DNA from: Candidatus Saccharimonadota bacterium
GTDB taxonomy: Bacteria; Patescibacteriota; Saccharimonadia; CAILAD01; BJGX01
DNA: 64,000 bases
Reading direction: 5' to 3'
Assembly: GCA_016191105.1 (NCBI GenBank)
Contig: JACPPH010000004.1
Location: forward strand, 65,230-129,229
Every line of letters starts with the position of its first letter. Positions within the stretch are counted from its first letter, which is position 1. Positions 1 through 64,000 of this stretch are shown piece after piece. A program made the translations under genes and the position numbers. The notes beneath the pieces were generated by a model. The model was not told where the DNA came from. It worked only from the letters and a program-made list of their open reading frames with translations, and ran no database searches.

Positions 1-20
1 TTCTTATTAACGAGTTAACC

Positions 21-1223
21 ATGCAAAACGACCACGACAATACTTTTCCTTTGCCTAATTCTGGCGGTGCCGATGCTCAGCAAGCAGTGCCGGGTAATGA
101 CTGGCAGAATCAACAGCCAGCCGCTCCCCAGCCGGCGATTGATAATTCTGCGGCCGCTCAGCCAGCACCAGCCGCACCTGAGGTTAATACTCAGCAGCCT
201 GCCGATGTGCCTGCGCCCGGGCAAGTAATAGCCGACCTAGAAGCCCATCAGCTGGCTAGTGCCGATTACTCTGGCGGGGTGGCTCCTAATCCAGCCGCTC
301 CTCAGCCCCTTGGCGTACCGGCTGAGACAGCTCAACAGCCAGCACCTCAAGCTCCGGCTGCCAATACACTTGATCTTTCGAATCAACAGCAAGCAGCCCC
401 GTCATTATCGCCCGAACAACCAGCTGTACCACCGGCAGCCGAACCACCAGCTGCTACCAACCAATATGGCATTACACCCGCTCAGCCCGTGTTAGCTCAG
501 GTGCCTGGTGGAACAGAACCTGTGACAGCCGCGGCTATGCCACCAGGAGCCGAAGTAGCGCCGTCTGGGTTGCCAACTGATCTTAACGATGCCATGCTAG
601 ACCCCAACCTTATGGCAGCTACGGCACCCAAGCCTAAGTTTAGTCCGCTCAAACTAGTTTTAATAATCGCCGGAGTCGTAATCGGGCTATTCGTGCTGCT
701 TAGCTTAATCGTTTACATTACCGGGCGAACCGCCCGCAAGCCAGCCATTGAGCTAAACGATGCAACTTCAACTGGCAGCCAAAGTTCCAGCTCTTCGAAC
801 GAGGCGGTAATGCCCGCCGGCTTTGTTAAGATCGATAAAGATTGTTACAGTTTTGGAGCTTACCAAACCAACACTATCCCAAGCGGTGGCGCTTGCAACT
901 TTAGCGCTACCGAGGGTGGCTACAAAGTAGCTGTCAATCCGATAACCGACAGCTACGATAACCTAGATGTGTTTACCAACAGTGTTAAATCTAGTCTGAG
1001 CTCGCCAAGTGTGAGCAGCCTGATGCTAGATGGCATGAATGCCTCCAAGATTGTCTATAGCCAAAATGGCAACAACCAGGTTAAGTACTTGGTGTTGGTA
1101 AATGGCAAGAACTACAAATTCAACGATAAGGCTGTAACTGGCTTTACTATCGACATGGACTACACTACTCCCAATGCTCAAAATAATGCCAACAATTTGG
1201 TTAACACCTGGCGCTGGAAGTAG
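21..1223 (+). CDS. Membrane-anchored protein; the N-terminal half is a Pro/Ala/Gln-rich low-complexity region, followed by one TM helix (LKLVLIIAGVVIGLFVLLSLIVYI) and a C-terminal globular domain
   Basis: Long ORF with a clear hydrophobic helix mid-protein; composition is typical of disordered surface proteins. No motif recognised. Confidence 0.5.
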   Translation: MQNDHDNTFPLPNSGGADAQQAVPGNDWQNQQPAAPQPAIDNSAAAQPAPAAPEVNTQQPADVPAPGQVIADLEAHQLASADYSGGVAPNPAAPQPLGVPAETAQQPAPQAPAANTLDLSNQQQAAPSLSPEQPAVPPAAEPPAATNQYGITPAQPVLAQVPGGTEPVTAAAMPPGAEVAPSGLPTDLNDAMLDPNLMAATAPKPKFSPLKLVLIIAGVVIGLFVLLSLIVYITGRTARKPAIELNDATSTGSQSSSSSNEAVMPAGFVKIDKDCYSFGAYQTNTIPSGGACNFSATEGGYKVAVNPITDSYDNLDVFTNSVKSSLSSPSVSSLMLDGMNASKIVYSQNGNNQVKYLVLVNGKNYKFNDKAVTGFTIDMDYTTPNAQNNANNLVNTWRWK

Positions 1224-1383
1224 CCAAGCTTAAGAGCTAATTAGCCCTTGCCATAAGCATTTATTAGTGATACCATAAGGAATCTTTACCCAACTGCAGG
1301 ATCAGCAACGGAGCTGAGTAGGGGCAGAGGGTGAGGGTAGATGTACCCCTTTACATTCATCTACACCGAAGAGGAGGATTTCG

Positions 1384-1680
1384 GTGAAACGAGAGAGAGT
1401 ATTCAACGAAGCTGCACACGAACTGGTGTGCAGTGAGGCGGATCTTCGGATCCAAGAATGGCTCGATGGGAGGTCGCGGCGACAGCGACAAGTCGAACGT
1501 GACCCGGGCCTGAACGTACAGCTCACTGTCGAGGTGTACGGCGTGCTCAGGCGGAACTATCTGGTGGGCCAAGGCGTTGCGATCAGCGACACCCAGCTTG
1601 CTCGGTGCTTCCGACGCGCCAAGACACTCTCACACGAGACATTCGACCTCGTTCCTTCGACCGTGCTTGTGCACGCCTGA
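1384..1680 (+). CDS. Hypothetical protein, first ORF of high-GC island A
   Basis: GTG start 9 nt after a GAGGAGG Shine-Dalgarno. High-GC codon usage contrasts with the flanking genes. Confidence 0.4.
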   Translation: MKRERVFNEAAHELVCSEADLRIQEWLDGRSRRQRQVERDPGLNVQLTVEVYGVLRRNYLVGQGVAISDTQLARCFRRAKTLSHETFDLVPSTVLVHA

Positions 1681-1696
1681 GCGGGGGGAGGACGAC

Positions 1697-2263
1697 TTGA
1701 AGACGAGGATAGCAGACCTGAAGCAACTCGCCGTCGAGGCGACTGCCAAGGTCACATCATCACCCGCGGTCAGGAAGGCTCTTGAGGAGCAGTTGCTCGA
1801 GGAGCTGAAGCAGAGGATCGGACGTCGTTCGTTGACGACGGCTCGATCGGAAGCGGCGATCAAAGAGGTTCTCGATCAAGACCGCCTGCTCAGCATGGCG
1901 GCGTGGGCCTTCGTCCAGCTACCAGAACTGGAGCAGAGTCGGGAGGTGGCGCTCAAGGCGCTCAACCTGCTGAGTCAGCCCCACTTCGACGTGCTGCCCG
2001 AACAGCTCAACGACACGATTGAACTCGCCGACTTCTACACCCGCAACGCAACTCGAGTTGTCACGGCCGGTCCGAGGCAGGTGCTCGAAGGTGCGTCGAG
2101 GGCGCTCAAGATGGACGGGCGCTTCGTGGCGCGGCTACTCCAGTCAGGAGTACAGCTGCGTGACACAACGCCAACCTTCAGCAGAGCTCTGCGAACCCGG
2201 GAGGCGCTGCCAGGTGAGATCGGGAGCGTTCGAACGGTTCCGAGGGTGATGCAGCCCGCATAG
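1697..2263 (+). CDS. Hypothetical protein, second ORF of island A; probable TTG start coupled to the upstream stop
   Basis: The TGA of the upstream ORF is followed directly by GGGGGGAGGACGAC-TTG in frame with the 228-aa ORF. The ORF ends just before two consecutive perfect hairpins. Confidence 0.35.
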   Translation: MKTRIADLKQLAVEATAKVTSSPAVRKALEEQLLEELKQRIGRRSLTTARSEAAIKEVLDQDRLLSMAAWAFVQLPELEQSREVALKALNLLSQPHFDVLPEQLNDTIELADFYTRNATRVVTAGPRQVLEGASRALKMDGRFVARLLQSGVQLRDTTPTFSRALRTREALPGEIGSVRTVPRVMQPA

Positions 2264-2290
2264 GCTGAACTTCGCGGCAACAAAGGGGGC

Positions 2291-2355
2291 TCCGGGCCGG
2301 GGTGAGCGATCACTCCGGCCCGGACGGGCGACCACCAAACAGGTGGTCGTTTTCA
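2291..2355 (+). terminator. Tandem hairpins closing island A (tccgggccgg...ccggcccgga, then cgaccacc-aaaca-ggtggtcg-TTTTC)
   Basis: Perfect 10-bp and 8-bp stems; the second is followed by a T-run. Confidence 0.5.
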
Positions 2356-2412
2356 GTTATTATCCAAAACTTGTTTGCATTTTATACGGCTTTGGTGGGT
2401 ATAATAGATTCT

Positions 2413-4164
2413 ATGAACGAGGTCGAAGAGGTAAAAAACAGACTCGATATTGTTGAGGTAATCGGCAGCTACGTGCCGCTCAAGCAAACCGGCCGTAACT
2501 TTAAGGGCTTGAGTCCATTTAAATCCGAGAAAACCCCTAGCTTTATTGTTAGCCCCGAAAAGAGCATTTGGCACGACTTTAGTAGCGATCAAGGCGGCGA
2601 TGTAATTAGCTTTGTTATGCTCATGGAGGGGCTGGAGTTTCGCGACGCTCTGGAGATGCTGGCTCGCCGGGCTGGGGTGACTCTAAAACTGCGCTCGGCT
2701 GCTCAAGCCCGCAATGTTGGCAAAAAAGCCAGGCTGTACGAGGCCTTAGAGCTGGCCATGAAATATTATCACCTTTGCCTGTCACGTAATGAGCATGCCC
2801 GCAGTTATTTTGTGAAAGAAAGAGGCCTTGGTGCCGCAACATTAAAACAATACAAACTAGGCTATAGCCCAGACAGCTGGGATTCTTTGACAAACTTTTT
2901 GGTCAAGCGAGGATTCACTAACGGCGAACTTAAGGAGGCTGGCTTGGTTAGCAGCAAAGCTGGCGGCAAATCTGTATTTGATAGCTTTCGTGGCCGCGTC
3001 ATGTTTCCGGTCTTCGATAGCCAGGGTAGAGTGGTTGGCTTTAGCGCCCGTTTGCTAGGAGAGGCCAAGGCAGCCAAGTACATAAACACACCGCAAACGC
3101 TGGTTTACGATAAATCGACGGCAATTTATGGCCTATACCAGGCCAAAGAATCGATCCGTAACACCGATAGCGTGGTAATTGTAGAGGGTAATGTCGATGT
3201 GCTAGCGCTCGCTAATGCCGGCTATGGCAATGCGGTGGCCAGCAGCGGCACCGCTCTAACTACGCAGCAGCTCAAAACGCTATCTTATCTAACCCACAAT
3301 GTGTACATTTGCTTCGATAGCGATAGTGCTGGGATAGCGGCCACTCAAAGGACGATTGAGTTGGCTCAAGGTATGGATATTCGTTTGCGGGTGATTGAGC
3401 TCAAAGGGGCCAAAGACCCCGACGAGCTAGTGAGTAAGAACAAACAAGCTTGGGCCGAGGCCGTGCAGAAAGCTCTGTACGCACCCGACTATTTGCTCAA
3501 GTGGGCCAAAGCTAACTTTAACTACAAAACCGCACTAGGTAAAAAACAGCTGGCCAAGTTTTTGTTGCCTATGCTTGGTGGTTTTGAAGACGAGGTGGAG
3601 CGTGATCACTACATAAAAACTATTGCCCAAACCCTAGACGTTGGTGAAAATTCGCTGCGGGAACAGCTCAATAAGACCAACAGCGACCCTAAACAGCCCA
3701 AAGCCCAGGTGGGACAAAACACACCCCAGCCAATTCGTGAGCGAAAGCTAACCAGACAAGAAAAGTTGGAGCGAGAGTTGGCTGAGCTTTTGTTGGCTAG
3801 GCCAGAAACCCGTGAAGTCTTAATCGACATAGAGCCTACCAAAATTACTGAGTTGTTTCGGCCTTACTTTGAGGCATTAATTAAAAAACCGAAGCTAACC
3901 AGCGCCGATCTCGAGAAGCAATTGCAAGATAGGGCAAATTATGGTAAAATTCTGATGTTACGGGGAGAACAAACGTATTCCGATCTGTCGGAACATGACG
4001 TAAGGGTTGAAGCCCATTCCCAAGTGTTACGCTTGCAGAATTTACAAACACAACTTAATAAGCGGTCATTGAGCAAGGCTCTAGCCGAAGCTGAAGCCGC
4101 CCACGATCAAACCAAAGCCCAAAAGATCTTAAAGAAATACCAAGCCTTACTCAACGAAGAGTAG
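2413..4164 (+). CDS. dnaG: DNA primase
   Basis: N-terminal zinc-binding region, TOPRIM region (EGNVDVLAL, FDSDSAG), ~580 aa. The start is taken at MNEVEE, ~10 nt after a TATAAT, so the mRNA may be leaderless. Confidence 0.9.
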   Translation: MNEVEEVKNRLDIVEVIGSYVPLKQTGRNFKGLSPFKSEKTPSFIVSPEKSIWHDFSSDQGGDVISFVMLMEGLEFRDALEMLARRAGVTLKLRSAAQARNVGKKARLYEALELAMKYYHLCLSRNEHARSYFVKERGLGAATLKQYKLGYSPDSWDSLTNFLVKRGFTNGELKEAGLVSSKAGGKSVFDSFRGRVMFPVFDSQGRVVGFSARLLGEAKAAKYINTPQTLVYDKSTAIYGLYQAKESIRNTDSVVIVEGNVDVLALANAGYGNAVASSGTALTTQQLKTLSYLTHNVYICFDSDSAGIAATQRTIELAQGMDIRLRVIELKGAKDPDELVSKNKQAWAEAVQKALYAPDYLLKWAKANFNYKTALGKKQLAKFLLPMLGGFEDEVERDHYIKTIAQTLDVGENSLREQLNKTNSDPKQPKAQVGQNTPQPIRERKLTRQEKLERELAELLLARPETREVLIDIEPTKITELFRPYFEALIKKPKLTSADLEKQLQDRANYGKILMLRGEQTYSDLSEHDVRVEAHSQVLRLQNLQTQLNKRSLSKALAEAEAAHDQTKAQKILKKYQALLNEE

Positions 4165-4235
4165 TTTATTAATTTGTCTTAATAATCCACATTTAAGCCT
4201 GGGAGTTTGAAACTAATTATTTGAAAGGAGTACCC

Positions 4236-5432
4236 ATGCCTCAAAAAGCCACGAGAGCTACTAAGCTTAAGGCCAACAAAAAACCTACATCCAAACCTGT
4301 GCCAAAAAAAGCACCAGCCAAAAGGCCAGCAGCCAAGAAGGCCGTTGACGACGAGGTTACAAAAGAACTGTCGCCCGAGGTAGAAAGCCTGCTTGCAAAA
4401 GGCCGCGAGCAGGGGTTTGTTACCCAACAAGAAATTATGGCTACTGTGCCCGATGCCGAGGAGCATGTCGATGCTCTCGATGATCTGTACTCGCTGTTGA
4501 TCGATCAGGGAATCGAAATTACCGATCAAAAAGACAAGCTTATCTGGGCTACCGAACCCGACGAGGACATCGAGAATGCCACTAGTGATGATTATATAAA
4601 AGATATTGCCGACGACTCAGTGCGGCTTTATCTGCGCGAGATTGGCAAGATCCCACTAATTTCGGCCGAAGAAGAGGTTGGGTTAGCCAAACGGATCGAA
4701 AAAGGCGATAAATCGGCCAAAGACGCCTTGGCCGAAGCCAACTTGCGTTTGGTGGTTAGTATTGCCAAAAAATACATTGGTCGCGGGCTCGATCTGTTAG
4801 ATCTTATAGAAGAGGGTAATACTGGCTTGTTGCGGGCAGTTGAAAAGTTCGACTACACCAAGGGCTTTAAGTTTAGCACCTATGCTACTTGGTGGATTCG
4901 CCAAGCTATAACCCGTGCCATTGCCGACCAGGCCCGGGTGATTCGCATACCGGTCCACATGGTCGAAACGATCAATAAACTTATTCGAACTCAGCGTCGA
5001 CTTACTCAAGAGCTGGGTCGCGAGCCGTTGCCCGAAGAAATCGGTACCGAAATGGAAATCGACGTTGAAAAGGTCAACCACATTCTAAAGATCTCTCAAG
5101 ACACCACCAGCTTAGATGCCACCGTAGGTGAGGACGAAGATAGCTCTTTGGGTGACTTTATTCAAGACGAAGACACCGTGAGCCCCGAAGAGGCTGCAAC
5201 TTATGAGTTGCTCAAAGAACATATCGATGACACCTTAGGTTTGCTTACGCCGCGTGAACAAAAGATTCTACGCATGCGCTTTGGGCTCGAAGACGGTCGC
5301 AGCCACACGCTTGAGGAAGTAGGCCAAGAATTTGGTGTCACTCGCGAGCGCATTCGCCAAATAGAAGCCAAAGCTTTAACCAAGCTGCGTAAACACAAAG
5401 ACAGCAAACGACTCAAAGACTACATAAGCTAA
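4236..5432 (+). CDS. rpoD: RNA polymerase primary sigma factor (sigma-70)
   Basis: Regions 1.2, 2 ([17 protein letters not shown]), 3 and 4 ([24 protein letters not shown]) are present. An AAAGGAG Shine-Dalgarno lies upstream. Confidence 0.92.
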
Positions 5433-5473
5433 CACGGAGTGTCGCCCTGAGCATAGTCGAAGGATCTGTATCT

Positions 5474-5501
5474 AAAAAGACCCTCGTATGAGGGTCTTTT
5501 T
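5474..5501. terminator. Bidirectional rho-independent terminator (aaaaagaccctc-gtat-gagggtcttttt)
   Basis: Perfect stem flanked by A-run and T-run, between convergent rpoD and the GNAT gene. Confidence 0.7.
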
Positions 5502-5549
5502 AGATCGGCAAAACCATAAGTTGCTCGGGATCTTTTTCGCCGGGTACGT

Positions 5550-6014
5550 TCATGACCTGTCGCTTTTCGAGCCAGCCTTCTCGAGCACATGCATGGAGCG
5601 AGCGTTATGAATGCTTGGACTAGCCACTATGAATTTAACATCGTGATATTTCTCTAACACCACATCCTTGGTAAACTTTATGGCTATCGCTGGCCCAAGG
5701 CCTTTGCCCAGATAACTTTCGTTGCCAATAAACCAATCCATACCTACGCTATCATTGAGTTTCACAGCTTCTGCATAATCCTTATAATCTTTAACCCAAT
5801 AAGATTGGGTCATACCAATGGGTGTATTATCTGCCACCACCACAAAGCAGCTTGTTGCACTTTTGCCTTCAACTCTAGGTCCGTATTTTTCTTCAATTGC
5901 TTCTGGTGTTGACGGCTCATGCCACCATTTTTTCACTTCGGGTGCATTCAGCCACACAGGAAACCAATCGAAATCAGCTCGAGATAAAGGACGAAAACTT
6001 ATCTTGGTATTCAT
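5550..6014 (-). CDS. GNAT-family N-acetyltransferase, AAC(6')-Ib-like
   Basis: Blocks WWHEP, IGMTQSYWV, DWFIGNESYLGKGLG and ASPSIHNARSMHVLEKAG resemble aminoglycoside 6'-N-acetyltransferase type Ib. Confidence 0.7.
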   Translation of the reverse strand: MNTKISFRPLSRADFDWFPVWLNAPEVKKWWHEPSTPEAIEEKYGPRVEGKSATSCFVVVADNTPIGMTQSYWVKDYKDYAEAVKLNDSVGMDWFIGNESYLGKGLGPAIAIKFTKDVVLEKYHDVKFIVASPSIHNARSMHVLEKAGSKSDRS

Positions 6015-6397
6015 TGATTACTAGCAGGGAGACCTTCTGGATTGGGATTTGGTGGGCGATCTGGCAGGCGTCCACGCTGCCGATCGGCCTGTTCTTGCCT
6101 TTGTCGCGCTGCTGCCAGCTTAGCGCGCGCATCGGCCTTAAGTGTTTCTCTATCAACGGCTTTATTAGTTGTGTCGTTGGCCACAGCTTCGGGATCTTGA
6201 GCCTTGCCTTGCTGGATAGCCTGCTCACTAGGTACTCTCTCGGGTCTCGCTGCAGCTTCCTGAGCTTGTCTAATATTCAACAGATCATTTTTCAGGCGCT
6301 GCTCTTTGGCATCGGGAGTTAACTGATTGCGAGCAGCTGCGCTGGCTTTCTCTGCAGTGTTCGTTTCAAATAAATTGGCTTGAGCTGGATCGTTCAT
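6011..6397 (-). CDS. Hypothetical charged/low-complexity protein
   Basis: ORF whose stop overlaps the downstream start (ATGA). No motif recognised. Confidence 0.35.
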   Translation of the reverse strand: MNDPAQANLFETNTAEKASAAARNQLTPDAKEQRLKNDLLNIRQAQEAAARPERVPSEQAIQQGKAQDPEAVANDTTNKAVDRETLKADARAKLAAARQRQEQADRQRGRLPDRPPNPNPEGLPASNQ

Positions 6398-6453
6398 ACC
6401 ATAATTAAAGCATATGCTATCTGATTATGCTATCCATCGGGTATAATAACTAC

Positions 6454-9237
6454 ATGTCCAAGCGCCCTAAATTTGTAATTTTCGATGGCCATGCCCTGGT
6501 GCATCGTGGCTATCACGCCATTCCGTATTTAACCACCAAAGATGGTACCCCCACCAACGCCGTGTTTGGCTTTGCTACTATGATGCTTTTGGCGCTGCGC
6601 GAGCTCAAGCCCGACTATGTGGCTGTAGCTTGGGATGCGCCAGGGCCCACATTCCGCCACAAACAGTTCAAAGACTACAAAGGCACCCGACAAAAGGCCG
6701 ACCAGGAGCTATACGACCAACTGCCGATTACCAAGGATCTAATTGAGGCCTTTAACATTCCGCTAATCGAGCAGGTTGGCTACGAGGCCGATGACATTAT
6801 TGGTAGCCTGGCCGAAAAGTACCGGGCGCAAGCCGATGTAGTGATTGTAACTGGTGACATGGATGAATTGCAGCTGGTGAGTGATCGCGTGAGTGTTTAT
6901 ACCATGCGCAAGGGCTTTACCGACACTGTGATTTTCGATCCCAAAATGGTGCATGAAAAATATGGTGTTACACCAGAAGAATTCGTGGTCTACAAAGCTC
7001 TCAAGGGTGATAGCAGCGACAACATTCCTGGTGTGGCCGGCATTGGCGATAAAACCGCCACCGAGCTAGTAGCCAAGTATCAATCACTCGATAACATATA
7101 CAAAAATCTCGACAATATTAGGCCAGCTGTAGTCAAAAAGCTCGAGGCCGGGCGGGAAAGCGCCTATTTGAGCCTAGATTTATCACGAATTGTGCGCGAT
7201 ATGAAGCTCGACTTTGATCTTAAGAGGGCGACAACTCACGACTTTGACCGCCAGAAGGTCTACGACCTATTCCAAAAGCTAGAGTTTAAGAGCTTGCTGG
7301 CTAAATTGCCGACACCGCCAGGTGGCAAGGGCTTGGTAGAAACCGAAACCAACAGCGAAAAGCTCGAGCGTTCACACTTGGTAAGTGCTAATTACAAGAT
7401 TGTGCAAACTGAGGCAGATTTAAAAAAATTAGTCGAGCTGCTTTCTAAAGCCAAAGTTATTTCGTTTGATACAGAGACCACCGATACCGATGTAATTAAG
7501 GCCGACTTGGTAGGCCTAAGCTTTGCGGTGCACGAGGGCGAGGCTTACTATGTGCCAGTTGGACATGTACAGACCAAGCCAGACGACATAGACTTTGTGC
7601 TTATGGCCCAAGATGCTCCAGTCGATCTGGCCGGTGGGCAATTGCCTTTGGAGCTGGTAATAAAAGCTCTCAAACCGATCTTGGAAGACCCCAAAATTGG
7701 CAAAGTTGGGCACAATATTAAGTACGACTACCAGATTATGAATCGAGCTGGCGTTAAGCTAACCCCGATTGTGTTCGACACTATGGTGGCGGCTTTTCTA
7801 ATCAACCCAATTGGGCGAGCTCAGAGCCTGACCGAGCTAGCCTATAGTGACCTAGGTATTCGCATGATCGAAATTACTGAGCTAATCGGCTCCAAGGGCA
7901 AAAACCAGCTCCACTTTGGCCAAACCGATGTCTCGCAGGCTGGCCAGTACGCTGCCGAAGACGCCGATATTGCGCTTCGTTTGTACCACAAGCTGCAAGC
8001 CGATCTTAAAAAGCTTGGTAAACTAACCGAGGTAGCTAAGACCTTCGAGTGGCCGCTTATTGAAGTGCTGGGCGATATGGAACTTACGGGCGTGACCCTC
8101 AACGTTAAGTTCTTGGCCAAATTTGCCAAACAAATTGATGGCGATATCGACAAATGCCAGAAAGCCATCTGGAAGTTGGCAGGGCAGCCGTTCAACATCA
8201 ATAGTCCTGGCCAACTTCAAGAGATTTTATTTAACACGCTCAAGATCGAAACCGCAGGACTCAAGAAGACCAAGACCGGCTATTCTACGGCAGCTAGCGA
8301 GCTCGAAAAACTGCGTGGCGTACACGATATTATTGAACATTTATTCGAGTATCGTGAACTAACTAAGCTTAAGAGCACCTATGTCGATGCCTTGCCTAAC
8401 GCTGTAGCCAAAGACGGCAAAATCCACACTAGCTACAACCAGACCATTGCCCAAACCGGCCGGCTTAATAGCACCAATCCCAACCTGCAAAATATCCCGG
8501 TTCGCACCGTCTTAGGTCGTGAAATCCGCAAGGCCTTTGTGGCCGATGAGGGCAATGTGTTGGTAAGTGCCGACTACAATCAGATAGAGCTGCGCTTGGC
8601 GGCCGCTCTAGCCGACGATAAGCCAATGATCAAGACCTTTCGTGAGCACCTGGATATTCACACCGCCACAGCAGCCGAGATGTTTGGTATTAAACCCGAA
8701 GAGGTAACTCCACAGCAACGTTATGGCGCCAAAACCATCAACTTTGGCGTGCTGTACGGCATGAGCCCGCACGGCTTGAGCGTGGCCGCCAAGCTAGATT
8801 ACGATCAAGCCAAGGAGTTTATAGACCGCTACTTTAACCTACGTAAAGGCGTGGCCGACTATATTGAAAGGATAAAGAAGTTGGCTCACAGACAACAGTT
8901 TACCGAAACCTATTTTGGTCGGCGCCGGCCCTGCCCCGATGTTAAGTCGAATAACTTTGTTATCCGCAGTGCCGCCGAGCGCGCAGCCGTGAACATGCCC
9001 TTGCAGGGTACGGCGGCCGATATGATTAAGCTGGCCATGATACGGATCCACAAAGTTTTACCCAACGGTGCCGGTATAATCTTACAGATTCACGACGAAT
9101 TGATAGTAGAATGCAAAAAATCTCAGGCCAAAGAGGTGGGCGAGATTATGAGTAAAGAAATGATAGGAGTGCACAAATTTGCGGTACCAATTGAGGTTGG
9201 GTTAAAGGTCGGCACCAGCTGGGGAGAGCTAGAGTGA
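6454..9237 (+). CDS. polA: DNA polymerase I (5'-3' exonuclease, 3'-5' exonuclease and polymerase domains)
   Basis: ~930 aa; FEN-like N-terminus, pol A motifs (DYSQIELR-like SADYNQIELR, KTINFGVLYG, QIHDELIVE). ATG lies 10 nt after a TATAAT. Confidence 0.93.
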   Translation: MSKRPKFVIFDGHALVHRGYHAIPYLTTKDGTPTNAVFGFATMMLLALRELKPDYVAVAWDAPGPTFRHKQFKDYKGTRQKADQELYDQLPITKDLIEAFNIPLIEQVGYEADDIIGSLAEKYRAQADVVIVTGDMDELQLVSDRVSVYTMRKGFTDTVIFDPKMVHEKYGVTPEEFVVYKALKGDSSDNIPGVAGIGDKTATELVAKYQSLDNIYKNLDNIRPAVVKKLEAGRESAYLSLDLSRIVRDMKLDFDLKRATTHDFDRQKVYDLFQKLEFKSLLAKLPTPPGGKGLVETETNSEKLERSHLVSANYKIVQTEADLKKLVELLSKAKVISFDTETTDTDVIKADLVGLSFAVHEGEAYYVPVGHVQTKPDDIDFVLMAQDAPVDLAGGQLPLELVIKALKPILEDPKIGKVGHNIKYDYQIMNRAGVKLTPIVFDTMVAAFLINPIGRAQSLTELAYSDLGIRMIEITELIGSKGKNQLHFGQTDVSQAGQYAAEDADIALRLYHKLQADLKKLGKLTEVAKTFEWPLIEVLGDMELTGVTLNVKFLAKFAKQIDGDIDKCQKAIWKLAGQPFNINSPGQLQEILFNTLKIETAGLKKTKTGYSTAASELEKLRGVHDIIEHLFEYRELTKLKSTYVDALPNAVAKDGKIHTSYNQTIAQTGRLNSTNPNLQNIPVRTVLGREIRKAFVADEGNVLVSADYNQIELRLAAALADDKPMIKTFREHLDIHTATAAEMFGIKPEEVTPQQRYGAKTINFGVLYGMSPHGLSVAAKLDYDQAKEFIDRYFNLRKGVADYIERIKKLAHRQQFTETYFGRRRPCPDVKSNNFVIRSAAERAAVNMPLQGTAADMIKLAMIRIHKVLPNGAGIILQIHDELIVECKKSQAKEVGEIMSKEMIGVHKFAVPIEVGLKVGTSWGELE

Positions 9238-9665
9238 ACAATGTAAACTTACGGGTTGCTGCCAAGGCTGTAATTGCATACAAAAACAAGGTATTGGTGG
9301 TGCGCGAGGGCGGCAAATATGAAGATGGCAACAATATTGGCCAGTATGGCCTGGTGGGCGGCAGAATAGAACCCGACGAGTCGTTTTACGATGCTCTGGA
9401 CCGTGAGATCTTAGAGGAGACGGGGCTTAAGGTTAAGACTACTAAGCCACTACAAGTAGGTGAGTGGTGGCCAGAGATCAAGGGCGTTAAAAACCACATT
9501 GTGGCTGTATTCATGATCTGTGAAGCCAAGACAGATAGGGTTGTGTTAAGCGATGAGCACGATGATTTTAAGTGGGTTAATCTGAACGAAATACAAAAGC
9601 TGCCGGTCATGGAACCAGATAGATCAGTTGCTATTGAGTTTTTAAGCTCTCTCCCAAAAACCTGA
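9234..9665 (+). CDS. NUDIX hydrolase
   Basis: NUDIX box GGRIEPDESFYDALDREILEETGL. The C-terminal codons LPKT* fall inside the shared island left-end motif. Confidence 0.8.
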   Translation: MNNVNLRVAAKAVIAYKNKVLVVREGGKYEDGNNIGQYGLVGGRIEPDESFYDALDREILEETGLKVKTTKPLQVGEWWPEIKGVKNHIVAVFMICEAKTDRVVLSDEHDDFKWVNLNEIQKLPVMEPDRSVAIEFLSSLPKT

Positions 9666-9730
9666 CATTGTCATCTCGAGCGTAGTCGAGAGATCTCGGA
9701 TCTTAGGGAGAGCGACAATCACGGAGGTTG
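9651..9730. repeat. Left-end junction motif of island B (ctcccaaaaacctRa ... gatcttNgggagaNcgacaaYc)
   Basis: Homologous to 13071-13116. Contains the inverted repeat ctctccc/gggagag. Confidence 0.55.
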
Positions 9731-9741
9731 GCGAAAGCACT

Positions 9742-9960
9742 CTACCGAGCCAGAGGTGGCTCTTCGTGAACACCTCCTTGAGGGTATGGTCGTGGTGAGG
9801 GTGGTTGGGCGGTGCAGCGGTCGAGCAGTACTACGAATACGCTGGCGATGAGGCCTAAGCATATGAGTAGCCAAAAGCCCTTCCATATGCCCCGAAGCAT
9901 GTCTCCAAGGCAGCCCATGTCAGTAGTGGCAGTTGGGGTCGTCGTAGACCACGTTGCCAT
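9742..9960 (-). CDS. Small membrane protein, island B
   Basis: 72 aa with a hydrophobic helix. Its ATG abuts the TAA of the upstream 57-aa ORF. Confidence 0.35.
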   Translation of the reverse strand: MATWSTTTPTATTDMGCLGDMLRGIWKGFWLLICLGLIASVFVVLLDRCTAQPPSPRPYPQGGVHEEPPLAR

Positions 9961-10134
9961 TTACGACTTGGCTAGAGGAGTAGTCGCCTTGCACTCCTTA
10001 ACGCGCTGACGAGCTCCAAGCATCGCCAGAACCATCAGTATTGCACCGATGGTTAAGAAGATGATGATCAAGATTCTGAGTCGCCTGCGATAGATCGCGT
10101 TTAACTCAGCTTCATTATGGGCATGCGCCTCCAT
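9961..10134 (-). CDS. 57-aa single-TM protein (MEAHAHNEAELNAIYRRRLRILIIIFLTIGAILMVLAMLGARQRVKE...), island B
   Basis: Not in the supplied ORF table because it is under 60 aa. GAAGGAG Shine-Dalgarno 7 nt upstream. Homologous to the 48-aa ORF at 13180-13326 (shared AI-RRRL plus an Ile-run TM). Confidence 0.35.
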   Translation of the reverse strand: MEAHAHNEAELNAIYRRRLRILIIIFLTIGAILMVLAMLGARQRVKECKATTPLAKS

Positions 10135-10185
10135 GAATCACTCCTTCTTGGTGATTGTCGGGTTGCGGGATATCGAACTGACATC

Positions 10186-10231
10186 CTCCCAAACAATTTA
10201 ACACGTTAAACTGTTTGGGAGAACGACAACC
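10186..10231. repeat. 17-bp inverted repeat (ctcccaaacaatttaac / gttaaactgtttgggag) followed by aacgacaacc; internal copy of the island junction motif
   Basis: Seen directly. The same tttgggagaacgacaacc string occurs at 13098-13116. Confidence 0.6.
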
Positions 10232-10274
10232 ATACTTTGCATTGCGCTCCCTCCGGGCAGGTGCCGGAATTGTG

Positions 10275-10823
10275 CTACATGCTTGGGCAACGCGGGGGAC
10301 AGCGACCGGGCTCACAACAGCCTTGGTCAGGGTCTTGACTCGCATCTTTGCCAGCAGGCCGGCAGTTGGTACTGTCGCAGGCTCCTGGCTCGGGCACTGA
10401 TCCTGGCGGGACCGTGCCCCGATCAGATACTCCAGGAACCGTGGCGGGTGGGATGCAGGGAGGCGTGGGGTCTTGGATGCAGTAGCGCGGTGGCACCACA
10501 TCGCAGTTGCCTCGTGCCTCGCATACCACCGCCGGGTTGTTGAACACGCTCGAGCATTTGCTACCAGGATCCAGCTTCCTTGGATCGCCCTCGGTCATAG
10601 GCGGGCAGCCTCGCACATCCGGGATGGTGCCACCGAAGTGGGGGGAAACCACTGTCGTCTTCGATGGCGGGCACGGGTCGTTGGGCCCGTAGAACACCAC
10701 ATTGCCGCTGACCTGATCGGGCGGGCAGATGGTCTTGGTAGGGGCGCTGTCGTTCGGACCGGCCTGGCCGGTGCAAGAGGCGGCAGCCAGGATGAACGGG
10801 ATGAGTATCGGTAGGCGCTTCAT
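10275..10823 (-). CDS. Cys/Pro-rich lipoprotein (signal MKRLPILIPFILAAASC)
   Basis: Lipobox-like LAAASC, about 20 Cys and many Pro. An AAAGGGG Shine-Dalgarno precedes the ATG at 10823. High GC. Confidence 0.5.
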   Translation of the reverse strand: MKRLPILIPFILAAASCTGQAGPNDSAPTKTICPPDQVSGNVVFYGPNDPCPPSKTTVVSPHFGGTIPDVRGCPPMTEGDPRKLDPGSKCSSVFNNPAVVCEARGNCDVVPPRYCIQDPTPPCIPPATVPGVSDRGTVPPGSVPEPGACDSTNCRPAGKDASQDPDQGCCEPGRCPPRCPSM

Positions 10824-10956
10824 GTGAGCACCCCTTTCGTGAGTAGTATGGTTGTCGATTGTAAAGGTAGAGGAATGCTCCTCCCCTAAACACTCATTCG
10901 CTGGAGAGCGAATTAAGTACTTGGGGGAGGCCCCATCCACCTTTCGGTGGAAAGGA

Positions 10957-11499
10957 CTACCCTGGAATTTGTGGTGGACCGACTACTTCGTCGTAGGTGT
11001 CGGGCGTGAGCCAGGGCTCCACGATGATGACGCCGCCGGTGTTGCGGTGTCGAGCCAAGTTCATGATCGCAACTTCCAGCTGTTCGGTATCACGCATGTA
11101 GCCGATCGAGCTGAACAGGCATGTCACCACATCGAAGAACGACGGGTTGCGGTCAAGGAAGCCCGGGGTACTCAAGCTGAAGGTGAGCATGTCGGCACAG
11201 ATCAAGTTGACCTCTGGCAGGCGCTTGCGAGCCATCTCGAGCTGTTGGGGAGACAGGTCAATGCCGACCACCTTGCTGAACCAGGCGGCGAGATGCTGCA
11301 GGTGCAGGCCAGTGCCGCAGGCCACGTCGAGCAAGCTCATGTCACGAGGGTGCTTGCCGGTCCTTTGCTCGGCGATTTCGAGCACTCGGCTGGCCTCGAC
11401 GCTGTAGTCCTTGAGGCTCTCATAGAGAGTGTCGTACCAGACCGCCGAGTGGGTGTAGGCAGTCATGTCTTCGGTTGTATCCATATTGGTGTTGGTCAT
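10957..11499 (-). CDS. Class I SAM-dependent methyltransferase
   Basis: Motif I LDVACGTGLH. An acidic loop and motif IV-like region follow. High GC. GGAG Shine-Dalgarno. Confidence 0.7.
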   Translation of the reverse strand: MTNTNMDTTEDMTAYTHSAVWYDTLYESLKDYSVEASRVLEIAEQRTGKHPRDMSLLDVACGTGLHLQHLAAWFSKVVGIDLSPQQLEMARKRLPEVNLICADMLTFSLSTPGFLDRNPSFFDVVTCLFSSIGYMRDTEQLEVAIMNLARHRNTGGVIIVEPWLTPDTYDEVVGPPQIPG

Positions 11500-11551
11500 G
11501 TCAAAACTCCAGGGATCGGGTTGCTAGCCTATGCCAGCAACGTGTAGCAAG

Positions 11552-11580
11552 ATATTATAATAAAAGCTATATAAAGTCAA
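11552..11580 (-). promoter_or_regulatory. Sigma70-type promoter for the leftward island B operon (TTGACT-N17-TAATAT), overlapping a divergent TTGACT on the plus strand
   Basis: Read on the minus strand. Homologous to the island C promoter (TTGACWTWMTATAGCTYTT). Confidence 0.45.
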
Positions 11581-11640
11581 TAGTCTTGACTGGTTCGTTG
11601 TACAGCTAAAAGTAAAGCCCATTTCAGGTATAATGTTGCT

Positions 11641-12522
11641 ATGCCAGAGCTACCAGAGGTCGAAACAGTTCGAACAGGATTACAGCAGTTCTTGGTGGGC
11701 CAGACCATCCAAGCGGTGGCTTTTGATTGGCTTAAAAGCTTCCCAAACGACAAAAACCAAGTTGATAAATTCGTAATAAAAGCTGAAATTACATCTGTAA
11801 AGCGCCGCGCCAAGGTGTTATTGCTCGATTTAAACACAGGCTACACACTCATGGTGCATCTCAAAATGACCGGCCAGATGGTGTATCGGCCCAAAGAGGG
11901 TGAGGGCTTTGGTGGTGGGCATCCGTCAGATAGCCTAATAAGTAAATTACCAGATAAATCTACCCGAGTAACTTTTACGCTAAACCGCGGCAAGTTGTTT
12001 TTTAACGACCAGCGTAAATTTGGCTGGATTAAACTAAAAAAGACCGCCGATCTAGTTAGTGACGAGTTTTTGAGCAAACTTGGCCCAGAACCACTCGAGG
12101 ATAGCTACACATTTGAACAGTTTAAGGCTGCAATACAAAGAAGGCAAAAAACCAGCATAAAAGCTGCCATTTTAGATCAGACAGTTCTGGCCGGGGTGGG
12201 TAATATTTATGCCGATGAGAGCCTATTTGCAGCCCGAATTCACCCAGCCACCCTGGTGAAAGATGTTAGCAGCATAAAGTTAAAGCGGCTCTACAATGCC
12301 ATTCGCGAAGTCATGAACTTAAGCATTCGCTTAGGTGGCAGTAGCGATCGCAATTATGTCGATGCTCAAGGAAAAAAGGGTAGTTACCTTAAATTCGCCA
12401 AGGTTTTCAGAAGAGATGGGCAAGAATGCCCGGAATGTGGGGGCAAGATTGTAAAAATTCGTGTGGCTGGCCGCGGCACGCACATTTGCCCCAAATGCCA
12501 GAAATTGCCGAGGAAAAGGTGA
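11641..12522 (+). CDS. mutM: Formamidopyrimidine-DNA glycosylase
   Basis: N-terminal MPELPEVE, H2TH region, C-terminal zinc finger CPECGGK...CPKCQ. Confidence 0.92.
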   Translation: MPELPEVETVRTGLQQFLVGQTIQAVAFDWLKSFPNDKNQVDKFVIKAEITSVKRRAKVLLLDLNTGYTLMVHLKMTGQMVYRPKEGEGFGGGHPSDSLISKLPDKSTRVTFTLNRGKLFFNDQRKFGWIKLKKTADLVSDEFLSKLGPEPLEDSYTFEQFKAAIQRRQKTSIKAAILDQTVLAGVGNIYADESLFAARIHPATLVKDVSSIKLKRLYNAIREVMNLSIRLGGSSDRNYVDAQGKKGSYLKFAKVFRRDGQECPECGGKIVKIRVAGRGTHICPKCQKLPRKR

Positions 12523-13085
12523 GGTATTACTTCGGTGGCGCCAACGGCAGTGGTAAATCTACGTTAGTGTCGAGAATAGTAAAGCAAAAACAAGAGTTCA
12601 TACCTTTTAAAGGCGCCACCGAACTCATGGAGGCCTTGGGCATACCTGGTGATTACGACAAGCTTAGGGCTATGGATCACTCAGTAACTACCGCCGCGTT
12701 TGGAAAGCTGGTTCAGGAGCAATCAAAAAAACACCGAAACCTAATAATCGACGCACACTACATGAACCTTAAACACGGTAAGTTTTATCCGGTTTGGGGC
12801 GACTGGCTTAGCTCGGTTGATGCTCTGGTGTTGGTAGAAGCACCTGCCAGCGCTATATTGGAGCGAATAGAACTCGATCCAAGTAAAGACAGGGCTCTGT
12901 TCCCGGCCGGGGCTACAGAAAAGCAAAAACTGAGCCTACTAAAAGCTTTGATCAGCACCAGCAAAGATGTGTTTTTGGACTGCGCAAACCAATACAACAA
13001 AAAGAGCTTGATTATTGAAAATACCGACCCAACTAAAGCTCTAGATAAGTTTATTAAATTTGATTTTAATCTCCCAAAAACCTAA
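12495..13085 (+). CDS. P-loop NTPase (Walker A GGANGSGKST), function unclear
   Basis: The start is placed at MPEIAEE, so it overlaps the fpg 3' end. The C-terminal codons NLPKT* lie in the shared island left-end motif. Confidence 0.55.
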   Translation: MPEIAEEKVRYYFGGANGSGKSTLVSRIVKQKQEFIPFKGATELMEALGIPGDYDKLRAMDHSVTTAAFGKLVQEQSKKHRNLIIDAHYMNLKHGKFYPVWGDWLSSVDALVLVEAPASAILERIELDPSKDRALFPAGATEKQKLSLLKALISTSKDVFLDCANQYNKKSLIIENTDPTKALDKFIKFDFNLPKT

Positions 13086-13116
13086 ATTATTTTAGATCTT
13101 TGGGAGAACGACAACC
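13071..13116. repeat. Left-end junction motif of island C (ctcccaaaaacctaa ... gatctttgggagaacgacaacc)
   Basis: Homologous to 9651-9730. Inverted repeat ctcccaaa/tttgggag. Confidence 0.55.
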
Positions 13117-13179
13117 TTCGTCGAAACACCCCCGGCGACGCACTATGGAAGTGCGTATCTTATGGTGCCGGTATGTTGA

Positions 13180-13326
13180 CTATCCGGTGACCCGCTTCTT
13201 CGCGAGTTTGATGACGAACTCGAGAAGCAGGGCGCCGGAGAGGGCGAGGCCGAACGTGGAGACGATGATGATTATGTACTCATCGCTCTCATTCAGCCTC
13301 CGGCGAATCGCACGAACGGGGTTCAT
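13180..13326 (-). CDS. 48-aa single-TM protein (MNPVRAIRRRLNESDEYIIIIVSTFGLALSGALLLEFVIKLAKKRVTG), island C
   Basis: Under 60 aa. A GTGAGGTG Shine-Dalgarno overlaps the stop of the upstream ORF. Homologous to the 9961-10134 ORF. Confidence 0.35.
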   Translation of the reverse strand: MNPVRAIRRRLNESDEYIIIIVSTFGLALSGALLLEFVIKLAKKRVTG

Positions 13327-13335
13327 CGAATCACC

Positions 13336-13641
13336 TCACTTGTGGTAGTTGCGGTGAGGGTTGACAGCAGCGATGAACGGGACGGCGACTGCGGCCAAGA
13401 GCGCCACAATCAGGCCCATCACACGGTCACGTACCTCGAACTGCTGATCGAGTGCCACGTAGGCACCGAGCACGATCGAAGCGACAGAGAGAACGAGAAG
13501 GCCGTAGCACCAGATAATGCGATTGCCAACTTCATCTGTGTCCATCGTGTCGAGGATTCGTGCGCGAATCCTCTGGCTGGTGGCGTCGTCGAGCTCTGGT
13601 CCTCCGCTGCGGAAATCCCGCAGGGGATCCAAATCATCCAT
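13336..13641 (-). CDS. 101-aa membrane protein, island C
   Basis: Two hydrophobic segments. GGAGG Shine-Dalgarno. High GC. Confidence 0.4.
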   Translation of the reverse strand: MDDLDPLRDFRSGGPELDDATSQRIRARILDTMDTDEVGNRIIWCYGLLVLSVASIVLGAYVALDQQFEVRDRVMGLIVALLAAVAVPFIAAVNPHRNYHK

Positions 13642-13729
13642 GGGTTGACCTCCAGGGTCGTGGAATGGTTGTCATTTGGTTGTCGAAGGTCGCTCTGGGC
13701 GGTTGCCCAAAGGACCAGCGAACCTGAAC

Positions 13730-13758
13730 ATAGTACCATAAGAGCTATAGTATGTCAA
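13730..13758 (-). promoter_or_regulatory. Sigma70-type promoter for island C (TTGACA-N17-TACTAT)
   Basis: Read on the minus strand. Shares tatagct spacer sequence with the island B promoter. Confidence 0.45.
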
Positions 13759-13787
13759 GGCGCGCGTTTTAAGCTATAATTAAGGCT

Positions 13788-14720
13788 ATGATTTTCTACT
13801 TTTATGGTGACAACAGTTTTGCCATGCGCCAGCAGATTGAGGCCATTCGAGCCCGATACAGCAAAAAAGCTGGTGGTGAGCTGGAGTTAGAACGCTTGGA
13901 TATGGCAGAGGCCAAGGCCGAAGACCTATTGGATTCGCTGGGTGTTATGCCCATGTTTGCAACTAGTCGATTGGTGATTGCATACAATTTTTCTGCAAAC
14001 CCTACATTGCTCGAAAAGTTTCAAGACGTGGTGGAGGCTGCGGTGGAGCCGACCATTTTGGTGATTGGCGACTCCAAACCCGACAAGCGTTCGCGAGCTT
14101 TTAAAGCGTTATCTAAATTGCCGCAGGCCAAAGAATTTACGGCCATTACACCTGGAGAACTGCAAACTTGGGCCCGGCTTACCGCCAAAAAACTAGGTGC
14201 CGAACTCGATGCGCGCACAGCTAGTTTGCTAATTGAGCGGGTCGGGCATGATCAATGGCAGCTGCACCAAGAGCTCCAAAAACTGGCTAGTTATAACAGC
14301 AAAATCACTCCCGGGTCGATCGATGAGTTGGTAGTGCCGAATCATGAACAAACAATTTTTCAACTCATAGATGCCGTGGCTCAGCACAAAACCGCCAGAG
14401 CACTAGAATTGTACAAGCGCTTGAGCCTAGATGGTGTGGCCGATCAGCAAGTTTTGGCAATGCTGAACTGGCAATATCGAAACTTGGTGATCGCCAAAGA
14501 CAACCAAGGCGGCGAGTTGGCTTGGGCGCGCGACTTTGGCATAGCACCATTTGCGGCCAACAAAGCCGTTGGCCAAGCTCGAGAGCTCGAAATGACTGAC
14601 CTGCGAACGGCCTACGCCCAGATTGTGTCGGCAGATTTTGCCATTAAAACCGGCGCCAAACCATCGGCCCTGGCGCTCGAACAGCTGCTGGTTGAGCTTA
14701 GCTTAGCCGAACAACCCTAA
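13788..14720 (+). CDS. holA: DNA polymerase III delta subunit
   Basis: Size and N-terminal block (FYFYGDNSFAMRQQIEAIRARY) resemble HolA. Replication-gene context. Confidence 0.65.
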   Translation: MIFYFYGDNSFAMRQQIEAIRARYSKKAGGELELERLDMAEAKAEDLLDSLGVMPMFATSRLVIAYNFSANPTLLEKFQDVVEAAVEPTILVIGDSKPDKRSRAFKALSKLPQAKEFTAITPGELQTWARLTAKKLGAELDARTASLLIERVGHDQWQLHQELQKLASYNSKITPGSIDELVVPNHEQTIFQLIDAVAQHKTARALELYKRLSLDGVADQQVLAMLNWQYRNLVIAKDNQGGELAWARDFGIAPFAANKAVGQARELEMTDLRTAYAQIVSADFAIKTGAKPSALALEQLLVELSLAEQP

Positions 14721-14797
14721 AGCTTGTAATTTTTGATTTTGCAGGTATGATTAGCTGGTAATATTCACGTGTCACAACCTTTAAGGAGGTGAGAGCG

Positions 14798-15034
14798 GTG
14801 AGTGAATGGCGTACCAAATATGAGGATCCGACGACCAAGGGCTACCAGCTTCATTTCCTCGGTGAGGAAGGGGATGGGTGGACAGTCATCGAGATGCACA
14901 ATGGCACGAACGCCTGTGTCCCTGGTGGCAGGTGCGACGATCTCTGGCTCGAGTTCGACACGTCTGAGGGGGCGCTAGATCGAGCCAAGCTGGCAGTTCA
15001 GCAAGCAAGACAAGCTCAGGAGGCGGAATCATGA
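14798..15034 (+). CDS. Hypothetical protein, island D ORF1
   Basis: GTG start 8 nt after AAGGAGG. An extended -10 promoter (TGGTAATAT) lies upstream. High GC. Confidence 0.35.
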   Translation: MSEWRTKYEDPTTKGYQLHFLGEEGDGWTVIEMHNGTNACVPGGRCDDLWLEFDTSEGALDRAKLAVQQARQAQEAES

Positions 15035-15258
15035 TTTTGTTTGGATGGCGCACCGAAAGGATCGATAAGGCCGGGATGTGGTTGCACACCAAACCTGGCG
15101 TGGGTCGTGTCGAAGAGAACTACAACGGCACCGGCTGTTATCCAATCAGTGCTACTGGCGGGCCCCTACTGCCGCCAGGTGAGAAGTTGACCGGTGCGTT
15201 TGCTCTGTTGCGCGCCAAGCATATGGTTGAGACCAACGTCAATCAGTTTTACGGCTGA
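15031..15258 (+). CDS. Hypothetical protein, island D ORF2
   Basis: ATGA overlap with ORF1. AGGAGG lies inside the upstream coding sequence. Confidence 0.35.
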   Translation: MILFGWRTERIDKAGMWLHTKPGVGRVEENYNGTGCYPISATGGPLLPPGEKLTGAFALLRAKHMVETNVNQFYG

Positions 15259-15276
15259 GCCGCCACAGTGGCATTT

Positions 15277-15319
15277 AAGCCCGAAGGAAGGAGCTTTCCC
15301 TCGGGCTTCTTCTATTTTT
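15277..15319 (+). terminator. Rho-independent terminator of island D (aagcccga...tcgggctt + T-run)
   Basis: Stem-loop followed by cttctattttt. Confidence 0.6.
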
Positions 15320-15495
15320 AGTAAAAATTTTTAGGCTTTTGAATCTAGCGAGCATTTTCGTATGCTACAATTAATTTGAAATTGGTGGCCAACCTTTAGG
15401 AGGGTGGGCCATCACCGAACCCAAAACAAAAGGAGGTTGCGTAGGGATTACTGGCAAGCGGGAAAGCTGCTTTTAGAGAAAGCAGAGGTGACGGC

Positions 15496-15747
15496 ATGGC
15501 AACATTCGCAATCGAACGAAAGCAAGAAGAGGGCTTCGGGGTTTCGACCCTGACTGTGCTAAAGAGCGGCAGGCCATGGGCACGCATTACCTCGCTGGTG
15601 AGCGGGGAAGTGTGCAGCGTGTTCATTCCGCCAGACTCCGAGACCATGGTCAACGACAAGCCACTCCGGGAGCAGGAGGCCATTGACCTGGCCAAGGCCT
15701 TCAAGTATCCCCGGCAGAAGAAGCGGAAACAGCCAAAGGCGGCGTAA
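15496..15747 (+). CDS. Hypothetical basic protein, island E
   Basis: GAGGTGA Shine-Dalgarno. A promoter TTGAAT...TGCTACAAT (extended -10) sits ~140 nt upstream. High GC. Confidence 0.35.
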   Translation: MATFAIERKQEEGFGVSTLTVLKSGRPWARITSLVSGEVCSVFIPPDSETMVNDKPLREQEAIDLAKAFKYPRQKKRKQPKAA

Positions 15748-15820
15748 CGCATCTCTTCGTTGGCGGACATAAGCGGGTCTGAGGGTGTGGTCCTCTCGGA
15801 CCCACTCTCATTTATAATCA

Positions 15821-15851
15821 AAAACCACTCATGCTTACTCGAGTGGTTTTT
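15821..15851. terminator. Bidirectional terminator (aaaaccactc-N10-gagtggtttt) between island E and rpsT
   Basis: Perfect 10-bp stem with A-run and T-run flanks. Confidence 0.7.
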
Positions 15852-15858
15852 GAGTAAT

Positions 15859-16257
15859 TTACTTGTTTGGTTTAGCGGCTGGCTTCTTAGCCGGGGCTTT
15901 TTTGGCAGTTGTTTTAGCTGCCGGTTTCTTAGCGGTTGCTTTTTTGGCGCCAGGCTTGCCTGTCCGCTGTCCAGCGGATTCGGTGCCGAAGGGCTTGGCA
16001 GCAGCGGCATTGTAAGCCTTAGTTAGGCGAGACTTACGGCGGGCAGCTGTGCCCTTATGGAGCACGCCCTTCTTAACGGCTCGGTCTACCTCGGCAATGG
16101 CAGCAATCAGAGCTTTGCTGTCTTTAGGGCTACCGCTCAAGATTTCGGTGCGCACGACCTTGAATTTCTTCTTTACCGCAACCTTAACCGCCACATTGCG
16201 CTGGTTGCGCTTTTTGGCTTGGCGGTCACGTTTGATTGCTGATTTGATAATAGGCAT
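15859..16257 (-). CDS. rpsT: 30S ribosomal protein S20 with a Lys/Ala-rich C-terminal extension
   Basis: N-terminus MPIIKSAIKRDRQAKKRNQRN is typical of S20. Confidence 0.85.
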   Translation of the reverse strand: MPIIKSAIKRDRQAKKRNQRNVAVKVAVKKKFKVVRTEILSGSPKDSKALIAAIAEVDRAVKKGVLHKGTAARRKSRLTKAYNAAAAKPFGTESAGQRTGKPGAKKATAKKPAAKTTAKKAPAKKPAAKPNK

Positions 16258-16729
16258 AGCGCTCAGTATACCGCATTAAGGCCCATCTGTAAAGAACCGC
16301 GTAGTGGCAAGTGCAAGTATAGAATGCTACTAAGCTTTTGTGCGTCTAGTGCTGGCGGGGAGAGGTGGGGCTAGCGCTCAGTTGAACTCCTCCAAACCAC
16401 CGGCAAAAGTCGAACCACACAACTGCCTGCCCTCTTTGCTTCCGTGGATCGGGAGATGACCCAGGGATAGAGGGGTCCGCATATCAGACGGCCAACAAGG
16501 AGGTGATCCATGACTCGCAATCGTGGATCCACCACTGCTGTCATCTCTTCCGCACAGGAGATCGGCTTCTAGGCCAGCGCCTACTGAAGTCGCAAGACAG
16601 TAATACCAACGGGCATAGCCGCTGCGGTGAACGCCCTGACCGCATCCATCGAGCGCTCAACCATCGCCTGCGTTGAGTGCTTATCACGACGAACTCGAGT
16701 GCCGCACCCCAGCTCTCGAACGGGACTAC

Positions 16730-16766
16730 GCCCCCGGCCGTAAGGCCGGGGGCTACCCATTTTTGT
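16730..16766 (+). terminator. Strong rho-independent terminator (gcccccggcc-gtaa-ggccgggggc + ttttt) closing high-GC segment G
   Basis: 10-bp GC stem plus T-run. Confidence 0.65.
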
Positions 16767-16801
16767 TGAAAATTTTTGACACTCTGGCTTATAATAAAAC
16801 C

Positions 16802-17221
16802 ATGAATCTAGAGCTTGCAGCTCAACTACAAAACATCAGCCTAACCGACAAACAGGCTAGAGTTTACATTGCATCTCTATCTTTGGGGCCAAACAGTGCC
16901 CAAAACATTGCCAAAGCAGCAGATGTAAATCGGGCCACCACCTATGTAATCATTGAAGAACTTATGGGTATGGGCCTTGTGACGCAGAGCGAAAAGAGCA
17001 AGCGCACGGTATTTGTAGCCGCACCACCAAGTGCAATCAAACAGTACCTCGAAGATGTCAAAACAGATTTACAGAATAAGATTGACGAACTAGAGAAGCT
17101 ACAGCCACAACTTGAAAAGTTGTCTACCCCAACGGATCTAGAGCACCTAAAGAGACAAATCATCCAGAGTCTTAACCAGGCTGAGATTGAACGGCTGATA
17201 GCAGAACTCCAGAAGTCCTAA
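16802..17221 (+). CDS. TrmB-like wHTH transcriptional regulator
   Basis: N-terminal HTH LTDKQARVYIASLSLGPNSAQNIAKAADVNRATTYVIIEELMGMGLV and a coiled-coil C-terminus. The start is 10 nt after a TATAAT. Confidence 0.6.
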   Translation: MNLELAAQLQNISLTDKQARVYIASLSLGPNSAQNIAKAADVNRATTYVIIEELMGMGLVTQSEKSKRTVFVAAPPSAIKQYLEDVKTDLQNKIDELEKLQPQLEKLSTPTDLEHLKRQIIQSLNQAEIERLIAELQKS

Positions 17222-17325
17222 GGCAGGCACAAGAGTCACCAAAGAGCTTGACAAAAGTACTTACGTTTGGTATAATTGCACATTGTCTAAATTAGAACCG
17301 TTAAATCAGTTCCAACCAAATCATT

Positions 17326-18429
17326 ATGCAAAACGAATTAACTCCCAAACAACAGGTTACAGAGCTAATCCGCCAGGCCAACAACATATTGTTGGTTACG
17401 GGTCGTGAGCCCAATACCGACCAGTTAAGCTCGGTGGTGGCCATGCAGACTGTTTTAACCCGCCTGGGCAAACAAGCCGAGGTGATTATCTCTGATCAAC
17501 TCCCCAAGAGTGCCGAGCTATTCCACACCGACATTATCAGTCGAGATCTAACTGGTATTCGCGACTTTATCATTAAGCTGCGTATGGGTAAAACCGAGGT
17601 AGAAAAGCTTAAATACCAGGTTAGCGACGATAGCCTAGATATTATAATTACGCCTCACAACGGCAATTTTAGTGCCAAGGACGCCACTTTTGACTATGGT
17701 AGTTTTCAGTTCGACCTAGTAATTGCTATGGGTGTTCCGCAAATCAACAAGCTCGATAAGATTTTGGAACAAAACCCAACCATATTCGACGGTTTGCATC
17801 TGTTAAACATCGACTATCATCGCATTAACGAGAACTACGGTAGTGTGAACCTGGTAGATACGGCTGCTAGCTCGACTGCCGAAATGCTTATTTCGGTGTT
17901 CGAATCACTAGGCCAAGGTATGGTTGACGAATACGTGGCTACTGCTATTTTGGCCGGCATTATGAGCGCAACCAGTAATTTTACAGCACCTTCGACCACT
18001 GCCAAAGCTATGACCATGGCGGCTCAAATGGTAGCCGCTGGTGGTAAACAACAAGAGGTGGTGCGCGTGTTAAAGGGTGGTAAAGCCCGCAGTGATAATC
18101 GCGATAACAACGACAAATCAGGTAGCAACAAGTCTGTACAAGAGGCTAAGCCAACAGATATGAATGCCAAGGGCGAGACTAAGCCATTCGCCAATCCGCA
18201 TGCCGATCCACAGCCAGAGACTAAGGACATTCCAAGCGACAAGCCGTTAAAGCAACCCAAAACTGAAGCCGCGCCAGAAGTGCCAGCTGCCCAGCCATCA
18301 GGTGAGGCCAAGACGACTTCGGTTGAACAAAAACCTGAACCTGCCAAGGTGCAAGAACAACAAAATGGTTCAGCTAATCCTCAGGTCGATGAGCACAACG
18401 CCCCAATAGCTATCAGCCCCTTAGCTTAA
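17326..18429 (+). CDS. DHH/DHHA1-family protein (NrnA-like) with degenerate catalytic motifs and a disordered C-terminal tail
   Basis: Overall NrnA-like layout, but the DHH motif reads DYHR. Long Lys/Pro/Glu-rich C-terminus. Confidence 0.55.
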   Translation: MQNELTPKQQVTELIRQANNILLVTGREPNTDQLSSVVAMQTVLTRLGKQAEVIISDQLPKSAELFHTDIISRDLTGIRDFIIKLRMGKTEVEKLKYQVSDDSLDIIITPHNGNFSAKDATFDYGSFQFDLVIAMGVPQINKLDKILEQNPTIFDGLHLLNIDYHRINENYGSVNLVDTAASSTAEMLISVFESLGQGMVDEYVATAILAGIMSATSNFTAPSTTAKAMTMAAQMVAAGGKQQEVVRVLKGGKARSDNRDNNDKSGSNKSVQEAKPTDMNAKGETKPFANPHADPQPETKDIPSDKPLKQPKTEAAPEVPAAQPSGEAKTTSVEQKPEPAKVQEQQNGSANPQVDEHNAPIAISPLA

Positions 18430-18455
18430 TCTGTTCTCCAATCCGACATTCTCCC

Positions 18456-18845
18456 GGCCGTTGCGGCGATCAGCAAGCAAGATAACAAAATACACTCTTG
18501 TTGCGAGAATTTGGTGTCTACCAAACCGCACAGCAACAGGAAAGTATTTTGCTGTAGAGCGCTGCTTTATCGTAAGCACAGGCCAAAGACTTTTGCTATC
18601 TTTTGGTCTTTCAAAAGATAGTTGCCCGAAGGGTAAAACCCTTTGAATCTTGCGCTGTCCGCACCGGACTTCTTTGTAGCGGAAAGTTGCCAAAGCTTCT
18701 GGCATGGGCTCAATCAAGTAGTATTCAGATAGATTTAACTTCGGGTTCTGCGGAACTCTCCGCTGGCACGCGGATCAAACAGTCCTCGCTTGCAGCACTT
18801 CGAGCTGCGCAAAGCTACGTCCAGCTGTTCGAATGCCAGACACGG
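18456..18845 (+). ncRNA. Copy 1 of a repeated structured non-coding element (5' domain plus 3' domain)
   Basis: Conserved against 22580-22968 and 37478-37675. Hairpin gctatcttttg-N6-caaaagatag and hairpin aaggg-taaaa-ccctt. Strand uncertain. Confidence 0.45.
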
Positions 18846-18863
18846 GGGGCAGACCAGATAGCG

Positions 18864-18893
18864 CTTGACAAGAGCCTAACTTTATAGTATACT
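18864..18893 (+). promoter_or_regulatory. Sigma70 promoter TTGACA-N17-TATACT upstream of island F
   Basis: Consensus -35 and good -10 with 17-nt spacing. Confidence 0.5.
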
Positions 18894-19042
18894 CTACAGA
18901 TTCAATCTTCGCTGTTCGCTAGTCAGCGAAAGCGAATTGTTGAACGCTCCTTGCTATTGCCTGCATTCTTGCGGGCAATCTGATGAGAAATTTTGAAATC
19001 TAAATAGTCAGCCCACCACAACTTCGCCCTTAGGAGGCAATC

Positions 19043-19456
19043 ATGGGTATCAACTATGCTGTCAGCGATCTGGGTGATGCCGACGGGTTGGCCGGAGAAC
19101 CGATCGATCAGCGCGCACTCGATCTAGCCGAGGCGCTCGAGATGTTCGTCGGCCTCACACATGATGCGGGTGCGAACTTCACGGTTCAGATCACCCTCGT
19201 CGACGAGACCAAGGTGGTCGTCTACTACACCCACTACCTGGGTTTGGTACCGTCGTCCAACCCGGAGAGGCTGTACAACAGCAGCAACTACGGGTTCTTC
19301 TACGCGTTCGAGAAGGATCCCGAGGATCATCTCGACACCTTCGACCAGTTCCTGTTCACCGTGGGGTGCATCGTCAAGGCGGCGCCCTGGATCTGCACCG
19401 AGCGGGTGCTGCGCCGCATCGTCGCCGGCGACGATGCTGGCCAACCAGCAGCATGA
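19043..19456 (+). CDS. Hypothetical acidic protein F1 (island F)
   Basis: AGGAGG Shine-Dalgarno 6 nt upstream. High GC. Confidence 0.4.
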   Translation: MGINYAVSDLGDADGLAGEPIDQRALDLAEALEMFVGLTHDAGANFTVQITLVDETKVVVYYTHYLGLVPSSNPERLYNSSNYGFFYAFEKDPEDHLDTFDQFLFTVGCIVKAAPWICTERVLRRIVAGDDAGQPAA

Positions 19457-19570
19457 TCATCGTTGTGGTGGAATGTGGGGGCCCTTCGGGGCCCCTGCCA
19501 CCACCAGGCTGACTATTTAGATATTCTCGTTAGCTTGCCCGTAAGGAACTGCAAACGATTGGAGATAATC

Positions 19571-19717
19571 ATGGATAAGAATGCGCAGATCATCAAGCTG
19601 GGGGTCTACTCCGAGCTCAACCTGACCTACGCCACCCGCAACGTCTGGTTCGACGACATCCTCATCGGCCATGTGCCGGCGGAGGATCTCGTGGAGCCCG
19701 AAGAGATCAGCAGCTGA
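19571..19717 (+). CDS. 48-aa hypothetical protein F2
   Basis: GGAG Shine-Dalgarno. Trimmed from the 84-aa table ORF to the internal ATG that has an RBS. Confidence 0.3.
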   Translation: MDKNAQIIKLGVYSELNLTYATRNVWFDDILIGHVPAEDLVEPEEISS

Positions 19718-19795
19718 ACCCCCAACGCAGGCAACAACGAAGCAAGGAGCTCCCGAGAACCGTTCTCCGCCAGCCGGCGGAACGCGGTGCTCGGG

Positions 19796-19849
19796 CCAGC
19801 TCCCGAGTTCTGATCCGCTGTCCAACGGAATTCAGGATTCAGGAGCTGG
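19796..19849 (+). repeat. 54-nt imperfect palindrome (ccagctcc...ggagctgg), copy 1, downstream of F2
   Basis: Near-identical copy at 20341-20394 downstream of F3. Confidence 0.6.
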
Positions 19850-19887
19850 AGTGTTACTCTAGCAAAAGTTCCTTGCAGTATCCGTAA

Positions 19888-19908
19888 CTTGTAGCAGTAT
19901 GCTACAAG
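19888..19908. promoter_or_regulatory. Perfect palindrome cttgtagca-gta-tgctacaag (operator-like) overlapping an extended -10 TGCTACAAG upstream of F3
   Basis: Seen directly. 9-bp arms. Confidence 0.45.
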
Positions 19909-19929
19909 TTCAATCGATTGGAGTGACTC

Positions 19930-20295
19930 ATGGAAGTGAAACACGAGAGAGGCGTCGTCGTGGCGTTCTATCCCGGGAGCGATTCCGGTGTTCTCGGCGT
20001 CTACGACGACAGGCTCATGCTGACCGACGAGGAGATCCTGTTCCATCTCGGTGATGGAACGATGATCAAGATCATCGATGACGACGCTGTCTTCGGTGAG
20101 CCGTTCGGCGATGACCAGAGCCCAGATGCGTCGTTGTTGCGGTGCCCCCGGGTTGGAGAGCTCGTCGTCTTCGAGAGGACCGAGCAGGACGGCGAGAACG
20201 TGAAGGCACGGCCATGGACGTACGGCTTCCTCTACGACAACTTCACGGGGGACATGAGGCCACCCTCCGGGGTGAGCAAGCGGCAGCCTGCCTGA
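19930..20295 (+). CDS. Hypothetical acidic protein F3
   Basis: GGAG Shine-Dalgarno. High GC. Asp/Glu-rich. Confidence 0.4.
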   Translation: MEVKHERGVVVAFYPGSDSGVLGVYDDRLMLTDEEILFHLGDGTMIKIIDDDAVFGEPFGDDQSPDASLLRCPRVGELVVFERTEQDGENVKARPWTYGFLYDNFTGDMRPPSGVSKRQPA

Positions 20296-20340
20296 AGCCC
20301 AACCCCAACAAGCAAGGAGCAACGGGCCGACTAGTTCGGC

Positions 20341-20394
20341 CCAGCTCCCGAGTTCTGATCCGCTATCCAGCGGAATTCAGGATTCAGGAGCTGG
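20341..20394 (+). repeat. 54-nt imperfect palindrome, copy 2
   Basis: See 19796-19849. Confidence 0.6.
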
Positions 20395-20494
20395 AACGCT
20401 TTAGTTCGAGCAAATCGCTCTTTGTTTTTGCAATACCTGGCCACGAGGTTCGTGGCAAGCAACCGACGGAAACAGACTACGAAAGGAAACCGTC

Positions 20495-21106
20495 ATGACA
20501 ACACACCTCTCCGAAGAGGCCCGCAAGATGATCGAGGACTTCACCACCGCCACCGTGAGCGCGTGGATGGATGCTGGCATCATCAAGACCAACTCCTGGG
20601 GCGTATGGCTCGAGGCCGACGACCCCAACGGCGACTTCGAGAACGCCGTCGATCACCGGTTCGGCTTCGACCACCCCGAGGGCAAGCACGACGCCGAGTG
20701 GTACATCGCCAACGCCAAGGGCAAGTGCGAAGCCTGCTTCGCCACCGGCAAGGACAGCCACGAGGCTGTTCGAACCTGGCAAGGCATGCTCAACGGCGTG
20801 GACGGCATCTTCCCTTGGGGCGGCGCGATCATCGACACCGACTATGGAATCTGCGTCGGCGTCAGCGGCTTCCGCGAGGACGAAGATCTGATGGTGGCCC
20901 GTGCCATCCGCAACTTCATCGTCATGCTGTTGGATCGCAAGGGGCAGAACTACATCGACGAGACCCGCGCACGCGGCAAGGACGATGCCCCCGATCCCAG
21001 CGACAGGTTCACCAGGGCCTCGAAGCCCGACGACTACGAGGACTTCGGCGAGGGTCCGATCGGCCGGGAGTTTTCGAAGACCACCCATCCGAACCTGACC
21101 ACCTAG
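20495..21106 (+). CDS. Hypothetical acidic protein F4 (203 aa)
   Basis: AAAGGAAA Shine-Dalgarno. High GC. Followed by the perfect hairpin gagcatccgcc-tca-ggcggatgctc (21129-21153). Confidence 0.45.
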   Translation: MTTHLSEEARKMIEDFTTATVSAWMDAGIIKTNSWGVWLEADDPNGDFENAVDHRFGFDHPEGKHDAEWYIANAKGKCEACFATGKDSHEAVRTWQGMLNGVDGIFPWGGAIIDTDYGICVGVSGFREDEDLMVARAIRNFIVMLLDRKGQNYIDETRARGKDDAPDPSDRFTRASKPDDYEDFGEGPIGREFSKTTHPNLTT

Positions 21107-21236
21107 TCGACAAGCAATGCAAAGAGCCGAGCATCCGCCTCAGGCGGATGCTCACAGCTCTCAAGCTAATCAGTTATGATTGGTTTAAGAGCTGAATCCA
21201 TAAGTCATTCTGAACTTGTTGCAGAATCTCAAAATT

Positions 21237-21530
21237 ATGAGCAAACAATATTACGTATACCTGCTGACTAATAAGACAAATCAAGTTTTGTATACTGGTG
21301 TAACTAGTGATTTAGTCAGACGAGTTAATGAACACAAAAATCATCTCGTTGAGGGGTACTCTGATAAATACAATGTAGATAAACTTGTATACTTTGAAGT
21401 GCTTGACGATCCCGAAAATGCAATTAAAAGGGAGAAGCAAATAAAAAATTGGCATAGAGACTGGAAGCTAAGCCAAATAAAGAAAAGTAATCCCAATATG
21501 AAGGACTTGTATGAGAAGATCCTGAAATAA
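21237..21530 (+). CDS. GIY-YIG nuclease family protein
   Basis: YVYLL...LYTGVT...RRVNEHK motifs. 8 nt upstream of truB. Confidence 0.8.
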   Translation: MSKQYYVYLLTNKTNQVLYTGVTSDLVRRVNEHKNHLVEGYSDKYNVDKLVYFEVLDDPENAIKREKQIKNWHRDWKLSQIKKSNPNMKDLYEKILK

Positions 21531-21537
21531 ATTCAGG

Positions 21538-22185
21538 ATGACAAGAACTATGCAAATAAAAGAAGGCATTCTACTCATAAACAAACCGCGCGGGCGGAGT
21601 AGTTTTAGTATGGTTGCCCAAGTGCGTCGAATTAGTGGTGTCAAACGGGTTGGCCATGCCGGCACCCTCGACCCGGAGGCCGAAGGCCTGCTGATAGTAC
21701 TAGTGGGTAAGGAGTACACCAAAAAGTCAGATAGCTTTCTTAAACTCGATAAAACTTATGAATTCACTATCAGGTTGGGCCAATCTAGCACAACAGGAGA
21801 TAAGGAAGGCGAGAAAACAGCTATCTCGAGCGATAAACCAACCGAAAAGGCCATTTTGAACGTTTTACAGGGCCTGCAGGGCGAGCTTAAGCAGGTTCCG
21901 CCTATTTATAGCGCTATCAAAGTAAACGGCCAGCGGGCCTATAAATTGGCCGCCAAGGGCCAAAAACCGGATTTAGAAGCTCGTGAGATAACCATTTACA
22001 GCTTAGAATTGCTCGATTACACCTATCCACAGCTAAAACTACGTGCCGAGGTTAGTAGTGGTACATATATACGGGTATTAGGTGAAACTATTGGGATGCA
22101 GCTTGGAACCGGGGCCTATTGCACCGAGATTATTCGTACCAAAATTGGCAAATATGACCTGAAAAATGCTATTATCTTAGATTAA
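21538..22185 (+). CDS. truB: tRNA pseudouridine(55) synthase
   Basis: Catalytic GHAGTLDPEAEGLL motif. Size fits TruB. Confidence 0.9.
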   Translation: MTRTMQIKEGILLINKPRGRSSFSMVAQVRRISGVKRVGHAGTLDPEAEGLLIVLVGKEYTKKSDSFLKLDKTYEFTIRLGQSSTTGDKEGEKTAISSDKPTEKAILNVLQGLQGELKQVPPIYSAIKVNGQRAYKLAAKGQKPDLEAREITIYSLELLDYTYPQLKLRAEVSSGTYIRVLGETIGMQLGTGAYCTEIIRTKIGKYDLKNAIILD

Positions 22186-22199
22186 TTTTTCCATCTACC

Positions 22200-22557
22200 T
22201 CCTAGTCATTCCCGCGTAGGCGGGAATCTAAACAATTTCTTGGTACAAGTCATTCCATTCGGGATTAGAAGATTCTATTTTGCGAATCTTCCAAGATCGA
22301 TTCCACTTCTTCATCTGGTTCTCTCTGACAATTGCCTCGTTGATATCGTCATATTGAGCGAACCAAACGAGCTTAGTAACGTTGTACTTTTTGGTGAACC
22401 CAGCTACTAAGTGATTTTTATGCTCGTAAACTCGTTTAGCCAGATTACTGGTAACACCAATATATAGAGTTCCATTGCGATCACTTGCCAATATATAAAC
22501 ATACCCAACTTTCATGAGCAGATATTATACTGGATTCCCGCCTATAAGCGGGAATGA
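22200..22557. mobile_element. Hairpin-flanked mini-element carrying a GIY-YIG gene
   Basis: Near-identical palindromic hairpins (stem ATTCCCGC/GCGGGAAT) at 22203-22224 and 22531-22555 bracket the gene. Confidence 0.4.
22228..22515 (-). CDS. GIY-YIG nuclease family protein (paralog of 21237-21530, ~55% identical)
   Basis: GYVYIL...LYIGVT...KRVYEHK. Confidence 0.8.
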   Translation of the reverse strand: MKVGYVYILASDRNGTLYIGVTSNLAKRVYEHKNHLVAGFTKKYNVTKLVWFAQYDDINEAIVRENQMKKWNRSWKIRKIESSNPEWNDLYQEIV

Positions 22558-22579
22558 CGGGTAGAGGGTGTTGTTCAAC

Positions 22580-22968
22580 GGCCGTTGCTACGATCAGCAA
22601 GCGAAGCCGCCAAGCAACGCTCCTGATTGCGAGAATTCGCTGGCTAGCGAACCGCACAGCAACAGGAAGTTGCGACTGGCTAAGTACTGCTAGATCGTAA
22701 GCACAGGCCAAACGGTTTTGCTATCTTTTGCCAAGACAAAAGATAGTTGCCCGAAGGGTAAAAACCCTTCAAACCTATGGCTTTAAGCAGCCGGCACTTC
22801 TTTGAGACCCAAAGAAGCAAAGCCTCCGACATGGGCTCACACCTGGTGGCTGCTTGCTCGCTCGCAAGCTGAAGCTGCGGAACTCGTCCGCCAGCTGGCG
22901 ACTCAGACAGTCCTCGCTTGCAGCGTTTCGTGCTTAGCATGCTGTGTCCAGCTGTTCGAATGTCGGCA
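22580..22968 (+). ncRNA. Copy 2 of the repeated structured non-coding element
   Basis: Aligns with copies 1 and 3. Carries the ttcgc/gcgaa hairpin where the other copies have tttgg/ccaaa (a compensatory change). Confidence 0.45.
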
Positions 22969-23029
22969 AGAAGGCTAATACCTTTGGGGGCTTGATTAAT
23001 TACCTGAAATCTGCTAATATTTAAAGTCT

Positions 23030-23296
23030 ATGATAGCTCAAACCACCAAGAAAAAGCTCATAAAAGACTACTCAACCCACGGCAAAGACACTGGTTCGGC
23101 CGAGGTTCAGATTGCTCTTTTTACCACCAAGATCAACGAGCTAACCAGCCATCTTAAGACCCACAAAAAAGATAATCACTCCAGGCGCGGATTGCTAGCT
23201 ATGGTAAGCAAACGCCGACGCCTGCTGGATTACTTGCAAAAGAAGAGTCCTGATCGATACTCAAAGCTCATCAAAAAACTGAAACTTCGCCGCTAG
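23030..23296 (+). CDS. rpsO: 30S ribosomal protein S15
   Basis: Typical S15 sequence ([35 protein letters not shown]). Confidence 0.9.
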
Positions 23297-23596
23297 TCGA
23301 CGAGTTTATTTGACAAGCTTCAGCGTTGCAATTTCCGTTGCTCGCTACACGTAGGCTTACTACGCTTTGCTGCACTACTCAATTGCGCCTTGAATCTTGT
23401 ACAAATATTCCTCGTCTTAAGGATTGCAGGCCTTCCAATTTAGCAATTTTGTGCTATATTGTAAGCGTACATTAAGTAACACATTTACTCTGCCGGTTAG
23501 TGATAGGATTAAGTGATCATCGCCTAAAAAACGATACTGATCAATTGCTTCTAGCACTAACTTAACAAAACCAGCGCAGAGTATATTAGGAGATAC

Positions 23597-25738
23597 ATGG
23601 ATATAATTCATCCATTTGGGGGTAAACAGGTAGAACTCGAAACCGAGTTTGCCGGCAAAAAACTAAAAATGACTACAGGCGACATGGCTTTTCGGGCCGA
23701 TGGCGAAGTTCGGGTTGCATATGGCGACACCGTGGTGTTGGCCACAGCTGTGGTAGCACCCGAGGTCAAAGCTGACACCGACTTCTTTCCGCTATTAATC
23801 GATTACGAGGAGCGGCTCTACGCCAGCGGTAAAATCAGCGGCAGTCGATTCATGAAGCGCGAAGGCCGACCGAGCGATCAGGCGGTGCTGACCTCACGAC
23901 TAATTGATCGACCATTGCGCCCACTCTTTCCCAAAGGTTACCGTAACGACGTGCAAGTTGTGGTAACGGTCTTGAGTGCTGATCTCGAGCACGAACCAGA
24001 TGTTATTGCTATAATTGCTGCCAGTACAGCACTAATGCTAACCGGCGCACCTTTTGATGGTCCGGTGGGTGCAGCTCGGATTGGTTTAATCGATGATAAG
24101 CTGGTGGCCAACCCAACTACCACCGAGCAAGAAGCTAGCAAGCTAAACCTGACAGTTGCTGGCACCAAAGATGCCGTGATGATGGTAGAGGCCAGTGCCA
24201 ACGAGGTGAGCGAAAAGACTCTGGTCGAAGCCCTGGAGCTAGCCGTTAAAACCTGGCAGCCGGTGATTAAGGCTCAGCAAGAGCTGGTGGAAAAACTCAA
24301 GGTTGAACCACGTGAATACCAGCTCTTTACCCCGAGCGAAGAAGCCCAGACCAAAATCGCAGAATTTCTAAAAGACCGCCTGGGCGAGACCATTCGCAAC
24401 GAAAATAAGCAAATGCGCCACGAAGCCTTGCAGACGCTCGAAGCCGAAGTCTTAAACGAATTTGGCACGCTCTCCGATGAGCTCAAGCCAGATAGCAAAG
24501 AACGCTTTGGTCACCCAGATGTATTGGCTGCATTCGAAAAGATTATTGATCGCGAGATTCGTCGCTCGATCTTAGAAGAGGGCAAGCGACCCGATAACCG
24601 TAAGACCACTGAGATCCGACCAATCAGCGGGCAAGTTGGCCTACTGCCACGCACCCATGGAAGTGCCGTGTTTACTCGTGGCACCACCCAAGCCTTAACC
24701 CTAACCACACTTGGGTCGACCTCGGCTGCACAGCTAATCGACACCATGGAAGAAGATCGCGAAAAACGCTACATACACCACTACAACTTTCCGCCGTTTA
24801 GCACTGGCGAGGCTAGACCCATGCGCTCAACAGGGCGCCGCGAGGTTGGCCACGGCTACCTGGCTGAACGAGCTTTGCTGCCAGTTATTCCAGTAGTCGA
24901 AGATTTTCCCTATACCATTCGAGTGGTTTCAGAAATGCTTAGTAGCGCTGGCTCAACCTCGATGGCTAGTGTTTGTGGCAGCACCATGAGCCTCATGGAT
25001 GCTGGTGTGCCAATCAGTAAACCGGTTAGCGGCATAGCCATGGGCCTAATGATTGATCACGACAATCCTAAAAAGTATGTAATCTTGAGCGACCTTCAAG
25101 ACGCCGAAGACTTTGCTGGTGACATGGACTTTAAGGTAGCTGGCACCGATGCTGGCATTACGGCGCTACAGATGGACATTAAAGTAAAGGGCATTACTCT
25201 AGAAATCATGAGCGCTGCCCTCAAGCAGGCCAGCCAGGGCCGAGCTCACATACTATCGAAGATGCTTGAGGTAATTGCTGAGCCCCGAGCCGAAACCAGC
25301 CAATATGCGCCACGCATTACCAAACTGCAGATTAGCCCAGATAAAATTCGCGAGGTGATTGGCAAAGGCGGTGAGACTATTCAAAAGATTATTGCCGAAA
25401 CCGGTGTGGAGATCGACATCGAAGACTCTGGTCTAGTAATGATTGCCAGTACCGACCAAAAAGCTGCCAAGGCCGCTACCGAATGGATTGAATCGATCGT
25501 GGTGGAGCCCGAGATTGGCAAGGTTTACGACGGCACTGTAGTTAAGGTCTTAGATTTCGGCGCTTTTGTAGAGATCTTGCCCGGCAAAGAGGGCATGGTG
25601 CACATTTCTCAAATCCGTGACGAGCGAGTTGAGGACATTCACAAGGAGCTCAAAGAGGGTGATAAAGTAACAGTTAAGTTACTCGAAATAGATTCTCAAG
25701 GACGACTCAACCTGTCTATAAAGGCTGCTAAAAAATAG
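23597..25738 (+). CDS. pnp: Polyribonucleotide nucleotidyltransferase (PNPase)
   Basis: Two RNase PH domains, KH and S1 domains. ~300-nt structured leader upstream. Confidence 0.95.
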   Translation: MDIIHPFGGKQVELETEFAGKKLKMTTGDMAFRADGEVRVAYGDTVVLATAVVAPEVKADTDFFPLLIDYEERLYASGKISGSRFMKREGRPSDQAVLTSRLIDRPLRPLFPKGYRNDVQVVVTVLSADLEHEPDVIAIIAASTALMLTGAPFDGPVGAARIGLIDDKLVANPTTTEQEASKLNLTVAGTKDAVMMVEASANEVSEKTLVEALELAVKTWQPVIKAQQELVEKLKVEPREYQLFTPSEEAQTKIAEFLKDRLGETIRNENKQMRHEALQTLEAEVLNEFGTLSDELKPDSKERFGHPDVLAAFEKIIDREIRRSILEEGKRPDNRKTTEIRPISGQVGLLPRTHGSAVFTRGTTQALTLTTLGSTSAAQLIDTMEEDREKRYIHHYNFPPFSTGEARPMRSTGRREVGHGYLAERALLPVIPVVEDFPYTIRVVSEMLSSAGSTSMASVCGSTMSLMDAGVPISKPVSGIAMGLMIDHDNPKKYVILSDLQDAEDFAGDMDFKVAGTDAGITALQMDIKVKGITLEIMSAALKQASQGRAHILSKMLEVIAEPRAETSQYAPRITKLQISPDKIREVIGKGGETIQKIIAETGVEIDIEDSGLVMIASTDQKAAKAATEWIESIVVEPEIGKVYDGTVVKVLDFGAFVEILPGKEGMVHISQIRDERVEDIHKELKEGDKVTVKLLEIDSQGRLNLSIKAAKK

Positions 25739-25790
25739 CTGCCCAAGTTCGTGTTCGCAGACTGCTGCGGGCGTCACTGGGGCAACTCGT

Positions 25791-26372
25791 ATGACCAAAG
25801 CTGAAAAACAGGCCAAATTAGACGAAATTGCCAAACCGATCTTGGATCGCAGCCTTGAGCTTGAGATCGCCAAGTCTTGTCTTAACCCGGTGCCGGGTGA
25901 GGGTAACCCAGCTGCCGAGATTATGTTTGTGGGCGAGGCGCCAGGCGCCGAAGAAGACAAGCAGAGCCGGCCATTCGTGGGGGCCAGCGGTAAGTTTCTA
26001 GAGAGCATGCTCGAAACAATTGATCGCAGCCGGCAAGACGTATTTATAACCAACATTGTAAAGTTCCGACCACCCAACAACCGCGATCCCTCCCGCGAAG
26101 AAATCCAAGCTTGCCTGCCGTACCTACTAGCTCAAATTAAAGTCATCGACCCCAAACTAATCGTGTTTCTGGGCCGCCACTCTATGAACGTATTTTTTCC
26201 GGAGCTGCGGATAAGCCAAGCTCATGGCCAGCCAGTTAAGCGTTCTGGGCGGGTGTTCTTGCCGCTTTATCACCCTGCGGCCGCACTCTATAACGGTTCC
26301 ATGCGCGCTATTTTGCAAGAAGATTTTGGCCGCATTCCAGCGATCTTACGCAAAGTTGAACAACAAAGCTGA
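25791..26372 (+). CDS. Uracil-DNA glycosylase, family 4
   Basis: GEAPGAEEDKQSRPFVGASGKFL and C-terminal HPAAAL motifs. Confidence 0.8.
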   Translation: MTKAEKQAKLDEIAKPILDRSLELEIAKSCLNPVPGEGNPAAEIMFVGEAPGAEEDKQSRPFVGASGKFLESMLETIDRSRQDVFITNIVKFRPPNNRDPSREEIQACLPYLLAQIKVIDPKLIVFLGRHSMNVFFPELRISQAHGQPVKRSGRVFLPLYHPAAALYNGSMRAILQEDFGRIPAILRKVEQQS

Positions 26373-26517
26373 CATAAAAGTGTCATCCTGAGCGAAGCCG
26401 AATTAGTAAACATTCGACCCCGGTCAAGATGACAATAAAGTCATACTCTAAACAATTAAACATGCTCACTGACATGTTGAGCAACAGATAGAAAGGAGCT
26501 TTAAAAAGCTTATAACT

Positions 26518-28596
26518 ATGAAAGAAGACAAACTAAAAAGCCGTCCGTTGACGGCTCAAGATTTGGGAGCCGCTACACAAGCTAAGGCTAAGAAGCCAAC
26601 AGCGTCTGCCAGCTCACCAAACAAACGAACACAAAATAATAACACTAAACCCGCCCAGAACAGGTCGAACAATTCGAGCAAACCAAGCAACCACCCTCGC
26701 GGCGGTAAGACCCAAAACGACAACCGACCAAACGATGGCGGCAAGCCAAATGGCAACCGACCCAATGGTGGTGGTAAACCACGCTCTGGCGGCGGTGGTG
26801 GTCAACGCCGGCGTTTCGACAAACGTCCTAGTGAGTACATGACCGGTACTTTTAACAAACTCGATCAAAGCAAGACCGCAGCCAAGGCGGTGGGGCTATC
26901 TAGGGCCGATGCCGGTAAGCTCAAAATCATTCCTTTGGGTGGTTTGGGCCAAATCGGCAAGAACGTTATGGCCTTAGAGTACGAAAATGACATGATTGTA
27001 ATGGATCTAGGCTTTATGTTCCCCGGCCCCGAACTACCTGGAATTGATTACATTATTCCTGATATTAGCTACCTCGAGGAGCGCAAGCACAAGATCCGTG
27101 GGCACTTTATTACCCATGCTCACTTAGACCACATAGGCGGCATTCCATTTATGTTGCCCAAGATGCCGGCGCCAATTTATGGTGCCAAATTCACTGTAAA
27201 GTTTATTGAGCGCCAACTAGAGGAGTATAAGCTGCCATTTAAGCCCGAGATGCATATTGTCGATCAAGATAACGGCCAGAAGATCCAAGCTGGTGTCTTT
27301 AGTATTGAATTTGTGCGAGTTAATCACTCCATTCCCGATGCCTGCGCCCTTGTGATCCGCACCCCGGCCGGCACCATCTTTAACACTGGTGACTGGCGGT
27401 TCGACCCCGATCCATACGACGGCAAGCCAACTGATCTAGCCAGGCTCAAGCAGATTGGCGATGAAGGTATATTACTATTGATGTGCGACTCCACCAGCTG
27501 TGAAACCATGGGTCGAAGCCCACGTGAGCAAGAAATTACCGAGACCCTCGATGAGATCTTTGCCCGCAATTACAACAAGCGGGTGATTATATCGTCGTTT
27601 TCATCACAGATTAGCCGTATGCAAATGATTATAGATGCTGTTGCCCGAGCTAAGCGCAAGATGGTGATTACTGGTCGCAGCATGCTCAGCAATGTCGAGC
27701 TAGCTGTAAAGATGGGCTACATTAAGATCCCGGCCAACACCATAATTCGTTCCCAAGACGTCAACAAATATCAAGATGGACAGGTAGCGATCTTGGCTAC
27801 CGGCTCGCAGGGTGAGGAGTTTGCAGTGCTAAACCGCATGGGTCGAGGTGAGGTCAAAGACATTAAGATTCGCAAAAACGATGTCGTGGTCTTGAGTTCG
27901 TCGATTATTCCAGGCAACGAAAAACCAATTTGGGGCATGATCGATAACATTTTGCGTTGGGGGCCGTATGTATACAGCAACGATCTGCGTCGCTTTGACG
28001 ATCTAGATATTATGCATATTTCTGGCCACGCCTACTACGAAGAGGTGGAGCAGATGATTAAGCTGATTCGACCTAAATACTATCTGCCAATTCACGGTGA
28101 GTTGCACCACTTGGTGCACAACAAACAGATCTGTATTCGCAGCAAAGTGGTATCAGAAGACAAGATTTTTGTAATCGAGAACGGCCAAACTCTAGTGGCC
28201 GAAAAGGGTACCGTTAAGTTGGGAGCTAAGATACCCGTGCCAGACGTGCTGATCGATGGCGCAGGTATTGGCGACGTTCAAGAGATTGTACTCAAGGACC
28301 GTATAGCCATGTCCGAAGAAGGCGTGTTTACGGTGATTGCCACGGTGCAACGCAAAACCGGCAAACTGCTCACCAGCCCCGATATTATTAGCCGCGGCTT
28401 CATCTACATGAAAGATAACGAAGAGCTAGTTAACGGTGCCCGCCAGATCGTTAAAAATATCTTCGCGGGTCGACAAGGCAATGTGCCGCCTAGCTCACCA
28501 ATTATCAAAACTCGTATTCGCGACGAAGTCAGCAACTATCTCTATAAGGTAACCAAGCGCAACCCGATTGTATTACCAGTGGTGATAGAGGTTTAA
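26518..28596 (+). CDS. rnj: Ribonuclease J (metallo-beta-lactamase/beta-CASP) with an N-terminal Arg/Gly/Asn-rich disordered extension
   Basis: HxHxDH motif (HAHLDHIGG), beta-CASP region, ~550-aa core after a ~130-aa low-complexity N-terminus. Confidence 0.9.
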   Translation: MKEDKLKSRPLTAQDLGAATQAKAKKPTASASSPNKRTQNNNTKPAQNRSNNSSKPSNHPRGGKTQNDNRPNDGGKPNGNRPNGGGKPRSGGGGGQRRRFDKRPSEYMTGTFNKLDQSKTAAKAVGLSRADAGKLKIIPLGGLGQIGKNVMALEYENDMIVMDLGFMFPGPELPGIDYIIPDISYLEERKHKIRGHFITHAHLDHIGGIPFMLPKMPAPIYGAKFTVKFIERQLEEYKLPFKPEMHIVDQDNGQKIQAGVFSIEFVRVNHSIPDACALVIRTPAGTIFNTGDWRFDPDPYDGKPTDLARLKQIGDEGILLLMCDSTSCETMGRSPREQEITETLDEIFARNYNKRVIISSFSSQISRMQMIIDAVARAKRKMVITGRSMLSNVELAVKMGYIKIPANTIIRSQDVNKYQDGQVAILATGSQGEEFAVLNRMGRGEVKDIKIRKNDVVVLSSSIIPGNEKPIWGMIDNILRWGPYVYSNDLRRFDDLDIMHISGHAYYEEVEQMIKLIRPKYYLPIHGELHHLVHNKQICIRSKVVSEDKIFVIENGQTLVAEKGTVKLGAKIPVPDVLIDGAGIGDVQEIVLKDRIAMSEEGVFTVIATVQRKTGKLLTSPDIISRGFIYMKDNEELVNGARQIVKNIFAGRQGNVPPSSPIIKTRIRDEVSNYLYKVTKRNPIVLPVVIEV

Positions 28597-29276
28597 TCTA
28601 AGGGTCGTACCCTTAGATTAAACCTCGCCTGGGTCAATGGCCAGTTCGTGCTTAATCTTATCGAGCTCATCTCGTGTCGGCTTGTATTCATCCACGAACT
28701 CGAGATAGTCTTGGTTCTCGAAAAGGTTTAAGATCCGATGGGGAAGTAACCAATCTGAGCTACATAGACCGGTATAATATGACAAGCTTGACCACTGCCA
28801 GTGCTGGTAGTCGTTGGGATTAAGATGAATATAGCGCGATATGTGGAGCAAATAACTGTCCGAGCTAATTCTAGAAGCCCGGTAACGTTGTTGAAAAACT
28901 GGCCCAATCCGTTTATAGCGATCGTTGAAATACATACCATAGGCCACACCAACGCTTTTCATTAATAACTTCATGGCATCAACGGTCTGTTGATACAGAA
29001 GGAGATGAAAATGATTAGGCATCAAGCAAAATGCCAAAAGCTCTACGGTGCCAAAGTATGTGGGGTATTGTACGCCAGCCGAATTTTTTGCTGGGGTACT
29101 GCTCAAATAGCGCTTTAGAAGCCCCACAAACACAGCATAATCTCTATCATCATTGAAAATGACTTGACGATTCACCCCACGATTATAGACGTGGTAAAAA
29201 CTCTGAGGAGCGTATTGTTTGTAAATATTCCTACCAGGCATGACGCTCATTCTAAGGGTACGACCCTTAGAATACA
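28591..29276 (-). mobile_element. IS200/IS605-family insertion sequence (tnpA only) with subterminal hairpins at both ends
   Basis: Right end has the palindrome gtttaatctaagggtcgtacccttagattaaac directly after the rnj stop. Left end has the hairpin attctaagggtacgacccttagaat at 29249-29273. Confidence 0.7.
28618..29250 (-). CDS. tnpA: IS200-like Y1 (HUH) transposase TnpA / REP-associated tyrosine transposase-like
   Basis: HFHLLL (HuH) motif, conserved Y in YKRIGPVFQQRY, and N-terminus MPGRNIYKQYAPQSFYHVYNRG. The 310-aa table ORF is trimmed to the start after the left-end hairpin. Confidence 0.75.
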   Translation of the reverse strand: MSVMPGRNIYKQYAPQSFYHVYNRGVNRQVIFNDDRDYAVFVGLLKRYLSSTPAKNSAGVQYPTYFGTVELLAFCLMPNHFHLLLYQQTVDAMKLLMKSVGVAYGMYFNDRYKRIGPVFQQRYRASRISSDSYLLHISRYIHLNPNDYQHWQWSSLSYYTGLCSSDWLLPHRILNLFENQDYLEFVDEYKPTRDELDKIKHELAIDPGEV

Positions 29277-29476
29277 AGCATGATAGTTTTGGTTGAGAAT
29301 AATAGGTGTTCTCTAGCCAATAATTAGCCGGCGCGGCTTGACAAGCCATATTAGTTATGGTAAGTTCCAATTGACAGGAAGGCCAAAATCTAGCCTTCGT
29401 GCCGTAGCTTGCAGGTTGATAGAAGGGAGTTAGCACTGACGAGATAGCGACAAAAGCGAAACGAAAGGACGATCCC

Positions 29477-29680
29477 ATGGAGGTTAACTGGAGAAACACC
29501 AGCGGAAGCCGCCGCGAACACGACAGGGTTGCCAGTCTGAGTACCGACAAGATCGAGGGGCGACTGTCCCGACTTCACAGCCCCGACGGGCGTAGGTCAC
29601 CGTACGGCATTACAACTGCCGACGAAGAAGAGGCGCTCCTGTCTGAGCTCGACGCTCGCAGGTACCCCAACGTCGAGTGA
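29477..29680 (+). CDS. Hypothetical 67-aa protein in small high-GC island J
   Basis: High-GC ORF between the IS and the ABC transporter. Followed by terminator gggcagctc-aacgac-gagctgccc-TTTGCGTTTT (29743-29776). Confidence 0.3.
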   Translation: MEVNWRNTSGSRREHDRVASLSTDKIEGRLSRLHSPDGRRSPYGITTADEEEALLSELDARRYPNVE

Positions 29681-29774
29681 CACAAACCCTCACACCAACA
29701 CCAACCTCAAAAAGCAAAAAAGGCGATCAATGACGATCGCTTGGGCAGCTCAACGACGAGCTGCCCTTTGCGTT

Positions 29775-31532
29775 TTAGAGCTCGATTTTACCCGTGGCCG
29801 ACTGCATATCGAATAGCTTTTTGTACAAGCCATCATTTTTCATGAGTTCTTCATGGGTACCACGCTCTTCTATTTTGCCCTTCTCGAGCACCAAAATCTC
29901 ATCGGCGTGCCGCACAGTACTCAGGCGGTGGGCGATTATGAGCGCCATCCGACCCCTCATAAGCTTTTTAAGACCATCTTGAACTAGTCGCTCACTTTCG
30001 CTATCCAATGCACTGGTAGCCTCGTCTAGGATTACTAGCTGTGGGTCTTTAAGTATAGCCCTGGCAATGGCCACTCGCTGCTTCTGTCCACCACTAAGCT
30101 TTATGCCGCGTTCGCCGACTAGCGTGTCGTAGCCACTTGGTAATTCAGATATAAATTCTTTGGCATGGGCTTGTTCAGCCGCTGTATAAATAGCTTCTTT
30201 CTTTGCGTGTGGGTTACCAATTGCCAGATTATCTTTCAGCGATGTGTTGAATAGGGTTACGTCTTGCATGACCATGCCCATATGTTTTCGGATTGATTCT
30301 TGGGTAAAGCTATCAATATTGCCACCATTTATTTCTATCTGGCCAGAGGTAGGTTCATAGAACCGAAGCAGCAATTTGGTAATCGTACTCTTACCAACGC
30401 CCGATGGGCCGACTAAGGCTACAGTTTTTCCAGGAGCAATAGAGAAGTTTAGATTCTTAACGGCACCCTTCTTGCCCTTTTTGTAGTCGAAACTAACATT
30501 TTTGAACTCGATGGAATCTAGGCTCTCTAGGTCTTTGGCATTGGCTTTGTCTTCTAGGGTTGGCTTGGTTTCAAATATATCCATTAGTCGACTCACATTT
30601 ACCTCAATACGGACATTGTTGTCGAAGAACCGACCAACACTTAGGGCAACACCACTTAGCTGAAGAAGATATAGTGCCACTAGAGCTACATCGCCCGGGC
30701 TATAGGCTTTGTGCAAGGCGCCAAAACCGACAATAATAATACTAATACTCATGCCAACATTGAATATGATGTCTCTAAAGAATATGTGGCGAGCCCATAT
30801 TGTTAGATACGTCTTATATTTACCCTCAGCCCTAGTGAGTTCTCGCTCATATTTTTGGTACTGCGATCCGGCCGCATTAAAAGATTTAATTACGCCGAAT
30901 TGAGAAAAAGTCTCTAACAAAATCCCACTGGCTTCTTCCTCGGCTTTTCTACCGGCCTTTTGCAGGTGTCTGGTTTTCTTTGCATTACGGATAAAGAGTA
31001 GTGTTTGAGCCGAAATGGCTAGTAGCATTACACCCACAATCGGCGGTGAGACGAAAAAGATAAACAAGAGATTGATAACGGTTTGGCTAACTCCTCCCAA
31101 TAAACCCCAGCTAAAGTTCCCAATCCAACTGATAATACCGTTAACACCGGAGATTATCTTGTTAGAAAGTGCCCCGCTCTTTTCCTGCTCAAAAAAGTCT
31201 AGTGAAAGAGATGACAGTTTTTGAAAAACCTGTCTACCAAGTATTTTCTCGAGCCGATAGTACAATCCTTCGTTTACTCTCCATTGGACAGTCTCGAAGA
31301 AACTAGAAAAAACACTTATTAATATCAGTAAAATGCCTAAAAATATTAATGCCTGGAGGGTGGAGACATTCGGCGCAAGACCAGATAGGCCAGCAACTCG
31401 ATTTATTATTAACTTAAGAACCTGTGGACGCAGAGCGTTGAGAATAGATGCAATAACACTTAAAGTAATCAGCACTGCCATGTAGCGCCGTAAATAAGGG
31501 ATTAGCTTCAGTCCTTTTCGGATGTTTTTCAT
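29775..31532 (-). CDS. ABC transporter, fused permease/ATP-binding exporter (MsbA-like)
   Basis: Six TM segments in the N-terminus, Walker A GPSGVGKST, signature LSGGQKQR, Walker B ILDEATSALD. Confidence 0.88.
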   Translation of the reverse strand: MKNIRKGLKLIPYLRRYMAVLITLSVIASILNALRPQVLKLIINRVAGLSGLAPNVSTLQALIFLGILLILISVFSSFFETVQWRVNEGLYYRLEKILGRQVFQKLSSLSLDFFEQEKSGALSNKIISGVNGIISWIGNFSWGLLGGVSQTVINLLFIFFVSPPIVGVMLLAISAQTLLFIRNAKKTRHLQKAGRKAEEEASGILLETFSQFGVIKSFNAAGSQYQKYERELTRAEGKYKTYLTIWARHIFFRDIIFNVGMSISIIIVGFGALHKAYSPGDVALVALYLLQLSGVALSVGRFFDNNVRIEVNVSRLMDIFETKPTLEDKANAKDLESLDSIEFKNVSFDYKKGKKGAVKNLNFSIAPGKTVALVGPSGVGKSTITKLLLRFYEPTSGQIEINGGNIDSFTQESIRKHMGMVMQDVTLFNTSLKDNLAIGNPHAKKEAIYTAAEQAHAKEFISELPSGYDTLVGERGIKLSGGQKQRVAIARAILKDPQLVILDEATSALDSESERLVQDGLKKLMRGRMALIIAHRLSTVRHADEILVLEKGKIEERGTHEELMKNDGLYKKLFDMQSATGKIEL

Positions 31533-31809
31533 AAGAGGTTTATTGTATCTGGAAAACTAATATTTGACAAGGCTATTTTTTATGTTTTGGTTGTGCTATA
31601 ATAGACAGCAACAAGTACAGTTTTGTTGTTCGAGGCTAGTGCCAACAACTACAACAAGCCAAAGTTCTCATTTCATTCGAACCATAGGGCCTAAAACCAC
31701 TAGCATTATTTAGCCAAGTGTGGTATAATATACATCATGCTCAAGTAATTGAGTATTTTAATCAGGTTAGTATCTGTTACGTCAGCGACCAGGAGGGTAT
31801 AATAGCGCT

Positions 31810-33969
31810 ATGGTGCGAAAGAAGCACAAAAAGAAACCAGCTAAGCTCCAAAAAGGCAAAAAGCTTAACAAAAAAGAGCAGCAAGAAAAGGCTGAAGCTC
31901 AAGCTGAGCTTAAGCGCTCGATAGTACGCGAGATAGTTGCCATTATTTTGATTGCTTTGGCAGTCTTTTTACTGCTGGCCAGCTTTGGTTTGGCGGCCAC
32001 TGCAGGCGCTTGGATTCTGGGAGCTATTAAGGTGGTGATTGGCTTAAGTGCCTATGTCTTGCCGCTCACATTATTATTGACGGCCTGGGTGCTGTTCTTG
32101 CCCGAAAAGTATCAGCTCAGGGGCTATAACATATTGGGTCAAATGGCGTTTTATGTGTTTTTGAGTAGCATATTTGCCTTTATATTTAAATCGAACAGTC
32201 CGGACATAACTGTTTTGGCCAACCAGGGTGGCTTGGTGGGCTATGGTTTGTACGCGCTAATGTCACCAGTGCTAAACCAGTGGGTGGCGATCTTTATCCT
32301 CAGCGCATTATTAACTATCAGCATTGTGATTGCCGCTAATGCCCGACTCAAGGACATAATTATCAAGACTTTGTCGCTATTTGGCTTGCGTCGCAAGGAT
32401 GGCGAAGATGGCAACGAAGAAACCGAACCAAAATTCCAAATTAATACCAAACTACCCATAAAGGGCACGATTGGCAACGAAGACCAAGACCAGCCCAAAG
32501 AGAAAGAGGAGGCCTTAACTGGTGCGCTTGACAAAGACTGGAAATACCCAAGCTTGGATTTACTAGAAGAGGGTGGTAGCAAGGCCGACGCCGGCGACGT
32601 TAAGGCCAATGCCAAGCTTATACAAGACACCTTGGCTCACTTTGGTATCGATGTATCGATGGCCGATGTAAATATTGGCCCCACGGTTGCTCAATACAGT
32701 CTTAAGCCACCAACCGGTGTTAAGTTGAACAAGATTACTACCCTAGACCGAGACCTAGCCCTAGCCCTAGCTCAGCACCCAATCCGCATTGAGGCACCAA
32801 TTCCAGGCAAGAGCTTGGTCGGCATAGAGGTTCCAAACAAGAAGGTGGCCATGGTGCGCCTGCGCGACATTTTGGCTAGCAAAGATATGGATCAATACAA
32901 GTCCAGACTGGATTTTGTGTTGGGTCGTGATGTATCGGGCGAGATTGTGGTGGCCGATCTCAACAAGATGCCACACTTGCTGATAGCTGGTGCTACCGGC
33001 GCCGGTAAGAGCGTTACCATAAGTGCGCTAATTGCCAGCCTGCTGTATCGCAATAGTCCGAGTGAGCTTAAGCTCATATTGGTCGACCCTAAGCGCGTCG
33101 AGATGACCCCTTACAACGATATCCCGCACTTATTAACACCGGTAATAACTGAGCCCGATAAAACTATCAGCTCACTCAAGTGGGCGGTTGCCGAGATGGA
33201 GCGCCGTTATAAATTATTCTCAGAAACCGCCAACAAGAACATCTCTGAATACAACTCTAGTAATCGTGAAGATGCCATGCCATTCATTGTAATTTTAATT
33301 GATGAGTTGGCCGACCTAATGATGGTGGCTGCCAAAGAGGTTGAGGGTTTGATTGTGCGCTTGGCTCAGATGGGCCGGGCGGCTGGTATGCACTTGGTGC
33401 TGGCCACCCAGCGCCCGGATGTCAATGTGATTACGGGTATAATTAAGGCCAACATACCAAGCCGAATTGCTTTGCGCACCGCCAGCCAGATAGACTCACG
33501 CACCATTCTAGACCAAGCTGGAGCCGAGAAGCTGATTGGCAATGGTGACATGTTGTTTGTGAATGCCGAACTCACTAAGCCTAAGCGTATTCAAGGCGTC
33601 TATATAGCCAATAAAGAAACTGAGAATCTAGCCAAATTCTTACGCGAACAGCGAGCTGCTGAATACAACGAAGAGGTGACTGCTCAAGCTGTAAAGATGC
33701 CGGGTAGCCCTGGCAGCCTAGAGAGTGCCGATGATGACATGTTTGAGCAGGCCGCAGAGGTGGTGATACAGAATAGCAAGGCCAGCGCTAGCTTATTGCA
33801 GCGACGCCTGAGGGTAGGGTATGCCCGTGCCGCTCGGCTAATAGACTTACTTGAAGAACGGGGTGTTGTTGGTCCACCCGATGGCGCTAGGCCACGCGAA
33901 GTTTTGGTTTCAGATATTTCTGATCTTATGGGCGGAAGCTTGGGCGGAGGCGAGGAACAGCCTAAGTGA
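31810..33969 (+). CDS. ftsK: DNA translocase FtsK
   Basis: N-terminal TM segments, motor domain (GATGAGKSV, Walker B VILIDELADL), C-terminal gamma wHTH. Confidence 0.9.
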   Translation: MVRKKHKKKPAKLQKGKKLNKKEQQEKAEAQAELKRSIVREIVAIILIALAVFLLLASFGLAATAGAWILGAIKVVIGLSAYVLPLTLLLTAWVLFLPEKYQLRGYNILGQMAFYVFLSSIFAFIFKSNSPDITVLANQGGLVGYGLYALMSPVLNQWVAIFILSALLTISIVIAANARLKDIIIKTLSLFGLRRKDGEDGNEETEPKFQINTKLPIKGTIGNEDQDQPKEKEEALTGALDKDWKYPSLDLLEEGGSKADAGDVKANAKLIQDTLAHFGIDVSMADVNIGPTVAQYSLKPPTGVKLNKITTLDRDLALALAQHPIRIEAPIPGKSLVGIEVPNKKVAMVRLRDILASKDMDQYKSRLDFVLGRDVSGEIVVADLNKMPHLLIAGATGAGKSVTISALIASLLYRNSPSELKLILVDPKRVEMTPYNDIPHLLTPVITEPDKTISSLKWAVAEMERRYKLFSETANKNISEYNSSNREDAMPFIVILIDELADLMMVAAKEVEGLIVRLAQMGRAAGMHLVLATQRPDVNVITGIIKANIPSRIALRTASQIDSRTILDQAGAEKLIGNGDMLFVNAELTKPKRIQGVYIANKETENLAKFLREQRAAEYNEEVTAQAVKMPGSPGSLESADDDMFEQAAEVVIQNSKASASLLQRRLRVGYARAARLIDLLEERGVVGPPDGARPREVLVSDISDLMGGSLGGGEEQPK

Positions 33970-35009
33970 GCGATGAACAGCTTAAAGAATCGGCGAAAGG
34001 CACCGACTCGCCGGCCAAGATTTCATTACATGTGGCTTTGCCGGAGCTACTGCAAAAACGCCGCAATGAGCTGGGCTATAGCTTAAAAGACGTCGAAAAA
34101 GCCATAAATGTTCGCGAGATTTACCTGGGTCAAATTGAAGCCGGTGATTACGACAAACTACCCGACGATGTCTACGCCAAGGGATACGTTAAAAACTATG
34201 CTGACTACTTAGGATTCGATACTAAGCCGATCATGCAGCTTTACACAAATGAACGTGTGGCTCACAAACAAGCCTCGGCCGACTCGCATAGCCGGCAAAA
34301 GTCATCGGGCTTTAACCTTAAGCCAATTGGTAGCGGGGCGGTTGTAGTTACTCCCAAGGCCATCGCTATACTGATAGGCGTGGCTACCTTTGTTATTGCT
34401 GCTGGCTATATATTGTGGCAGTTTGTGCTATTGGCGGCGCCACCCAAGATTAACCTAAATTCACAGATCCCAGGCACGGTTAACACCAGCTATATAATTG
34501 TCAGTGGCCAGATCGATGCTGGCAGTGATTTATTTATCAATAGCTCGCCGGTTCAAATTAGCCCCGACGGTAGCTTCTCGGAACGTATTGCGGTTGAGGA
34601 TGGTGATAACACCATAACTCTGATGGCGCGCAACAAGCTGGGTAAAACCAGCACTATGTCGAAAAATATTGTGGCTCGCCTGCCAAACTCAGCCAACGCC
34701 GATCTCGCGAGTCAGTTACCAGCCAACCCAGTCGACGGGGTGCAGATTGTTATAAAGGTAAATAAGCAAGCCACCTGGATTGTGGCTAAGGCTGACGGGC
34801 AAGATGCTTTTCACGGCACCATGCTACCGGGCTCCCAGCAGCTTATAAAAGCCAAGCAGAGCATAACTCTTACTACCGGTAATGGCGGCGCCACCAGTGT
34901 GGTTATCACCAACTCATCGGTAGCCCGCAAGAACCTTGGCCAACTTGGCAGAGATGGTGAGGCCAAGATTGATTTAACATTTAACAAAGACACCCAGTTT
35001 AGCCAGTAG
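33966..35009 (+). CDS. RodZ-like cytoskeleton protein (HTH, TM, DUF4115-like C-terminus)
   Basis: N-terminal Cro/C1-type HTH, one TM helix, beta-rich C-terminal domain. Confidence 0.6.
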   Translation: MSDEQLKESAKGTDSPAKISLHVALPELLQKRRNELGYSLKDVEKAINVREIYLGQIEAGDYDKLPDDVYAKGYVKNYADYLGFDTKPIMQLYTNERVAHKQASADSHSRQKSSGFNLKPIGSGAVVVTPKAIAILIGVATFVIAAGYILWQFVLLAAPPKINLNSQIPGTVNTSYIIVSGQIDAGSDLFINSSPVQISPDGSFSERIAVEDGDNTITLMARNKLGKTSTMSKNIVARLPNSANADLASQLPANPVDGVQIVIKVNKQATWIVAKADGQDAFHGTMLPGSQQLIKAKQSITLTTGNGGATSVVITNSSVARKNLGQLGRDGEAKIDLTFNKDTQFSQ

Positions 35010-35079
35010 TGCTTTACAGTATAGTTTTGAGCTGGTTAAATACCAATTAGGCTTTGTTCGTCGAAAACCTGGAGGAACC

Positions 35080-35400
35080 ATGGACAACAGCACTGCATCA
35101 GACCGGGTCCGTAGCTCGAGAGACCAACTGGTCAGATATCTTGAGGAACTTGGTGGCTATTCGGAGCAGCAACTAATCCAACTGATTGGGACCTGTGGAA
35201 CCAATCACCAACATCGAGCTAGCTGTGATAGGCACTTCTATCTGATCAAGCACCTCATCCACTGGCTTAAGTTTGGGCCCGTCTGGGTTCGAATCGACAG
35301 CCCGACCGGCCTAAGGTTCGCGCTGCCCGGGCCGAAGTACGAGATGTCGTGGTGGCAGATGGACTGGCCCGAGGGCATTCGGGTTTACTGCGAGGGCTAG
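35080..35400 (+). CDS. Hypothetical protein, high-GC island H
   Basis: GGAGG Shine-Dalgarno 5 nt upstream. Followed by a perfect 13-bp hairpin gcgtccgctgggg-aa-ccccagcggacgc (35413-35440). Confidence 0.35.
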   Translation: MDNSTASDRVRSSRDQLVRYLEELGGYSEQQLIQLIGTCGTNHQHRASCDRHFYLIKHLIHWLKFGPVWVRIDSPTGLRFALPGPKYEMSWWQMDWPEGIRVYCEG

Positions 35401-35594
35401 ACGTGCAAGGCCGCGTCCGCTGGGGAACCCCAGCGGACGCAGGCATGTTATTTACAGTGTAATATTTTTGCTTTACGCCCTCATTCAAACCTGATTAAAT
35501 AAGAGTACTAAAAATTTGCGAGAAAAAGTGTTGACATGTACGTTTCTTGTTCGGTACACTATCATTGAACATAATACGAACAAGGAGAAAGCCA

Positions 35595-36671
35595 ATGCCA
35601 ACAGCAACACCAGTAAAACAAGAAGGAAAGACCGAAATTATGGACAAGCCAAAAGCCAGTAGGAGTAGCTCAGATTCAGTCAGCAGCTCGGAACGAAAAT
35701 CTCGAATTAAAGCTGTAGATCTGGCTGTTGAACAAATCGAGCGCCAATTTGGCAAAGGCTCAATCATGAAGTTGGGTGAGGGGATGCAGGTTGCGGTTGA
35801 GACAATCCCAACTGGCAGCTTATCACTAGACCTTGCCTTGGGGGGAGGCATACCGCAGGGTCGAATTGTAGAAATTTATGGTCCAGAATCGAGCGGTAAA
35901 ACCACGTTGGCCTTGCACTCTGTTGCTGAGGTTCAAAACAGGGGTGGCTTGGCAGCTTTTATCGATGCCGAACATGCCTTGGATCCTGAATATGCCGCCA
36001 AAATCGGCGTTAATCTAGACGACTTATTAATATCGCAACCCGACACGGGCGAACAGGCCTTGGAGATTTGTGAGACCTTAGTGCGTTCTAGTGCTGTCGA
36101 CGTGGTAGTGGTTGACTCTGTCGCAGCCCTAGTGCCACGAGCCGAAATAGAGGGCGAGATGGGCGACAGCCACATGGGCTTACAGGCTCGTTTAATGAGC
36201 CAAGCTTTGCGCAAACTTACTGGTGTTATCGCCAAATCTAACACCACCGTTATCTTCATCAACCAGCTACGCATGAAGATTGGTGTGATGTTTGGTAATC
36301 CAGAGGTAACAGCTGGCGGTAATGCTCTTAAGTACTACTCGTCGGTGCGTCTCGACATTCGTCGTACAGAGCAAATTAAAGATGGTGATAACATTATTGG
36401 TAACCATGTAAAAGTAAAGGTTGTTAAGAATAAGATTGCTGCGCCATTTAGAATTGCCGAGTTTGATATTATGTACAACCAAGGCATTAGCAAGGCCGGC
36501 GACATGGTAGATCTAGCCGTCAAACACGGCTTAGTCGAAAAGGCCGGTGCCTGGTATGCCTACAAGGGTGAGAAGATTGGCCAGGGCCGTGAAGCTGCCA
36601 AGCAGTTTTTGAGCGACAATCCCAAAGTTATGAAAGAACTCGAGAAAGAGATCCGCTCTCAAGCAACTTAG
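35595..36671 (+). CDS. recA: Recombinase A
   Basis: Walker [11 protein letters not shown]1/L2 loops. AAGGAG Shine-Dalgarno 6 nt before the ATG chosen at MPTATPV. Confidence 0.95.
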
Positions 36672-36700
36672 AGCCAGTATTTAGCCACCTGCGAGTTGTT

Positions 36701-37315
36701 ATGCCTACTGTCACCGACATTACTCAACAAAAAAAACGTACTCAACTCTACAATATCTTTGTAGACGGTGCGTTTTTTTGTTCGCTTAGCGATCTACAAC
36801 TTAGTTTATCTGGCATTGGCATAGGGGACGAAGTTGAGCCAGATAAGCTAGCCGAGCTCAAACACTCTTCATTGTATTCTAAAACCTATGACCGAGCCTT
36901 GTATTACATAAGTTTTCGGCCACGTAGTACACACGAAGTACGCAAATACTTACAAGAGAAAATTGAAGATAGTGATCAAATAGAGCCTGTAGTTCAAAAA
37001 CTTTCTGAGCAACAATTGCTAGACGATCAGCAGTTTGCTCGCAACTGGATAGAAAACCGCAACCTGCTCAAGCCTCGTTCAAAACGACAATTGCAGCAAG
37101 AACTGCGACAAAAGGGTGTAGGCAGTGAGATCATTGAAGCTGTTTTGGCTGAGCAAAACCACGATCAAGAACTACAAAACATTCAAAAACTAATTGCTAA
37201 AAAAAGAAAAGCCAGCCGCAAGACTGATGATATGACTCTTATTTCGCACATGAGCGCACGCGGCTTTCGCTACGCCGACATCAAAGCCGTACTAGGGGCC
37301 GAGAGTGCCGGCTAG
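36701..37315 (+). CDS. recX: Regulatory protein RecX
   Basis: Position right after recA; repeated helical RecX-like modules. Confidence 0.75.
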   Translation: MPTVTDITQQKKRTQLYNIFVDGAFFCSLSDLQLSLSGIGIGDEVEPDKLAELKHSSLYSKTYDRALYYISFRPRSTHEVRKYLQEKIEDSDQIEPVVQKLSEQQLLDDQQFARNWIENRNLLKPRSKRQLQQELRQKGVGSEIIEAVLAEQNHDQELQNIQKLIAKKRKASRKTDDMTLISHMSARGFRYADIKAVLGAESAG

Positions 37316-37477
37316 CTACGCTTGAGTACGAATCTAAAAATCACGGCCGCCAGTACAACCCACAAAGCAATTACAACCACTTCACACTCCTCATTGCTAG
37401 GTATTATATTTGTTAAGCTATAATACTTCAATAGAAAAAACTTTTGTTTTTACAATCTCTGACACTCGATCTTCTTC

Positions 37478-37675
37478 GGCCGTTGCCAACGATCGGCAAG
37501 CGAAGCCATTAAGCAACGCTCTTGTTTGCGAGAATTTGGTTGTTACCAAACCGCGCTAGCCTCCAAGAAGTTTCGACTGGCTGAGCACTGCTAGACTGTA
37601 AGCATAGGCCAGGCGGTTTTGCTATCTTTTGCCAAGACAAAAGATAGTCGCCCGAAAGGGTGAAAGAATTTCAGC
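37478..37675 (+). ncRNA. Copy 3 (5' domain only) of the repeated structured non-coding element
   Basis: Aligns with copies 1 and 2 up to the gctatcttttg...caaaagatag hairpin. Confidence 0.4.
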
Positions 37676-38225
37676 TTTTGGCCGGCAACACGCTTGGGCT
37701 AGTTTTTTGCAGTTTTATGGTGCTGTCTTTAACTACAATGGTTTTGTTATCATCTTTTACATCGACAACCATATTACGATCAATAATATGAGAGGCGTAA
37801 AAAAACTGCCAAATAGAACGTGATTTTAAGTAAAGCTTAGTTGCTGTGAAATCATTAGTGCTTAAGCTAAAGTCGTTAACCCGGCCTAGTTTTTTGCTGC
37901 TTTGGGTAACTACATTGGCACCACACAACAAAAAAGGCTGCTTTATATATGGCTTGAGTCGCACTAAATCCTCGTCTTCGGCTAGATCATTTGCAGATTC
38001 TATAATTAGTTTATTGTTATCGACCAGCTTTATGTCGTGCGGCAATAGGTAGCGTGGCCTAAATTTGGTCTGCAAATGAACTTGTAACATAACGATTTTA
38101 AAGTCATCGGGGTTAACAATGAGTTTTTGCACCCGACCCAGAATACCACCGTCCTGCACGCTAAAAACAGGCAGTTGAATAATATGACTAGCTAAGTGTG
38201 GCATGCTTACAGTATACCTGGCCAA
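37671..38225 (-). CDS. PRC-barrel domain protein (two tandem PRC barrels)
   Basis: Two repeats with PRC-like beta-barrel sequence features (VQDGGILGRVQKLIVNPDD; GANVVTQSSKKLGRVNDFSLS). Confidence 0.55.
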   Translation of the reverse strand: MARYTVSMPHLASHIIQLPVFSVQDGGILGRVQKLIVNPDDFKIVMLQVHLQTKFRPRYLLPHDIKLVDNNKLIIESANDLAEDEDLVRLKPYIKQPFLLCGANVVTQSSKKLGRVNDFSLSTNDFTATKLYLKSRSIWQFFYASHIIDRNMVVDVKDDNKTIVVKDSTIKLQKTSPSVLPAKS

Positions 38226-38369
38226 CTATTTCTTTTCGAACTCTTGCGCTATCTCAAGGTAACAGCAACGCAAATGTGAAACTTCTTTACCGTGTTATTT
38301 GAATCTGGTGGGCTAAACAAAATCGCACCAAACTCGGTTAACTCCTTGCCGCACTTGTCGCAAACCGGC

Positions 38370-38792
38370 TTAATTGCCATCGTTATTTACCATATCTAAG
38401 TTTAGATTTTCATCTAAGCTAATGCCACTGAGCTTATTTATACCAACGATCGCTATAGTCGGCTGCAGCAGCTTTATCAAGGCTAATATGTTGACCTCGT
38501 GCGAAACTATTAAAGCTTGACCGTTAGCCGGCAGTTGACCGAGCAGCTTTTTGGCCAAATCTAACAAACTTTTGGCGCCGGCTGGGTCGGACGACAGCAT
38601 TAACACCGGCTCGATGGCTGGTTTTTGGCCGGTCAAAAGCCCGGCCGTAGTTTGTGTGCGTTTGGCCGGAGAGGCTACCACAATATCAAAATGGGGGAGC
38701 TTTTGCGCCAACTCCTTACAAGCACCAACACCTTGCGGTGTGAGCTCATCGCCCTCACGATCGGCATGCCGCAGTATTATTACTCGTTTCAT
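38370..38792 (-). CDS. Histidine phosphatase (SixA/PGAM family)
   Basis: N-terminal RHADRE motif, ~140 aa. Confidence 0.65.
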   Translation of the reverse strand: MKRVIILRHADREGDELTPQGVGACKELAQKLPHFDIVVASPAKRTQTTAGLLTGQKPAIEPVLMLSSDPAGAKSLLDLAKKLLGQLPANGQALIVSHEVNILALIKLLQPTIAIVGINKLSGISLDENLNLDMVNNDGN

Positions 38793-39358
38793 AGCGCTTT
38801 TATAATGACATTAGCCATCTTGCTGGTGGGCCATTCTCCGTTGACAACAATGTCTGCCAGTTTGCTTTGTGGCTGAACATAGTTTCTGTGTCCGGGGATT
38901 AGCCTTTTATTGATGTACTCAGGCAGATCCCACCGGCTAACACCGTCTGATCTGTCAAGCCTTCGTTGAACAATCTGCTCTTCTGGCAAATCAATAAACA
39001 CTTTTTTGTCAAAGAGCTTTACAGCGGCCGGATCGTAGAAGATTAAAAAGCCTTCTATAAAAGTGAATTTATTTGGATCAAGCTGTTTACTGGTTACCCC
39101 AGAGGCAGTGCTCTCCCTAGATTTGGTCCGCAGATGTATAGTCTTTCCTTGCCTTAGACTTTTTAGGTCGGTTATAAATTCATCGTAACGATAGAGAGAG
39201 GGATTTTCCCAATCTTCAACAACTTCTGGTAAGTTTTCTTCACCAACGAAGTAATCATCAAACGACAGGCCGGAGAATTCATCGCCGAGTCGCTTTTGAA
39301 TTTCTTCAATTAGTGTAGTTTTGCCACTACAGCTGCCACCAGCAATTCCGATAATCAT
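38789..39358 (-). CDS. Uridine kinase-like P-loop nucleoside kinase
   Basis: N-terminal IIGIAGGSCSGKTTL Walker A. Udk-like length. Confidence 0.65.
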   Translation of the reverse strand: MIIGIAGGSCSGKTTLIEEIQKRLGDEFSGLSFDDYFVGEENLPEVVEDWENPSLYRYDEFITDLKSLRQGKTIHLRTKSRESTASGVTSKQLDPNKFTFIEGFLIFYDPAAVKLFDKKVFIDLPEEQIVQRRLDRSDGVSRWDLPEYINKRLIPGHRNYVQPQSKLADIVVNGEWPTSKMANVIIKAL

Positions 39359-39918
39359 TTGCCTAGTTTCTGTTTTAGCACTCTTAGCAACTCTGGAAAT
39401 TCTTTTTTATCCTTGTCATAACCAAAGTGTCCTTGATCACTAAACTCGTGATATTCAGAGCCGAGTCTGTCTTTTATGAATCTAGCTTCTTCGATCGGTA
39501 TCCAAGGGTCGTCGGTAGAGGCGAATACTACAGCCCACTTTTGATTATCTTTAATTGCTTTCCAGCCCCAAGGCTGATCAAAGTAGCCACTCTTCTTCTC
39601 GGTCTCATCGCCCAGATCGGTGTAGTAGCCACCAACTAATATTGATCCTAACAGCTTGCTGTTTTCGGCATACTTCAGAGCCGCTATTGCTCCAGTTGAA
39701 TGACCAACTAGTATGGTATTTTCATCTGCACTAAGCTTATCTTTTAAATATGGAATCCAGTATTTAGCTCTGCCCAGTTCAGAATCAGGCATATCTGGGG
39801 CTAAGCATTTAACATTTAGCTTTTCTAGCTCGCCTTTAAGCCATGGCAGCCAATTGTCTGAGCCTTTGCCGCCACCATTGCCGTGCAGCAGAATCACTTT
39901 TACGTCTTTCATGTTCAC
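39355..39918 (-). CDS. Alpha/beta hydrolase (YdeN/RBBP9-like serine hydrolase)
   Basis: GHSTG nucleophile elbow. ~190 aa. Confidence 0.65.
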   Translation of the reverse strand: MNMKDVKVILLHGNGGGKGSDNWLPWLKGELEKLNVKCLAPDMPDSELGRAKYWIPYLKDKLSADENTILVGHSTGAIAALKYAENSKLLGSILVGGYYTDLGDETEKKSGYFDQPWGWKAIKDNQKWAVVFASTDDPWIPIEEARFIKDRLGSEYHEFSDQGHFGYDKDKKEFPELLRVLKQKLGK

Positions 39919-40045
39919 AATTATACCAAACCTGGTGATACAATAAAATTATGGAAATAAGATTGGCCGACAGCTCAGACACAAAACAACTAGGTGAAAT
40001 GCGTTGGGATTTTCAGATCGAAGAGCCAACTGAAACTGTTTCTAG

Positions 40046-40128
40046 TGGTAAAAACCCTTAGGGGCGTATTGTTTGTAAATGTTCCTACCAGGCATGAAGC
40101 CCATTCTAAGGGTACGACCCTTAGAATA
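40046..40128 (-). mobile_element. Solo left-end remnant of the IS200/IS605-like element (includes the first ~17 codons of tnpA and the LE hairpin)
   Basis: ~85% identical to 29181-29276. The reading frame is broken after MGFMPGRNIYKQYAPKGFYH*. Confidence 0.6.
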
Positions 40129-40457
40129 CAAATTGGTTCGGCGCAATTGTAGCGCTTGGATTGGTGTACATACCACCGTACCAAACTACAGGCTACTCAC
40201 CTTGCTGTTGGGGCATAGGGTGATTTAGTATATGACATAGGTGTCTTGTCTCCCTGTTTATTAGTCATTTACAAGTCTGATAGACACCCGTTTTTGTTGC
40301 TAAGCTAGTGAACCCATTACAGTAGTGTTGACCCGGACCTGATTACCAAGTATAATTACATGGTTTTAAAAGCTAATTGACCTTTTTACTAAAGCATAAA
40401 TACAAACAGACTTTAGTGAAGCTCGCAACAAGCGAGGGATCCAAAGAAAGGAAATAA

Positions 40458-40850
40458 ATGAGACAATACGAAGTAGCAATTTTGCTACACCCCGATCTAG
40501 AGATCGACATAGAGTCGGCCACCTCTAAGATCGAAAAGATCCTGACTGCCAATGGTGGCAAGATCGTAAAAAAAGACAACTGGGGCAAGCGTAAGCTAGC
40601 CTATAAGATCAAAAAACAGGAGTGGGGAATTTATGTGTTCTACACTGTAGAACTACCGACCGAGGCTCCACAAAAGATCACCAACACCCTGCGAATTACC
40701 GAAGAGGTAATGCGCTATCTTGTGGTAAGTTTAGAGCGAATTCGCTACGTAAATAAGCCAACCGAGGGTGCTAAAAAAGAAGCTCCCAAGGATAAAACCG
40801 AAAAGGCTGCGGCTGAAGAAGGCGAAAAAGAAGAGAAAGGGGAAGAGTAA
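40458..40850 (+). CDS. rpsF: 30S ribosomal protein S6 (acidic C-terminal tail)
   Basis: MRQYEVAILLHPDL is a typical S6 N-terminus. A stem-loop (gctcgc-aacaa-gcgagg) sits in the leader. Confidence 0.9.
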   Translation: MRQYEVAILLHPDLEIDIESATSKIEKILTANGGKIVKKDNWGKRKLAYKIKKQEWGIYVFYTVELPTEAPQKITNTLRITEEVMRYLVVSLERIRYVNKPTEGAKKEAPKDKTEKAAAEEGEKEEKGEE

Positions 40851-41329
40851 TGGCCAAAGATTTTAACCAAGCAATTGTAATGGGCAATTTAACCCGTGAC
40901 CCGGAACTGCGCACCACACCGAGCGGACAATCTGTCGCTAGTTTTGCTGTAGCCACCAACCGTAGTTGGCAAGACCCCAGCGGTGAACGTAAAGATGCTG
41001 TGGAGTATCACGACATTGTAGCCTGGGGTAAATTAGGTGAACTGGCTAGCAGCTACCTACAAAAGGGCCGCAAAGTGCTGGTAGTAGGCCGCTTGCAAAC
41101 CCGCAGCTGGGAAGGCAACGACGGTGTTAAGCGCCAAAAAACTGAGATTGTTGCAACTGATATCAACTTTGTGGATCGCATGAACGCTGGTGGCGACGCC
41201 GGTAGCGATGCTGGTTTTAACCAAGACCCAGATGCTCAAGCACCAGCAAAACCAGCTACCAAAAAAGACGGCGTAAAAATCGAAGACATGGGTGACGGCG
41301 ATATTAACCTAGACGACATTCCGTTTTAA
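40850..41329 (+). CDS. ssb: Single-stranded DNA-binding protein
   Basis: OB-fold N-terminus; C-terminal acidic tail DDIPF. Confidence 0.9.
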   Translation: MAKDFNQAIVMGNLTRDPELRTTPSGQSVASFAVATNRSWQDPSGERKDAVEYHDIVAWGKLGELASSYLQKGRKVLVVGRLQTRSWEGNDGVKRQKTEIVATDINFVDRMNAGGDAGSDAGFNQDPDAQAPAKPATKKDGVKIEDMGDGDINLDDIPF

Positions 41330-41335
41330 GGACTT

Positions 41336-41557
41336 ATGATGGCAGAATTCTACAAAAGCAAGCAAAATAAGTTTTACGCCGAAAAGCTCGAATACATCGA
41401 CTACAAAGATGTTAAGACTTTGCAGCGCTATCTAAATAGTGTTGGCAAAATCGAAGGTCGCAAGCGCACTGGTGCTAGCATGAAGCACCAACGACAGTTG
41501 GCAAAAGCACTCAAGCGGGCAAGACATATGGCTCTTTTACCGTTCGTGGTACGCTAG
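41336..41557 (+). CDS. rpsR: 30S ribosomal protein S18
   Basis: Typical S18 sequence in the rpsF-ssb-rpsR arrangement. Confidence 0.9.
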
Positions 41558-41636
41558 CATGCATACTGTTCGAACAGAGTGAGAACTATAGTTCTCGGCA
41601 AGCCTCGAACAATAAAGCTTACGGAGACAATTTACT

Positions 41637-42197
41637 ATGTATGGCCCAACTGACCTACGAAAAGAAACCTTAATTGAACTCGATGGCGCGCCCTACCGGG
41701 TGGTTGAATATGCTCAAAAACAGATGGGCCGCGGTGGTTCGACCGTTAACACTAAGATCAAAAATCTCATTACTGGCCAGGTTTTGGATCGCACATTCAA
41801 GAATGATGAACGCGTTAAACCAGCAGAAATCGATCACAAAACCGTACAGTATTTGTACCGCAGCGGTGATAAATTGAACTTTATGGATATGAGCAGTTAC
41901 GAAACGCTTGAGATTGAACAACAAATTGACTCTAATATCCCCAAGTACTTAAATGAAGGCTCAGAAATAGAAGCCCTGATTTTCAACGGCCAAACCATTG
42001 GTTTTGATTGGCCCAAGAACGTAGTGCTCAAAGTTGTATCAGCTCCAGGTGGTGATAAAGGCAATAGCGCCAGCGCCACCACCAAAGAGGTGGAGTTAGA
42101 AACAGGGCTAAAAGTACAGGCTCCACAGTTTATAAGGGTTGGTGACACGGTAAAAGTCGACACCCGCACTGGTCAATACCTAGAGCGCGCTAAATAG
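41637..42197 (+). CDS. efp: Elongation factor P
   Basis: 186 aa; KPGKG-like loop region (GRGGSTVNTKIKNLITGQ) and three OB domains. Confidence 0.9.
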   Translation: MYGPTDLRKETLIELDGAPYRVVEYAQKQMGRGGSTVNTKIKNLITGQVLDRTFKNDERVKPAEIDHKTVQYLYRSGDKLNFMDMSSYETLEIEQQIDSNIPKYLNEGSEIEALIFNGQTIGFDWPKNVVLKVVSAPGGDKGNSASATTKEVELETGLKVQAPQFIRVGDTVKVDTRTGQYLERAK

Positions 42198-42199
42198 TC

Positions 42200-42928
42200 T
42201 TATACGGCCGGCAAAAAACCAGCCCTACTCCAGTTCCACAATACGGGGTGCATCTGCACAGGCGTAACGTCACTGTCTTTCAATAGCTCCCTCCATGCCG
42301 CAATTACTTCCTCTTGATTTGCACCCTCTGGCACCAAGCCAAGCTCAATACTCGACTGGATTATGTGTGTATCTGGAATAATCGAAATCTCATACGGGTT
42401 TAACCACTTAACGTCTGTGTATTGCGAAAGTATGTATGGCCAATAGTTTGAGAGTTTTGGGCCAGACAGGTATGGAAATGATTTCTTCTTAGTAACTTGA
42501 AGTATTTCTAGAAGTTTCAAAATATCATTTTGTGCTTGCCCAATTATCATTCTTGGGTCATCATCGAACTCGCCGTGAAGAGTTGCGGCAATCGTGGTCC
42601 AAATGAGAGTGTGCTTGTTAGGCTGGAGCGCAAGTCGATGCTTGCCTAGGTCAGCCTGAATTTTTTTGTAAGTAGTTTTTGCTAACTTCTCGGGGAAATA
42701 TAGATAATTAGTGGTTGGATCATCCCAGGTAGCGAGGGCCGACTTCCACATCGCAGGACTATTGCGCTGAAAGTTAATGCAGGCAGGAAGGGTAAAGTAT
42801 AGGTAGTTTTCTCGACTCCCACGACCCAACCTGGGATTAACCTCATGCTGGGCCAGAGTAGGGATGTCTCCTTCGGTATAATGCTGTAGAAGCCTCTTAA
42901 CTCGTTTTAGTTGCTCAGCAGCATCCAT
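42200..42928 (-). CDS. Hypothetical protein (242 aa)
   Basis: ORF only. No confident motif. Confidence 0.4.
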   Translation of the reverse strand: MDAAEQLKRVKRLLQHYTEGDIPTLAQHEVNPRLGRGSRENYLYFTLPACINFQRNSPAMWKSALATWDDPTTNYLYFPEKLAKTTYKKIQADLGKHRLALQPNKHTLIWTTIAATLHGEFDDDPRMIIGQAQNDILKLLEILQVTKKKSFPYLSGPKLSNYWPYILSQYTDVKWLNPYEISIIPDTHIIQSSIELGLVPEGANQEEVIAAWRELLKDSDVTPVQMHPVLWNWSRAGFLPAV

Positions 42929-44014
42929 TTAACTATGCCTAATTACTACAATATCACCATCTTGCATGGTGTAGTCCTTGCCTTCTAAACGGACTTTGCC
43001 AGATTCCTTGGCGCCGGCCCAACCACGGCCAGCCACAAAATCTTCATAGGTTACAACCTCGGCTTTAATAAAGTTTTTCTCGAAATCACCATGAATTACT
43101 CCAGCCGCCTGTGGCGCCGTGTAGCCAGCTCGCATAACCCAACCACGGGTTTCTTTGGGCCCAGTGGTAAAGAATGTTTCGAAGCCTAGAGTTTGGTAGC
43201 CGAGACGAATTAGGCTTTCTAGGCCCGACTCGGTTTGACCTAAACCGGCGAGCAGTTCTTTGGCTTCAATTTCTGATAAATCTTGCAGTTCAGCTTCAAC
43301 CTTGGCACACAAAAACACTGCAGGGCAGGGGCTAACAATTGCTTCCAGCTCTTTTTTGAGTTGCTCGTTACCAAGTTGTGTTTCATCTAAATTAAAGACG
43401 ATTATGAATGGCTTGGCGGTTAAAAGCTGCATGTCGTGTAAATCATGCATTTCTTCAGCAGACAAGAATGATCCGGCGAGCTTAGCTTCATCTAACCCGG
43501 CCTTAGTTTTTTCGAGTAAGGCCTTGAGTGGTGCCAGCTTTGGGTCGGCTTTGAGCTCGGACTTTATTCGCTCTAGGCGACTTTCGACAGTAGTCAAATC
43601 TGCCAAAATTAACTCAGCATTTATAGTTTCGATGTCAGCCTTAGGGTCAGTCTTATTTTCGACATGAGTTATTAGAGGGTCTTCAAAAGCTCTCACAACC
43701 TGCACAATGGCGTTGCATTCTCGTATATGGCTTAAGAATTTGTTGCCCAGGCCTTCACCCCGGCTGGCGCCACTAACAATGCCAGCGATGTCTACAAACG
43801 TACAGCTAGCAGGAATAGTTTGGGCTGAGCTTGAAATCTCGGCTAGCTTTTGCAAACGCGTATCTGGCACATTAACCACGCCTACGTTCGGCTCAATAGT
43901 GGCAAAAGGGTAGTTCGCGGCCAATACTTGGTTTTTGGTGAGGGCATTAAAGAGAGTGGATTTACCCACATTGGGCAGGCCCACAATGCCAATCGAAAGA
44001 CTCATAAGTTGCAA
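42929..44014 (-). CDS. ychF: Ribosome-binding ATPase YchF
   Basis: G1 GLPNVGKST, TGS-like C-terminus, 361 aa. Confidence 0.9.
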   Translation of the reverse strand: MQLMSLSIGIVGLPNVGKSTLFNALTKNQVLAANYPFATIEPNVGVVNVPDTRLQKLAEISSSAQTIPASCTFVDIAGIVSGASRGEGLGNKFLSHIRECNAIVQVVRAFEDPLITHVENKTDPKADIETINAELILADLTTVESRLERIKSELKADPKLAPLKALLEKTKAGLDEAKLAGSFLSAEEMHDLHDMQLLTAKPFIIVFNLDETQLGNEQLKKELEAIVSPCPAVFLCAKVEAELQDLSEIEAKELLAGLGQTESGLESLIRLGYQTLGFETFFTTGPKETRGWVMRAGYTAPQAAGVIHGDFEKNFIKAEVVTYEDFVAGRGWAGAKESGKVRLEGKDYTMQDGDIVVIRHS

Positions 44015-44190
44015 TTATAACAAATTAACAGGCATAATTCCAGATACAGCAGTCGACAAATAGCATACAAATATGTTATTATCTATTTCTCTTTGTTCCT
44101 ACTAGATCGGGGGATGCGTATGAAGAAGACGCTATTGTTAGTGGGTGCTTCAGTTGTGATCATGACTGGTGGTGTGGCAGCCGCCAGTTC
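43985..44190 (+). repeat. Copy A of a ~210-bp duplicated module (ychF 5' end, promoter, RBS, signal-peptide codons)
   Basis: Nearly identical to 45955-46170. Confidence 0.8.
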
Positions 44191-44374
44191 AAGTCTCGAT
44201 GCAAATACTGATATCGCAAAAGTCTTTCTCTTTAAAATTCTACCAAAAAAGATAGTGGATGATGACGATCGATGGCCAGAGTTGAAAGAAGCAGTGGATG
44301 CTTTAAGTCCATTAATAATTGGTTTGTATGATGTTTATATGAATGAGTTTGACAAATATCATTTGGCAACTTAA
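44120..44374 (+). CDS. Small secreted protein (signal peptide MKKTLLLVGASVVIMTGGVAAASS) with an AT-rich payload
   Basis: Start placed at the MKKT ATG after GGGGGATGCGT. Shares the first 27 residues with the 46101-46712 protein. Confidence 0.4.
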   Translation: MKKTLLLVGASVVIMTGGVAAASSSLDANTDIAKVFLFKILPKKIVDDDDRWPELKEAVDALSPLIIGLYDVYMNEFDKYHLAT

Positions 44375-44645
44375 AGAAAGTCTAATAATGAATCCTCTAG
44401 ATAACTTAGAAGAAAAACGACATGATCAGTTTAATATACAAACAAATCAGCTACTTGGTCAGATTGAAGAGTACCTTGTTAATGAAGGTGTAGAGCAGTA
44501 TGAACCTCGCTATACTAGTATCCGCAAAAAACCAAATGCAAAGATGCTAGGAATATGCCTAACGAGCAAGTGTTGGAATTAATAAACCAGTTGCGAGAAT
44601 TGGCTTGCTTTTTATACGATCGTTACCAAGCTAGTAAGCTAAAAA

Positions 44646-45692
44646 CTAGGTAGTCTCGGTTCGATCTACCATAAACTTTACTGCTTCGTTCATATTGATC
44701 GGAACTATCTCGATATCGGGATGCTTGGCGTGAAAAACTCTAAATATCTCATCAGAAAAAGCTTGTCCAACGGTTGGGACATGCTTAAAGTCTAAGATTA
44801 TACGCCTAAACTTATTTAGACCAGCTAGCAGACGCCTTGCTTGCGAACGAGAAACATATATTGTCCGCATAGTGTAAAGCTTAATTTTGATTTCTGTTTG
44901 GTCGAAAGCTGGCTCCTCAGGGTCTACTTGGTAATTAGAGAATACACTACTTAAGTGTAACTTTGTTTTTACATTTATATTAAACATAACTTCAGTTCCT
45001 CGGAGATCTGGCTTAGATTCCTCCACAAAAACATCCTGAATTCTATTATCTATTCTTAATTTGTAACCAAAACTTTCCAGAGTAAATAAATCTCCAATCT
45101 TTGATGTAAAGAATATGCCTTCTCCAGAATGAGCCTTGGGAGCAGTAGTTGTTTTTCCTTTCAATAAGTCTTGTATCGCCTCAATCTCAGACTTTAAGTT
45201 TCTTTTCTTCATTACATTGCGAAAAACACCTATACCAAAGTCACGTACAACAAACGTAAGAATATCTTTTTCCTGGCTAATTTCAATCTCAATATACTTA
45301 GTTTTCGAGTGCTCAATAGCATTATTTAGCATTTCTGAAAATGCATAAGCAAAAATGCTCTGTACATTTTCTAGGAGATTATTTAAGAATGGTTTTTCTT
45401 TTTTAATCCCATCTAGTACTTCGTATTCTTCCAGCTCTTTATTCACCAGTCTTTTTTTAATTCGTTTGCCCAATGCATCGGCATACTGAGGAAGCGCATA
45501 GACCGACCACCTGCCACTTCCTTCTCTTACTAGAGTACCGTCTTTAACCATGCTATTCACGACTGTACTTACATAAGATCTCGCATAGGGTTTTTGTGTA
45601 TGTTCGCGCAACGCTTTAATGACATCAACTGTCTTAAATTGCTTCTTCTCCCTGGCTATTTTTAAAATGGTTTCTTTAATCATAATGCTCAT
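44646..45692 (-). CDS. wHTH, GHKL-type ATPase (HATPase_c), STAS-like three-domain protein
   Basis: N-box EMLNNAIEHS, G1 VRDFGIGV, G2-like HSGEGIFF, C-terminal STAS/DUF4325-like region. Located in an AT-rich island. Confidence 0.65.
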   Translation of the reverse strand: MSIMIKETILKIAREKKQFKTVDVIKALREHTQKPYARSYVSTVVNSMVKDGTLVREGSGRWSVYALPQYADALGKRIKKRLVNKELEEYEVLDGIKKEKPFLNNLLENVQSIFAYAFSEMLNNAIEHSKTKYIEIEISQEKDILTFVVRDFGIGVFRNVMKKRNLKSEIEAIQDLLKGKTTTAPKAHSGEGIFFTSKIGDLFTLESFGYKLRIDNRIQDVFVEESKPDLRGTEVMFNINVKTKLHLSSVFSNYQVDPEEPAFDQTEIKIKLYTMRTIYVSRSQARRLLAGLNKFRRIILDFKHVPTVGQAFSDEIFRVFHAKHPDIEIVPINMNEAVKFMVDRTETT

Positions 45693-45719
45693 CTTAATTT
45701 ATATGTTAGGTACTATATC

Positions 45720-45835
45720 ACTCTATGTCAGGCTGTATGTCAAGTACTTTATAATTCTATGTTATATTATCTGTTAAACACTAGTTTTATGGCTATGTTA
45801 GTAAGTAAAAGTGCTATGTAAGATTCTATGTCAAG
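45720..45835. repeat. Array of six CTATGT(C/T)A direct repeats upstream of the GHKL-ATPase gene
   Basis: Copies at 45723, 45734 (GTATGT), 45757, 45792, 45813 and 45826. Confidence 0.6.
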
Positions 45836-45954
45836 TTTTAGTTAGATAAATGACTATATCAATTAAAGGAGTATTTTTTAATAAATTCGTTGGAATATCC
45901 ACGCTTACCTTGATCGGGGAGTGGCATCTTGAATGTCAGCTTGAATGGTATGGT

Positions 45955-46170
45955 TACAGCCTGACTATGCCAATCGAAAGACTCATAAGTTGCAATTATA
46001 ACAAATTAACAGGCATAATTCCAGATACAGCAGTTGACAGATAGCATACAAATATGTTATTATCTATTTCTCTTTGTTCCTACTAGATCGGGGGATGCGT
46101 ATGAAGAAGACGCTATTGTTAGTGGGTGCTGCAGCTGTGATCATGACTGGTGGTGTGGCAGCCGCCAGTT
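45955..46170 (+). repeat. Copy B of the duplicated promoter/signal-peptide module
   Basis: See 43985-44190. Confidence 0.8.
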
Positions 46171-46712
46171 CGCAGGTTCCATACCCGCAGCCGCCAGACT
46201 TCCCAACGCCGCTCGGCTGCTACGACACCACCCAAGGGCCCGATGGGCCTCAAGTGGGGTCTACCTGGGTGGCAACCATCACCACATCGCCAGCTCAACC
46301 GCCTTTCGATACCCACATCACCGTCGTGGCGGGCCAGGGGTACTGGCTGATGCAGGTCAGGGGCGGTTGGTTCAACCCGGATCAGACGGCTGGTGGCTTC
46401 GTCTGGAACAACCCGGATGGCTTCAACAACACCACGTACGAAACCAACGGCTATGGTGCTGGTTTCGGGGTGGTGGCTGTGGCTTGTCCATGGCCGTGCC
46501 TGGGGGCGCCACCATTGCCCACCACCAGCACGTTGCCAGAGCCGTACTGCGCGGCTCCGCCAACCACGCACCTGAGCTTGCCGTCGGCATCGGTCAGTCT
46601 GGCCACTACCAGCACGACCACCACCACAGTGAGCTTAGCCAGCACCGAATCATCCACCACAGCTCAGCCGGCCACGCAGGCCGTGGTGGCAACGCCACGC
46701 TTTACCGGCTGA
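46101..46712 (+). CDS. Chimeric secreted protein: low-GC signal peptide fused at ~46170 to a high-GC Pro/Thr/Gly-rich payload
   Basis: The composition switch coincides exactly with the end of the duplicated module. A perfect terminator hairpin lies at 46725-46770. Confidence 0.5.
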   Translation: MKKTLLLVGAAAVIMTGGVAAASSQVPYPQPPDFPTPLGCYDTTQGPDGPQVGSTWVATITTSPAQPPFDTHITVVAGQGYWLMQVRGGWFNPDQTAGGFVWNNPDGFNNTTYETNGYGAGFGVVAVACPWPCLGAPPLPTTSTLPEPYCAAPPTTHLSLPSASVSLATTSTTTTTVSLASTESSTTAQPATQAVVATPRFTG

Positions 46713-46820
46713 AGCACCATATTGCTCCACGGGAAGGGGGTTTGCCCCTTCCCGTGGAGCCGTTTTGTTTATTGACTTGTTATCTTCAGCCGATCGCCTA
46801 TAATAAAAAGCGTAACTATT

Positions 46821-47333
46821 ATGGGTGAAATTTCTAAATCCCACAGCGAGGTAGAGAAGAAAAAATCTACAAACAAAAAATTTTTGATTGTAGTAATCGT
46901 TTTAATTTTGCTTGTATTGCTGACTGCACTTGGCGGCTGGTATTGGTATACGCAAAATAAAAACCAAGCTTCTGGGCAAGGCTGTTCTAGCACAGCCAGT
47001 AAAAGTCTATTGCAGCAAGCTATTAGTGATATCGGCAATGGCCAAGGCTTAAAGCCCCTAGCAGACAAGATTACCCAGCTCAAAAATTTCCAGAATGATC
47101 CGAACTGCGTGTACATACTTGTGGCCTACTATAGCCAGAATAACGATGCCGCCAATACCCAGAAATACGCTCAAATACTGCATAGTTTTCCGTCAAATAA
47201 ACAGCCCTCAGATTTATTAGTAAAAAGCACCAACGATAAATTACAGGCATTAAAATCTAATATCGACTTTTTGATAAATTTTAACACTCAGTCTGTCAAG
47301 AATTTTGTTGGCACAGGGACTCCGCAGAAATGA
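46821..47333 (+). CDS. Single-pass membrane protein (170 aa)
   Basis: One TM helix (FLIVVIVLILLVLLTALGGWYWY). Stop overlaps the start of the downstream gene. Confidence 0.5.
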   Translation: MGEISKSHSEVEKKKSTNKKFLIVVIVLILLVLLTALGGWYWYTQNKNQASGQGCSSTASKSLLQQAISDIGNGQGLKPLADKITQLKNFQNDPNCVYILVAYYSQNNDAANTQKYAQILHSFPSNKQPSDLLVKSTNDKLQALKSNIDFLINFNTQSVKNFVGTGTPQK

Positions 47334-49735
47334 GTAGATTTAAACAGATATTAATATCGGGGATTGCGGTTTTGGCTACAACCAGTCTTGTATGGCTTTC
47401 ACAATCTGCCAGTGCTCATGCCGCAACCTACACAACGGCCAATCTTAACCAGGTGCCCTGGAGCATTTCTTTCCCGAATTTATTCACAAAGTTTAATGGA
47501 CGATGCTCCGACAACAACGATCCTGCGAATCCAAGATACTATGGGGTTGGCCAATGGTCGTGGCTTTCCACTCGAAACGATAATAATTTCTCTCAAACGT
47601 CGCTTACGGCCACCGCCGGCCAAACCGTTGATTTATACATTGTTTATGGTAATATTTACTGCGAATCTGGCACCGGCGTTATCGGTACCTGGAACTATAT
47701 TAGCAGCTCTTCGGTAGACAATAATGCTACGCTTAACGGCGTGCCCACCAACCCGATCTTTACCAACTATACAGACTCCTACGATGGCTCAACCTTTGCT
47801 ATAACTGCTGTGCCAATTACTATAACCATACCCAAAGATGCCCCGGTTGGAAATAATACCTATACTGTGTCATACAATGCCCAGAGGATTAACCTTTTTG
47901 ATAATGGCACACCAAATACTTGCGTAGGTAGTGGTGATCCTCCACCAAAACCAAATCCGCCTAATGATCCAAATAGCGCCTCCTCGTATGGTGATTGCCA
48001 GCTTGCCATTTCAAACTTATCTATCAATGTTAATGTAACGGCTACACCGAGGGGAAACCTAAGCGCCTCTTGCACTCCGCCTGGAGTAACAGGCAAAGCC
48101 ACCGATCCGGCTCAACCCAATAAGCCCATTAATGTTGATCTTTATTACGACAGCCGTGACGATAGTAAGTTGGTGAATACTGTGGCCTACAACCGTGTTA
48201 CGACCGATAGTAACGGCAATTTTTCTACCGGCATACCAGATATATATTTAGATGGGCGCGACCATAAGGTTTACGCTTATGCAATAGGCAAAAACCAAAA
48301 TGCTGAACTGAGTGGCAGCCCGGCATCATTTAAGTGTCCGGTAGCGCCACAGTTCCGCCCATGGCTGCAGACCAAGAACGGCGACGTAACTGCAACTGGC
48401 AGTATAACTGGGCAAGACTTCTTTAGGCCGGGCAGTCGAAACAACTATGATTACGCCGAGGCCACTATCTATACGGCCAACGGTGCGGCTGGTACTCAGA
48501 CATTTACAGCCGCTGGCTCCAGCGCTGTTGTACCGCGAGACGGCTCGTTGAACCCACCAGGCAGTAAGTTTTCTAGAGTATTGACCGAAAATGGCTCCCA
48601 GGCTGTGGTAGAGGACTACACTGGCGTGCTGTCTGGTGTTAGCGCCTATGTGGGTGGTGAAAATTACTTTGATCCTCAGCGCAAGAACGACAATCCAGCA
48701 CCCCACTACAAACTATCTGTAGTAAACAAAATCACTGGCAAACAAGTAGCCAGCACCGAAGGCTATGCCGCAAACTTTCAGTACATTAATGCCAGGGTGA
48801 CCGAAAACATGGCCGATGCCAGCAAGGCTATTTCTGGCAGCTATAAGATAACCATAACGTTCGACAACGACGCTTATGGCGATCTGGCCAATAACCCAAC
48901 GGCCGACCGCAATCTGTTAGTTGATCAGATTAAGGTATATGGCAATAGTGTTAGCGGTCCGGAGGCTTCTTATGTTCGCGCGTCGCAAAAAGTGAACGGC
49001 AACAATCCGTCGGCTAACTTTTGCAGTCTAAACTTTTACTACCTCAGTGCATTAGTAGATAACGGTGACTTTTCGTGTCGTGCAGCTGGCACATTGGGCT
49101 ATGTCTTTGGTGACAACCTTAACAACAGTTTTAGCCAGATTACAAACGCTGCGTCTCAAGCTTGGTCGAATGCTCAGAGTAACCCCAAGCTATTTTGTGC
49201 CACCACCAGCTTGCCGCTAAATTGCGACCCCAGTAAATCCGAGATTGTTCAGCTAACCGGCGACAGCGTAATTAACGGCCTAACTATTCCGCCGGGTAGG
49301 CATACCATTTGGGTAAAAGGTGGTTCACTTAGAATAGCTGGCAATATTGTGCCCGCGGTAGCTAACAATCGGCTACCGCAAGAGCAGCCGGTGTTGGGCA
49401 TAATAGTGGATAGTGGCGACGTAAATGTTGCACCTGGGGTTACCCAGGTAAACGCCATGGTGTATGCTGCTGGCAAGTTTAACACCTGCACTGGTTACCC
49501 GTCGGTAGCTTGCGCCAAACAACTGACTGTTAATGGTCAGATTATAACTGCCAATGGTTATACCTTTGGGCGGAACTATTTTGATCGATACTCCTCCAAT
49601 CAAAACCCCGCCGAACTGTTTGTGCTTAATCCACTTGGTGTTAGTTTTGCGCCCCCGGGTTTTGATAAAAATTCTTGGAATCTAGATAGCCAGCTTAACT
49701 ACGGCAGCTTAGAATTACAGCCCAGATTACGATAG
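47330..49735 (+). CDS. Large secreted Asn/Gly/Thr-rich protein (801 aa), candidate surface adhesin or pilus-associated protein
   Basis: Sec signal peptide (ILISGIAVLATTSLVWLSQSASAHA). Sits directly upstream of the pil cluster. Confidence 0.55.
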   Translation: MSRFKQILISGIAVLATTSLVWLSQSASAHAATYTTANLNQVPWSISFPNLFTKFNGRCSDNNDPANPRYYGVGQWSWLSTRNDNNFSQTSLTATAGQTVDLYIVYGNIYCESGTGVIGTWNYISSSSVDNNATLNGVPTNPIFTNYTDSYDGSTFAITAVPITITIPKDAPVGNNTYTVSYNAQRINLFDNGTPNTCVGSGDPPPKPNPPNDPNSASSYGDCQLAISNLSINVNVTATPRGNLSASCTPPGVTGKATDPAQPNKPINVDLYYDSRDDSKLVNTVAYNRVTTDSNGNFSTGIPDIYLDGRDHKVYAYAIGKNQNAELSGSPASFKCPVAPQFRPWLQTKNGDVTATGSITGQDFFRPGSRNNYDYAEATIYTANGAAGTQTFTAAGSSAVVPRDGSLNPPGSKFSRVLTENGSQAVVEDYTGVLSGVSAYVGGENYFDPQRKNDNPAPHYKLSVVNKITGKQVASTEGYAANFQYINARVTENMADASKAISGSYKITITFDNDAYGDLANNPTADRNLLVDQIKVYGNSVSGPEASYVRASQKVNGNNPSANFCSLNFYYLSALVDNGDFSCRAAGTLGYVFGDNLNNSFSQITNAASQAWSNAQSNPKLFCATTSLPLNCDPSKSEIVQLTGDSVINGLTIPPGRHTIWVKGGSLRIAGNIVPAVANNRLPQEQPVLGIIVDSGDVNVAPGVTQVNAMVYAAGKFNTCTGYPSVACAKQLTVNGQIITANGYTFGRNYFDRYSSNQNPAELFVLNPLGVSFAPPGFDKNSWNLDSQLNYGSLELQPRLR

Positions 49736-49788
49736 CAAAGGCAAAAAACTTTATTACCGCATAGTTCTTATGCTAAAATAGCACTATT

Positions 49789-50832
49789 ATGGCGTTATTT
49801 ACTCCAGATGAGAATTATTTTGGTTTAGATCTGGGAACAAACAGTATTAAACTAGCTCAAGTCCGCGAGCTGCATGGTAGCCCAAGCCTAATTACTTATG
49901 GCGATATCGAAGTGCCAGCTAATTTATTGGCATCTGATTCCGATGTCGATCAACAGCGGGTGGCAGATTTGGTAAAGCAGCTGGCCGAAGATGCTAAGGT
50001 AACCACCAAAAATGTTGTTGCGGCCTTGCCCGGCGGTACTTCTTATACTGCCATTGTTCAAGTGCCCAAGCTAAATCACGATGAGCTTGCCCAGAGCATA
50101 AAATTCCAAGCCGACAAGTACATACCAATGGCTATTGATCAGGTCAAATTGGATTGGGCAGTGGTCGGCGATGTGCCCAACAGTGCCGACCAAGAAGTTT
50201 TGTTGGTGGCTGCCCCCAATAATGTTGCCGAAAAGTATCTTAATATTGTTCAAAAGGCTGGCTTAGAACTAATGGCGCTCGAGATCAACTCGATAGCCGA
50301 AGCTCGTTCGCTCATAAACCGTAAAACACCAGATGTTTGTGCCATGATTCTCGACATTGGTGTGAATGCTACAGATTTGGCGATTGTAGATCACCAGGCA
50401 CCACGCTTAGTCCGATCTATAAGTGTTGGTTCGTTGGCTATGCAGCGAGTTGTTGGCCAGAATTTAGGTTTAGACAAGGTTCAGGCCGATCAGTTCTTGA
50501 AGAAATTTGGCTTAATGCAAGACAAGCTCGAGGGTCAAATATATAGAACTCTAAAGCCGTTGATGGACAACTTGGTTGAGGAGATTAAAAAGTCGACTGC
50601 GTTCTTTCGCGAAAAGAACCCCAGCACTAAGCTTGAAAAAATAGTCTTAACCGGAGGTACGTCGGCTCTGCCAGAGCTGCCAATGTATCTAGCCAATGCT
50701 ACTGGTATGACTGTAGAAATCGGCAATCCCTGGCAGAATGTTAGTTACCCTAGTGAAATCCAGTCATCTTTGGCGAGCTTATCACTTAATTATGCTACCG
50801 CTATTGGGCTTGCGCTTAGGAATTTTGGCTAA
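49789..50832 (+). CDS. pilM: Type IV pilus assembly protein PilM
   Basis: Actin-like ATPase fold; N-terminus FGLDLGTNSIKLAQV. Confidence 0.85.
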   Translation: MALFTPDENYFGLDLGTNSIKLAQVRELHGSPSLITYGDIEVPANLLASDSDVDQQRVADLVKQLAEDAKVTTKNVVAALPGGTSYTAIVQVPKLNHDELAQSIKFQADKYIPMAIDQVKLDWAVVGDVPNSADQEVLLVAAPNNVAEKYLNIVQKAGLELMALEINSIAEARSLINRKTPDVCAMILDIGVNATDLAIVDHQAPRLVRSISVGSLAMQRVVGQNLGLDKVQADQFLKKFGLMQDKLEGQIYRTLKPLMDNLVEEIKKSTAFFREKNPSTKLEKIVLTGGTSALPELPMYLANATGMTVEIGNPWQNVSYPSEIQSSLASLSLNYATAIGLALRNFG

Positions 50833-51437
50833 TGAGCGTTTTAGTAAACCTACTGCCAGAAGCTCGCATATTAAAGCTAAAAGCTGTGTCGCAGCGTCGA
50901 TTTATGACAACTTTAACTATTGTGGTCGGAGTAGTTGTTGGTACTATTTTGATAACTTTGTTGCTGCTGCTGGGCTACACCTTTTCGACCCAAAAGCTTA
51001 ATCAGGCAAAAATCAGTAGCTTGCAGAGTGATGTCGACAAATCTAAAGATCTTGAACAGAAAGCCTCGACTCTTCAGGAGCATCTGGCATCTTTCGCGCA
51101 ATTACAGGGCAGCCGGTTGTATGTTAGTGAAATATTTAGAAATCTAAGTAATGTGGTTCCGAGTGGCGTAAGTGTTACTAGCTTCGAGATAAGCGATGCC
51201 TATGTAATTACAATCTCAGGTACAGCAGCAAATTATGCCCAGGTAGCAACCTTTGCCCAGACCCTTAAAGATTACAATGTAAACTACAAGCCTCAACAAG
51301 GATTAGACAGAAAGGCTCTTTTTTCGGAAGTAAATATTACAACTGTTAGCAAGGAGTCTGGTAGTGAAAAGGTGAACTTTACCATGAGCTTTAAGGTCGA
51401 CCCAACAATATTTAAGAAAGCTGGGGGTGGCCAGTAA
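50832..51437 (+). CDS. pilN: Type IV pilus assembly protein PilN
   Basis: Single TM helix plus a coiled-coil periplasmic domain, downstream of pilM. Confidence 0.7.
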   Translation: MSVLVNLLPEARILKLKAVSQRRFMTTLTIVVGVVVGTILITLLLLLGYTFSTQKLNQAKISSLQSDVDKSKDLEQKASTLQEHLASFAQLQGSRLYVSEIFRNLSNVVPSGVSVTSFEISDAYVITISGTAANYAQVATFAQTLKDYNVNYKPQQGLDRKALFSEVNITTVSKESGSEKVNFTMSFKVDPTIFKKAGGGQ

Positions 51438-52147
51438 TGGCGGTAGATATACCCAAAACTAAGCCAGCCAAGAAAGCGCCAATCCAAACTCCAAAGACAG
51501 ACACTTCGCTAGCCGAGAAGAAAACAAATCAACGTTTTATGATTTGGATGGGATTATTAATTGGTGCTATCGTACTGGTGGGTGGCTACCTTATATATCG
51601 GCTAGGCTCGGCCTATGTTACTCAAGCTAACAAAATTAAAGCTCAGGATATGTTGATTTCGGCTCTTGATCAGAAACAAAAGAATTTAAATGAACTCAAG
51701 CCAAATTATGCGACTATTATCGCCAAAGGCAGCAACGGTGTTTCTGACTCAGACCTAATCTTGCGCGCTCTACCCACAGACAACAACTATCAAGGTCTGA
51801 TCGCAATGACCGAGAAGATGGCTCAAGAAAGCGGCGTAAAGGTTACCTCTGTTTCTCAGGGTGGAGAAACTGGCAACGCTAGCGGTACAGACACCACCAA
51901 TGCCCCAACAGCTGACCAACCAGCTAGTGGCTCCTCGCCGCAGCCATTTACCTTTACGGTTGGACTAGAGGGAACTTACCAGGGAATATTGGAATTTTTG
52001 TCGAAAACCCAACAGGCATCTAGGGTTATGAATTTCTCTAGCATGACAATTACAGGCGGCACCGGCAATACTATTCAGGCCAATATAACCATGCAAACCT
52101 ATATGCAGCCAGCAGCTAATATTGAACCAACCACGAGGCCGCTCTAG
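51437..52147 (+). CDS. pilO: Type IV pilus assembly protein PilO-like
   Basis: Bitopic membrane protein in the pilMNO position. Confidence 0.55.
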   Translation: MAVDIPKTKPAKKAPIQTPKTDTSLAEKKTNQRFMIWMGLLIGAIVLVGGYLIYRLGSAYVTQANKIKAQDMLISALDQKQKNLNELKPNYATIIAKGSNGVSDSDLILRALPTDNNYQGLIAMTEKMAQESGVKVTSVSQGGETGNASGTDTTNAPTADQPASGSSPQPFTFTVGLEGTYQGILEFLSKTQQASRVMNFSSMTITGGTGNTIQANITMQTYMQPAANIEPTTRPL

Positions 52148-52155
52148 TGCAAGGT

Positions 52156-52395
52156 ATGAAGAAAAAAGACATAATTACACTAATAATTGCAGTAGTTATA
52201 TTCATTATTGCCCTGGCTTTGTTGTATCGCTACATTGTGCCGCCACCCAAGAACAGCGGTGTTATGGTTGAGGTTCCACACCCGGTAGAGCCGACATTTA
52301 ATCAGGGGCAGTTAAATACCCTCAAAAAAGATACCACTGACTTCACTCAAGATTTGACACCAAAAGGTTCGAGTAATCAGCCGTTAATCCAATAG
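52156..52395 (+). CDS. Small membrane protein in the pilus operon
   Basis: One TM helix. Start placed at the internal ATG (MKKKD). Confidence 0.4.
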   Translation: MKKKDIITLIIAVVIFIIALALLYRYIVPPPKNSGVMVEVPHPVEPTFNQGQLNTLKKDTTDFTQDLTPKGSSNQPLIQ

Positions 52396-52410
52396 GGGTC
52401 TAAAAAACAT

Positions 52411-54204
52411 ATGCTCTCGAACGAGACAGAACGCAAGATAGAAGAGCTGGTTACGGCTGGCAAATATGTTACCCGGGACCGGCTTGATCAAATAAAGCTG
52501 GATGCTGCAAAATCTGGTAAAGGCTTGATTCAGCGGCTAGTGGAATTAAGGCTACTTACTGATGAGCAGGCCACCATGTTGGTGGCCCAGGCTTCTGGCA
52601 TTCCCTATGTAGATCTATCCAAGATATCTATACCCGATAATGTATTGGCTCTGATACCACGCGATTCGGCCGAGGCTAATGCCGTGGTAGCCTTTGGGCT
52701 AAAAGACGGCAAGCTAGATGTTGCCATGGTTGATCCCGAAAACTTGCAGACCATAGATTTTATATCGCGTAAAACCGGCTACCCGGTGAGCGCCTATATG
52801 GCCACCAAACCGCAAATAGAAAGCTGGATTAGGCGCTACACGAGTGACTTGGGACAGGAGGTGTCGGAGGCTCTTGGTAATGAGCCAGGGCCAGAGGCCA
52901 ACCTGCAAAATGAGGCCGCCAAGAAGTTCGATGCCAAAGACTCCAAGAAACTAGCAACAATCGTGCAAGACGCACCCATTACCAGGGCGCTTAATACAAT
53001 ATTGGAATACGCTATAAATGCTCATGCTTCAGATATTCACATTGAACCACGCGAAAAAGATTTAAAGATCCGCTTTCGTATAGATGGGATTTTGCGCGAA
53101 GTTATGAGTCTGCCCAAATCGACCGAACCAGCTCTCATATCGCGAATAAAAATATTGTCCAATTTAAAAATCGATGAGCATCGCATACCCCAAGATGGCC
53201 AGGCCGAATTTCGTAAAGGCGGCAAAGAAGTTGATATGCGTATTGCGATTGCGCCGATTAGTTTTGGCGAGCAGGTAGTTATTCGCTTGCTCGATAAGAC
53301 CGATTCACTGCTAAAACTAGAGGGTCTGGGCTTTAAGGGTCGGTCTTTTAGGATGATTAAACGGGGTATTGAGCGCCCGCACGGCATGATACTCTCAACT
53401 GGCCCGACCGGATCTGGCAAGTCGACCACACTATATGCTGTAATCCAGGAGATCAAATCAGAAAAAATTAACATTGTAACGCTCGAAGACCCAGTTGAAT
53501 ACCATGTAGCTGGGGTTAACCAAATGCAGGTTAACAATGCCGTCGGGCTAACTTTTGCTAATGGTCTGCGTTCAATTTTGCGCCAAGATCCAAACGTAAT
53601 TATGGTAGGTGAAATTCGTGACCACGAAACAGCCGACTTGGCTGTACAATCGGCTCTAACGGGTCACCTGGTGCTGTCTACATTGCACACCAACTCAGCC
53701 GCCGGTGTTTTGCCAAGGCTTCTGGATATGGGCATAGAGCCATATTTGATAGCGTCGACAGTTAATACGGTAATTGGCCAGCGCTTGGTGCGAAAGATCT
53801 GCAACAAATGCCGCAAGGCCTATCAAGCCTCGCCAGCAGCCGTACAGCTGATAAACAAGATACTAGGGCCGCTTTTGCCACAAGATCAGGCTCAACAGCT
53901 TAAATTAGCCGGCGACCTGGGCTATGAGCATTTGCCAATGCACAGTCAAACCGCTTATACTTTATACAAGGGCGAAGGCTGTACCGAATGCCAAGACGGC
54001 TACAAAGGCCGCACTGGCATTTATGAGGTTTTTGAAATTAATCAGAGCATTGAACACCTCTTGCTAAATCGGGCCACCACAGTTGAAATTCAAAAACAGG
54101 CGGTCAAAGACGGCATGGTAACCATGCAGCAAGATGGCTTACTAAAAGCTCTAAGCGGTGCTACAACACTAGAAGAAGTTGCCAGGGTCGCAACTGACCA
54201 TTAA
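52411..54204 (+). CDS. pilB: Type IV pilus extension ATPase PilB/GspE
   Basis: Walker A GPTGSGKSTT; tetracysteine motif CNKC...CTEC. Confidence 0.92.
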   Translation: MLSNETERKIEELVTAGKYVTRDRLDQIKLDAAKSGKGLIQRLVELRLLTDEQATMLVAQASGIPYVDLSKISIPDNVLALIPRDSAEANAVVAFGLKDGKLDVAMVDPENLQTIDFISRKTGYPVSAYMATKPQIESWIRRYTSDLGQEVSEALGNEPGPEANLQNEAAKKFDAKDSKKLATIVQDAPITRALNTILEYAINAHASDIHIEPREKDLKIRFRIDGILREVMSLPKSTEPALISRIKILSNLKIDEHRIPQDGQAEFRKGGKEVDMRIAIAPISFGEQVVIRLLDKTDSLLKLEGLGFKGRSFRMIKRGIERPHGMILSTGPTGSGKSTTLYAVIQEIKSEKINIVTLEDPVEYHVAGVNQMQVNNAVGLTFANGLRSILRQDPNVIMVGEIRDHETADLAVQSALTGHLVLSTLHTNSAAGVLPRLLDMGIEPYLIASTVNTVIGQRLVRKICNKCRKAYQASPAAVQLINKILGPLLPQDQAQQLKLAGDLGYEHLPMHSQTAYTLYKGEGCTECQDGYKGRTGIYEVFEINQSIEHLLLNRATTVEIQKQAVKDGMVTMQQDGLLKALSGATTLEEVARVATDH

Positions 54205-54219
54205 ATCAAAAAGGAGATT

Positions 54220-55290
54220 ATGGAGACCAAAACCATAAAAATCGAGCCACTCTTAGATGAAGTTATACGCCGTAATGGCTCAGATATACACTTGCAAGTT
54301 GGTTTACCACCAGTGCTGCGTATCGATGGGGCTCTAAAGCCGATTGCTGATACCCCGAATCTCACCGAAAAAGATGTCGAGGCTTTGGTTTATTCACTGG
54401 TCGACGAACAACAGAAGAACACAATAGTTCAGGAGAAAGAGTTAGATTTTTCATTTGCTTATGGCGATGTTGCTCGGTTTCGCGTAAATGCTTTTCATGA
54501 AAAAGGGTTTTTAGCAGCAGCGCTGCGTCTAATACCTACCAAGATTCGTACTTTGGCCGAACTCGGTTTACCCAAGGTGCTGTCTGATTTTACCAAACTC
54601 CCGCGTGGCTTGGTGCTTTCAACCGGCCCGACTGGATCTGGCAAGTCGACTACCCAAGCGGCCATGATTGACATGATTAACGCCAACCAGCGTCAGCACA
54701 TTATAACCATCGAAGACCCAATTGAGTATCAGCATCACCACAAGAGCTCAATTGTGGTTCAGCGTGAGGTTCACTTTGATACCGATAGTTTTGGTGCAGC
54801 TTTGCGCTCAGCCTTGCGCGAAGATCCCGATGTGGTGTTAATTGGTGAAATGCGTGATCTAGAAACAATCGCCACCGCGATTACGGTGGCCGAGACTGGG
54901 CACCTGGTGCTAGCAACCTTGCACACCAACGGCGCCGCTCAGTCAATTGATCGTATGATCGATGTGTTTCCGCCCCACCAGCAACAGCAAATTCGGATTC
55001 AACTTTCAAGCGTTCTTCAGGGCATAGTTAGCCAGCGCCTTATACCTATGATAGGTGGCGGTCGAATTGCCGCCGCCGAAGTCTTGGTGGTTACGCCGGC
55101 GGTGCGCAACATAGTTCGCGAGGCCAAAACTCACCAGCTCGACGCCGTAATCCAGACCGGCGCCGAGTACGGCATGCAATCTATGGACAAAACGCTTGTA
55201 GGGCTTATTCACGAGGGTAAAATTAGCTACGAGGAAGCTCGCAACTACGCCTTCGACGCTCAAGAATTTGAACGGCTAATGAGAAAGTAG
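54220..55290 (+). CDS. pilT: Type IV pilus retraction ATPase PilT
   Basis: Walker A GPTGSGKSTT, AIRNLIRE-like motif (AVRNIVREAK), ~356 aa. Confidence 0.9.
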   Translation: METKTIKIEPLLDEVIRRNGSDIHLQVGLPPVLRIDGALKPIADTPNLTEKDVEALVYSLVDEQQKNTIVQEKELDFSFAYGDVARFRVNAFHEKGFLAAALRLIPTKIRTLAELGLPKVLSDFTKLPRGLVLSTGPTGSGKSTTQAAMIDMINANQRQHIITIEDPIEYQHHHKSSIVVQREVHFDTDSFGAALRSALREDPDVVLIGEMRDLETIATAITVAETGHLVLATLHTNGAAQSIDRMIDVFPPHQQQQIRIQLSSVLQGIVSQRLIPMIGGGRIAAAEVLVVTPAVRNIVREAKTHQLDAVIQTGAEYGMQSMDKTLVGLIHEGKISYEEARNYAFDAQEFERLMRK

Positions 55291-55306
55291 CTAGGGAACC
55301 AAAGCG

Positions 55307-56557
55307 GTGGTAGATTACATATACACGGCCAAAGATAAGTCGACCGATAAGGTTATGAGGGGTAAAATCCAGGCCGATAATGAGCTGGCGGCAGCCGATA
55401 TACTGGGCAAGAAAGGTCTTTACCCGATCAAAATTGAGCCGGCCGCAGAGGGTGGTTTTAGCAAAGAAATCAAAATTGGCAGCGGTGTAAGTGGCAAAGA
55501 TAGGGTTATTTTTACCCGGCAGCTGGCGACTTTGGTTAAGGCCGGCTTGCCGATCACTCAGGCTCTCAATACTGCAATCGAGCAAATTACCAACAAAACC
55601 TTTCATGCCATGCTCGAGAAGATCGCTGCCTCGGTGGAGGGCGGTACTAGCTTAGCCAATTCATTTGCCCAGCACCCCGAGACTTTTAACCATGTTTACG
55701 TAAGCCTGGTGCATGCTGGCGAAGAGTCGGGCACGCTCGACGACGCCCTAGAGCGCCTGGCCGATCAGCAAGAAAAAGAGCAGCAGATAATATCGAAGGT
55801 TCGCGGGGCTCTAATTTACCCTGCGTTGGTACTAGCTGTAATTGTAGTTGTACTGGTATTTATGTTGGTATCGGTTTTGCCACAGATAGCCAGTTTGTAC
55901 AAAGACCTGGGCAAAGACCTACCCATATTAACCAAGATCACCTTTGCGACATCAGAATTTTTGGTGCGTTACTGGTGGCTAACCTTAATAGTACTTATTG
56001 CGATAGTATTTGGCTTGCGAGCCTACTTTAGAACCCCACAAGGACGCCGTAACTGGGACAGATTTAAGCTCAATGCTCCAGTCTTTGGCGGTCTGTTCAA
56101 AAAGGTTTATATGGCCCGCTTTGCTCGCACTATGGCCAGTTTGGTTAACAGCGGTGTGCCCATACTCGAAGCGCTTAATATTTCCTCTGAGGCTGTGAAC
56201 AATGTAATTCTAAAGGCCGAGATCGATGAGGCAACCCTAAAAGTTAGAAGTGGTAAGGCTTTAAGTTCGGCTCTTATGGACAAAGAGCATTTTCTTAAGC
56301 TGGTGCCACAGATGATCAAGGTGGGCGAGCAATCTGGTACCTTGGGGGCTATGCTCGACAAGGTCGCCAGCTTTTATGAAGACGAAGTGGATCAGACGGT
56401 GAAAAACCTGTCGACAACTATTGAGCCAGTTATGATGATCATACTCGGCCTATTGGTGGGCGTTATAATAGTGGCCATTCTTTACCCGGTTTATAGCTTA
56501 GTAGGTGGCGGCATTAACCTTAACCCATCTGCCGGAGCTCCAACAGTTCAGCAATAG
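55307..56557 (+). CDS. pilC: Type IV pilus platform protein PilC/GspF
   Basis: Two GspF domains; three TM regions. Confidence 0.9.
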   Translation: MVDYIYTAKDKSTDKVMRGKIQADNELAAADILGKKGLYPIKIEPAAEGGFSKEIKIGSGVSGKDRVIFTRQLATLVKAGLPITQALNTAIEQITNKTFHAMLEKIAASVEGGTSLANSFAQHPETFNHVYVSLVHAGEESGTLDDALERLADQQEKEQQIISKVRGALIYPALVLAVIVVVLVFMLVSVLPQIASLYKDLGKDLPILTKITFATSEFLVRYWWLTLIVLIAIVFGLRAYFRTPQGRRNWDRFKLNAPVFGGLFKKVYMARFARTMASLVNSGVPILEALNISSEAVNNVILKAEIDEATLKVRSGKALSSALMDKEHFLKLVPQMIKVGEQSGTLGAMLDKVASFYEDEVDQTVKNLSTTIEPVMMIILGLLVGVIIVAILYPVYSLVGGGINLNPSAGAPTVQQ

Positions 56558-56669
56558 TACGTTTACGGGTTCTTGACGTCATTATGCTTATGCTTCACAA
56601 TTAAGTTTGCAGATCAAATCACGTGATTGATTTGCCAACAAAATACATTCGAAAGGAGGTGCAAACAAA

Positions 56670-57095
56670 ATGACAAAAGCCAAAAAAGGTTTTACATTGA
56701 TCGAAATCGTGATTGTGCTAGCTATCGCCGCTTTGATTTTAGTTATCGTATTCTTAGCAGTTGCTGGCGCTAACCGGGCACAACGTGATAACCAGCGCAA
56801 GGCCGATGCGGGTCGCGTACTAGCAGCAGCTCAGCAGTATGCAGGCAACAATAGTGGTAATAACCCGACCAGCACGGATTTTATTGGCACTTACAAGGCG
56901 CCTACAACAGGACCGGGGAACACTGCCTATAATGCAGCATTTGGAACTGGCGCAGCCAGCTCATCCAGGCTAATGGTTGTCGGGCCAGGCACCTGCGGAG
57001 CAAATGGTGCCATCCAGGCGCTCGCTGCTGGCCAGGCTGGATTTGCCGTATCTGTATATCAAGAAAACGGTGGGGCAGCTTGTGTTCAGACATAG
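56670..57095 (+). CDS. pilA: Type IV major pilin
   Basis: Class III signal KKG|FTLIEIVIVLAIAALILVIV with Glu at +5. A 12-bp palindrome aatcacgtgatt sits in the promoter region. Confidence 0.85.
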   Translation: MTKAKKGFTLIEIVIVLAIAALILVIVFLAVAGANRAQRDNQRKADAGRVLAAAQQYAGNNSGNNPTSTDFIGTYKAPTTGPGNTAYNAAFGTGAASSSRLMVVGPGTCGANGAIQALAAGQAGFAVSVYQENGGAACVQT

Positions 57096-57175
57096 TAACA
57101 CGATGGTTACGCTAAAAAGACCCGGAAGGGTCTTTTTAGATTGCTCTTATACAGCGATTTATACATAATAAGCAT

Positions 57176-57952
57176 ATGCTAACTTACATTATTCTATTTG
57201 GCTTGCTAGGGCTCGTTTTGGGCAGTTTTGTAAATGCCTGGTTGTACCGAACTCACGAGCACAAAAGCATTGTTAAGGGCCGTTCTGAGTGCCCACACTG
57301 CCACAAACAGATTGCTTGGTACGATAATATACCAGTTTTGAGCTACCTCTTGCTCAAGGCCAAGTGCCGATATTGCCATAAACTAATTTCAGCTCAATAT
57401 CCGCTGGTCGAGGCAGCCACGGGTATCTTGTTTGCGTCTTTGTGGCTGTATTTTAGGCCTACTACCGAAGTCGGCTGGTATGAGTTATTGCTATGGCTAC
57501 TGGTAACAGTCTTTATGGCGGCGGCATTTGTGTACGATCTGCGCTACATGATACTGCCCGATCGGTTTATGTTGCCAGCGCTAAGTTTTGCGCTTATATA
57601 TGTGTTCTTTTTAACCATAAAAGTTGATCAGGTTGCAGTTTGGCGGCTGGTAGATGCTGCCGTGTTTGCTGGTATTTACTTCTTGGTGTGGCTGTTCTCA
57701 AAAGGCAAGTGGATAGGCGATGGCGATATTCGCCTAGCGGCTATTATTGGCTTAATGCTTAGCTTACCGCAATTACTAATCGGCGTTTTTGCCGGTTATT
57801 TGATAGGTTCGGCTATAGGCATGTATTTGCTAGTAAGTGGCCGAGCCAAGCGGGGCAGTGTAATTGCTCTGGGTCCGTTTCTGATTGTTGGGCTGTACAT
57901 AGGCTTGTTTTGGGGCCAGCAGATTGCCAACTGGTACTTACAGCTCATATAA
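57176..57952 (+). CDS. pilD: Prepilin peptidase (A24)
   Basis: Zinc-finger N-terminus (CPHC...CRYC), polytopic, catalytic Asp residues. Confidence 0.85.
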   Translation: MLTYIILFGLLGLVLGSFVNAWLYRTHEHKSIVKGRSECPHCHKQIAWYDNIPVLSYLLLKAKCRYCHKLISAQYPLVEAATGILFASLWLYFRPTTEVGWYELLLWLLVTVFMAAAFVYDLRYMILPDRFMLPALSFALIYVFFLTIKVDQVAVWRLVDAAVFAGIYFLVWLFSKGKWIGDGDIRLAAIIGLMLSLPQLLIGVFAGYLIGSAIGMYLLVSGRAKRGSVIALGPFLIVGLYIGLFWGQQIANWYLQLI

Positions 57953-57982
57953 TCAGAGCATAAGTGGTATAATTATCGGGTA

Positions 57983-58741
57983 ATGAAGCTTACGAGTAAA
58001 ACAAAATGCTCCGGTATGAGTTTGATCGAGGTTGTGATGGTTTTGGCCATCTCGGCGCTATTAATTACCATTGCTTTTGCAACTTTTGGCCAACGCCGAG
58101 GGGTGGCTGTAGACGACGAAGTCAATCAAATCGTAGCTCAGATCAATAAAATTCGAAACGAGGCTCAAAAGGGCAGTGGCCCCCCATCTGATAGCCCGGC
58201 ATTAACGGCTGGTGAAACTTTGTTTGGCCAGGCCATTGAATTTGATGCCCGCTGCTCAAGTAACGGCGGTAACTCCTGTATGCACATTTATAGGCTCAAG
58301 CGCGGATTTAGTACTATTTCCAATCAGCCTACCAATCAAATAAGTCCTTACGAGTCCTCGACAGATATACCTGTTACAGAGAATTTACTTTTTCAATTAG
58401 CCACCAAAAGCGGCTGTAACAACCAGTTTTACCTAGGCTACAAGCAACCTGGTAGCAGCAAGTTTTGCGACCCTTCTTTGTTTATGGGGGCCAGTCAGGC
58501 TAATCCGATGATAGTAATCGAAACCGGCTCTGGCAGAATGTCTTTCTTTAGCACCGGCCAAGCCCAAGGGTTTAATCCTAGTAAAGCCGCAAATCTAAAT
58601 AACTATACTGCTGACCGCCAGGGTGTACTACGATTGCCGATTTACCAAAAGCAAGGCGGAACCCCGGCGTCTTCGCAATACAAATATAACATCGATATTA
58701 ACCTAGCTGGCGGCAACGAAATCACAACTACAAAGCTATGA
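57983..58741 (+). CDS. Minor pilin / pseudopilin (G|MSLIEVV)
   Basis: Class III prepilin N-terminus. Confidence 0.7.
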   Translation: MKLTSKTKCSGMSLIEVVMVLAISALLITIAFATFGQRRGVAVDDEVNQIVAQINKIRNEAQKGSGPPSDSPALTAGETLFGQAIEFDARCSSNGGNSCMHIYRLKRGFSTISNQPTNQISPYESSTDIPVTENLLFQLATKSGCNNQFYLGYKQPGSSKFCDPSLFMGASQANPMIVIETGSGRMSFFSTGQAQGFNPSKAANLNNYTADRQGVLRLPIYQKQGGTPASSQYKYNIDINLAGGNEITTTKL

Positions 58742-59304
58742 CCAAGCTGAATTTAAAAACGTCAAAAGGCGATACCCTTATAGAAGTGCTGTTTGCATTT
58801 GCCATATTGGGCGCGTTAATTGGCCTAGCGTTTACTGGCATAATTAGTGCTCACAAAACAGCTGTTTCGGCCTTGCAGCGAACCCAGGCATTGGAGACCG
58901 CTCAGTACCAAGCTGAGGGCTTAAAGATGTATAGAGCATCGTTGCCTTGGGATGATAACCAAGGCACGCCAAGTTTTTTGGGCACAGTACTTAGCTCAGG
59001 GAGCGAGCAGCCCTTTTGCATGGCTACCACAAGTGGTGCAACCACTAATTGGAAGGTTCAGTCGGGCGATCTCTCGCCCTGCTGGTCAACTAGCATAAAT
59101 AAAGCCTTGAATTCACTGCCCGCTCCACCGGCTGGCGATAAGGTTGAGATAAAAGCTAAGTGTATACAGGGCATAGCTCAAACCGTTTTGCCCAGCTGCG
59201 CTAATGCCAACGCTATGCAGGCCACGATTACCGTTAGTTGGACCGACACCAGTGGTGTGCAAAGTAGTGTAAAAAACGTTGTGGTGGTAACCAGAAGCCA
59301 ATGA
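58738..59304 (+). CDS. Minor pilin / pseudopilin (G|DTLIEVL)
   Basis: Class III prepilin N-terminus. Overlapping stop and start with the upstream gene. Confidence 0.7.
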   Translation: MTKLNLKTSKGDTLIEVLFAFAILGALIGLAFTGIISAHKTAVSALQRTQALETAQYQAEGLKMYRASLPWDDNQGTPSFLGTVLSSGSEQPFCMATTSGATTNWKVQSGDLSPCWSTSINKALNSLPAPPAGDKVEIKAKCIQGIAQTVLPSCANANAMQATITVSWTDTSGVQSSVKNVVVVTRSQ

Positions 59305-59939
59305 GCAAGCCCAGCCAAAAAACCAATAATCGTGGCTTTACTTTGGTTGAATTGATATTTGCAACTGTACTAATTGGCATAATGGTAACGCTGGCCATGC
59401 AGACATTTATTGCCCTAATGCGCTTTTACACCTGGTCGCGCTACACGCAGGCCAATCAGGCTGCGGCTCGACAAACTCTAGATGATCTAACGCGCAGGAT
59501 TTCTAATAATGTAATTAGCACAACTGGCGGCGTTGGCCCTGACTCTATCTGTGTTGTCACCAACACAGGGGGCTCGCCCAAATCTACGCTGTATTTATTG
59601 GATCCAGCAGCCCATAGAATAATTGAGCGAGGTGACTATGCCACAAGTGGCTGCAAGGTGAACTTTCTAGACTACCCGAGCAAACCAGATATCTATATAT
59701 CACCAGCCAACGAAAAAATAAGCAAGCTAACATTTAACATAACCCGTGGCTCGGTTAGTGCCCCGGCCCAACCGCCCTACAACAAGGTGGGTGGTGTAGT
59801 TATTAACCTCACCATGCTAAATGTGCTCGACAGCAAAGATCCTATAACAGGAGAAGTAAAGGGATGCCAGCCAGCTGCCACTTTTTGCTCTACAGCAACT
59901 ATGACCACGGCCGTACAGGCTCAGAACGGGCTTAAGTAA
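59301..59939 (+). CDS. Minor pilin / pseudopilin (G|FTLVELI)
   Basis: Class III prepilin N-terminus. Confidence 0.7.
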   Translation: MSKPSQKTNNRGFTLVELIFATVLIGIMVTLAMQTFIALMRFYTWSRYTQANQAAARQTLDDLTRRISNNVISTTGGVGPDSICVVTNTGGSPKSTLYLLDPAAHRIIERGDYATSGCKVNFLDYPSKPDIYISPANEKISKLTFNITRGSVSAPAQPPYNKVGGVVINLTMLNVLDSKDPITGEVKGCQPAATFCSTATMTTAVQAQNGLK

Positions 59940-59954
59940 TATGATACAATTAGC

Positions 59955-61094
59955 ATGACCATTAAGAGAAAAAGATTGATTAGCAAACCAAAATTTAGTC
60001 TCAAAGAACTTTCGAAGCAGCGCGGCGTTACATCTCTATTGGTGGTGGTGGCCTTATCGCTGATCTTTATTGTAATGGTTTCGGGGTTAACTATTATTGC
60101 TATTCGCGAACAACAACAGGCCTCAACTACAGATCTAAGTAACCGTGCCTTACAAGCTGCCCAATCGGCAATTCGTGATGCCGCCCAGAAGCTGGTCGAC
60201 GCACCAAACGAAGAATATCCAAACTGTGACGGCACCGGTGCCAGCAACTTGCCTCTAGGTACCAACATCGACAATCTAATTAGGCCGCCATTGGATTTGG
60301 GTAGCAACATTACTATAGTCTGCCGCACAGTTGCCAGAACTACCGAGGTTGTAAAGGCGCCAATTGGCCAGGATAGTAGTCTACAGATCAATGCTTTTCA
60401 GCCAGCTGGCGCAAACCCTACCAAGCTAGATATTCAGTGGGACATCTCGACAGTCAAGGCGCCGGCGGCATACAACCCTAGGCCGCCGTTTCAGAATAAG
60501 CAGTTTTACATACCCAGCGATGCCTACAACTTTGCGGCTGCGCTGGAGCTAACTATTGTGTATTGGCCACGAGTTGACAACAATGGCACGGTGCCAAGTT
60601 TAAGCCAGGTGAAGACTGTTTCTACGCTGGTGCTGCCTGATCAATTCGACAAATCAACCTTGCGCCCAAGGTTTTCAGCGGCCAACCCCGACTACATTAT
60701 TGGCTCAATCTGTGACAATGGAGTCACATCGCCGTATCGTTGCAGCTTAAAAAGCAGTGATGGTGAAAAGCTTAACTTATCGAGGGTGATTGGCGCCGAT
60801 GCTGCCACATACAACATTATTCTAAAAATCGAGCCTCGTTATGCCAACACCGATGTTATGGTTCAGTTCTTTACCGATTCTGGTGGCAAAGTTAAGGTTC
60901 AGAGCGATCAAGCCACAATCGATGTCACAGCTCAGGCTGGCAACGTTTATCGCCGCCTAACTGCTACCAAACCGATTGGTAACAGCGCCGCAATAGATAG
61001 TGTTTTGCTTACCAATGGTAAGATCTGTAAGAATTTGGCCGTTGATGATAATAATGACTCAATTGGTACTAACAACTGTGGCGGGTCAGAGTAG
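59955..61094 (+). CDS. Pilus-associated membrane-anchored protein (PilX-like, lacks Glu+5)
   Basis: N-terminal hydrophobic anchor and a large C-terminal domain, at the end of the pilin operon. Confidence 0.5.
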   Translation: MTIKRKRLISKPKFSLKELSKQRGVTSLLVVVALSLIFIVMVSGLTIIAIREQQQASTTDLSNRALQAAQSAIRDAAQKLVDAPNEEYPNCDGTGASNLPLGTNIDNLIRPPLDLGSNITIVCRTVARTTEVVKAPIGQDSSLQINAFQPAGANPTKLDIQWDISTVKAPAAYNPRPPFQNKQFYIPSDAYNFAAALELTIVYWPRVDNNGTVPSLSQVKTVSTLVLPDQFDKSTLRPRFSAANPDYIIGSICDNGVTSPYRCSLKSSDGEKLNLSRVIGADAATYNIILKIEPRYANTDVMVQFFTDSGGKVKVQSDQATIDVTAQAGNVYRRLTATKPIGNSAAIDSVLLTNGKICKNLAVDDNNDSIGTNNCGGSE

Positions 61095-62006
61095 CTATTT
61101 GTTGCCGGAGTGAAACTGTTGGTGGGTTTTGCGCAACTGAGGATCGGTTACGTGGGTATAGACCTGCGTGGTAGCAATATTGGCATGGCCCAGCAGGCTC
61201 TGTACGCTACGCAGATCGGCGCCATTGCTCAATAAATCAGTTGCAAAGCTGTGTCGTAATGTGTGGGGCGTAACGTGCTTGGTGATGCCGGCTTGCTTGG
61301 CGTAGCGCTCCACCAAGCGCTGCACACTGCGCACACTGAGCCTAGTGTATTCACCGCTCTCGAGCTCGGATTTACTGCCTGAATAGTGAATGAATAGCGG
61401 CTCAAATCCGTCTTTTCGAGCCTCTAGGTAAGTTTTAATGGCTTTGTTGGCGGTTTGACTGACATAAACTGGCCTATCCTTTTGACCCTTGCCTCGCACC
61501 GAGAACTCGCCGCGGCCTAAGTGAACATCTTTGCGGTTTAAGCCAACCAGCTCCGATACGCGCAGTCCGGTGGAGAATAGTAGCTCTATAATCGCCCGAT
61601 CGCGCAGACCGGTGAGCTCAGTAGTATCAATCGTTTCTAGCAATCTACCAATCTCTTCTTCGTTCAAAAAGCTAACCTGGGGGCGTTTGGCCTGAGCTAA
61701 CTCAATTTTGTCGGCCGGCAGGCTGTTGATATCGCGTCTGGCCAAGTACTTTAGAAACGAACGCAGGGCAATCAGATGATAATTTTGGGTAACCCGAGAG
61801 ATACCTCGGCCATCTTCACCTTTATAGCGGTTGAGCCATTGGCGCCACTTACTTACGGTGTCAACGCTGATTTTGCTAACTTTTAGGTCGTTGGTAAATT
61901 CTAAAAACCGATTGAGGTAAAGCGAATAGTTTTCGATGGTTTTGAGACTCCGACCACGCTCAACCTCGAGATAGTCCAAGAAATCACTCATATACTGCGA
62001 GAACAT
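61095..62006 (-). CDS. xerD: Tyrosine recombinase XerC/XerD
   Basis: R...HxxR...Y catalytic residues ([24 protein letters not shown]). Confidence 0.85.
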
Positions 62007-62087
62007 AGCTTTAGCGTAAGCTTAAAAGTCCAGACATGCAAGTCTATTGAAGCAAGCTGGGTTTCCAGGTATAATCGAGGGCTAATC

Positions 62088-63926
62088 ATGAGCAAAATAA
62101 AACAAGAATACGATGTTGTGGTGGTTGGGGCTGGCCATGCTGGCTGTGAGGCTGCCATTGCCGCGGCCAAACTAGGCGCCCGAACACTTTTGGTGTCTAA
62201 AGACCTTAATAAGGTTGCAACCCTACCCTGCAACCCATCAGTTGGCGGTCCAGGCAAAGGGCACTTGGTGCGTGAGATAGATGCGCTGGGGGGCATAATG
62301 GCAAAAGTGGTCGATGCTAGCGCCATTCAAATTAAAGAGCTCAACACCAGCAAAGGCCCCGCCGTACGGGCTTACCGCGCCCAGCTCGACAAGACTCTTT
62401 ATAACCAGAACATGCTAGCCGAGCTAGAGTCGGCTCTAAACCTTAATTTGCTTGAAGATGAAGTTAAGGCTGTAGAATCTAAAGGTGCTAAGATCCAGGC
62501 GGTGGTGACAAGCCAAAACGGACCTATTAAGGCCAGCTCGGTAGTTATCTGTGGCGGCACCTTTTTAAACGGCGAGATTATCTTGGGCGATAAAGTAGTC
62601 AAAAAAGGCGGCCGTATGGACGAAGACTCATCGGTCGGCTTAACCGATTCGCTAATAGCGCTCGGACTCAAGCACGGCCGGCTCAAAACCGGCACGCCGC
62701 CGCGCATTCATCGTAACAGCATAGACTATTCCAAATTAGCGCTGGCACCTGGTAGCCCGGGTAAAATCAGTTTTTCGACTCCCGAGCGTGAACTTATGCC
62801 AATGGGCCAGCAAGAAACTTGTTATCTGACCTACACCAACCCCGAAACTCACCAACTGATTCTCGACAATTTTGCCGAATCAGGCAATGTATCGGGTTTG
62901 ATTACCGAAACCGGACCGCGTAGCTGTCCCAGCCTCGATCTAAAAGTTAAAAACTTTCCCCACAAACAGCGCCACCCAATATTTATCGAGCCAGAGGGTC
63001 GACCAAGCGATCCAAAATGTGGCCAGCGCATGTACTTGCAAGGTTGTAGTACGGCCTTTAGCTCCGGATGGCAAGAAAGAATCTTCCGTACTATAAAGGG
63101 GTTAGAGAGGGCGGAATTCCTAAGCTATGGTTACGCCGTACGCTACGATTTCTTTTTGCCCCACCAGCTTAAGAACACGCTCGAAACCAAGGTTTGTAAC
63201 GGACTTTACTTGGCTGGCCAAATGAACGGCACCACTGGCTATGAGGAGGCTGCCGCTCAAGGCCTGATAGCTGGCATAAATGCTGCTCTAAGGCTGCAAA
63301 ACAAACCCGAATTTATACTCGACCGGGCTGAGGCTTACATTGGAGTGTTAATCGAAGATTTGGTTACCAAGGTGCATGTTGAGCCCTACAGAATGTTTAC
63401 CAGCCGTGCTGAGTACCGGCTATTACTACGCAACGACAACGCCGATGCCCGCTTGAGCCAAAAGGGCTATGAGCTAGGTCTAATTAGCAAAAACCGCTTC
63501 GATGCCGTAAAAGTTAGACAGGTCCAGATAGAACTGGCCATATTAGGGCTCAAAAAGGCCAAGCGAAAGGCTGGCGGCAAAACTATAAGCGCCTATGAAT
63601 ATTTGCGTCGGCCCCAGATCACATTGGCAGAAACTATGAGCCAATTTGGAGTTAGTGTAGCCGATGCGATTGCCTATAATGTCGAAGTTGAAGTTAAATA
63701 CCAAGGGTACTTCGATAAACAGCGGCGCGAAGCTACAAAATTGCAAGCTCAGCAAGCCTTTAAGTTGCCAAAACTGGATTATTCTAGCATCAAGGGCTTA
63801 CGCAATGAGGCCAAAGCCCGATTAGCGGAGGTGCAACCTACATCACTAGCCCAAGCTTCGTTGATCCAAGGGGTAACCCCGGCCGACCTAAGTATTGTAA
63901 TGGTTATGGCTCACCGACAGCATTGA
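62088..63926 (+). CDS. mnmG: tRNA uridine 5-carboxymethylaminomethyl modification enzyme MnmG (GidA)
   Basis: FAD-binding [31 protein letters not shown] block, ~610 aa. Confidence 0.92.
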
Positions 63927-64000
63927 GCCAATGCGATGCGCTAATTCTCAAGGCCACACGGGCGTGCTAAACTAAGTGTAAGACCGTAACTCTTCAAGGA

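Follow-up and report, generated by a model that had tools for sequence, protein, structure and literature searches.

What are the short GC-rich segments that lie between housekeeping genes in this DNA of Candidatus Saccharimonadota bacterium (GCA_016191105.1, JACPPH010000004.1:65230-129229; all 64,000 nt are called the window here), and where do their genes come from? A preliminary description had read ten of them as one family of autonomous expression cassettes, derived from actinobacterial hosts or actinophages. Our analysis points to genes imported from high-GC bacteria, the likely actinobacterial hosts for instance, and not to a new cassette system. The ten segments, here called islets, and their parts are as follows.

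1290-2355, plus strand: islet A, GC 0.611, adjoining dnaG immediately upstream
1248-1276: promoter-like site of A
1384-1680, plus: A1, 98 aa, GC3 0.66, no Pfam match
1697-2263, plus: A2, 188 aa, GC3 0.74, no Pfam match
2290-2352: two terminator hairpins of A
9666-11580, minus: islet B, GC 0.570, polA-fpg junction
11580-11552, minus: promoter of B
10957-11499, minus: B1, class I SAM methyltransferase, truncated
10275-10823, minus: B2, Cys/Pro-rich lipoprotein-like protein
9961-10134, minus: B3, small membrane protein
9742-9960, minus: B4, small membrane protein
9703-9720 and 10214-10231: boundary motifs of B
13086-13758, minus: islet C, GC 0.552
13758-13730, minus: promoter of C, TTGACA-17-TACTAT with TG upstream
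13336-13641, minus: C1, 101 aa, membrane protein
13180-13326, minus: C2, 48 aa
13071-13116: boundary motif of C with hairpin
14724-15319, plus: islet D, GC 0.555, holA-rpsT junction
14789-15034, plus: D1
15031-15258, plus: D2, overlapping D1 at ATGA
15286-15313: terminator of D
15340-15851, plus: islet E (marginal), GC 0.531
15496-15747, plus: E1, 83 aa, GC3 0.74, two weak homologues
15775-15803: terminator of E
16300-16766, no strand: islet G, GC 0.580, between rpsT and a TrmB-like gene
16729-16752: terminator of G
18864-21153, plus: islet F, GC 0.583, GC3 0.79-0.88, DHH-truB junction
18865-18893: promoter of F
19043-19456, plus: F1
19571-19717, plus: F2
19930-20295, plus: F3
20495-21106, plus: F4
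19791-19850 and 20336-20395: two copies of the 60-nt inter-cassette palindrome of F
21128-21152: terminator of F
29400-29776, plus: islet J, GC 0.560
29477-29680, plus: J1, 67 aa
29743-29766: terminator of J
35050-35447, plus: islet H, GC 0.575, upstream of recA
35080-35400, plus: H1, 106 aa
35406-35447: hairpin of H
45957-46770, plus: islet I, GC 0.634
45957-46171: AT-rich promoter, 5'UTR and signal-peptide module of I, a duplicate of 43976-44190 (96% identical)
46101-46712, plus: I1, 203 aa, secreted, Thr/Pro-rich
46724-46760: hairpin of I

Against a window mean GC of 0.481 (sd 0.058 in 300-nt windows), nine of the ten segments were distinct, at 0.55-0.63, and only E was marginal, scarcely differing from the sequence on either side (0.548 and 0.518). 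The value of 60-65% GC first attributed to all of them applied to A and I, the other eight being lower. Pooled GC3 was 0.73 in the islands versus 0.52 in the backbone, and the dinucleotide signature distance between the two was 181, compared with a within-genome baseline of 27 and a maximum of 44. Besides, island proteins contained 3.4% Lys (8.6% in backbone proteins) and had a high Arg/Lys ratio. Relative synonymous codon usage (RSCU) of the islands correlated at 0.81 with Solirubrobacteraceae genes and at 0.43 with the backbone. The view of the islets as discrete units of foreign-looking composition with actinobacterial-like codon usage was thus borne out by GC, GC3, dinucleotide signature and RSCU alike, and such deviation from the resident genome in GC, codon usage and oligonucleotide signature is that of genomic islets. 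Structured RNA genes did not account for the high GC (Rfam gave no match, and tRNA and tmRNA genes were absent). Another GC-rich stretch, at 1-650, was discarded as the Pro/Ala/Gln-rich region of a protein.

The layout proposed for every islet, a promoter followed by a strong Shine-Dalgarno site, small ORFs and a closing hairpin, was found in its parts. GGAGG-type sites precede most island ORFs, in contrast to the first genes of backbone units, which are often leaderless; the DNA upstream of first genes is richer in AT than are the ORFs, and closing hairpins are present at A, D, E, F, G, H, I and J. The layout is not uniform: transcription of B and C runs on the minus strand, and G contains short or broken ORFs only, with no supported gene. 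A promoter string said to be shared by E, F and G was, in E and F, an extended -10 promoter (TGCTACAAT-like). Counts of promoter-like and terminator-like sites showed no clear excess over shuffled controls, so the architecture carries no statistical weight; the “stereotyped cassette” is simply an independent transcription unit, with the layout of any stand-alone operon. A single family or system of islets is not supported either; no boundary sequence, integrase or transposase is common to them.

Comparison with related genomes placed the islets at variable sites of a stable locus. The backbone order rpoD-polA-fpg-holA-rpsT-DHH-truB-rpsO-pnp was conserved across 80 related species and junction lengths ranged from 6 bp to 5.6 kb, indicating insertion hotspots. 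Among the 80 species representatives island genes were found in L022 only, and a few further metagenomic relatives also carry them; this patchy presence at a conserved locus is likewise that of genomic islets. GC-rich junction inserts were not a general trait of the 80 relatives (mean difference about 0) and were confined to a subset that includes this clade; a GC-rich DHH-truB gap in distant relatives proved to be a low-complexity protein gene. A few relatives carry diverged homologues of A, B, D, F and H at these same junctions. For example, dnaG of L120 (RpoD 93% identical) is preceded by a homologue of A1 (43% identity), and recA of L121 by one of H1 (45% identity) that has a near-native GC3 of 0.52. 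Homologues of B1, B2 and B4 occupy the polA-fpg junction of L002/L022, where they are also GC-rich, and small ORFs with weak similarity to D1 are present at the holA-rpsT junction of L002 (E 2e-5) and L096. Similarly, homologues of F1 and F4 were found at the DHH-truB junction of L083 and L092-L096, in differing order and combination. The J junction of L083 holds a different GC-rich ORF (GC 0.66). Conservation at the same positions with normal codon usage across the lineage had been named beforehand as a pattern that would speak against imported islands; it was seen in part, these five islets being conserved in position in some relatives, though mostly with abnormal codon usage.

Most island proteins are orphans. 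An exhaustive homologue search with the concatenated island proteins as query returned nothing for A2 or islet C among 1.84 billion representatives; D2 also had no homologue, and those of F1, H1, A1 and E1 were confined to contigs that were low-GC, Saccharibacteria-like or very short. In the large protein databases no donor homologue of native composition was found for A1, A2, C1, D1, D2, E1, F1, F3 and H1, and I1 had no relative in Pfam, PHROGs or IMG/VR. PADLOC and NCBIfam gave no significant defence or TA match to island proteins. B1 carries the Pfam domains Methyltransf_25, _11 and _12 and has 180 aa compared with 235-296 aa in its homologues, and is therefore C-terminally truncated; Chloroflexi and Actinomycetota are among its named relatives, a pointer to a donor that is no more than suggestive.

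One island family, F4, could be linked to a donor-type lineage, and it alone has homologues in a high-GC genome. Its locus was searched with a 9-sequence alignment, a 27-sequence alignment being too diverse. We found that 16 of 22 F4 homologues, from JGI metagenomes, were on contigs of 0.64-0.76 GC, which the GC of the gene matched. These copies adjoin dnaB (in L112 rplI, rpsR, ssb and rpsF are also near), and the proteins flanking them are named Solirubrobacteraceae (Actinomycetota). The high-GC actinobacterial source suggested earlier thus finds support in F4, which has native-GC homologues in Solirubrobacteraceae chromosomes; Solirubrobacteraceae, as candidate hosts, are one identified home of the family. 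In a neighbour-joining tree the Solirubrobacteraceae clade was shallow and lay among more diverse sequences from low-GC contexts, so the direction of transfer is not proven. The fold of F4 is DUF336/HbpS-like, with the alpha/beta arrangement of the DUF336/GlcG/HbpS family. F4 had no Pfam match at E<=0.01, PF03928 included, and no PDB sequence match, and it differs from the haem-binding-like proteins of that family in this missing sequence-level match and in about 45 extra C-terminal residues.

These observations lead us to lean towards ordinary genomic islets, that is, lineage-specific accessory units in permissive gaps, whose coding sequences came from, or exchange with, a high-GC actinobacterial-type pool. 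The best reading is an old and recurrent import from high-GC bacteria, with native promoters and with no shared mobilisation machinery or phage link. The island genes shared with relatives have dN/dS values below 1. An initial indication that island genes were younger than the backbone (NG86 dS with codon-usage simulation) was abandoned when composition-corrected four-fold distances erased most of the difference, and no claim of recent transfer is therefore made.

A possible, though rather doubtful, alternative is that the island genes are native, fast-evolving and Saccharibacteria-specific, with their GC-richness, above all in GC3, actively maintained, perhaps by synonymous selection or by GC-biased gene conversion at recombination hotspots, any foreign origin being very ancient or irrelevant. 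Between orthologues, F1, F4 and B1 showed four-fold distances of 0.8-1.2 or saturation, much like the flanking backbone genes, although the comparison is small (46-76 four-fold sites per gene). S<->S changes made up 32% of four-fold differences in the islands versus 10% in the backbone, which fits a stationary C/G-rich composition. Of 11 F4 copies in low-GC contexts, nine keep a GC3 of 0.76-0.90 with relaxed GC1, GC2 and amino-acid composition; the F1 family, which lacks a high-GC home, is GC3-rich in five low-GC contexts (0.64-0.91), and beyond such contigs homologues are missing for most families. GC3 held at 0.8-0.9 despite near-saturated synonymous sites and relaxed GC1 and GC2 is not predicted by simple amelioration. 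However, the dinucleotide signature and RSCU are actinobacterial-like beyond a rise in GC3, F4 has native-composition homologues on Solirubrobacteraceae chromosomes, and low-GC3 copies do exist: F4 in the low-GC genomes L100 (0.37) and L105 (0.57), besides the H1 homologue. Moreover, the ribosomal protein genes of the genome show no strong codon selection, and flanking core genes are not GC-enriched, contrary to hotspot gene conversion. The same persistence of GC3, with near-saturated synonymous sites and relaxed protein composition, would agree with another, unlikely reading, in which islet codon usage is actively maintained by a standing gene exchange with a high-GC host. It is compatible with either version, a continuous host-to-epibiont flux or, more radically, genes kept host-compatible whose products would act in, or be delivered to, the host cell.

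The remaining explanations concern mobility and artefact. A dedicated system for shuffling cassettes, of integron type or based on small repeat elements, would use the boundary elements as recombination sites to move promoter-ORF-terminator cassettes from one junction to another. Consistent with this, an 18-nt motif, GGTTGTCGTTCTCCCAAA, occurs three times (0.03 expected), with a hairpin, where units of B and C end, and is kept at matching places in L002 and L096 despite diverged neighbouring proteins; the 60-nt palindrome lies between cassettes of the DHH-truB array in four genomes, where F1/F4 order and combination vary; and the promoter and signal-peptide module of I is duplicated onto two different cargos. 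We nevertheless consider it quite improbable: each element is limited to one junction or a neighbouring pair and the other islets have none, no tRNA, integrase, recombinase or transposase adjoins the islets, apart from the IS200-like transposase remnant (Y1_Tnp match) next to J, which together with the local boundary repeats makes up all features of mobility type, and no family occurs at two junctions, bar distant F1/F4 relatives in unrelated contexts. Unlike integron cassettes, these have their own promoters, and the palindromes have no attC-like R'/R'' cores (GTTRRRY). In IMG/VR the palindrome pattern had no match and an exact scan with the boundary motif gave four matches outside any hairpin context, which we read as chance by a rough estimate of expected 17-mer matches. 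Remnants of actinophages or Saccharibacteria phages (morons), or plasmid-delivered genes, are very improbable. Phage morons are typically small orphan genes that carry a promoter and terminator of their own, as the island genes do, and GIY-YIG genes as well as the IS200-like remnant are nearby, but tblastn with 17 island proteins (all but B1) found no match in 50,697 phage records (INPHARED) or 72,556 plasmids, F4, F1 and I1 had no relatives in IMG/VR, PHROGs gave no match to island proteins, and structural and integration genes were absent; the actinophage origin once suggested is thus not supported by any of the three phage collections. A chimera of assembly or binning, with high-GC Actinomycetota reads spliced into a Saccharibacteria contig, might be suspected for short high-GC segments in a metagenome-assembled contig, and is hardly credible here. 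An independent Logan assembly (SRR12113392) has a 30.5-kb contig spanning A and B and their flanks with the same junctions, homologous islets occupy the same junctions in unrelated samples, promoters at the junctions are of native type and ORFs end in shared elements. The islets are not assembly artefacts.

Under the preferred reading of import into genomic islets, a naturally competent epibiont would take up DNA, the transfer running presumably from high-GC bacteria to Saccharibacteria. Illegitimate or homology-facilitated recombination may then place fragments in the gaps between genes, where they do no harm. Island ORFs would be captured under native AT-rich promoters and evolve fast under weak purifying selection, and islets would be passed on, lost, copied and rearranged on a local scale, with the short repeats conserved at junctions playing some part. 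Type IV pilus genes are present within the window, and Saccharibacteria have been shown to be naturally competent (PMC10633639). Host-to-epibiont gene transfer has already been proposed for this group, e.g., of streptococcal genes in clade G6 (PMC8386444). Our case resembles the latter in a reduced-genome epibiont with gene composition pointing to a host-type lineage; it differs in that the pool is high-GC and actinobacterial-type, the genes are very small orphans and not recognisable genes of metabolism, and only F4 is tied to a named lineage. HT genomic islets of the Lawrence-Ochman type share deviant GC, codon and dinucleotide usage, patchy occurrence between core genes and an accessory content without known function. 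Genes gained by transfer are usually AT-richer than the core, whereas these islets are GC-richer; they are also tiny (0.4-2.3 kb), many within 46 kb, have no tRNA, integrase or direct-repeat borders, and several are old and syntenic in relatives. Islet F recalls integron arrays and CALINs in its small, mostly unknown ORFs, the imperfect palindromes between them and the variable cassette order, but it has no IntI or attC consensus, has its own promoters, and its palindrome is limited to one junction.

If the islets are imports from the host lineage, they would show how a minimal competent genome gains genes at a few safe landing sites; otherwise they are accessory genes at insertion hotspots of an ordinary kind. 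The GC-rich synonymous sites that persist in a 48% GC genome are a concrete anomaly on which models of amelioration, of GC-biased gene conversion and of codon selection can be tested. Saccharibacteria are obligate epibionts, and to our knowledge most of their lineages have no known host. Imports from a host lineage would provide a host clue from sequence alone, here to Solirubrobacteraceae-like Actinomycetota, and, if the flux is continuous, islet fingerprints such as that of F4 and Solirubrobacteraceae could name hosts of uncultured Saccharibacteria.

The discrete peaks of GC content from which the preliminary description started are real: the GC profile of the window (average GC 0.481; standard deviation of 300-nt windows 0.058) rises at each of the places it named. 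These ten segments, islets A to J, lie within positions 1290–46770 and have a GC content of 0.611 (A), 0.570 (B), 0.552 (C), 0.555 (D), 0.531 (E), 0.580 (G), 0.583 (F), 0.560 (J), 0.575 (H) and 0.634 (I). The estimate of 60–65% GC thus held for A and I and was too high for the other eight, and islet E scarcely stood out from its own flanks. The contrast between islets and backbone (the remaining, housekeeping genes of the window) extends beyond base composition. By codon position it was largest at third positions, with GC1, GC2 and GC3 of 0.60, 0.46 and 0.73 in pooled island genes and 0.54, 0.40 and 0.52 in backbone genes; in F1–F4, the four ORFs of islet F, GC3 reached 0.79–0.88. Measured by dinucleotide relative abundance, islands lay at a distance of 181 from the backbone, against a mean of 27 and a maximum of 44 for equal-sized backbone samples. 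Lysine made up 3.4% of residues in island proteins and 8.6% in backbone proteins, and R/(R+K) was mostly 0.5–0.9 in the former and 0.2–0.45 in the latter. Structured RNA genes were rejected as the source of the GC peaks, since no tRNA, tmRNA or Rfam family was found in the window.

The islets are not an artefact. An independent Logan assembly (a 30.5-kb contig) joined islets A and B to the same flanking genes, exact protein look-ups recovered window proteins in the Logan assembly of run SRR12113392, and homologous islets occupied the same junctions in unrelated samples. The window proteins are present in NCBI as MBI27980xx (locus tags HYX70_021xx–022xx), encoded on a 133.7-kb Candidatus Saccharibacteria MAG contig. 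All looked-up island proteins present in the collection, as well as ribosomal protein S20, were singletons at 90% identity, indicating that this lineage is sparsely sampled.

The islets fall at variable positions within a conserved gene order. Scanning one genome per GTDB species with Fpg of the window yielded 80 syntenic Saccharibacteria loci (Fpg identity 54–68%), which share the order rpoD-polA-fpg-holA-rpsT-DHH-truB-rpsO-pnp and have gaps of 6 bp to 5.6 kb between these genes. Islets B, C, D, E, G and F fall exactly in these variable gaps, which are thus hotspots of insertion. DNA in the gaps showed no general GC-richness when all relatives were considered, its mean difference from the backbone being about zero. 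The fraction of the region at least 0.09 above median GC was highest in the window (25%), matched by loci L079 (25%) and L022 (23%), and was below 6% in most relatives. In L002/L022 and L083, which are closer relatives, GC3 was 0.6–0.87 for most ORFs at the junctions, compared with 0.40–0.54 for the backbone, and the junction of islet J was occupied in L083 by a different GC-rich ORF. L022 (CAVPRT010000011.1, 218 kb, 0.49 GC), the same contig as L002, is a GTDB species representative titled “uncultured Acidimicrobiales bacterium”, yet it carries a Saccharibacteria-type syntenic block, and its Fpg and RpoD share about 65% and 89% identity, respectively, with those of the window. It is probably a mis-binned epibiont contig, and the mis-binning possibly reflects co-abundance with an actinobacterial host.

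Of the 80 species representatives, L022 alone had homologues of island genes: relatives of B1 (61% identity), B2 (36%) and B4 (35%) lie at the same polA-fpg junction and a D1 relative follows holA. Searched exhaustively with phmmer, 1.84 billion representatives contained no homologue of A2, C1 or D2, one of A1, two each of H1 and E1, five clusters for F1, six for F3 (all weak) and about 25 for F4. F1 (68–69% identity) lies directly 5' of truB in L083–L087 and L092–L095, and F4 (56–59%) occupies the same DHH-truB gap in L092–L096; gene combinations in this gap vary from genome to genome, as follows.

Window: F1, F2, F3, F4
L083: 88-aa ORF, 109-aa ORF, F1
L092: 83-aa ORF, ICMT-family gene, F4, F1
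L096: 88-aa ORF, F4

In L120, which shares 93% RpoD identity with the window, dnaG is preceded by an A1 relative (43%) and a 211-aa ORF; in L121, recA is preceded by an H1 relative (45%). The comparison of syntenic loci proposed in the preliminary description therefore showed 5 of the 10 islets to be positionally conserved in some relatives, with island proteins of the shared islets diverged far more than the backbone. For F1 and F4, dN/dS against orthologues was 0.36–0.55; dN of the backbone was comparable to or below that of island genes, and much lower in the closest pair (L092 and L083), and backbone dS was saturated. The island genes are thus real but weakly constrained. An apparent lower saturation of island synonymous sites (NG86 dS and a codon-bias-respecting simulation) was discarded because composition-corrected four-fold distances were similar: 0.77 for F1 and 1.18 for F4 versus 1.0–2.0 in flanking genes, and 0.99 for B1 versus 1.05 and 2.2. 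Between L092 and L083 the four-fold distance was 0.15 for F1 and 0.11 for DHH. Given this similarity, we take the age of the shared islets to be roughly that of the splits separating these genomes.

The preliminary description had also seen one layout in every islet and taken it to suggest a family of autonomous cassettes. Shine-Dalgarno sites of the GGAGG type do precede island ORFs, DNA upstream of the first genes is AT-richer than the ORFs (0.33–0.50 GC), most islets end in GC-rich hairpins, and the string common to E and F is an extended -10 element. Islets B and C, however, are transcribed from the minus strand, and G lacks an intact ORF. Backbone operons often begin with a gene that looks leaderless, its ATG preceded at 5–10 nt by a TATAAT-like box (for example, at 11641, 13788, 16257, 31810, 38792, 57983 and 62088), and this contrast with the Shine-Dalgarno sites of the islands is genuine. 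Promoter and terminator counts in the window, on the other hand, were not clearly above those of shuffled controls, and backbone genes also have promoters and terminators. As such features are typical of any free-standing transcription unit, the layout is generic and provides no evidence for a single element family.

Local repeats were observed at several islet boundaries. An 18-nt motif, GGTTGTCGTTCTCCCAAA, followed by a hairpin, occurs three times (0.03 expected), each time at the 3' end of a minus-strand unit of B or C. Motif and hairpin are kept at the nucleotide level across three genomes, with L002 and L096 having them at equivalent positions, whereas adjacent genes have diverged beyond recognition. 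The element may function in termination, processing or recombination. A 60-nt palindrome, CAGCTCCCGAGTT...GGAGCTGG, separates cassettes of the DHH-truB array; the window has two copies, and L096, L092 and L083 also have it. These and other features are as follows.

9703–9720, 10214–10231 and 13099–13116, minus strand: copies of GGTTGTCGTTCTCCCAAA (in relatives, L002 7307–7319 and 8701–8713; L096 1089–1144)
9234–9665 and 12426–13085: nudix ORF and AAA ORF, both terminating ...LPKT* in the left arm of the GGTTGTCGTTCTCCCAAA element
43976–44190 and 45957–46171: duplicated 215-nt promoter/5'UTR/signal-peptide module (96% identity), with GC-rich I1 and a low-GC ORF as cargos
44190–45957: segment of 33–37% GC between the module copies, a low-GC islet beside high-GC islet I
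44646–45692, minus strand: HATPase/DUF4325 gene with a weak AbiEi-like N-terminus, within this low-GC segment
28618–29277, minus strand: IS200-like Y1 transposase remnant adjoining islet J
29191–29277 and 40045–40131: 87-nt repeat with hairpin (93% identity), copies 10.8 kb apart, the first at the IS200-like remnant
21216–21530, plus strand, and 22228–22515, minus strand: two small low-GC genes (0.33 and 0.38) with GIY-YIG domains, flanking truB
18440–18887, 22576–22940 and 37470–37700: direct-repeat family, about 215–450 nt, with strong predicted secondary structure; one copy abuts the islet F promoter and another lies upstream of rpsO

RNAalifold found 6–7 compensatory base-pair changes on either strand of the direct-repeat family, which had no Rfam match and no blastn match in the fetched relatives. 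The 18-nt motif, the 60-nt palindrome and the duplicated module can account for local duplication and reshuffling by homologous recombination; each is confined to single or neighbouring junctions, and neither attC features nor an accompanying recombinase were found at them.

A phage origin of the islets, proposed in the preliminary description along with an actinobacterial one, gained no support. With tblastn, 17 island proteins (all but the methyltransferase B1) had no match in 50,697 phage records and 72,556 plasmids; IMG/VR held no relative of F4, F1 or I1; and PHROGs, NCBIfam and PADLOC gave no significant match for island proteins. Apart from the IS200-like remnant next to J, no integrase or transposase directly adjoins any islet in the window. 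Neither a phage origin nor a dedicated cassette system has any evidence in its favour. The only Pfam match among island proteins was B1 (10957–11499, minus strand), a class I SAM methyltransferase. It has 180 aa and lacks the C-terminal part, compared with 235–296 aa in all close homologues, indicating that it is truncated; it may be a decaying gene. Its named relatives, which include Saccharimonadales, Chloroflexi, Actinomycetota and Bipolaricaulota, are uninformative about the donor.

A high-GC actinobacterial donor fared better. In a scan of JGI metagenomes, 16 of 22 F4 loci were on contigs of 0.64–0.76 GC, with gene GC matching the flanks. These copies adjoin dnaB (the L112 neighbourhood also contains rplI, rpsR, ssb and rpsF), and the proteins flanking them matched, with complete or almost complete identity, NCBI entries named Solirubrobacteraceae, an Actinomycetota family. 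Codon usage of the islands resembled that of genes on these contigs (RSCU correlation, r = 0.81) much more closely than that of the backbone (0.43), and the dinucleotide signature of islet F was closer to them (distance 102) than to its own genome (208). F4 and codon usage therefore support an actinobacterial-type gene pool. However, F4 identity to the Solirubrobacteraceae copies was just 40–44%, and in a neighbour-joining tree these copies formed a shallow clade amid more diverse sequences from low-GC contexts. The proposed direction of F4 transfer is argued from composition and not from tree topology.

Simple amelioration predicts that GC3 decays first. In F4 copies of low-GC genomes, GC1 (0.56–0.69), GC2 (0.40–0.45) and the GARP/FYMINK ratio (1.1–1.7) were below those of Solirubrobacteraceae copies (0.67–0.70, 0.49–0.53 and 2.1–2.9, respectively), whereas GC3 was held at 0.76–0.90 in 9 of 11; lower values were 0.69, 0.57 and 0.37. 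F1 relatives in five low-GC contexts had GC3 of 0.80, 0.85, 0.84, 0.64 and 0.91, and the whole comparison rests on small samples. Four-fold sites of shared island genes consisted of 0.55 C, 0.21 G, 0.12 A and 0.11 T, and S↔S changes made up 32% of their four-fold differences versus 10% in the backbone, close to the prediction for a stationary GC-rich composition. Possible explanations for this persistence are renewed acquisition from donors that have not been sampled, amelioration that started from very high GC and proceeds slowly, and active maintenance by selection or biased gene conversion.

The best reading of the GC islets is that they are small transcription units of accessory genes, sited at insertion hotspots of the Saccharibacteria chromosome. 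Their composition points towards a gene pool of high GC and actinobacterial type, as documented for F4. DNA uptake by a competent epibiont would be a plausible route of entry; competence has been shown in Saccharibacteria (PMC10633639). The window also contains a type IV pilus cluster (49789–56557: pilM, PilB-like ATPase, PilT-like ATPase and pilC), in line with the machinery for pili and competence that this group is known to have. Host-related gene transfer into Saccharibacteria has been proposed (PMC8386444), so the kind of event is known; what is noteworthy here is the density of tiny islets, the GC-rich direction and the persistence of GC3.

What the first reader, a model, noticed from the sequence alone, without database searches (positions are those of the whole stretch)
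9651..13758. Islands B and C share both end motifs, a promoter and a small RRRL membrane-protein family; two host genes end in identical LPKT* because of the insert
The NUDIX gene (stop at 9665) and the P-loop gene (stop at 13085) both end with the same 12 nt, ctcccaaaaacc, encoding LPKT plus a stop. Both are followed by gatcttNgggagaNcgacaaYc, which forms an inverted repeat with the ctccc arm. A third internal copy lies at 10186-10231 (ctcccaaacaatttaac / gttaaactgtttgggag + aacgacaacc). At the other end, both islands carry a leftward promoter of the form TTGACWTWMTATAGCTYTT...TAMTAT. Both also have the same start context, ccctggag(g/t)t...ATG. Each island encodes a homologous very small single-TM protein: 57 aa at 9961-10134 and 48 aa at 13180-13326, sharing AI(Y)RRRL plus an Ile-run helix. 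Each of these is coupled to a second small membrane protein. This is what two insertions of related mobile cassettes look like, if the element brings its own terminal sequence and re-terminates the 3' end of the target gene.
Basis: seen in the sequence. Interest (0 to 1): 0.8.

Follow-up and report, generated by a model that had tools for sequence, protein, structure and literature searches.

The report
Bracketed mRNA cassettes in Saccharibacteria
The two "islands" are clade-specific gene cassettes for tiny membrane proteins and lipoproteins whose messenger RNAs appear to be closed by pairing of a short box in the 5' leader with its complement just before a strong 3' hairpin; two neighbouring genes share the ending LPKT only because both read a few codons into that hairpin from the other strand.

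Summary
The sequence observation is real. GGGAGANCGACAA occurs three times in 64 kb, only in these islands. The 12-nt tail and the promoter pair are exact.

The window is a Saccharibacteria genome. Three related genomes (L021, L162, L163/L164) carry the same elements in the same two gaps, polA-fpg and fpg-holA. This gives 11 cassettes in total.

Each cassette reads, on the window's minus strand: a 5'-UTR box YGACAAYC, then one to five orphan small-membrane or lipoprotein genes, then the reverse complement of the box, then 2 nt, then a hairpin with invariant G-U pairs. Most have their own strong promoter.

Box pairs are complementary over 8-13 bp in 11/11 cassettes. They covary between cassette types, and one orthologue shows a compensatory A-U to G-C change. 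Folding gives the long-range helix a probability near 1 in 10/11 transcripts.

The LPKT* codons are the distal hairpin arm read on the opposite strand. In relatives that arm is non-coding and abuts polA or fpg, so the hairpin probably predates NUDIX and the P-loop gene there.

I found no target duplication, no recombinase in the locus and no copies elsewhere, so recent mobile insertion is not supported. The p57/p48 homology is not significant.

Best reading: mRNA end-pairing (hbs/icaR-like) expression cassettes. The main rival is a DNA inversion switch.

The parts
11552..11580 (-). Promoter of the island B array. It reads TTGACT, 17 nt, TAATAT, and is followed by the leader ...ccctggagttttgacATG.
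   Evidence: The orthologous promoter and leader are present in L021.
10957..11499 (-). Class I SAM methyltransferase gene, truncated to 180 aa against 256-265 aa in relatives. It is the first gene of array B and is not bracketed by boxes.
   Evidence: Pfam Methyltransf_25 at E = 2e-15. Homologues at 60-63% identity in L021, L162, L163 and L160. GC3 is 0.78.
10845..10857 (-). 5' box of cassette B2. The sense strand reads CGACAACCAUACU. It lies 22 nt upstream of the lipoprotein start codon.
   Evidence: The box is identical in L021. It is CGGCAACCAUAC in L162, with a matching change in the 3' box.
10275..10823 (-). Cys-rich lipoprotein gene (signal peptide plus lipobox AASC). It evolves fast.
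   Evidence: Homologous to the L021 lipoprotein at E = 1e-12 and to the L162 lipoprotein at 51%. No Pfam or NCBIfam family.
10224..10236 (-). 3' box of cassette B2. The sense strand reads AGUAUGGUUGUCG, a 13-nt perfect complement of the 5' box 628 nt away.
   Evidence: Helix probability is about 1.0 (0.72 at the terminal pair) in the folded 695-nt transcript.
10186..10221 (-). Internal 36-nt hairpin (B-int), 2 nt after the 3' box.
   Evidence: The sense-strand RNA folds at -28.8 kcal/mol against -17.4 for the opposite strand. Covariance model: 70 bits on the sense strand against 36 bits on the antisense strand.
10151..10160 (-). 5' box of cassette B1. The sense strand reads CGACAAUCAC, just upstream of the SD AAGGAG of p57.
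9742..10134 (-). Two coupled small membrane-protein genes: p57 (9961-10134) and p72 (9742-9960).
   Evidence: p72 is homologous to L021 p49 (E = 1e-7) and to an L162 ORF (50%).
9713..9722 (-). 3' box of cassette B1. The sense strand reads GUGAUUGUCG, a 10-nt perfect complement of the 5' box.
   Evidence: Helix probability 0.93-1.0.
9651..9710 (-). Terminal 60-nt hairpin of array B. Its distal arm, read on the + strand, supplies the last four codons and the stop of NUDIX (CTC CCA AAA ACC TGA).
   Evidence: The hairpin is 60 nt in L162 and L163 too, with different inner stems.
9234..9665 (+). NUDIX gene. Its start overlaps the polA stop (GTGA) and its tail SSLPKT is encoded by the hairpin arm.
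   Evidence: Pfam NUDIX at E = 1e-18. Orthologue C-termini differ. The gene is absent between polA and the hairpin in L021, L162 and L163.
13730..13758 (-). Promoter of island C. It reads TTGACA, 17 nt, TACTAT, with a TG extension.
   Evidence: The same promoter type occurs in L162-C, L163-c1 and L163-c2.
13667..13685 (-). Tandem 5' boxes of cassette C. The sense strand reads CGACAACC-AAA-UGACAACC. The distal box is predicted to pair with the 5'-terminal GGUUCG. The proximal box is predicted to pair with the 3' box.
13180..13641 (-). Two small membrane-protein genes: p101 (13336-13641) and p48 (13180-13326).
   Evidence: p101 has a 55% homologue at the same place in L162 and is otherwise an orphan.
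13109..13116 (-). 3' box of cassette C. The sense strand reads GGUUGUCG, inside an ultra-conserved 3' UTR (CCGGGGGUGUUUCGACGAAGGUUGUCGUU).
   Evidence: The last 62 nt are 95-97% identical to L162 and L163, whereas housekeeping genes are 67-71% identical at the nucleotide level.
13071..13106 (-). Terminal 36-nt hairpin of island C. Its distal arm, read on the + strand, supplies the last four codons and the stop of the P-loop gene (CTC CCA AAA ACC TAA).
   Evidence: -26.9 kcal/mol on the sense strand against -19.4 on the opposite strand. Invariant G-U and U-G pairs. Covariance model: 80 bits against 37 bits.
12519..13085 (+). Orphan P-loop (AAA_17) gene. Its start overlaps the fpg stop (GTGA) and its tail NLPKT is encoded by the hairpin arm.
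   Evidence: Pfam. Only a self-hit in 5.8 billion proteins. Absent from all related loci.

Best explanation
The region holds three members (B2, B1 and C) of a clade-specific family of expression cassettes. They are transcribed from the minus strand and lie in the two gaps that flank fpg in a lineage of Saccharibacteria.

**What is shown.**
- Each cassette has a short box (YGACAAYC plus a cassette-specific extension) in its 5' leader.
- It carries one to five orphan genes for tiny membrane proteins or lipoproteins.
- The exact reverse complement of the box follows the last stop codon. A strong hairpin follows always 2 nt later. The hairpin is much more stable on the gene's sense strand because of conserved G-U pairs.

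**What is inferred.**
- In the mRNA the two boxes pair over hundreds of nucleotides. The helix stacks on the 3' hairpin, so the transcript, or each unit of a polycistronic transcript, is closed into a panhandle.
- The most likely role is control of RNase access, that is mRNA stability and/or processing into units, as in the B. subtilis hbs mRNA. The hairpin would also mark the 3' end and insulate the convergent housekeeping genes.
- Near-consensus promoters and strong Shine-Dalgarno sites suggest high expression.

**The LPKT* coincidence** is a side effect. NUDIX and the P-loop gene, both lineage-specific and wedged between a conserved gene and the hairpin, read 12 nt into paralogous copies of the distal hairpin arm in the same frame. 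That frame then meets a stop codon.
For: - **Anatomy.** The architecture is repeated in 11 cassettes from four genomes.
- **Complementarity.** The 5' and 3' boxes match over 8-13 bp in 11/11 cassettes, across 381-1276 nt.
- **Covariation.** Three box types (CGACAACC, CGACAACCAUACU, CGACAAUCACG) each have a matched partner. L162-B2 carries a compensatory CGGCAACC / GGUUGCCG change. On alignment A3, 81.8% of cells are paired against 71.0% when shuffled. The covariation score is 0.293 against 0.129, and 0/500 shuffles reach it. Slid registers reach at most 60.6% paired (+3; 22-49% in the others) and a covariation score of at most 0.138.
- **Folding.** Whole-transcript partition-function folding of 472-1343 nt gives the box helix a probability near 1.0 in 10/11 cassettes. 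In the eleventh, the MFE and centroid of the full island C mRNA contain it.
- **Strand asymmetry of the hairpins.** Energies are -26.9 against -19.4 and -28.8 against -17.4 kcal/mol. G-U and U-G pairs are invariant. The covariance model scores 80 bits on the sense strand against 37 on the antisense strand.
- **RNA-compatible variation.** The tandem 5' boxes in type C differ only by C/U changes, which keep pairing with G. The distal box pairs with the conserved 5'-terminal GGUUCG.
- **Conservation.** The 62-nt 3' element is 95-97% identical between genomes whose polA, fpg and holA are 67-71% identical at the nucleotide level.
- **Origin of LPKT.** The arm is non-coding in relatives and NUDIX orthologues end differently.
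- **Precedent.** 5'/3'-UTR helices are known in hbs (14 bp, modulates RNase Y cleavage; PMC5737220) and in icaR and RNAIII (PMC7821165).
Against: - There are no transcript data. Transcript ends, the pairing and any effect on stability are all inferred.
- Thermodynamic prediction of long-range pairs is unreliable on its own.
- Only four genomes carry the element, the cassettes are paralogous or orthologous, and I anchored the box alignment by hand. The covariation statistics may therefore be inflated.
- G-T wobbles would also stabilise a single-stranded DNA hairpin. Identical inverted repeats, and a change on both sides, could also be maintained by DNA inversion or gene conversion.
- The stems are conserved in sequence as well as in structure. 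This points to a sequence-specific partner that I cannot name.
- The boxes do not overlap the SD, so no direct translational mechanism is evident.
- The methyltransferase gene shares the promoter type but has no boxes.
Confidence: 0.55

Rival explanations
1. Mobile cassettes. B and C are two insertions of a related mobile element. The element carries its own end sequences and replaced the 3' ends of the genes it landed in.
For: - The islands share left and right ends.
- GC3 is raised in most island genes (0.69-0.80; p57/p72 0.55-0.59) against 0.47-0.57 in host genes.
- Gene content and cassette number vary between genomes. A lipoprotein cassette lies in the fpg-holA gap in L163 but in the polA-fpg gap elsewhere.
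- Many relatives have empty sites, with fpg directly adjacent to holA.
Against: - No target duplication. The two island ends are not inverted repeats of each other.
- No transposase or integrase in the locus.
- No copy outside these two gaps anywhere in the 64-kb window or in about 1.3 Mb of loci including it.
- The 77 metagenome matches and one viral match are chance-like, and there is no phage or plasmid relative.
- The cassettes are present at the same sites in genomes 38-80% identical in core proteins, and the MTase is diverged to a similar degree.
- The hairpin arm abuts polA or fpg in relatives, so NUDIX and the P-loop gene look like the newcomers.
Confidence: 0.12
2. DNA inversion switch. 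The box pairs are inverted repeats recognised by a site-specific recombinase. It flips the gene segment relative to its fixed promoter and gives phase-variable expression of surface lipoproteins and membrane proteins. Mycoplasma surface-lipoprotein inversion switches work this way (author's recollection; not checked in a paper here).
For: - Perfect inverted repeats of 8-13 bp flank the coding segments, and the promoters lie outside them.
- The repeats are kept identical within a cassette, including a change on both sides in L162-B2. Recombination could produce this.
- The cargo is made of variable surface proteins of an episymbiont.
Against: - All 11 cassettes are in the promoter-proximal orientation in six assemblies: window, L001, L021, L162, L163 and L164.
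- No recombinase gene lies in the locus.
- Repeat length and the direction of its extension vary.
- The 3' repeat is always exactly 2 nt from a strand-asymmetric hairpin, while the 5' repeat has no such neighbour.
- The tandem C/U-variant 5' boxes and the local CGACGA mimic only make sense at the RNA level.
Confidence: 0.13
3. The hairpins are merely shared (bidirectional) transcription terminators between convergent genes. The box complementarity is incidental conservation of a protein-binding motif.
For: - Every hairpin lies at a cassette 3' end. The terminal ones sit exactly between convergent genes.
- Genomes of this group are compact.
Against: - No U-tract follows the stems on either strand, and none is called by the terminator scan.
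- An incidental motif would not covary with a partner 400-1300 nt away.
- The internal hairpin at 10186-10221 lies between co-oriented genes.
Confidence: 0.1
4. Integron-like array. The hairpins are attC-type single-strand recombination sites, each closing a gene cassette (a cluster of attC sites without an integrase).
For: - The cassettes are co-oriented and each ends in an imperfect palindrome.
- The basal stem is conserved and the terminal part varies from 4 to about 78 nt.
- The strands are asymmetric.
Against: - The attC core RYYYAAC...GTTRRRY is absent, apart from a fortuitous match in one inner stem.
- No integron integrase lies in the locus.
- Cassette boundaries are inverted repeats, not direct repeats.
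- The more stable strand is the coding strand.
- The elements are confined to two gaps in one clade.
Confidence: 0.04

Closest known systems
B. subtilis hbs mRNA 5'/3'-UTR interaction (Braun, Durand and Condon 2017, PMC5737220)
   Same: A short perfect helix (14 bp there, 8-13 bp here) forms between the 5' leader and the 3' UTR of the same strongly expressed mRNA with a strong SD. Both organisms are presumed to have a Gram-positive-type RNase set (not checked here). In hbs the helix modulates RNase Y cleavage in the leader. This is the role proposed here.
   Different: hbs is a single gene, and the interaction is not conserved in close relatives (PMC7821165). Here a whole family of paralogous cassettes uses one box family with covarying extensions. 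The 3' box is fixed 2 nt from a sequence-conserved hairpin. No experimental data exist.
S. aureus icaR 5'-3' UTR pairing (Ruiz de los Mozos 2013, reviewed in PMC7821165)
   Same: [quoted passage not shown]
   Different: In icaR the 3' UCCCC motif masks the SD and represses translation. Here the boxes lie upstream of the SD and do not cover it.
hok/sok-type type I toxin mRNAs (5' tac - 3' fbi fold-back); from my own knowledge, not tested here
   Same: Small hydrophobic membrane peptides are encoded by highly structured mRNAs whose 5' and 3' ends pair next to a terminal hairpin.
   Different: No antisense RNA gene was identified. The same bracket also surrounds 180-230-aa lipoprotein genes and multi-gene units, so it is not toxin-specific.
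Processing stems that bracket rRNAs (RNase III); from my own knowledge
   Same: Complementary sequences flank a long transcript segment inside a polycistronic RNA. This fits array B of the window, which seems to have one promoter for three units.
   Different: Those stems are longer (20 bp or more) and bracket stable RNAs, not mRNAs. RNase III cleavage here is untested.
Phase-variable inversion switches (fim, and Mycoplasma surface-lipoprotein loci as recalled by the author; no paper was consulted for either)
   Same: Short inverted repeats are associated with variable surface lipoprotein genes in a reduced-genome symbiont.
   Different: Those repeats usually flank the promoter. A recombinase is encoded nearby and both orientations are observed. 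None of these is seen here.

Membership tests
mRNAs with a functional 5'/3'-UTR long-range helix (hbs / icaR kind) | Complementary segments in the leader and the trailer of the same transcription unit | tested here: met
   8-13 bp of perfect complementarity in 11/11 cassettes. The helix is predicted with probability near 1 in 10/11 folded transcripts, and in the MFE and centroid for island C.
mRNAs with a functional 5'/3'-UTR long-range helix (hbs / icaR kind) | Pairing maintained by selection (compensatory change) | tested here: met
   A-U changes to G-C in L162-B2. Eight of 15 pairs show changes on both sides. The covariation score is 0.293 against 0.129 when shuffled, with 0/500 shuffles reaching it. 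Caveat: few, related sequences.
mRNAs with a functional 5'/3'-UTR long-range helix (hbs / icaR kind) | Both segments lie inside the mapped transcript | tested here: inconclusive
   Promoter-like sites lie upstream of the 5' boxes of cassette C and of the relatives' cassettes. The hairpin follows the 3' box. No transcript ends are available.
mRNAs with a functional 5'/3'-UTR long-range helix (hbs / icaR kind) | The helix changes RNase cleavage, stability or translation | not testable with these tools
   This needs mutagenesis, half-life measurements or structure probing.
Transposon / MITE-type mobile insertion | Terminal inverted repeats at the two ends of the inserted unit, plus a target-site duplication | tested here: not met
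   The island ends (TCTCCCAAAAACC... and ...GTCAA) are not inverted repeats of each other. No direct repeat flanks either the islands or the box pairs.
Transposon / MITE-type mobile insertion | Dispersed copies at unrelated sites | tested here: not met
   Copies occur only in the two gaps flanking fpg, within about 1.3 Mb searched by regex and covariance model (the 64-kb window plus related loci). Metagenome and viral matches are chance-like. The rest of the genome was not available.
Integron cassette / attC | attC core sites RYYYAAC ... GTTRRRY and an IntI integrase | tested here: not met
   The core is absent from 10 of 11 hairpins. No recombinase appears among the genes called in the locus.
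Invertible DNA switch | Inverted repeats flanking the invertible segment | tested here: met
Invertible DNA switch | Both orientations observed, and a recombinase gene | tested here: not met
   Only one orientation is seen in six assemblies. No recombinase lies in the locus. Read-level data and the rest of the genome could not be examined.
Intrinsic (Rho-independent) terminator | A G+C-rich stem followed by a U-tract | tested here: not met
   The scan calls none of the three hairpins. The tails are AUUAAAAUC, GAUGUCAG and AGAGCUUAA.
REP/BIME-like repetitive extragenic palindromes | Many copies spread over intergenic regions of the genome | tested here: not met
   Three copies in 64 kb, all in the islands.
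Type I toxin-antitoxin (hok-like) | A small hydrophobic toxin with a cis-encoded antisense RNA | tested here: inconclusive
   Small transmembrane ORFs are present. No antisense gene was identified, and Rfam found nothing. The same bracket also surrounds lipoprotein genes.

The most novel reading that the evidence does not exclude
A lineage of Saccharibacteria has a modular system of surface-protein expression cassettes. A dedicated, sequence-conserved 3' hairpin and covarying 5'/3' 'cyclisation' boxes close each mRNA unit, formally like the cyclisation sequences next to the 3' stem-loop of flavivirus genomes. An unknown sequence-specific factor reads these elements. The same conserved flanks let cassettes be duplicated and swapped between the two gaps beside fpg. 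This would be the first family-wide, covariation-supported mRNA end-pairing system in bacteria, and the first cis-regulatory RNA architecture described for CPR bacteria.
Probability: 0.35. Interest if true: 0.7.

Novelty: new variant of a known kind. Interest (0 to 1): 0.55.

Why it matters
Only a handful of bacterial mRNAs are known to pair their 5' and 3' UTRs (hbs, icaR, RNAIII). Each is an isolated case and is poorly conserved between species.

Here one box-and-hairpin design is reused by at least 11 cassettes in four genomes, with compensatory changes. That offers a natural covariation series for studying how mRNA end-pairing controls stability or processing.

The system lies in Saccharibacteria, ultra-small episymbionts for which I am not aware of any described post-transcriptional control (own knowledge; the paper searches here turned up nothing relevant). 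The cargo consists of orphan lipoproteins and tiny membrane proteins that evolve faster than core genes. These are plausible host-interaction surface components.

The result also gives a cautionary example. Two unrelated genes share a C-terminal peptide only because both ORFs run into paralogous non-coding hairpins on the other strand.

Tried and rejected
- **Motif scans of public collections.** TTWGGGAGARCGACAAYC gave 1 hit in viral contigs, inside a phage structural gene. It gave 77 hits in JGI metagenome contigs. None had the hairpin, the extension or a partner box, and several lay in coding sequence. I treated all as chance.
- **Homologue searches.** The P-loop protein and p101 returned only themselves. 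An exhaustive HMMER search for p101 gave 4 weak hits. The P-loop C-terminus could therefore not be compared with orthologues.
- **Family scans.** Pfam, NCBIfam and PADLOC scans of the cassette proteins found no family. My recollection that the p101 N-terminus resembles an actinobacterial family was not borne out.
- **Rfam.** No family matched in the region or in the whole window. There are no tRNAs that could serve as integration sites.
- **Phage and plasmid DNA similarity.** The only match was a 55-nt methyltransferase motif in Streptomyces plasmids.
- **p57/p48 and p72/p101 homology.** Not significant.
- **Explanations rejected.** The attC, REP and intrinsic-terminator readings failed their defining features (see the membership tests).
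- **Methyltransferase homologues in other contexts.** L160, L161, L165 and L167-L170 lack the boxes and hairpins.
- **Literature.** Searches for Saccharibacteria islands or phase-variable lipoproteins found nothing relevant.

Full report
**1. Check of the observation**

The region was read on both strands.

- CTCCCAAAAACC is exact at 9651-9662 and 13071-13082. It is followed by TGA and TAA. The NUDIX ORF (9234-9665, Pfam NUDIX E = 1e-18) and a P-loop ORF (12519-13085, AAA_17) therefore both end ...LPKT*.
- GGGAGANCGACAA occurs at 9706, 10217 and 13102 and nowhere else in 64 kb, against 0.22 expected.
- The promoter pattern matches only 11562-11580(-) and 13740-13758(-), against 0.13 expected. 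Both are TTGAC[AT]-17-TA[AC]TAT sites.
- The claimed homology of p57 and p48 is not significant, with E = 1.8 and 0.2.

**2. Context**

An Fpg-based scan of one genome per species returned 80 loci. Nearly all are Saccharibacteria or Patescibacteria, with a best identity of 68%.

The order polA - [variable] - fpg - [variable] - holA is conserved. Many genomes have fpg directly adjacent to holA, and two have polA adjacent to fpg. Among those 80 loci, only L021 shares the window's higher-GC filling of these gaps.

Most island genes have GC3 of 0.69-0.80 (p57 and p72 are host-like at 0.55-0.59), against 0.47-0.57 for host genes, ribosomal proteins included. The P-loop gene has no homologue in any related locus or in a database of 5.8 billion proteins.

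**3. Relatives that carry the same elements**

- L021 has a homologous array between polA and fpg: a full-length MTase, a lipoprotein and five small membrane genes. It also has the same non-coding motifs, GGGAGAGCGACAATCACG and TTTGGGAGAACGACAACCATAC.
- Through the MTase I retrieved closer relatives: L162 (Logan) and L163/L164 (ENA). Their PolA is 75-81% identical to the window's and their Fpg 70-81%. They carry three cassettes each in the same two gaps.
- MTase homologues in other contexts lack the elements.

**4.

On the sense (window minus) strand every cassette reads as follows:

- a 5' leader containing a box YGACAAYC...;
- an SD;
- one to five genes;
- the reverse complement of the box;
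- 2 nt;
- a hairpin, CUCCCAAAG...(variable)...GGUUUUUGGGAG.

Window coordinates:

| Cassette | 5' box | 3' box | Hairpin |
|---|---|---|---|
| B2 | 10845-10857 | 10224-10236 | 10186-10221 |
| B1 | 10151-10160 | 9713-9722 | 9651-9710 |
| C | 13667-13685 (tandem) | 13109-13116 | 13071-13106 |

In 11 of 11 cassettes the two boxes are perfectly complementary over 8-13 bp, across 381-1276 nt. There are three box types: CGACAACC, CGACAACCAUACU and CGACAAUCACG(AC). Each type has its matched partner.

The orthologous B2 cassette of L162 has CGGCAACC paired with GGUUGCCG, a compensatory A-U to G-C change.

On a box alignment, 81.8% of cells pair against 71.0% after shuffling. Eight of 15 pairs have changes on both sides. 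The covariation score is 0.293 against 0.129, with 0/500 shuffles reaching it. Slid registers reach at most 60.6% paired (+3; 22-49% in the others) and a covariation score of at most 0.138.

**5. Evidence for a single-strand (RNA) function on the sense strand**

- The hairpins fold far better as sense RNA: -26.9 against -19.4, -28.8 against -17.4, and -29.7 against -26.6 kcal/mol. This is because of G-U pairs that are invariant across genomes.
- A covariance model scores 66-80 bits on the sense strand and 25-38 bits on the antisense strand for the 36-nt type.
- The 60-nt terminal hairpins of W, L162 and L163 keep their length and basal stem but have three different inner stems.
- Whole-transcript partition-function folding gives the box helix a probability near 1.0 in 10 of 11 cassettes. 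For island C, the MFE and centroid of the promoter-to-hairpin RNA contain it, with z = -8.
- In type C leaders the boxes are tandem and differ only by C/U changes. The distal one pairs with a conserved 5'-terminal GGUUCG around a covarying hairpin.
- The 3' element is 95-97% identical over 62 nt between genomes whose polA, fpg and holA are 67-71% identical at the nucleotide level. The cassette genes themselves are only 57-67% identical.
- No hairpin has a U-tract.
- Rfam has no match.

**6. The LPKT coincidence**

- In L162 and L163 the arm CTCCCAAAAACC starts 1 nt after the polA stop.
- In L163 the fpg stop is followed by TTT CGT AAT CTC CCA AAA ACC TAA. This is the same frame as the tail of the window's P-loop gene.
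- In L021 the arm is intergenic.
- NUDIX orthologues at 44-49% identity end in unrelated sequences.

The four codons are therefore hairpin sequence read on the opposite strand. The arm closes all three frames within about 28 nt.

Both NUDIX and the P-loop gene start with GTG overlapping the TGA of the upstream gene. Both are absent from that position in L021, L162 and L163. By parsimony they were wedged in after the hairpin existed. For NUDIX this is less secure, because NUDIX genes occur elsewhere in this gap in other Saccharibacteria.

**7. Mobility**

Evidence against recent insertion:

- no target duplication, no terminal inverted repeats of the islands, and no recombinase in the locus;
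- no copies elsewhere in the window or related loci;
- only chance-like matches in metagenome and viral collections;
- no phage or plasmid relatives.

Cassette number and content do vary. L163 has a lipoprotein cassette with type C flanks in the fpg-holA gap and a second promoter-hairpin unit. The conserved flanks may therefore support duplication or exchange by recombination. This is inference.

**8. Interpretation**

The best-supported reading is a family of self-contained expression cassettes. Their mRNAs are closed by 5'/3' box pairing stacked on a 3' hairpin. Functionally they are closest to the hbs 5'/3'-UTR helix that modulates RNase Y cleavage (PMC5737220) and to the icaR and RNAIII cases (PMC7821165).

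The pairing itself is inferred from complementarity, covariation and folding. Its effect (stability, processing or insulation) is untested.

The main rival is a DNA inversion switch. It explains the identical inverted repeats. It does not explain the fixed 2-nt spacing to a strand-asymmetric hairpin, the tandem C/U-variant boxes, or the uniform orientation in six assemblies.

**9. Verdict**

What is there is a new variant of a known kind of mechanism. It is confined, so far, to one Saccharibacteria clade.

Noticed in passing
window 18501-18811, 22590-22939, 37489-37682; L162:6562-6840: A separate repeat family contains the palindrome CTATCTTTTG..CAAAAGATAG. A related copy of about 270 nt is inserted between fpg and the island C hairpin in L162. 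It looks like a MITE-type element of this clade. Small GIY-YIG-looking ORFs (21216-21530 +, 22228-22515 -) lie beside the copy at 22590-22939; the domain assignment is from memory and was not tested.
   Followed up: partly
window 43976-44190 and 45957-46171: A 215-nt direct repeat (96% identity) brackets a low-GC (0.32-0.37) segment of about 1.8 kb. A high-GC patch follows at 46.0-46.8 kb.
   Followed up: no
window 29191-29277, 40045-40131, 28594-28626: An 87-nt repeat (93% identity) carries the palindrome TCTAAGGGTACGACCCTTAGA. A third inverted copy of the palindrome is also present.
   Followed up: no
window 1300-2300 and 19000-21200: Further high-GC3 islands (GC3 0.72-0.87) of hypothetical genes. 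One has an internal 60-nt repeat (19791/20336). They lack the box and hairpin elements.
   Followed up: partly
window 10957-11499 (-): The island's methyltransferase is truncated to 180 aa, against 256-265 aa in L021, L162, L163 and L160. A deletion makes the ORF read into what is the 3' UTR in relatives. The same deletion may have removed the lipoprotein cassette's own promoter.
   Followed up: partly
L162:6836-7894: Fpg of L162 is 352 aa. It carries an insertion of about 59 aa after residue 84, relative to the 293-aa protein of the window.
   Followed up: no
L021 (CAVPRT010000011.1): The contig is labelled 'uncultured Acidimicrobiales' but carries the Saccharibacteria polA-fpg-holA arrangement at 61-68% identity to the window. 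It is probably mis-binned.
   Followed up: no
L160:5443-5482: The same promoter and leader start (TTGACA-N17-TAATAT-GTCCAGGTTCGCG) precede a 97-aa gene beside an MTase homologue. The context is not syntenic, and boxes and hairpin are absent. The promoter and leader module is therefore wider than the box/hairpin module.
   Followed up: no
window 9234-9237 and 12519-12522: Both lineage-specific genes (NUDIX and P-loop) start with GTG inside a GTGA overlap with the stop of the preceding conserved gene (polA and fpg). Both junctions of both genes are therefore built in the same way.
   Followed up: partly
window 1-64000: No tRNA gene and no Rfam family at gathering threshold were found in the whole 64-kb window.
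   Followed up: yes

Follow-up and report, generated by a model that had tools for sequence, protein, structure and literature searches.

Probably three transcription units, and not one operon, in a GC-rich island of a Candidatus Saccharibacteria genome: a probable methyltransferase remnant beside orphan genes for putative envelope proteins

A few bacterial mRNAs are known to bring their two ends together. The hok mRNA contains a fold-back element in which the 5' end is paired with the 3' end. Base pairing between the 5'- and 3'-UTRs has been described for the icaR mRNA of Staphylococcus aureus (PMC3868564) and for the hbs mRNA of Bacillus subtilis (PMC5737220). The locus presented here resembles icaR and hbs in that a segment of the 5' leader lying close to the Shine-Dalgarno sequence matches, as its complement, a putative 3'-UTR segment that directly precedes a terminal hairpin, with a complementarity that, as read from the sequences, is maintained by covariation. 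Two features set it apart from icaR, hbs and hok: the architecture is repeated, with at least three paralogous unit types and a matched pair of boxes in each unit, and the 5' box stands beside the Shine-Dalgarno sequence without including it.

The window (the whole 64,000-nucleotide stretch of DNA that was analysed) comes from a 48% GC metagenome-assembled genome of Candidatus Saccharibacteria, members of the CPR, and not from the actinobacterial setting assumed by a first-pass annotation; its lipoprotein is recorded as NCBI HYX70_02210, Candidatus Saccharibacteria bacterium. Four co-directional minus-strand ORFs occupy positions 9742-11580, as that annotation had listed them, in a GC-rich segment (0.58-0.67, compared with 0.48 for the window as a whole). 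The segment fills a slot of variable, GC-rich content between polA/NUDIX and fpg, and the neighbours of its methyltransferase gene are polA, NUDIX, fpg, an AAA_17 kinase-like gene and holA. GC3 reaches 0.63-0.80 in the island genes, compared with about 0.5 in core genes of the same contigs. We regard the island genes as real because their orthologues occur in independent assemblies with dN/dS values of 0.18-0.33, and the genes for the lipoprotein and the micro-membrane proteins are genuine genes under purifying selection. The set is real and, as had been proposed, non-standard. Its most probable organisation is that of three adjacent transcription units instead of one operon, combining a methyltransferase remnant (unit 1) with orphan envelope genes, a lipoprotein (unit A) and small membrane proteins (unit B), on mRNAs that may pair at their 5' and 3' ends. 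The features of unit 1 are as follows.

11552..11580, minus strand: sigma-70-like promoter of the methyltransferase unit, TTGACT-17-TAATAT with an overlapping TATAAT (like the island promoters of loci L002 and L003)
11520..11541, minus strand: leader hairpin of the methyltransferase mRNA, GTTGCTGGC..GCTAGCAAC (read from the sequence)
10957..11499, minus strand: 3'-truncated gene for a class I SAM methyltransferase of the TylM1/DesVI family, 180 aa (profile and PDB matches, alignment)
10880..10951, minus strand: two hairpins 3' of the methyltransferase stop codon (fold z-score -6.1)

The assignment to the class I SAM-dependent methyltransferases, first made from the motif LDVACGTGLH, was confirmed by a Methyltransf_25 match (E 2e-15). 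The best solved relatives are the dTDP-3-amino-sugar N,N-dimethyltransferases TylM1/DesVI (3PFG, 3BXO) and also CalS10 (6UK5), with E values of 1e-29 to 1e-25; phmmer against the PDB gave 1.4e-29 for DesVI 3BXO and 2.6e-25 for TylM1 3PFG. On the type of enzyme, which the first-pass annotation had left to be checked, the closest solved structures are therefore sugar N-methyltransferases and not DNA methyltransferases. The window protein shares with TylM1/DesVI the LLDVACGTG motif I, the FSSIGY segment and VEPW. Both SAM motif I (DxxCGxG) and the acidic residue that ends beta2 are present, and LLDVACGTG and G-x-D-L/V-S are invariant across the alignment (D58...G64, D81). Unlike TylM1/DesVI, the Saccharibacteria proteins carry an insert of about 9 residues (PGFLGxNPxF) and have no dTDP-sugar pathway genes nearby: no 4,6-dehydratase, aminotransferase or glycosyltransferase gene of a dTDP-amino-sugar pathway was found in the immediate neighbourhood, and likewise none in L002-L005.

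The window copy also differs from these enzymes in its length. The TylM1/DesVI-like family comprises 5,506 homologues, nearly all of 233-265 aa, and the window protein aligns to the PDB chains only from about residue 10 to residues 149-158 of 239-263; the alignment of a full-length 265-aa orthologue to the solved relatives spans the whole length (E 5e-49). The window protein ends after VEPWLTPDTYDE, following strand beta5, and is short of about 95 C-terminal residues. In the published description of the fold, the missing part corresponds to the beta5/6 auxiliary domain with beta6 and beta7 (bioRxiv 10.1101/773556); EftM, a distant relative with the same fold, methylates proteins (bioRxiv 10.1101/773556). 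Orthologues P0003, P0004 and P0005 have the complete seven-stranded core and the auxiliary domain of the beta5/6 linker, both absent from the window copy. An independent Logan assembly is 100% identical, and a tblastn search of the whole window for the lost C-terminus detected no trace of it. Since the beta5/6 substrate-binding domain and beta6-beta7 are missing, the 180-aa protein is most likely an inactive remnant. Against decay stand the intact SAM-binding half that it keeps and a dN/dS of 0.33 over long timescales.

Comparison with relatives indicates that the methyltransferase unit is served by a conserved promoter, leader hairpin and terminator of its own. A GTTGCGAGC..GCTTGCAGC hairpin occupies the position matching the leader hairpin in L002 and L003, and the second hairpin after the stop codon (10930-10880) is homologous to the terminator region that follows the methyltransferase in L002, with a 23-nt stretch 96% identical to L002 9027-9049. 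The earlier claim that one promoter serves all four genes is not established by these data. Within the window, 11580-11552 is the only promoter-like site seen and none is recognisable before units A and B, but hairpins separate the genes, and in the relatives every unit has its own near-consensus promoter. The genes that have no promoter of their own may be expressed by read-through, because the hairpins lack clear U-tracts. Two further hairpins close units A and B.

10185..10223, minus strand: hairpin T_A, 17-20 bp, between the lipoprotein and 57-aa genes, terminator-like or a stabiliser (conservation, folding)
9649..9712, minus strand: hairpin T_B, at the end of the small-membrane-protein unit (folding)

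Like intrinsic terminators and REP-like hairpins, these structures form stems of 17-20 bp at gene ends, often between convergent genes, with compensatory changes in the stem. T_A shows such changes in 5 pairs, and T_B overlaps the stop codon of the convergent NUDIX gene. They depart from intrinsic terminators in that most Saccharibacteria copies have no clear U-tract, and from terminators and REP-like hairpins alike in being much more conserved than the genes beside them (97% identity over 70 nt, against 65-70%), and in the GGTTGTCG/GATTGTCG box that always precedes the hairpin here. Rfam 15 at its gathering threshold gave 0 matches in the whole window, where a tRNA scan was also empty; a MIR473 match at T_B (E 0.25) was discarded as weak and spurious, reflecting the hairpin.

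Units with the lipoprotein and the small membrane proteins are found again and again in the polA-fpg interval, in eight syntenic Saccharibacteria loci. Their arrangement varies: with the methyltransferase, with a gene on the opposite strand between, or without the methyltransferase. A full-length methyltransferase gene, divergent from fpg, is found in L002, L003/L004 and L005. An opposite-strand wHTH-NUDIX gene splits it from the other genes in L002 and L003, while L005 and L006 have the methyltransferase first, followed by the lipoprotein and/or small TM genes. L029-L032 keep the lipoprotein and TM units and have no methyltransferase. As it is absent or separated in relatives, the methyltransferase is not an obligatory partner. 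For comparison of the window with L005 across the deletion we used motifs and BLAST, the global MAFFT alignment being uninformative.

Unit A is represented by a single gene.

10275..10823, minus strand: Cys/Pro-rich lipoprotein, 182 aa, lipobox AAAS/C (family alignment, composition)

The N-terminus has the layout of known bacterial lipoproteins, the substrates of Lgt and LspA: a positively charged n-region, a hydrophobic h-region and the AAAS/C lipobox, reading MKRLPILIPFILAAAS up to the lipobox Cys, which is invariant in 8/8 family members. The 182-aa ORF, the lipobox and the abundance of proline (35 residues) agree with what had been annotated; the cysteines number 15, where about 20 had been counted. 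Unlike in known lipoproteins, the mature part is an orphan, with 8 members among >1.8e9 representatives, all in a few related Saccharibacteria genomes (5 proteins among 5.8e9; 7 matches among 1.84e9 representatives). The window protein retains only the variable N-terminal region, the alpha/beta core domain of the family being absent. Structure prediction, suggested by the first-pass annotation, gave poor models and no significant fold match. AlphaFold2 reached a pLDDT of 45.6 for the window protein, and the model of family member P0123 (pLDDT 56.3, core about 80) returned nothing significant among PDB folds (best E 0.03, TM <=0.37); OmpA-like and RidA-like resemblances of the P0123 model were rejected as weak, without a significant fold match. 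Pfam, NCBIfam, PADLOC and PHROGs held no meaningful match to the lipoprotein or the small proteins. On the evidence of its N-terminus, our best guess is a membrane-anchored envelope or surface protein.

Unit B contains the two smallest ORFs.

9961..10134, minus strand: ORF of a 57-aa single-pass membrane protein, frameshifted by +2 nt (comparison with orthologues)
9920..9958, minus strand: out-of-frame remnant, GNVVYDDPNCHY followed by a stop, the lost C-terminus of the 57-aa gene (reading of the other frame)
9742..9918, minus strand: 58-aa single-pass membrane protein, ATG at 9918 (comparison with orthologues)

The 57-aa ORF has one strong TM segment (Kyte-Doolittle 3.1 in a 19-residue window), as had been noted; instead of an intact gene, it is a frameshifted copy of proteins of 64-81 aa (64 aa in L002, 81 aa in L003). 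The frameshift is read from a single read set, SRR12113392, and could be a consensus error or a variant within the population. The downstream ORF of 72 aa (9960..9742) also exists as first described, with a different conserved length: its first 14 codons are due to the frameshift in the upstream gene, and the conserved protein has about 58 aa from the ATG at 9918. Its orthologues have 49 aa in L005, L029 and L030, and start with MKGCL... in L005 and L029. A phage lysis cassette (holin with a Pro-rich lipoprotein spanin) was considered for these genes and rejected, as there is no endolysin and no PHROG match and the position is syntenic in the core genome.

Both units are bracketed by complementary boxes, and a third unit of the same architecture (C) lies across fpg, outside the four-gene segment.

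10845..10857, minus strand: 5' box A, CGACAACCATACT, located 22 nt ahead of the start codon in the leader of the lipoprotein gene (complementarity)
10224..10236, minus strand: 3' box A, AGTATGGTTGTCG, identical to the reverse complement of 5' box A (complementarity)
10151..10160, minus strand: 5' box B, CGACAATCAC, directly 5' of the Shine-Dalgarno sequence that precedes the 57-aa gene (complementarity)
9713..9722, minus strand: 3' box B, GTGATTGTCG, complementary to 5' box B (complementarity)
13067..13758, minus strand: unit C (comparison), comprising the five features below
13758-13730, minus strand: promoter of unit C
13685-13667, minus strand: 5' box of unit C
13641-13336, minus strand: 101-aa TM protein of unit C
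13326-13180, minus strand: 48-aa TM ORF of unit C
13116-13070, minus strand: 3' box and hairpin of unit C

The boxes were analysed in 17 units from 7 loci, with at least three paralogous unit types. Each 5' box pairs with its own partner in a type-specific manner, over 8-15 contiguous nt in 16/17 units; in C-type units the complementarity is limited to an 8-nt core, and unit A1 of L026 has one mismatch. Paired cells amounted to 84.5%, compared with 75% in shuffles, and the covariation score was 0.253 against 0.112, neither value being reached in any of 500 shuffles. Seven pairs are changed on both sides, and controls with a slid register were 17-58% paired. Over the whole window GACAACC occurs 10 times where about 8 are expected; this absence of enrichment makes the motif a local feature of the units rather than a genome-wide one. 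In a metagenome scan, the 19-nt core of the 3' element hit 9 loci, all chance matches in unrelated coding sequence with no hairpin. The matched, covarying boxes beside a conserved hairpin suggest pairing between the 5'- and 3'-UTRs, and we infer that both boxes are carried by one RNA.

The picture that best fits these comparisons, and that we consider more likely than not, is the following. Unit 1 would be expressed from its own promoter, with a leader hairpin and a terminator, and has lost its last ~95 codons here. Unit A would supply the membrane-anchored Cys/Pro-rich lipoprotein, reduced in this genome to its variable N-terminal region, and unit B the small single-pass membrane proteins, the first of them seemingly frameshifted. 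Taken together, units A, B and C would make up a set of envelope genes that is confined to these genomes and occurs both where the methyltransferase is present and where it is not, and lipobox and TM segments point to surface or envelope proteins of the epibiont as the most likely role of their products. The mRNA of each unit may close on itself by 5'/3' pairing, and such closure would tune mRNA stability and/or access of the ribosome. The window copy looks partly decayed, to judge from the truncated methyltransferase, the loss of the lipoprotein core, the +2-nt frameshift and the lack of a promoter before A and B, an argument that compares the window with few relatives only.

The order promoter, leader hairpin, 5' box, ORF(s), 3' box and highly conserved hairpin raises, as a tentative possibility, the idea that the GC-rich units by fpg are lineage-specific, self-contained expression modules, in which loop-closed mRNAs provide dedicated post-transcriptional control of orphan envelope proteins. 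If true, this would be a kind of control circuit not yet described for Patescibacteria. The lipoprotein and micro-membrane genes are known from about eight related Saccharibacteria genomes among billions of proteins searched, and envelope-protein genes confined to few genomes are the sort expected behind host attachment in epibiotic CPR bacteria. The covarying boxes and the near-invariant hairpin offer a testable hypothesis of mRNA control in a phylum whose gene regulation is almost unstudied, and for which genetic tools now exist (PMC10633639).

The original proposal, a functional operon of four genes under one promoter in which the methyltransferase modifies the lipoprotein or an envelope component with small membrane partners, now appears very unlikely. 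It can call on the shared direction of all four ORFs, on the sole detectable sigma-70-like promoter, upstream of the methyltransferase, and on the gene order of L005 and L006. A single operon would have no internal terminators or promoters and would keep its gene set together; here conserved hairpins interrupt the segment at 10930-10880 and 10223-10185, the first of them terminator-like behind the methyltransferase. The enzyme is truncated before its substrate-binding domain, is cytoplasmic and comes from a family in which the characterised enzymes use dTDP-amino sugars as substrates. In L029-L032 the other genes persist without it, and in L002 and L003 an opposite-strand gene intervenes, and the pattern of presence and absence already largely refutes the four-gene reading. 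The methyltransferase belongs to a common type and shows no connection with the small membrane genes, largely the outcome that the first-pass annotation had named as evidence against itself. Of its surface module, the cluster of lipoprotein and small membrane proteins is conserved and the membership of the methyltransferase falls; since this cluster recurs at the polA-fpg slot, an envelope or surface role is still the best guess. Taken as a four-gene operon, then, the segment matters little, being a broken copy of a common enzyme beside unrelated units, and it cautions that co-directionality and GC content alone are insufficient for inferring operons or "systems". The other early suggestion, an unknown conflict system, here an anti-phage defence around the methyltransferase, is extremely improbable and effectively refuted: its sole support is a PADLOC match between the SAM-binding region and mad2 (E 3e-15), confined to the generic Rossmann part of the profile (positions 288-394 of 492). 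PADLOC returned nothing for the other nine proteins, PHROGs likewise gives no more than generic SAM-domain matches, the nearest structures are not DNA methyltransferases, and no nuclease or ATPase partner is present.

Two alternatives address the boxes themselves. That unit B is a hok-like type I toxin-antitoxin or small toxin, its mRNA kept inert by 5'/3' fold-back inhibition, would fit its single-pass hydrophobic proteins of 49-80 aa and the 10-15 nt of 5'/3' complementarity adjoining the Shine-Dalgarno sequence, which recall the fbi element of hok mRNA. The same boxes, however, bracket a lipoprotein gene of 180-230 aa and units of four to five genes, so the architecture is not toxin-specific; the genes are syntenic and single-copy, PADLOC and PHROGs have no match, and no antisense promoter was identified, although antisense RNA was not specifically sought. 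We give this reading very little credence. A foreign or mobile origin of the GC-rich units, as cassettes from a high-GC donor (e.g. the actinobacterial host) or bounded by CGACAAYC / GRTTGTCG, is unlikely, if less so. It accords with the raised GC3, with the varying unit content among relatives, with the inverted repeats flanking each unit, with a synonymous divergence of the methyltransferase (pS 0.52) below that of polA and fpg (0.77-0.80), and with the natural competence of Saccharibacteria, epibionts of Actinobacteria (PMC10633639). Yet the same slot is used in lineages with polA only 65-70% identical in DNA, which makes the units old residents, and there is no integrase or transposase nearby. 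A contig scan with the full-length methyltransferase found no donor and no further member of this genome group, only relatives 26-44% identical, the best non-CPR ones (six at 39-44%) spread over several phyla (Abditibacteriaceae, Actinomycetota, Chloroflexi, Trueperaceae, and 1 weak Paenibacillus match), and homologues of the lipoprotein and of the TM proteins are confined to a few related genomes. Integron attC-like cassettes were rejected separately: the hairpins are near-perfect, the units syntenic and not shuffled, no integrase is present, and the repeats sit inside the duplicated unit. The box complementarity could instead act at the DNA level, as an inverted repeat forming an operator pair or recombination sites. 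Counting against mobile cassettes, the repeats are internal to the duplicated unit that runs from promoter to hairpin and do not mark its ends, and unit A2 of L026 retains its box pairing through a G-U wobble, which is relevant to RNA and not to DNA.

The first-pass annotation had described the segment at 9742-11580 as a one-promoter operon of a methyltransferase, a Cys/Pro-rich lipoprotein and membrane ORFs of 57 and 72 aa. The four ORFs are there, all co-directional on the minus strand, and the segment is GC-rich (0.58-0.67 over 9,740-11,500 vs 48% for the window overall); the small-ORF models did not stand, and the observation is confirmed in part. The host is not an actinobacterium: the lipoprotein sequence is that of NCBI protein HYX70_02210 from a "Candidatus Saccharibacteria bacterium" MAG, which places the genome in the CPR/Patescibacteria. 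An independent Logan assembly (L001, run SRR12113392) is 100% identical to window positions 275-18,598. To one side of the four ORFs lie polA and a NUDIX gene; to the other, fpg, a P-loop kinase-like gene and holA.

The METHYLTRANSFERASE belongs to the class I SAM enzymes (Methyltransf_25, E 2e-15). Among solved structures it comes closest to the dTDP-amino-sugar N,N-dimethyltransferases DesVI (3BXO, E 1.4e-29) and TylM1 (3PFG), with CalS10 next. Alignment to these structures ends at chain residue ~150-158 of 239-263. With the 265-aa orthologue of the related locus L002 as query, 5,506 homologues were retrieved at E<=1e-10, nearly all of 233-265 aa, while the window protein spans just 64% of that query. 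It stops after VEPWLTPDTYDE and a 9-residue unrelated tail, whereas all other aligned members run on for ~95 conserved residues; tblastn found no remnant of the missing C-terminal part in any frame. The copy in the window is thus truncated. The 23 nt directly 3' of its stop are 96% identical to the sequence directly 3' of the L002 stop, which indicates shortening by an internal deletion, not a rearrangement. In the DesVI-type fold, a seven-stranded core is combined with an auxiliary domain to which the N-terminal helix and the beta5/6 linker give rise (bioRxiv 10.1101/773556). By that description, the window protein is missing the auxiliary sheet that binds the substrate, together with strands beta6 and beta7 of the core, and is therefore probably inactive. 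Saccharibacteria/CPR methyltransferases also share a ~9-residue insertion (S/T-x-PGFLGxNPxF; window 11160-11190 region), which DesVI, TylM1 and most other homologues lack.

The comparison drew on eight related loci, all of which keep the order polA ... fpg ... holA. The genes in between differ among the syntenic Saccharibacteria relatives as follows.

Gene content of the related loci
L002, L003/L004: full-length methyltransferase divergent from fpg, then an opposite-strand wHTH-NUDIX gene
L002, beyond the wHTH-NUDIX gene: lipoprotein and TM gene
L003, beyond the wHTH-NUDIX gene: TM gene alone
L005: methyltransferase, then a 200-aa lipoprotein, then membrane proteins of 71, 79, 49, 97 and 62 aa
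L029, L030-L032: lipoprotein, then 80-, 49-, 129- and 46-aa proteins; no methyltransferase

In the more distant CPR contigs L007-L009, the methyltransferase occurs in unrelated contexts. It is thus the lipoprotein and TM genes that are conserved as a cluster; the methyltransferase stands beside them in some loci only and is not an obligatory partner. The proposed operon or "module" is supported only in part. Pairwise dN/dS of 0.18-0.33 shows that the island genes are real and have been under past constraint. The wHTH-NUDIX gene that separates the methyltransferase from the envelope units in relatives (235 aa; L002 9072-9779, L003 4777-5484) differs from the window's 143-aa NUDIX gene beside polA (9234-9665). 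Methyltransferase pS (window 10957-11499 vs L002 8179-8976) is 0.52, clearly below that of the polA/fpg flanks (0.77-0.80); either strong GC3 codon bias or a more recent exchange of island genes between lineages would fit this value.

The window lipoprotein (182 aa, lipobox AAAS|C, 15 Cys, 35 Pro) matches no Pfam or NCBIfam family. A word-indexed search of 5.8e9 proteins gave P0002 as the one relative (51% identical, query coverage 70%), a profile search with five family sequences returned nothing beyond those inputs, and an exhaustive HMMER scan of 1.84e9 representatives gave seven proteins overall; the family is confined to a few related genomes. Its members share the lipobox and a ~90-residue Cys-containing core (G-T-C-K-I...F-N-D...C-P), predicted as a small alpha/beta domain (pLDDT ~80) with no significant match in a PDB fold search. 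The window protein lacks this core, sharing with P0002 just the N-terminal Cys/Pro-rich region, and its own structure model is unusable (pLDDT 45.6).

Both small ORFs exist, and both gene models needed correction. The 57-aa ORF, with a single strong TM segment, is orthologous to proteins of 64 aa (L002) and 81 aa (L003) that finish in G-x-x-R-Y-D-N-P-S-C-H. The window keeps this ending (GNVVYDDPNCHY*) in another frame, at 9,958-9,920; two nucleotides inserted relative to L002 and L003 account for the shift. The start of the "72-aa" ORF is an ATG created directly after the resulting premature stop; the conserved protein inside it begins at ATG 9,918 (MGCLGD..., 58 aa) and matches the 49-aa proteins of L005, L029 and L030.

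At the DNA level, the non-coding elements are better conserved than the genes (97% between window 13,136-13,067 and L002 6,675-6,743 vs 65-70% for polA and fpg). In the relatives, a near-consensus promoter (TTGAC(A/T)...TTTTATGGTAATAT) stands at the head of each unit, together with a leader hairpin. A 5' box follows ~15-25 nt ahead of the start codon, reading CGACAACC... in lipoprotein (A) and C-type units and CGACAATC... in TM (B) units. The last stop is followed by the reverse complement of the 5' box and at once by a 17-20-bp hairpin (TCTCCCAAAG...CTTTGGGAGA), with compensatory changes at 5 pairs of the stem. The resulting ~70-nt element (GGTTGTCG box plus hairpin) is 93-97% identical between genomes, flanking genes reaching only 65-70%, and is located at the 3' end of each GC-rich unit, in many cases where two genes converge.

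Boxes and box/hairpin elements
Lipoprotein unit, window, minus strand: 5' box 10,857-10,845; 3' box and hairpin 10,236-10,185 (3' box 10224-10236)
TM-gene unit, window, minus strand: 5' box 10,160-10,151; 3' box and hairpin 9,722-9,649 (3' box 9713-9722)
Third unit, window 13,758-13,067, minus strand: 5' box 13667-13685; 3' box 13095-13116
~70-nt element, window: 13067-13136; 10185-10236; 9649-9722
~70-nt element, relatives: L002 6675-6743, 10729-10786; L003 1723-1789, 2804-2870

Boxes were compared in 17 units from 7 loci (the three window units and 14 in L002, L003, L005, L026, L029 and L030). The 5' and 3' boxes of the same unit pair over 8-15 contiguous nt in 16/17 units, and matching is type-specific (A/A 11-13, B/B 10-15, A/B 6-9). 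Sub-variants are matched as well (CGGCAACCATAC/GTATGGTTGCCG in L002; ...CCAAC/GTTGG... in L029 and L030), with a single G-U wobble, in L026. Box cells were paired at 84.5% vs 75% in shuffles (0/500) and 17-58% in a slid-register control; seven pairs changed on both sides, and the covariation score was 0.253 vs 0.112. The units therefore carry matched, covarying flanking boxes. Rfam returned nothing for the box/hairpin elements, and no further instance of the 3' element turned up in the JGI metagenome collection. Unlike in the relatives, no promoter-like site was seen before the window's lipoprotein or TM unit. From three lesions together with these missing promoters, we infer that the cluster in the window is decaying.

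The type-specific, covarying match suggests pairing between the 5'- and 3'-UTR. Such pairing at the RNA level could control stability or translation, in the manner of the known analogues S. aureus icaR (PMC3868564) and B. subtilis hbs (PMC5737220). The boxes are also inverted repeats and might work as DNA, a less likely reading. The island's composition stands apart (GC3 0.63-0.80 vs ~0.5 in core genes of the same contigs), and recent foreign origin is likewise less probable; the search turned up no donor lineage, and outside the CPR the closest methyltransferase relatives are 39-44% identical and scattered over several phyla. We also consider a hok-like toxin locus or a defence system less likely, and PADLOC and PHROGs lent no support. 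The lipoprotein and TM proteins probably act at the cell envelope of an epibiont. As first described, the finding is mostly ordinary, with a broken gene for a common enzyme beside orphan CPR envelope genes, and the flanking-box architecture is the only feature deserving follow-up.

Other GC-rich stretches lie in the window. The third unit (13180-13641, minus strand), flanked by the kinase-like gene and holA, specifies a protein of 101 aa that is charged at its N-terminus (MDDLDPLRDFRS...), has TM segments in its C-terminal part and is 55% identical to its L002 orthologue; next comes a 48-aa TM ORF. The unit's proteins were assigned to no family. At 19000-21100, an island of 0.58-0.61 GC contains three orphan ORFs (137, 121 and 203 aa) that lack Pfam matches; it shows no box/hairpin architecture and is followed by a GIY-YIG domain gene (21216-21530, E 6e-20). 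The product of a GC-rich ORF at 46074-46712 is a 212-aa protein, rich in Thr and Pro, that begins with a hydrophobic, signal-like segment and has no Pfam match; its neighbour of 801 aa (47330-49735) likewise carries a signal-like segment at the N-terminus, and the sole match of this second protein is CBM60-like and sub-threshold. Both may be further surface proteins. Downstream of holA, a small GC-rich ORF (14789-15034, 81 aa, no Pfam match) is weakly conserved (tblastn, E 1e-4), with counterparts of 84 aa in L002 and 123 aa in L005.
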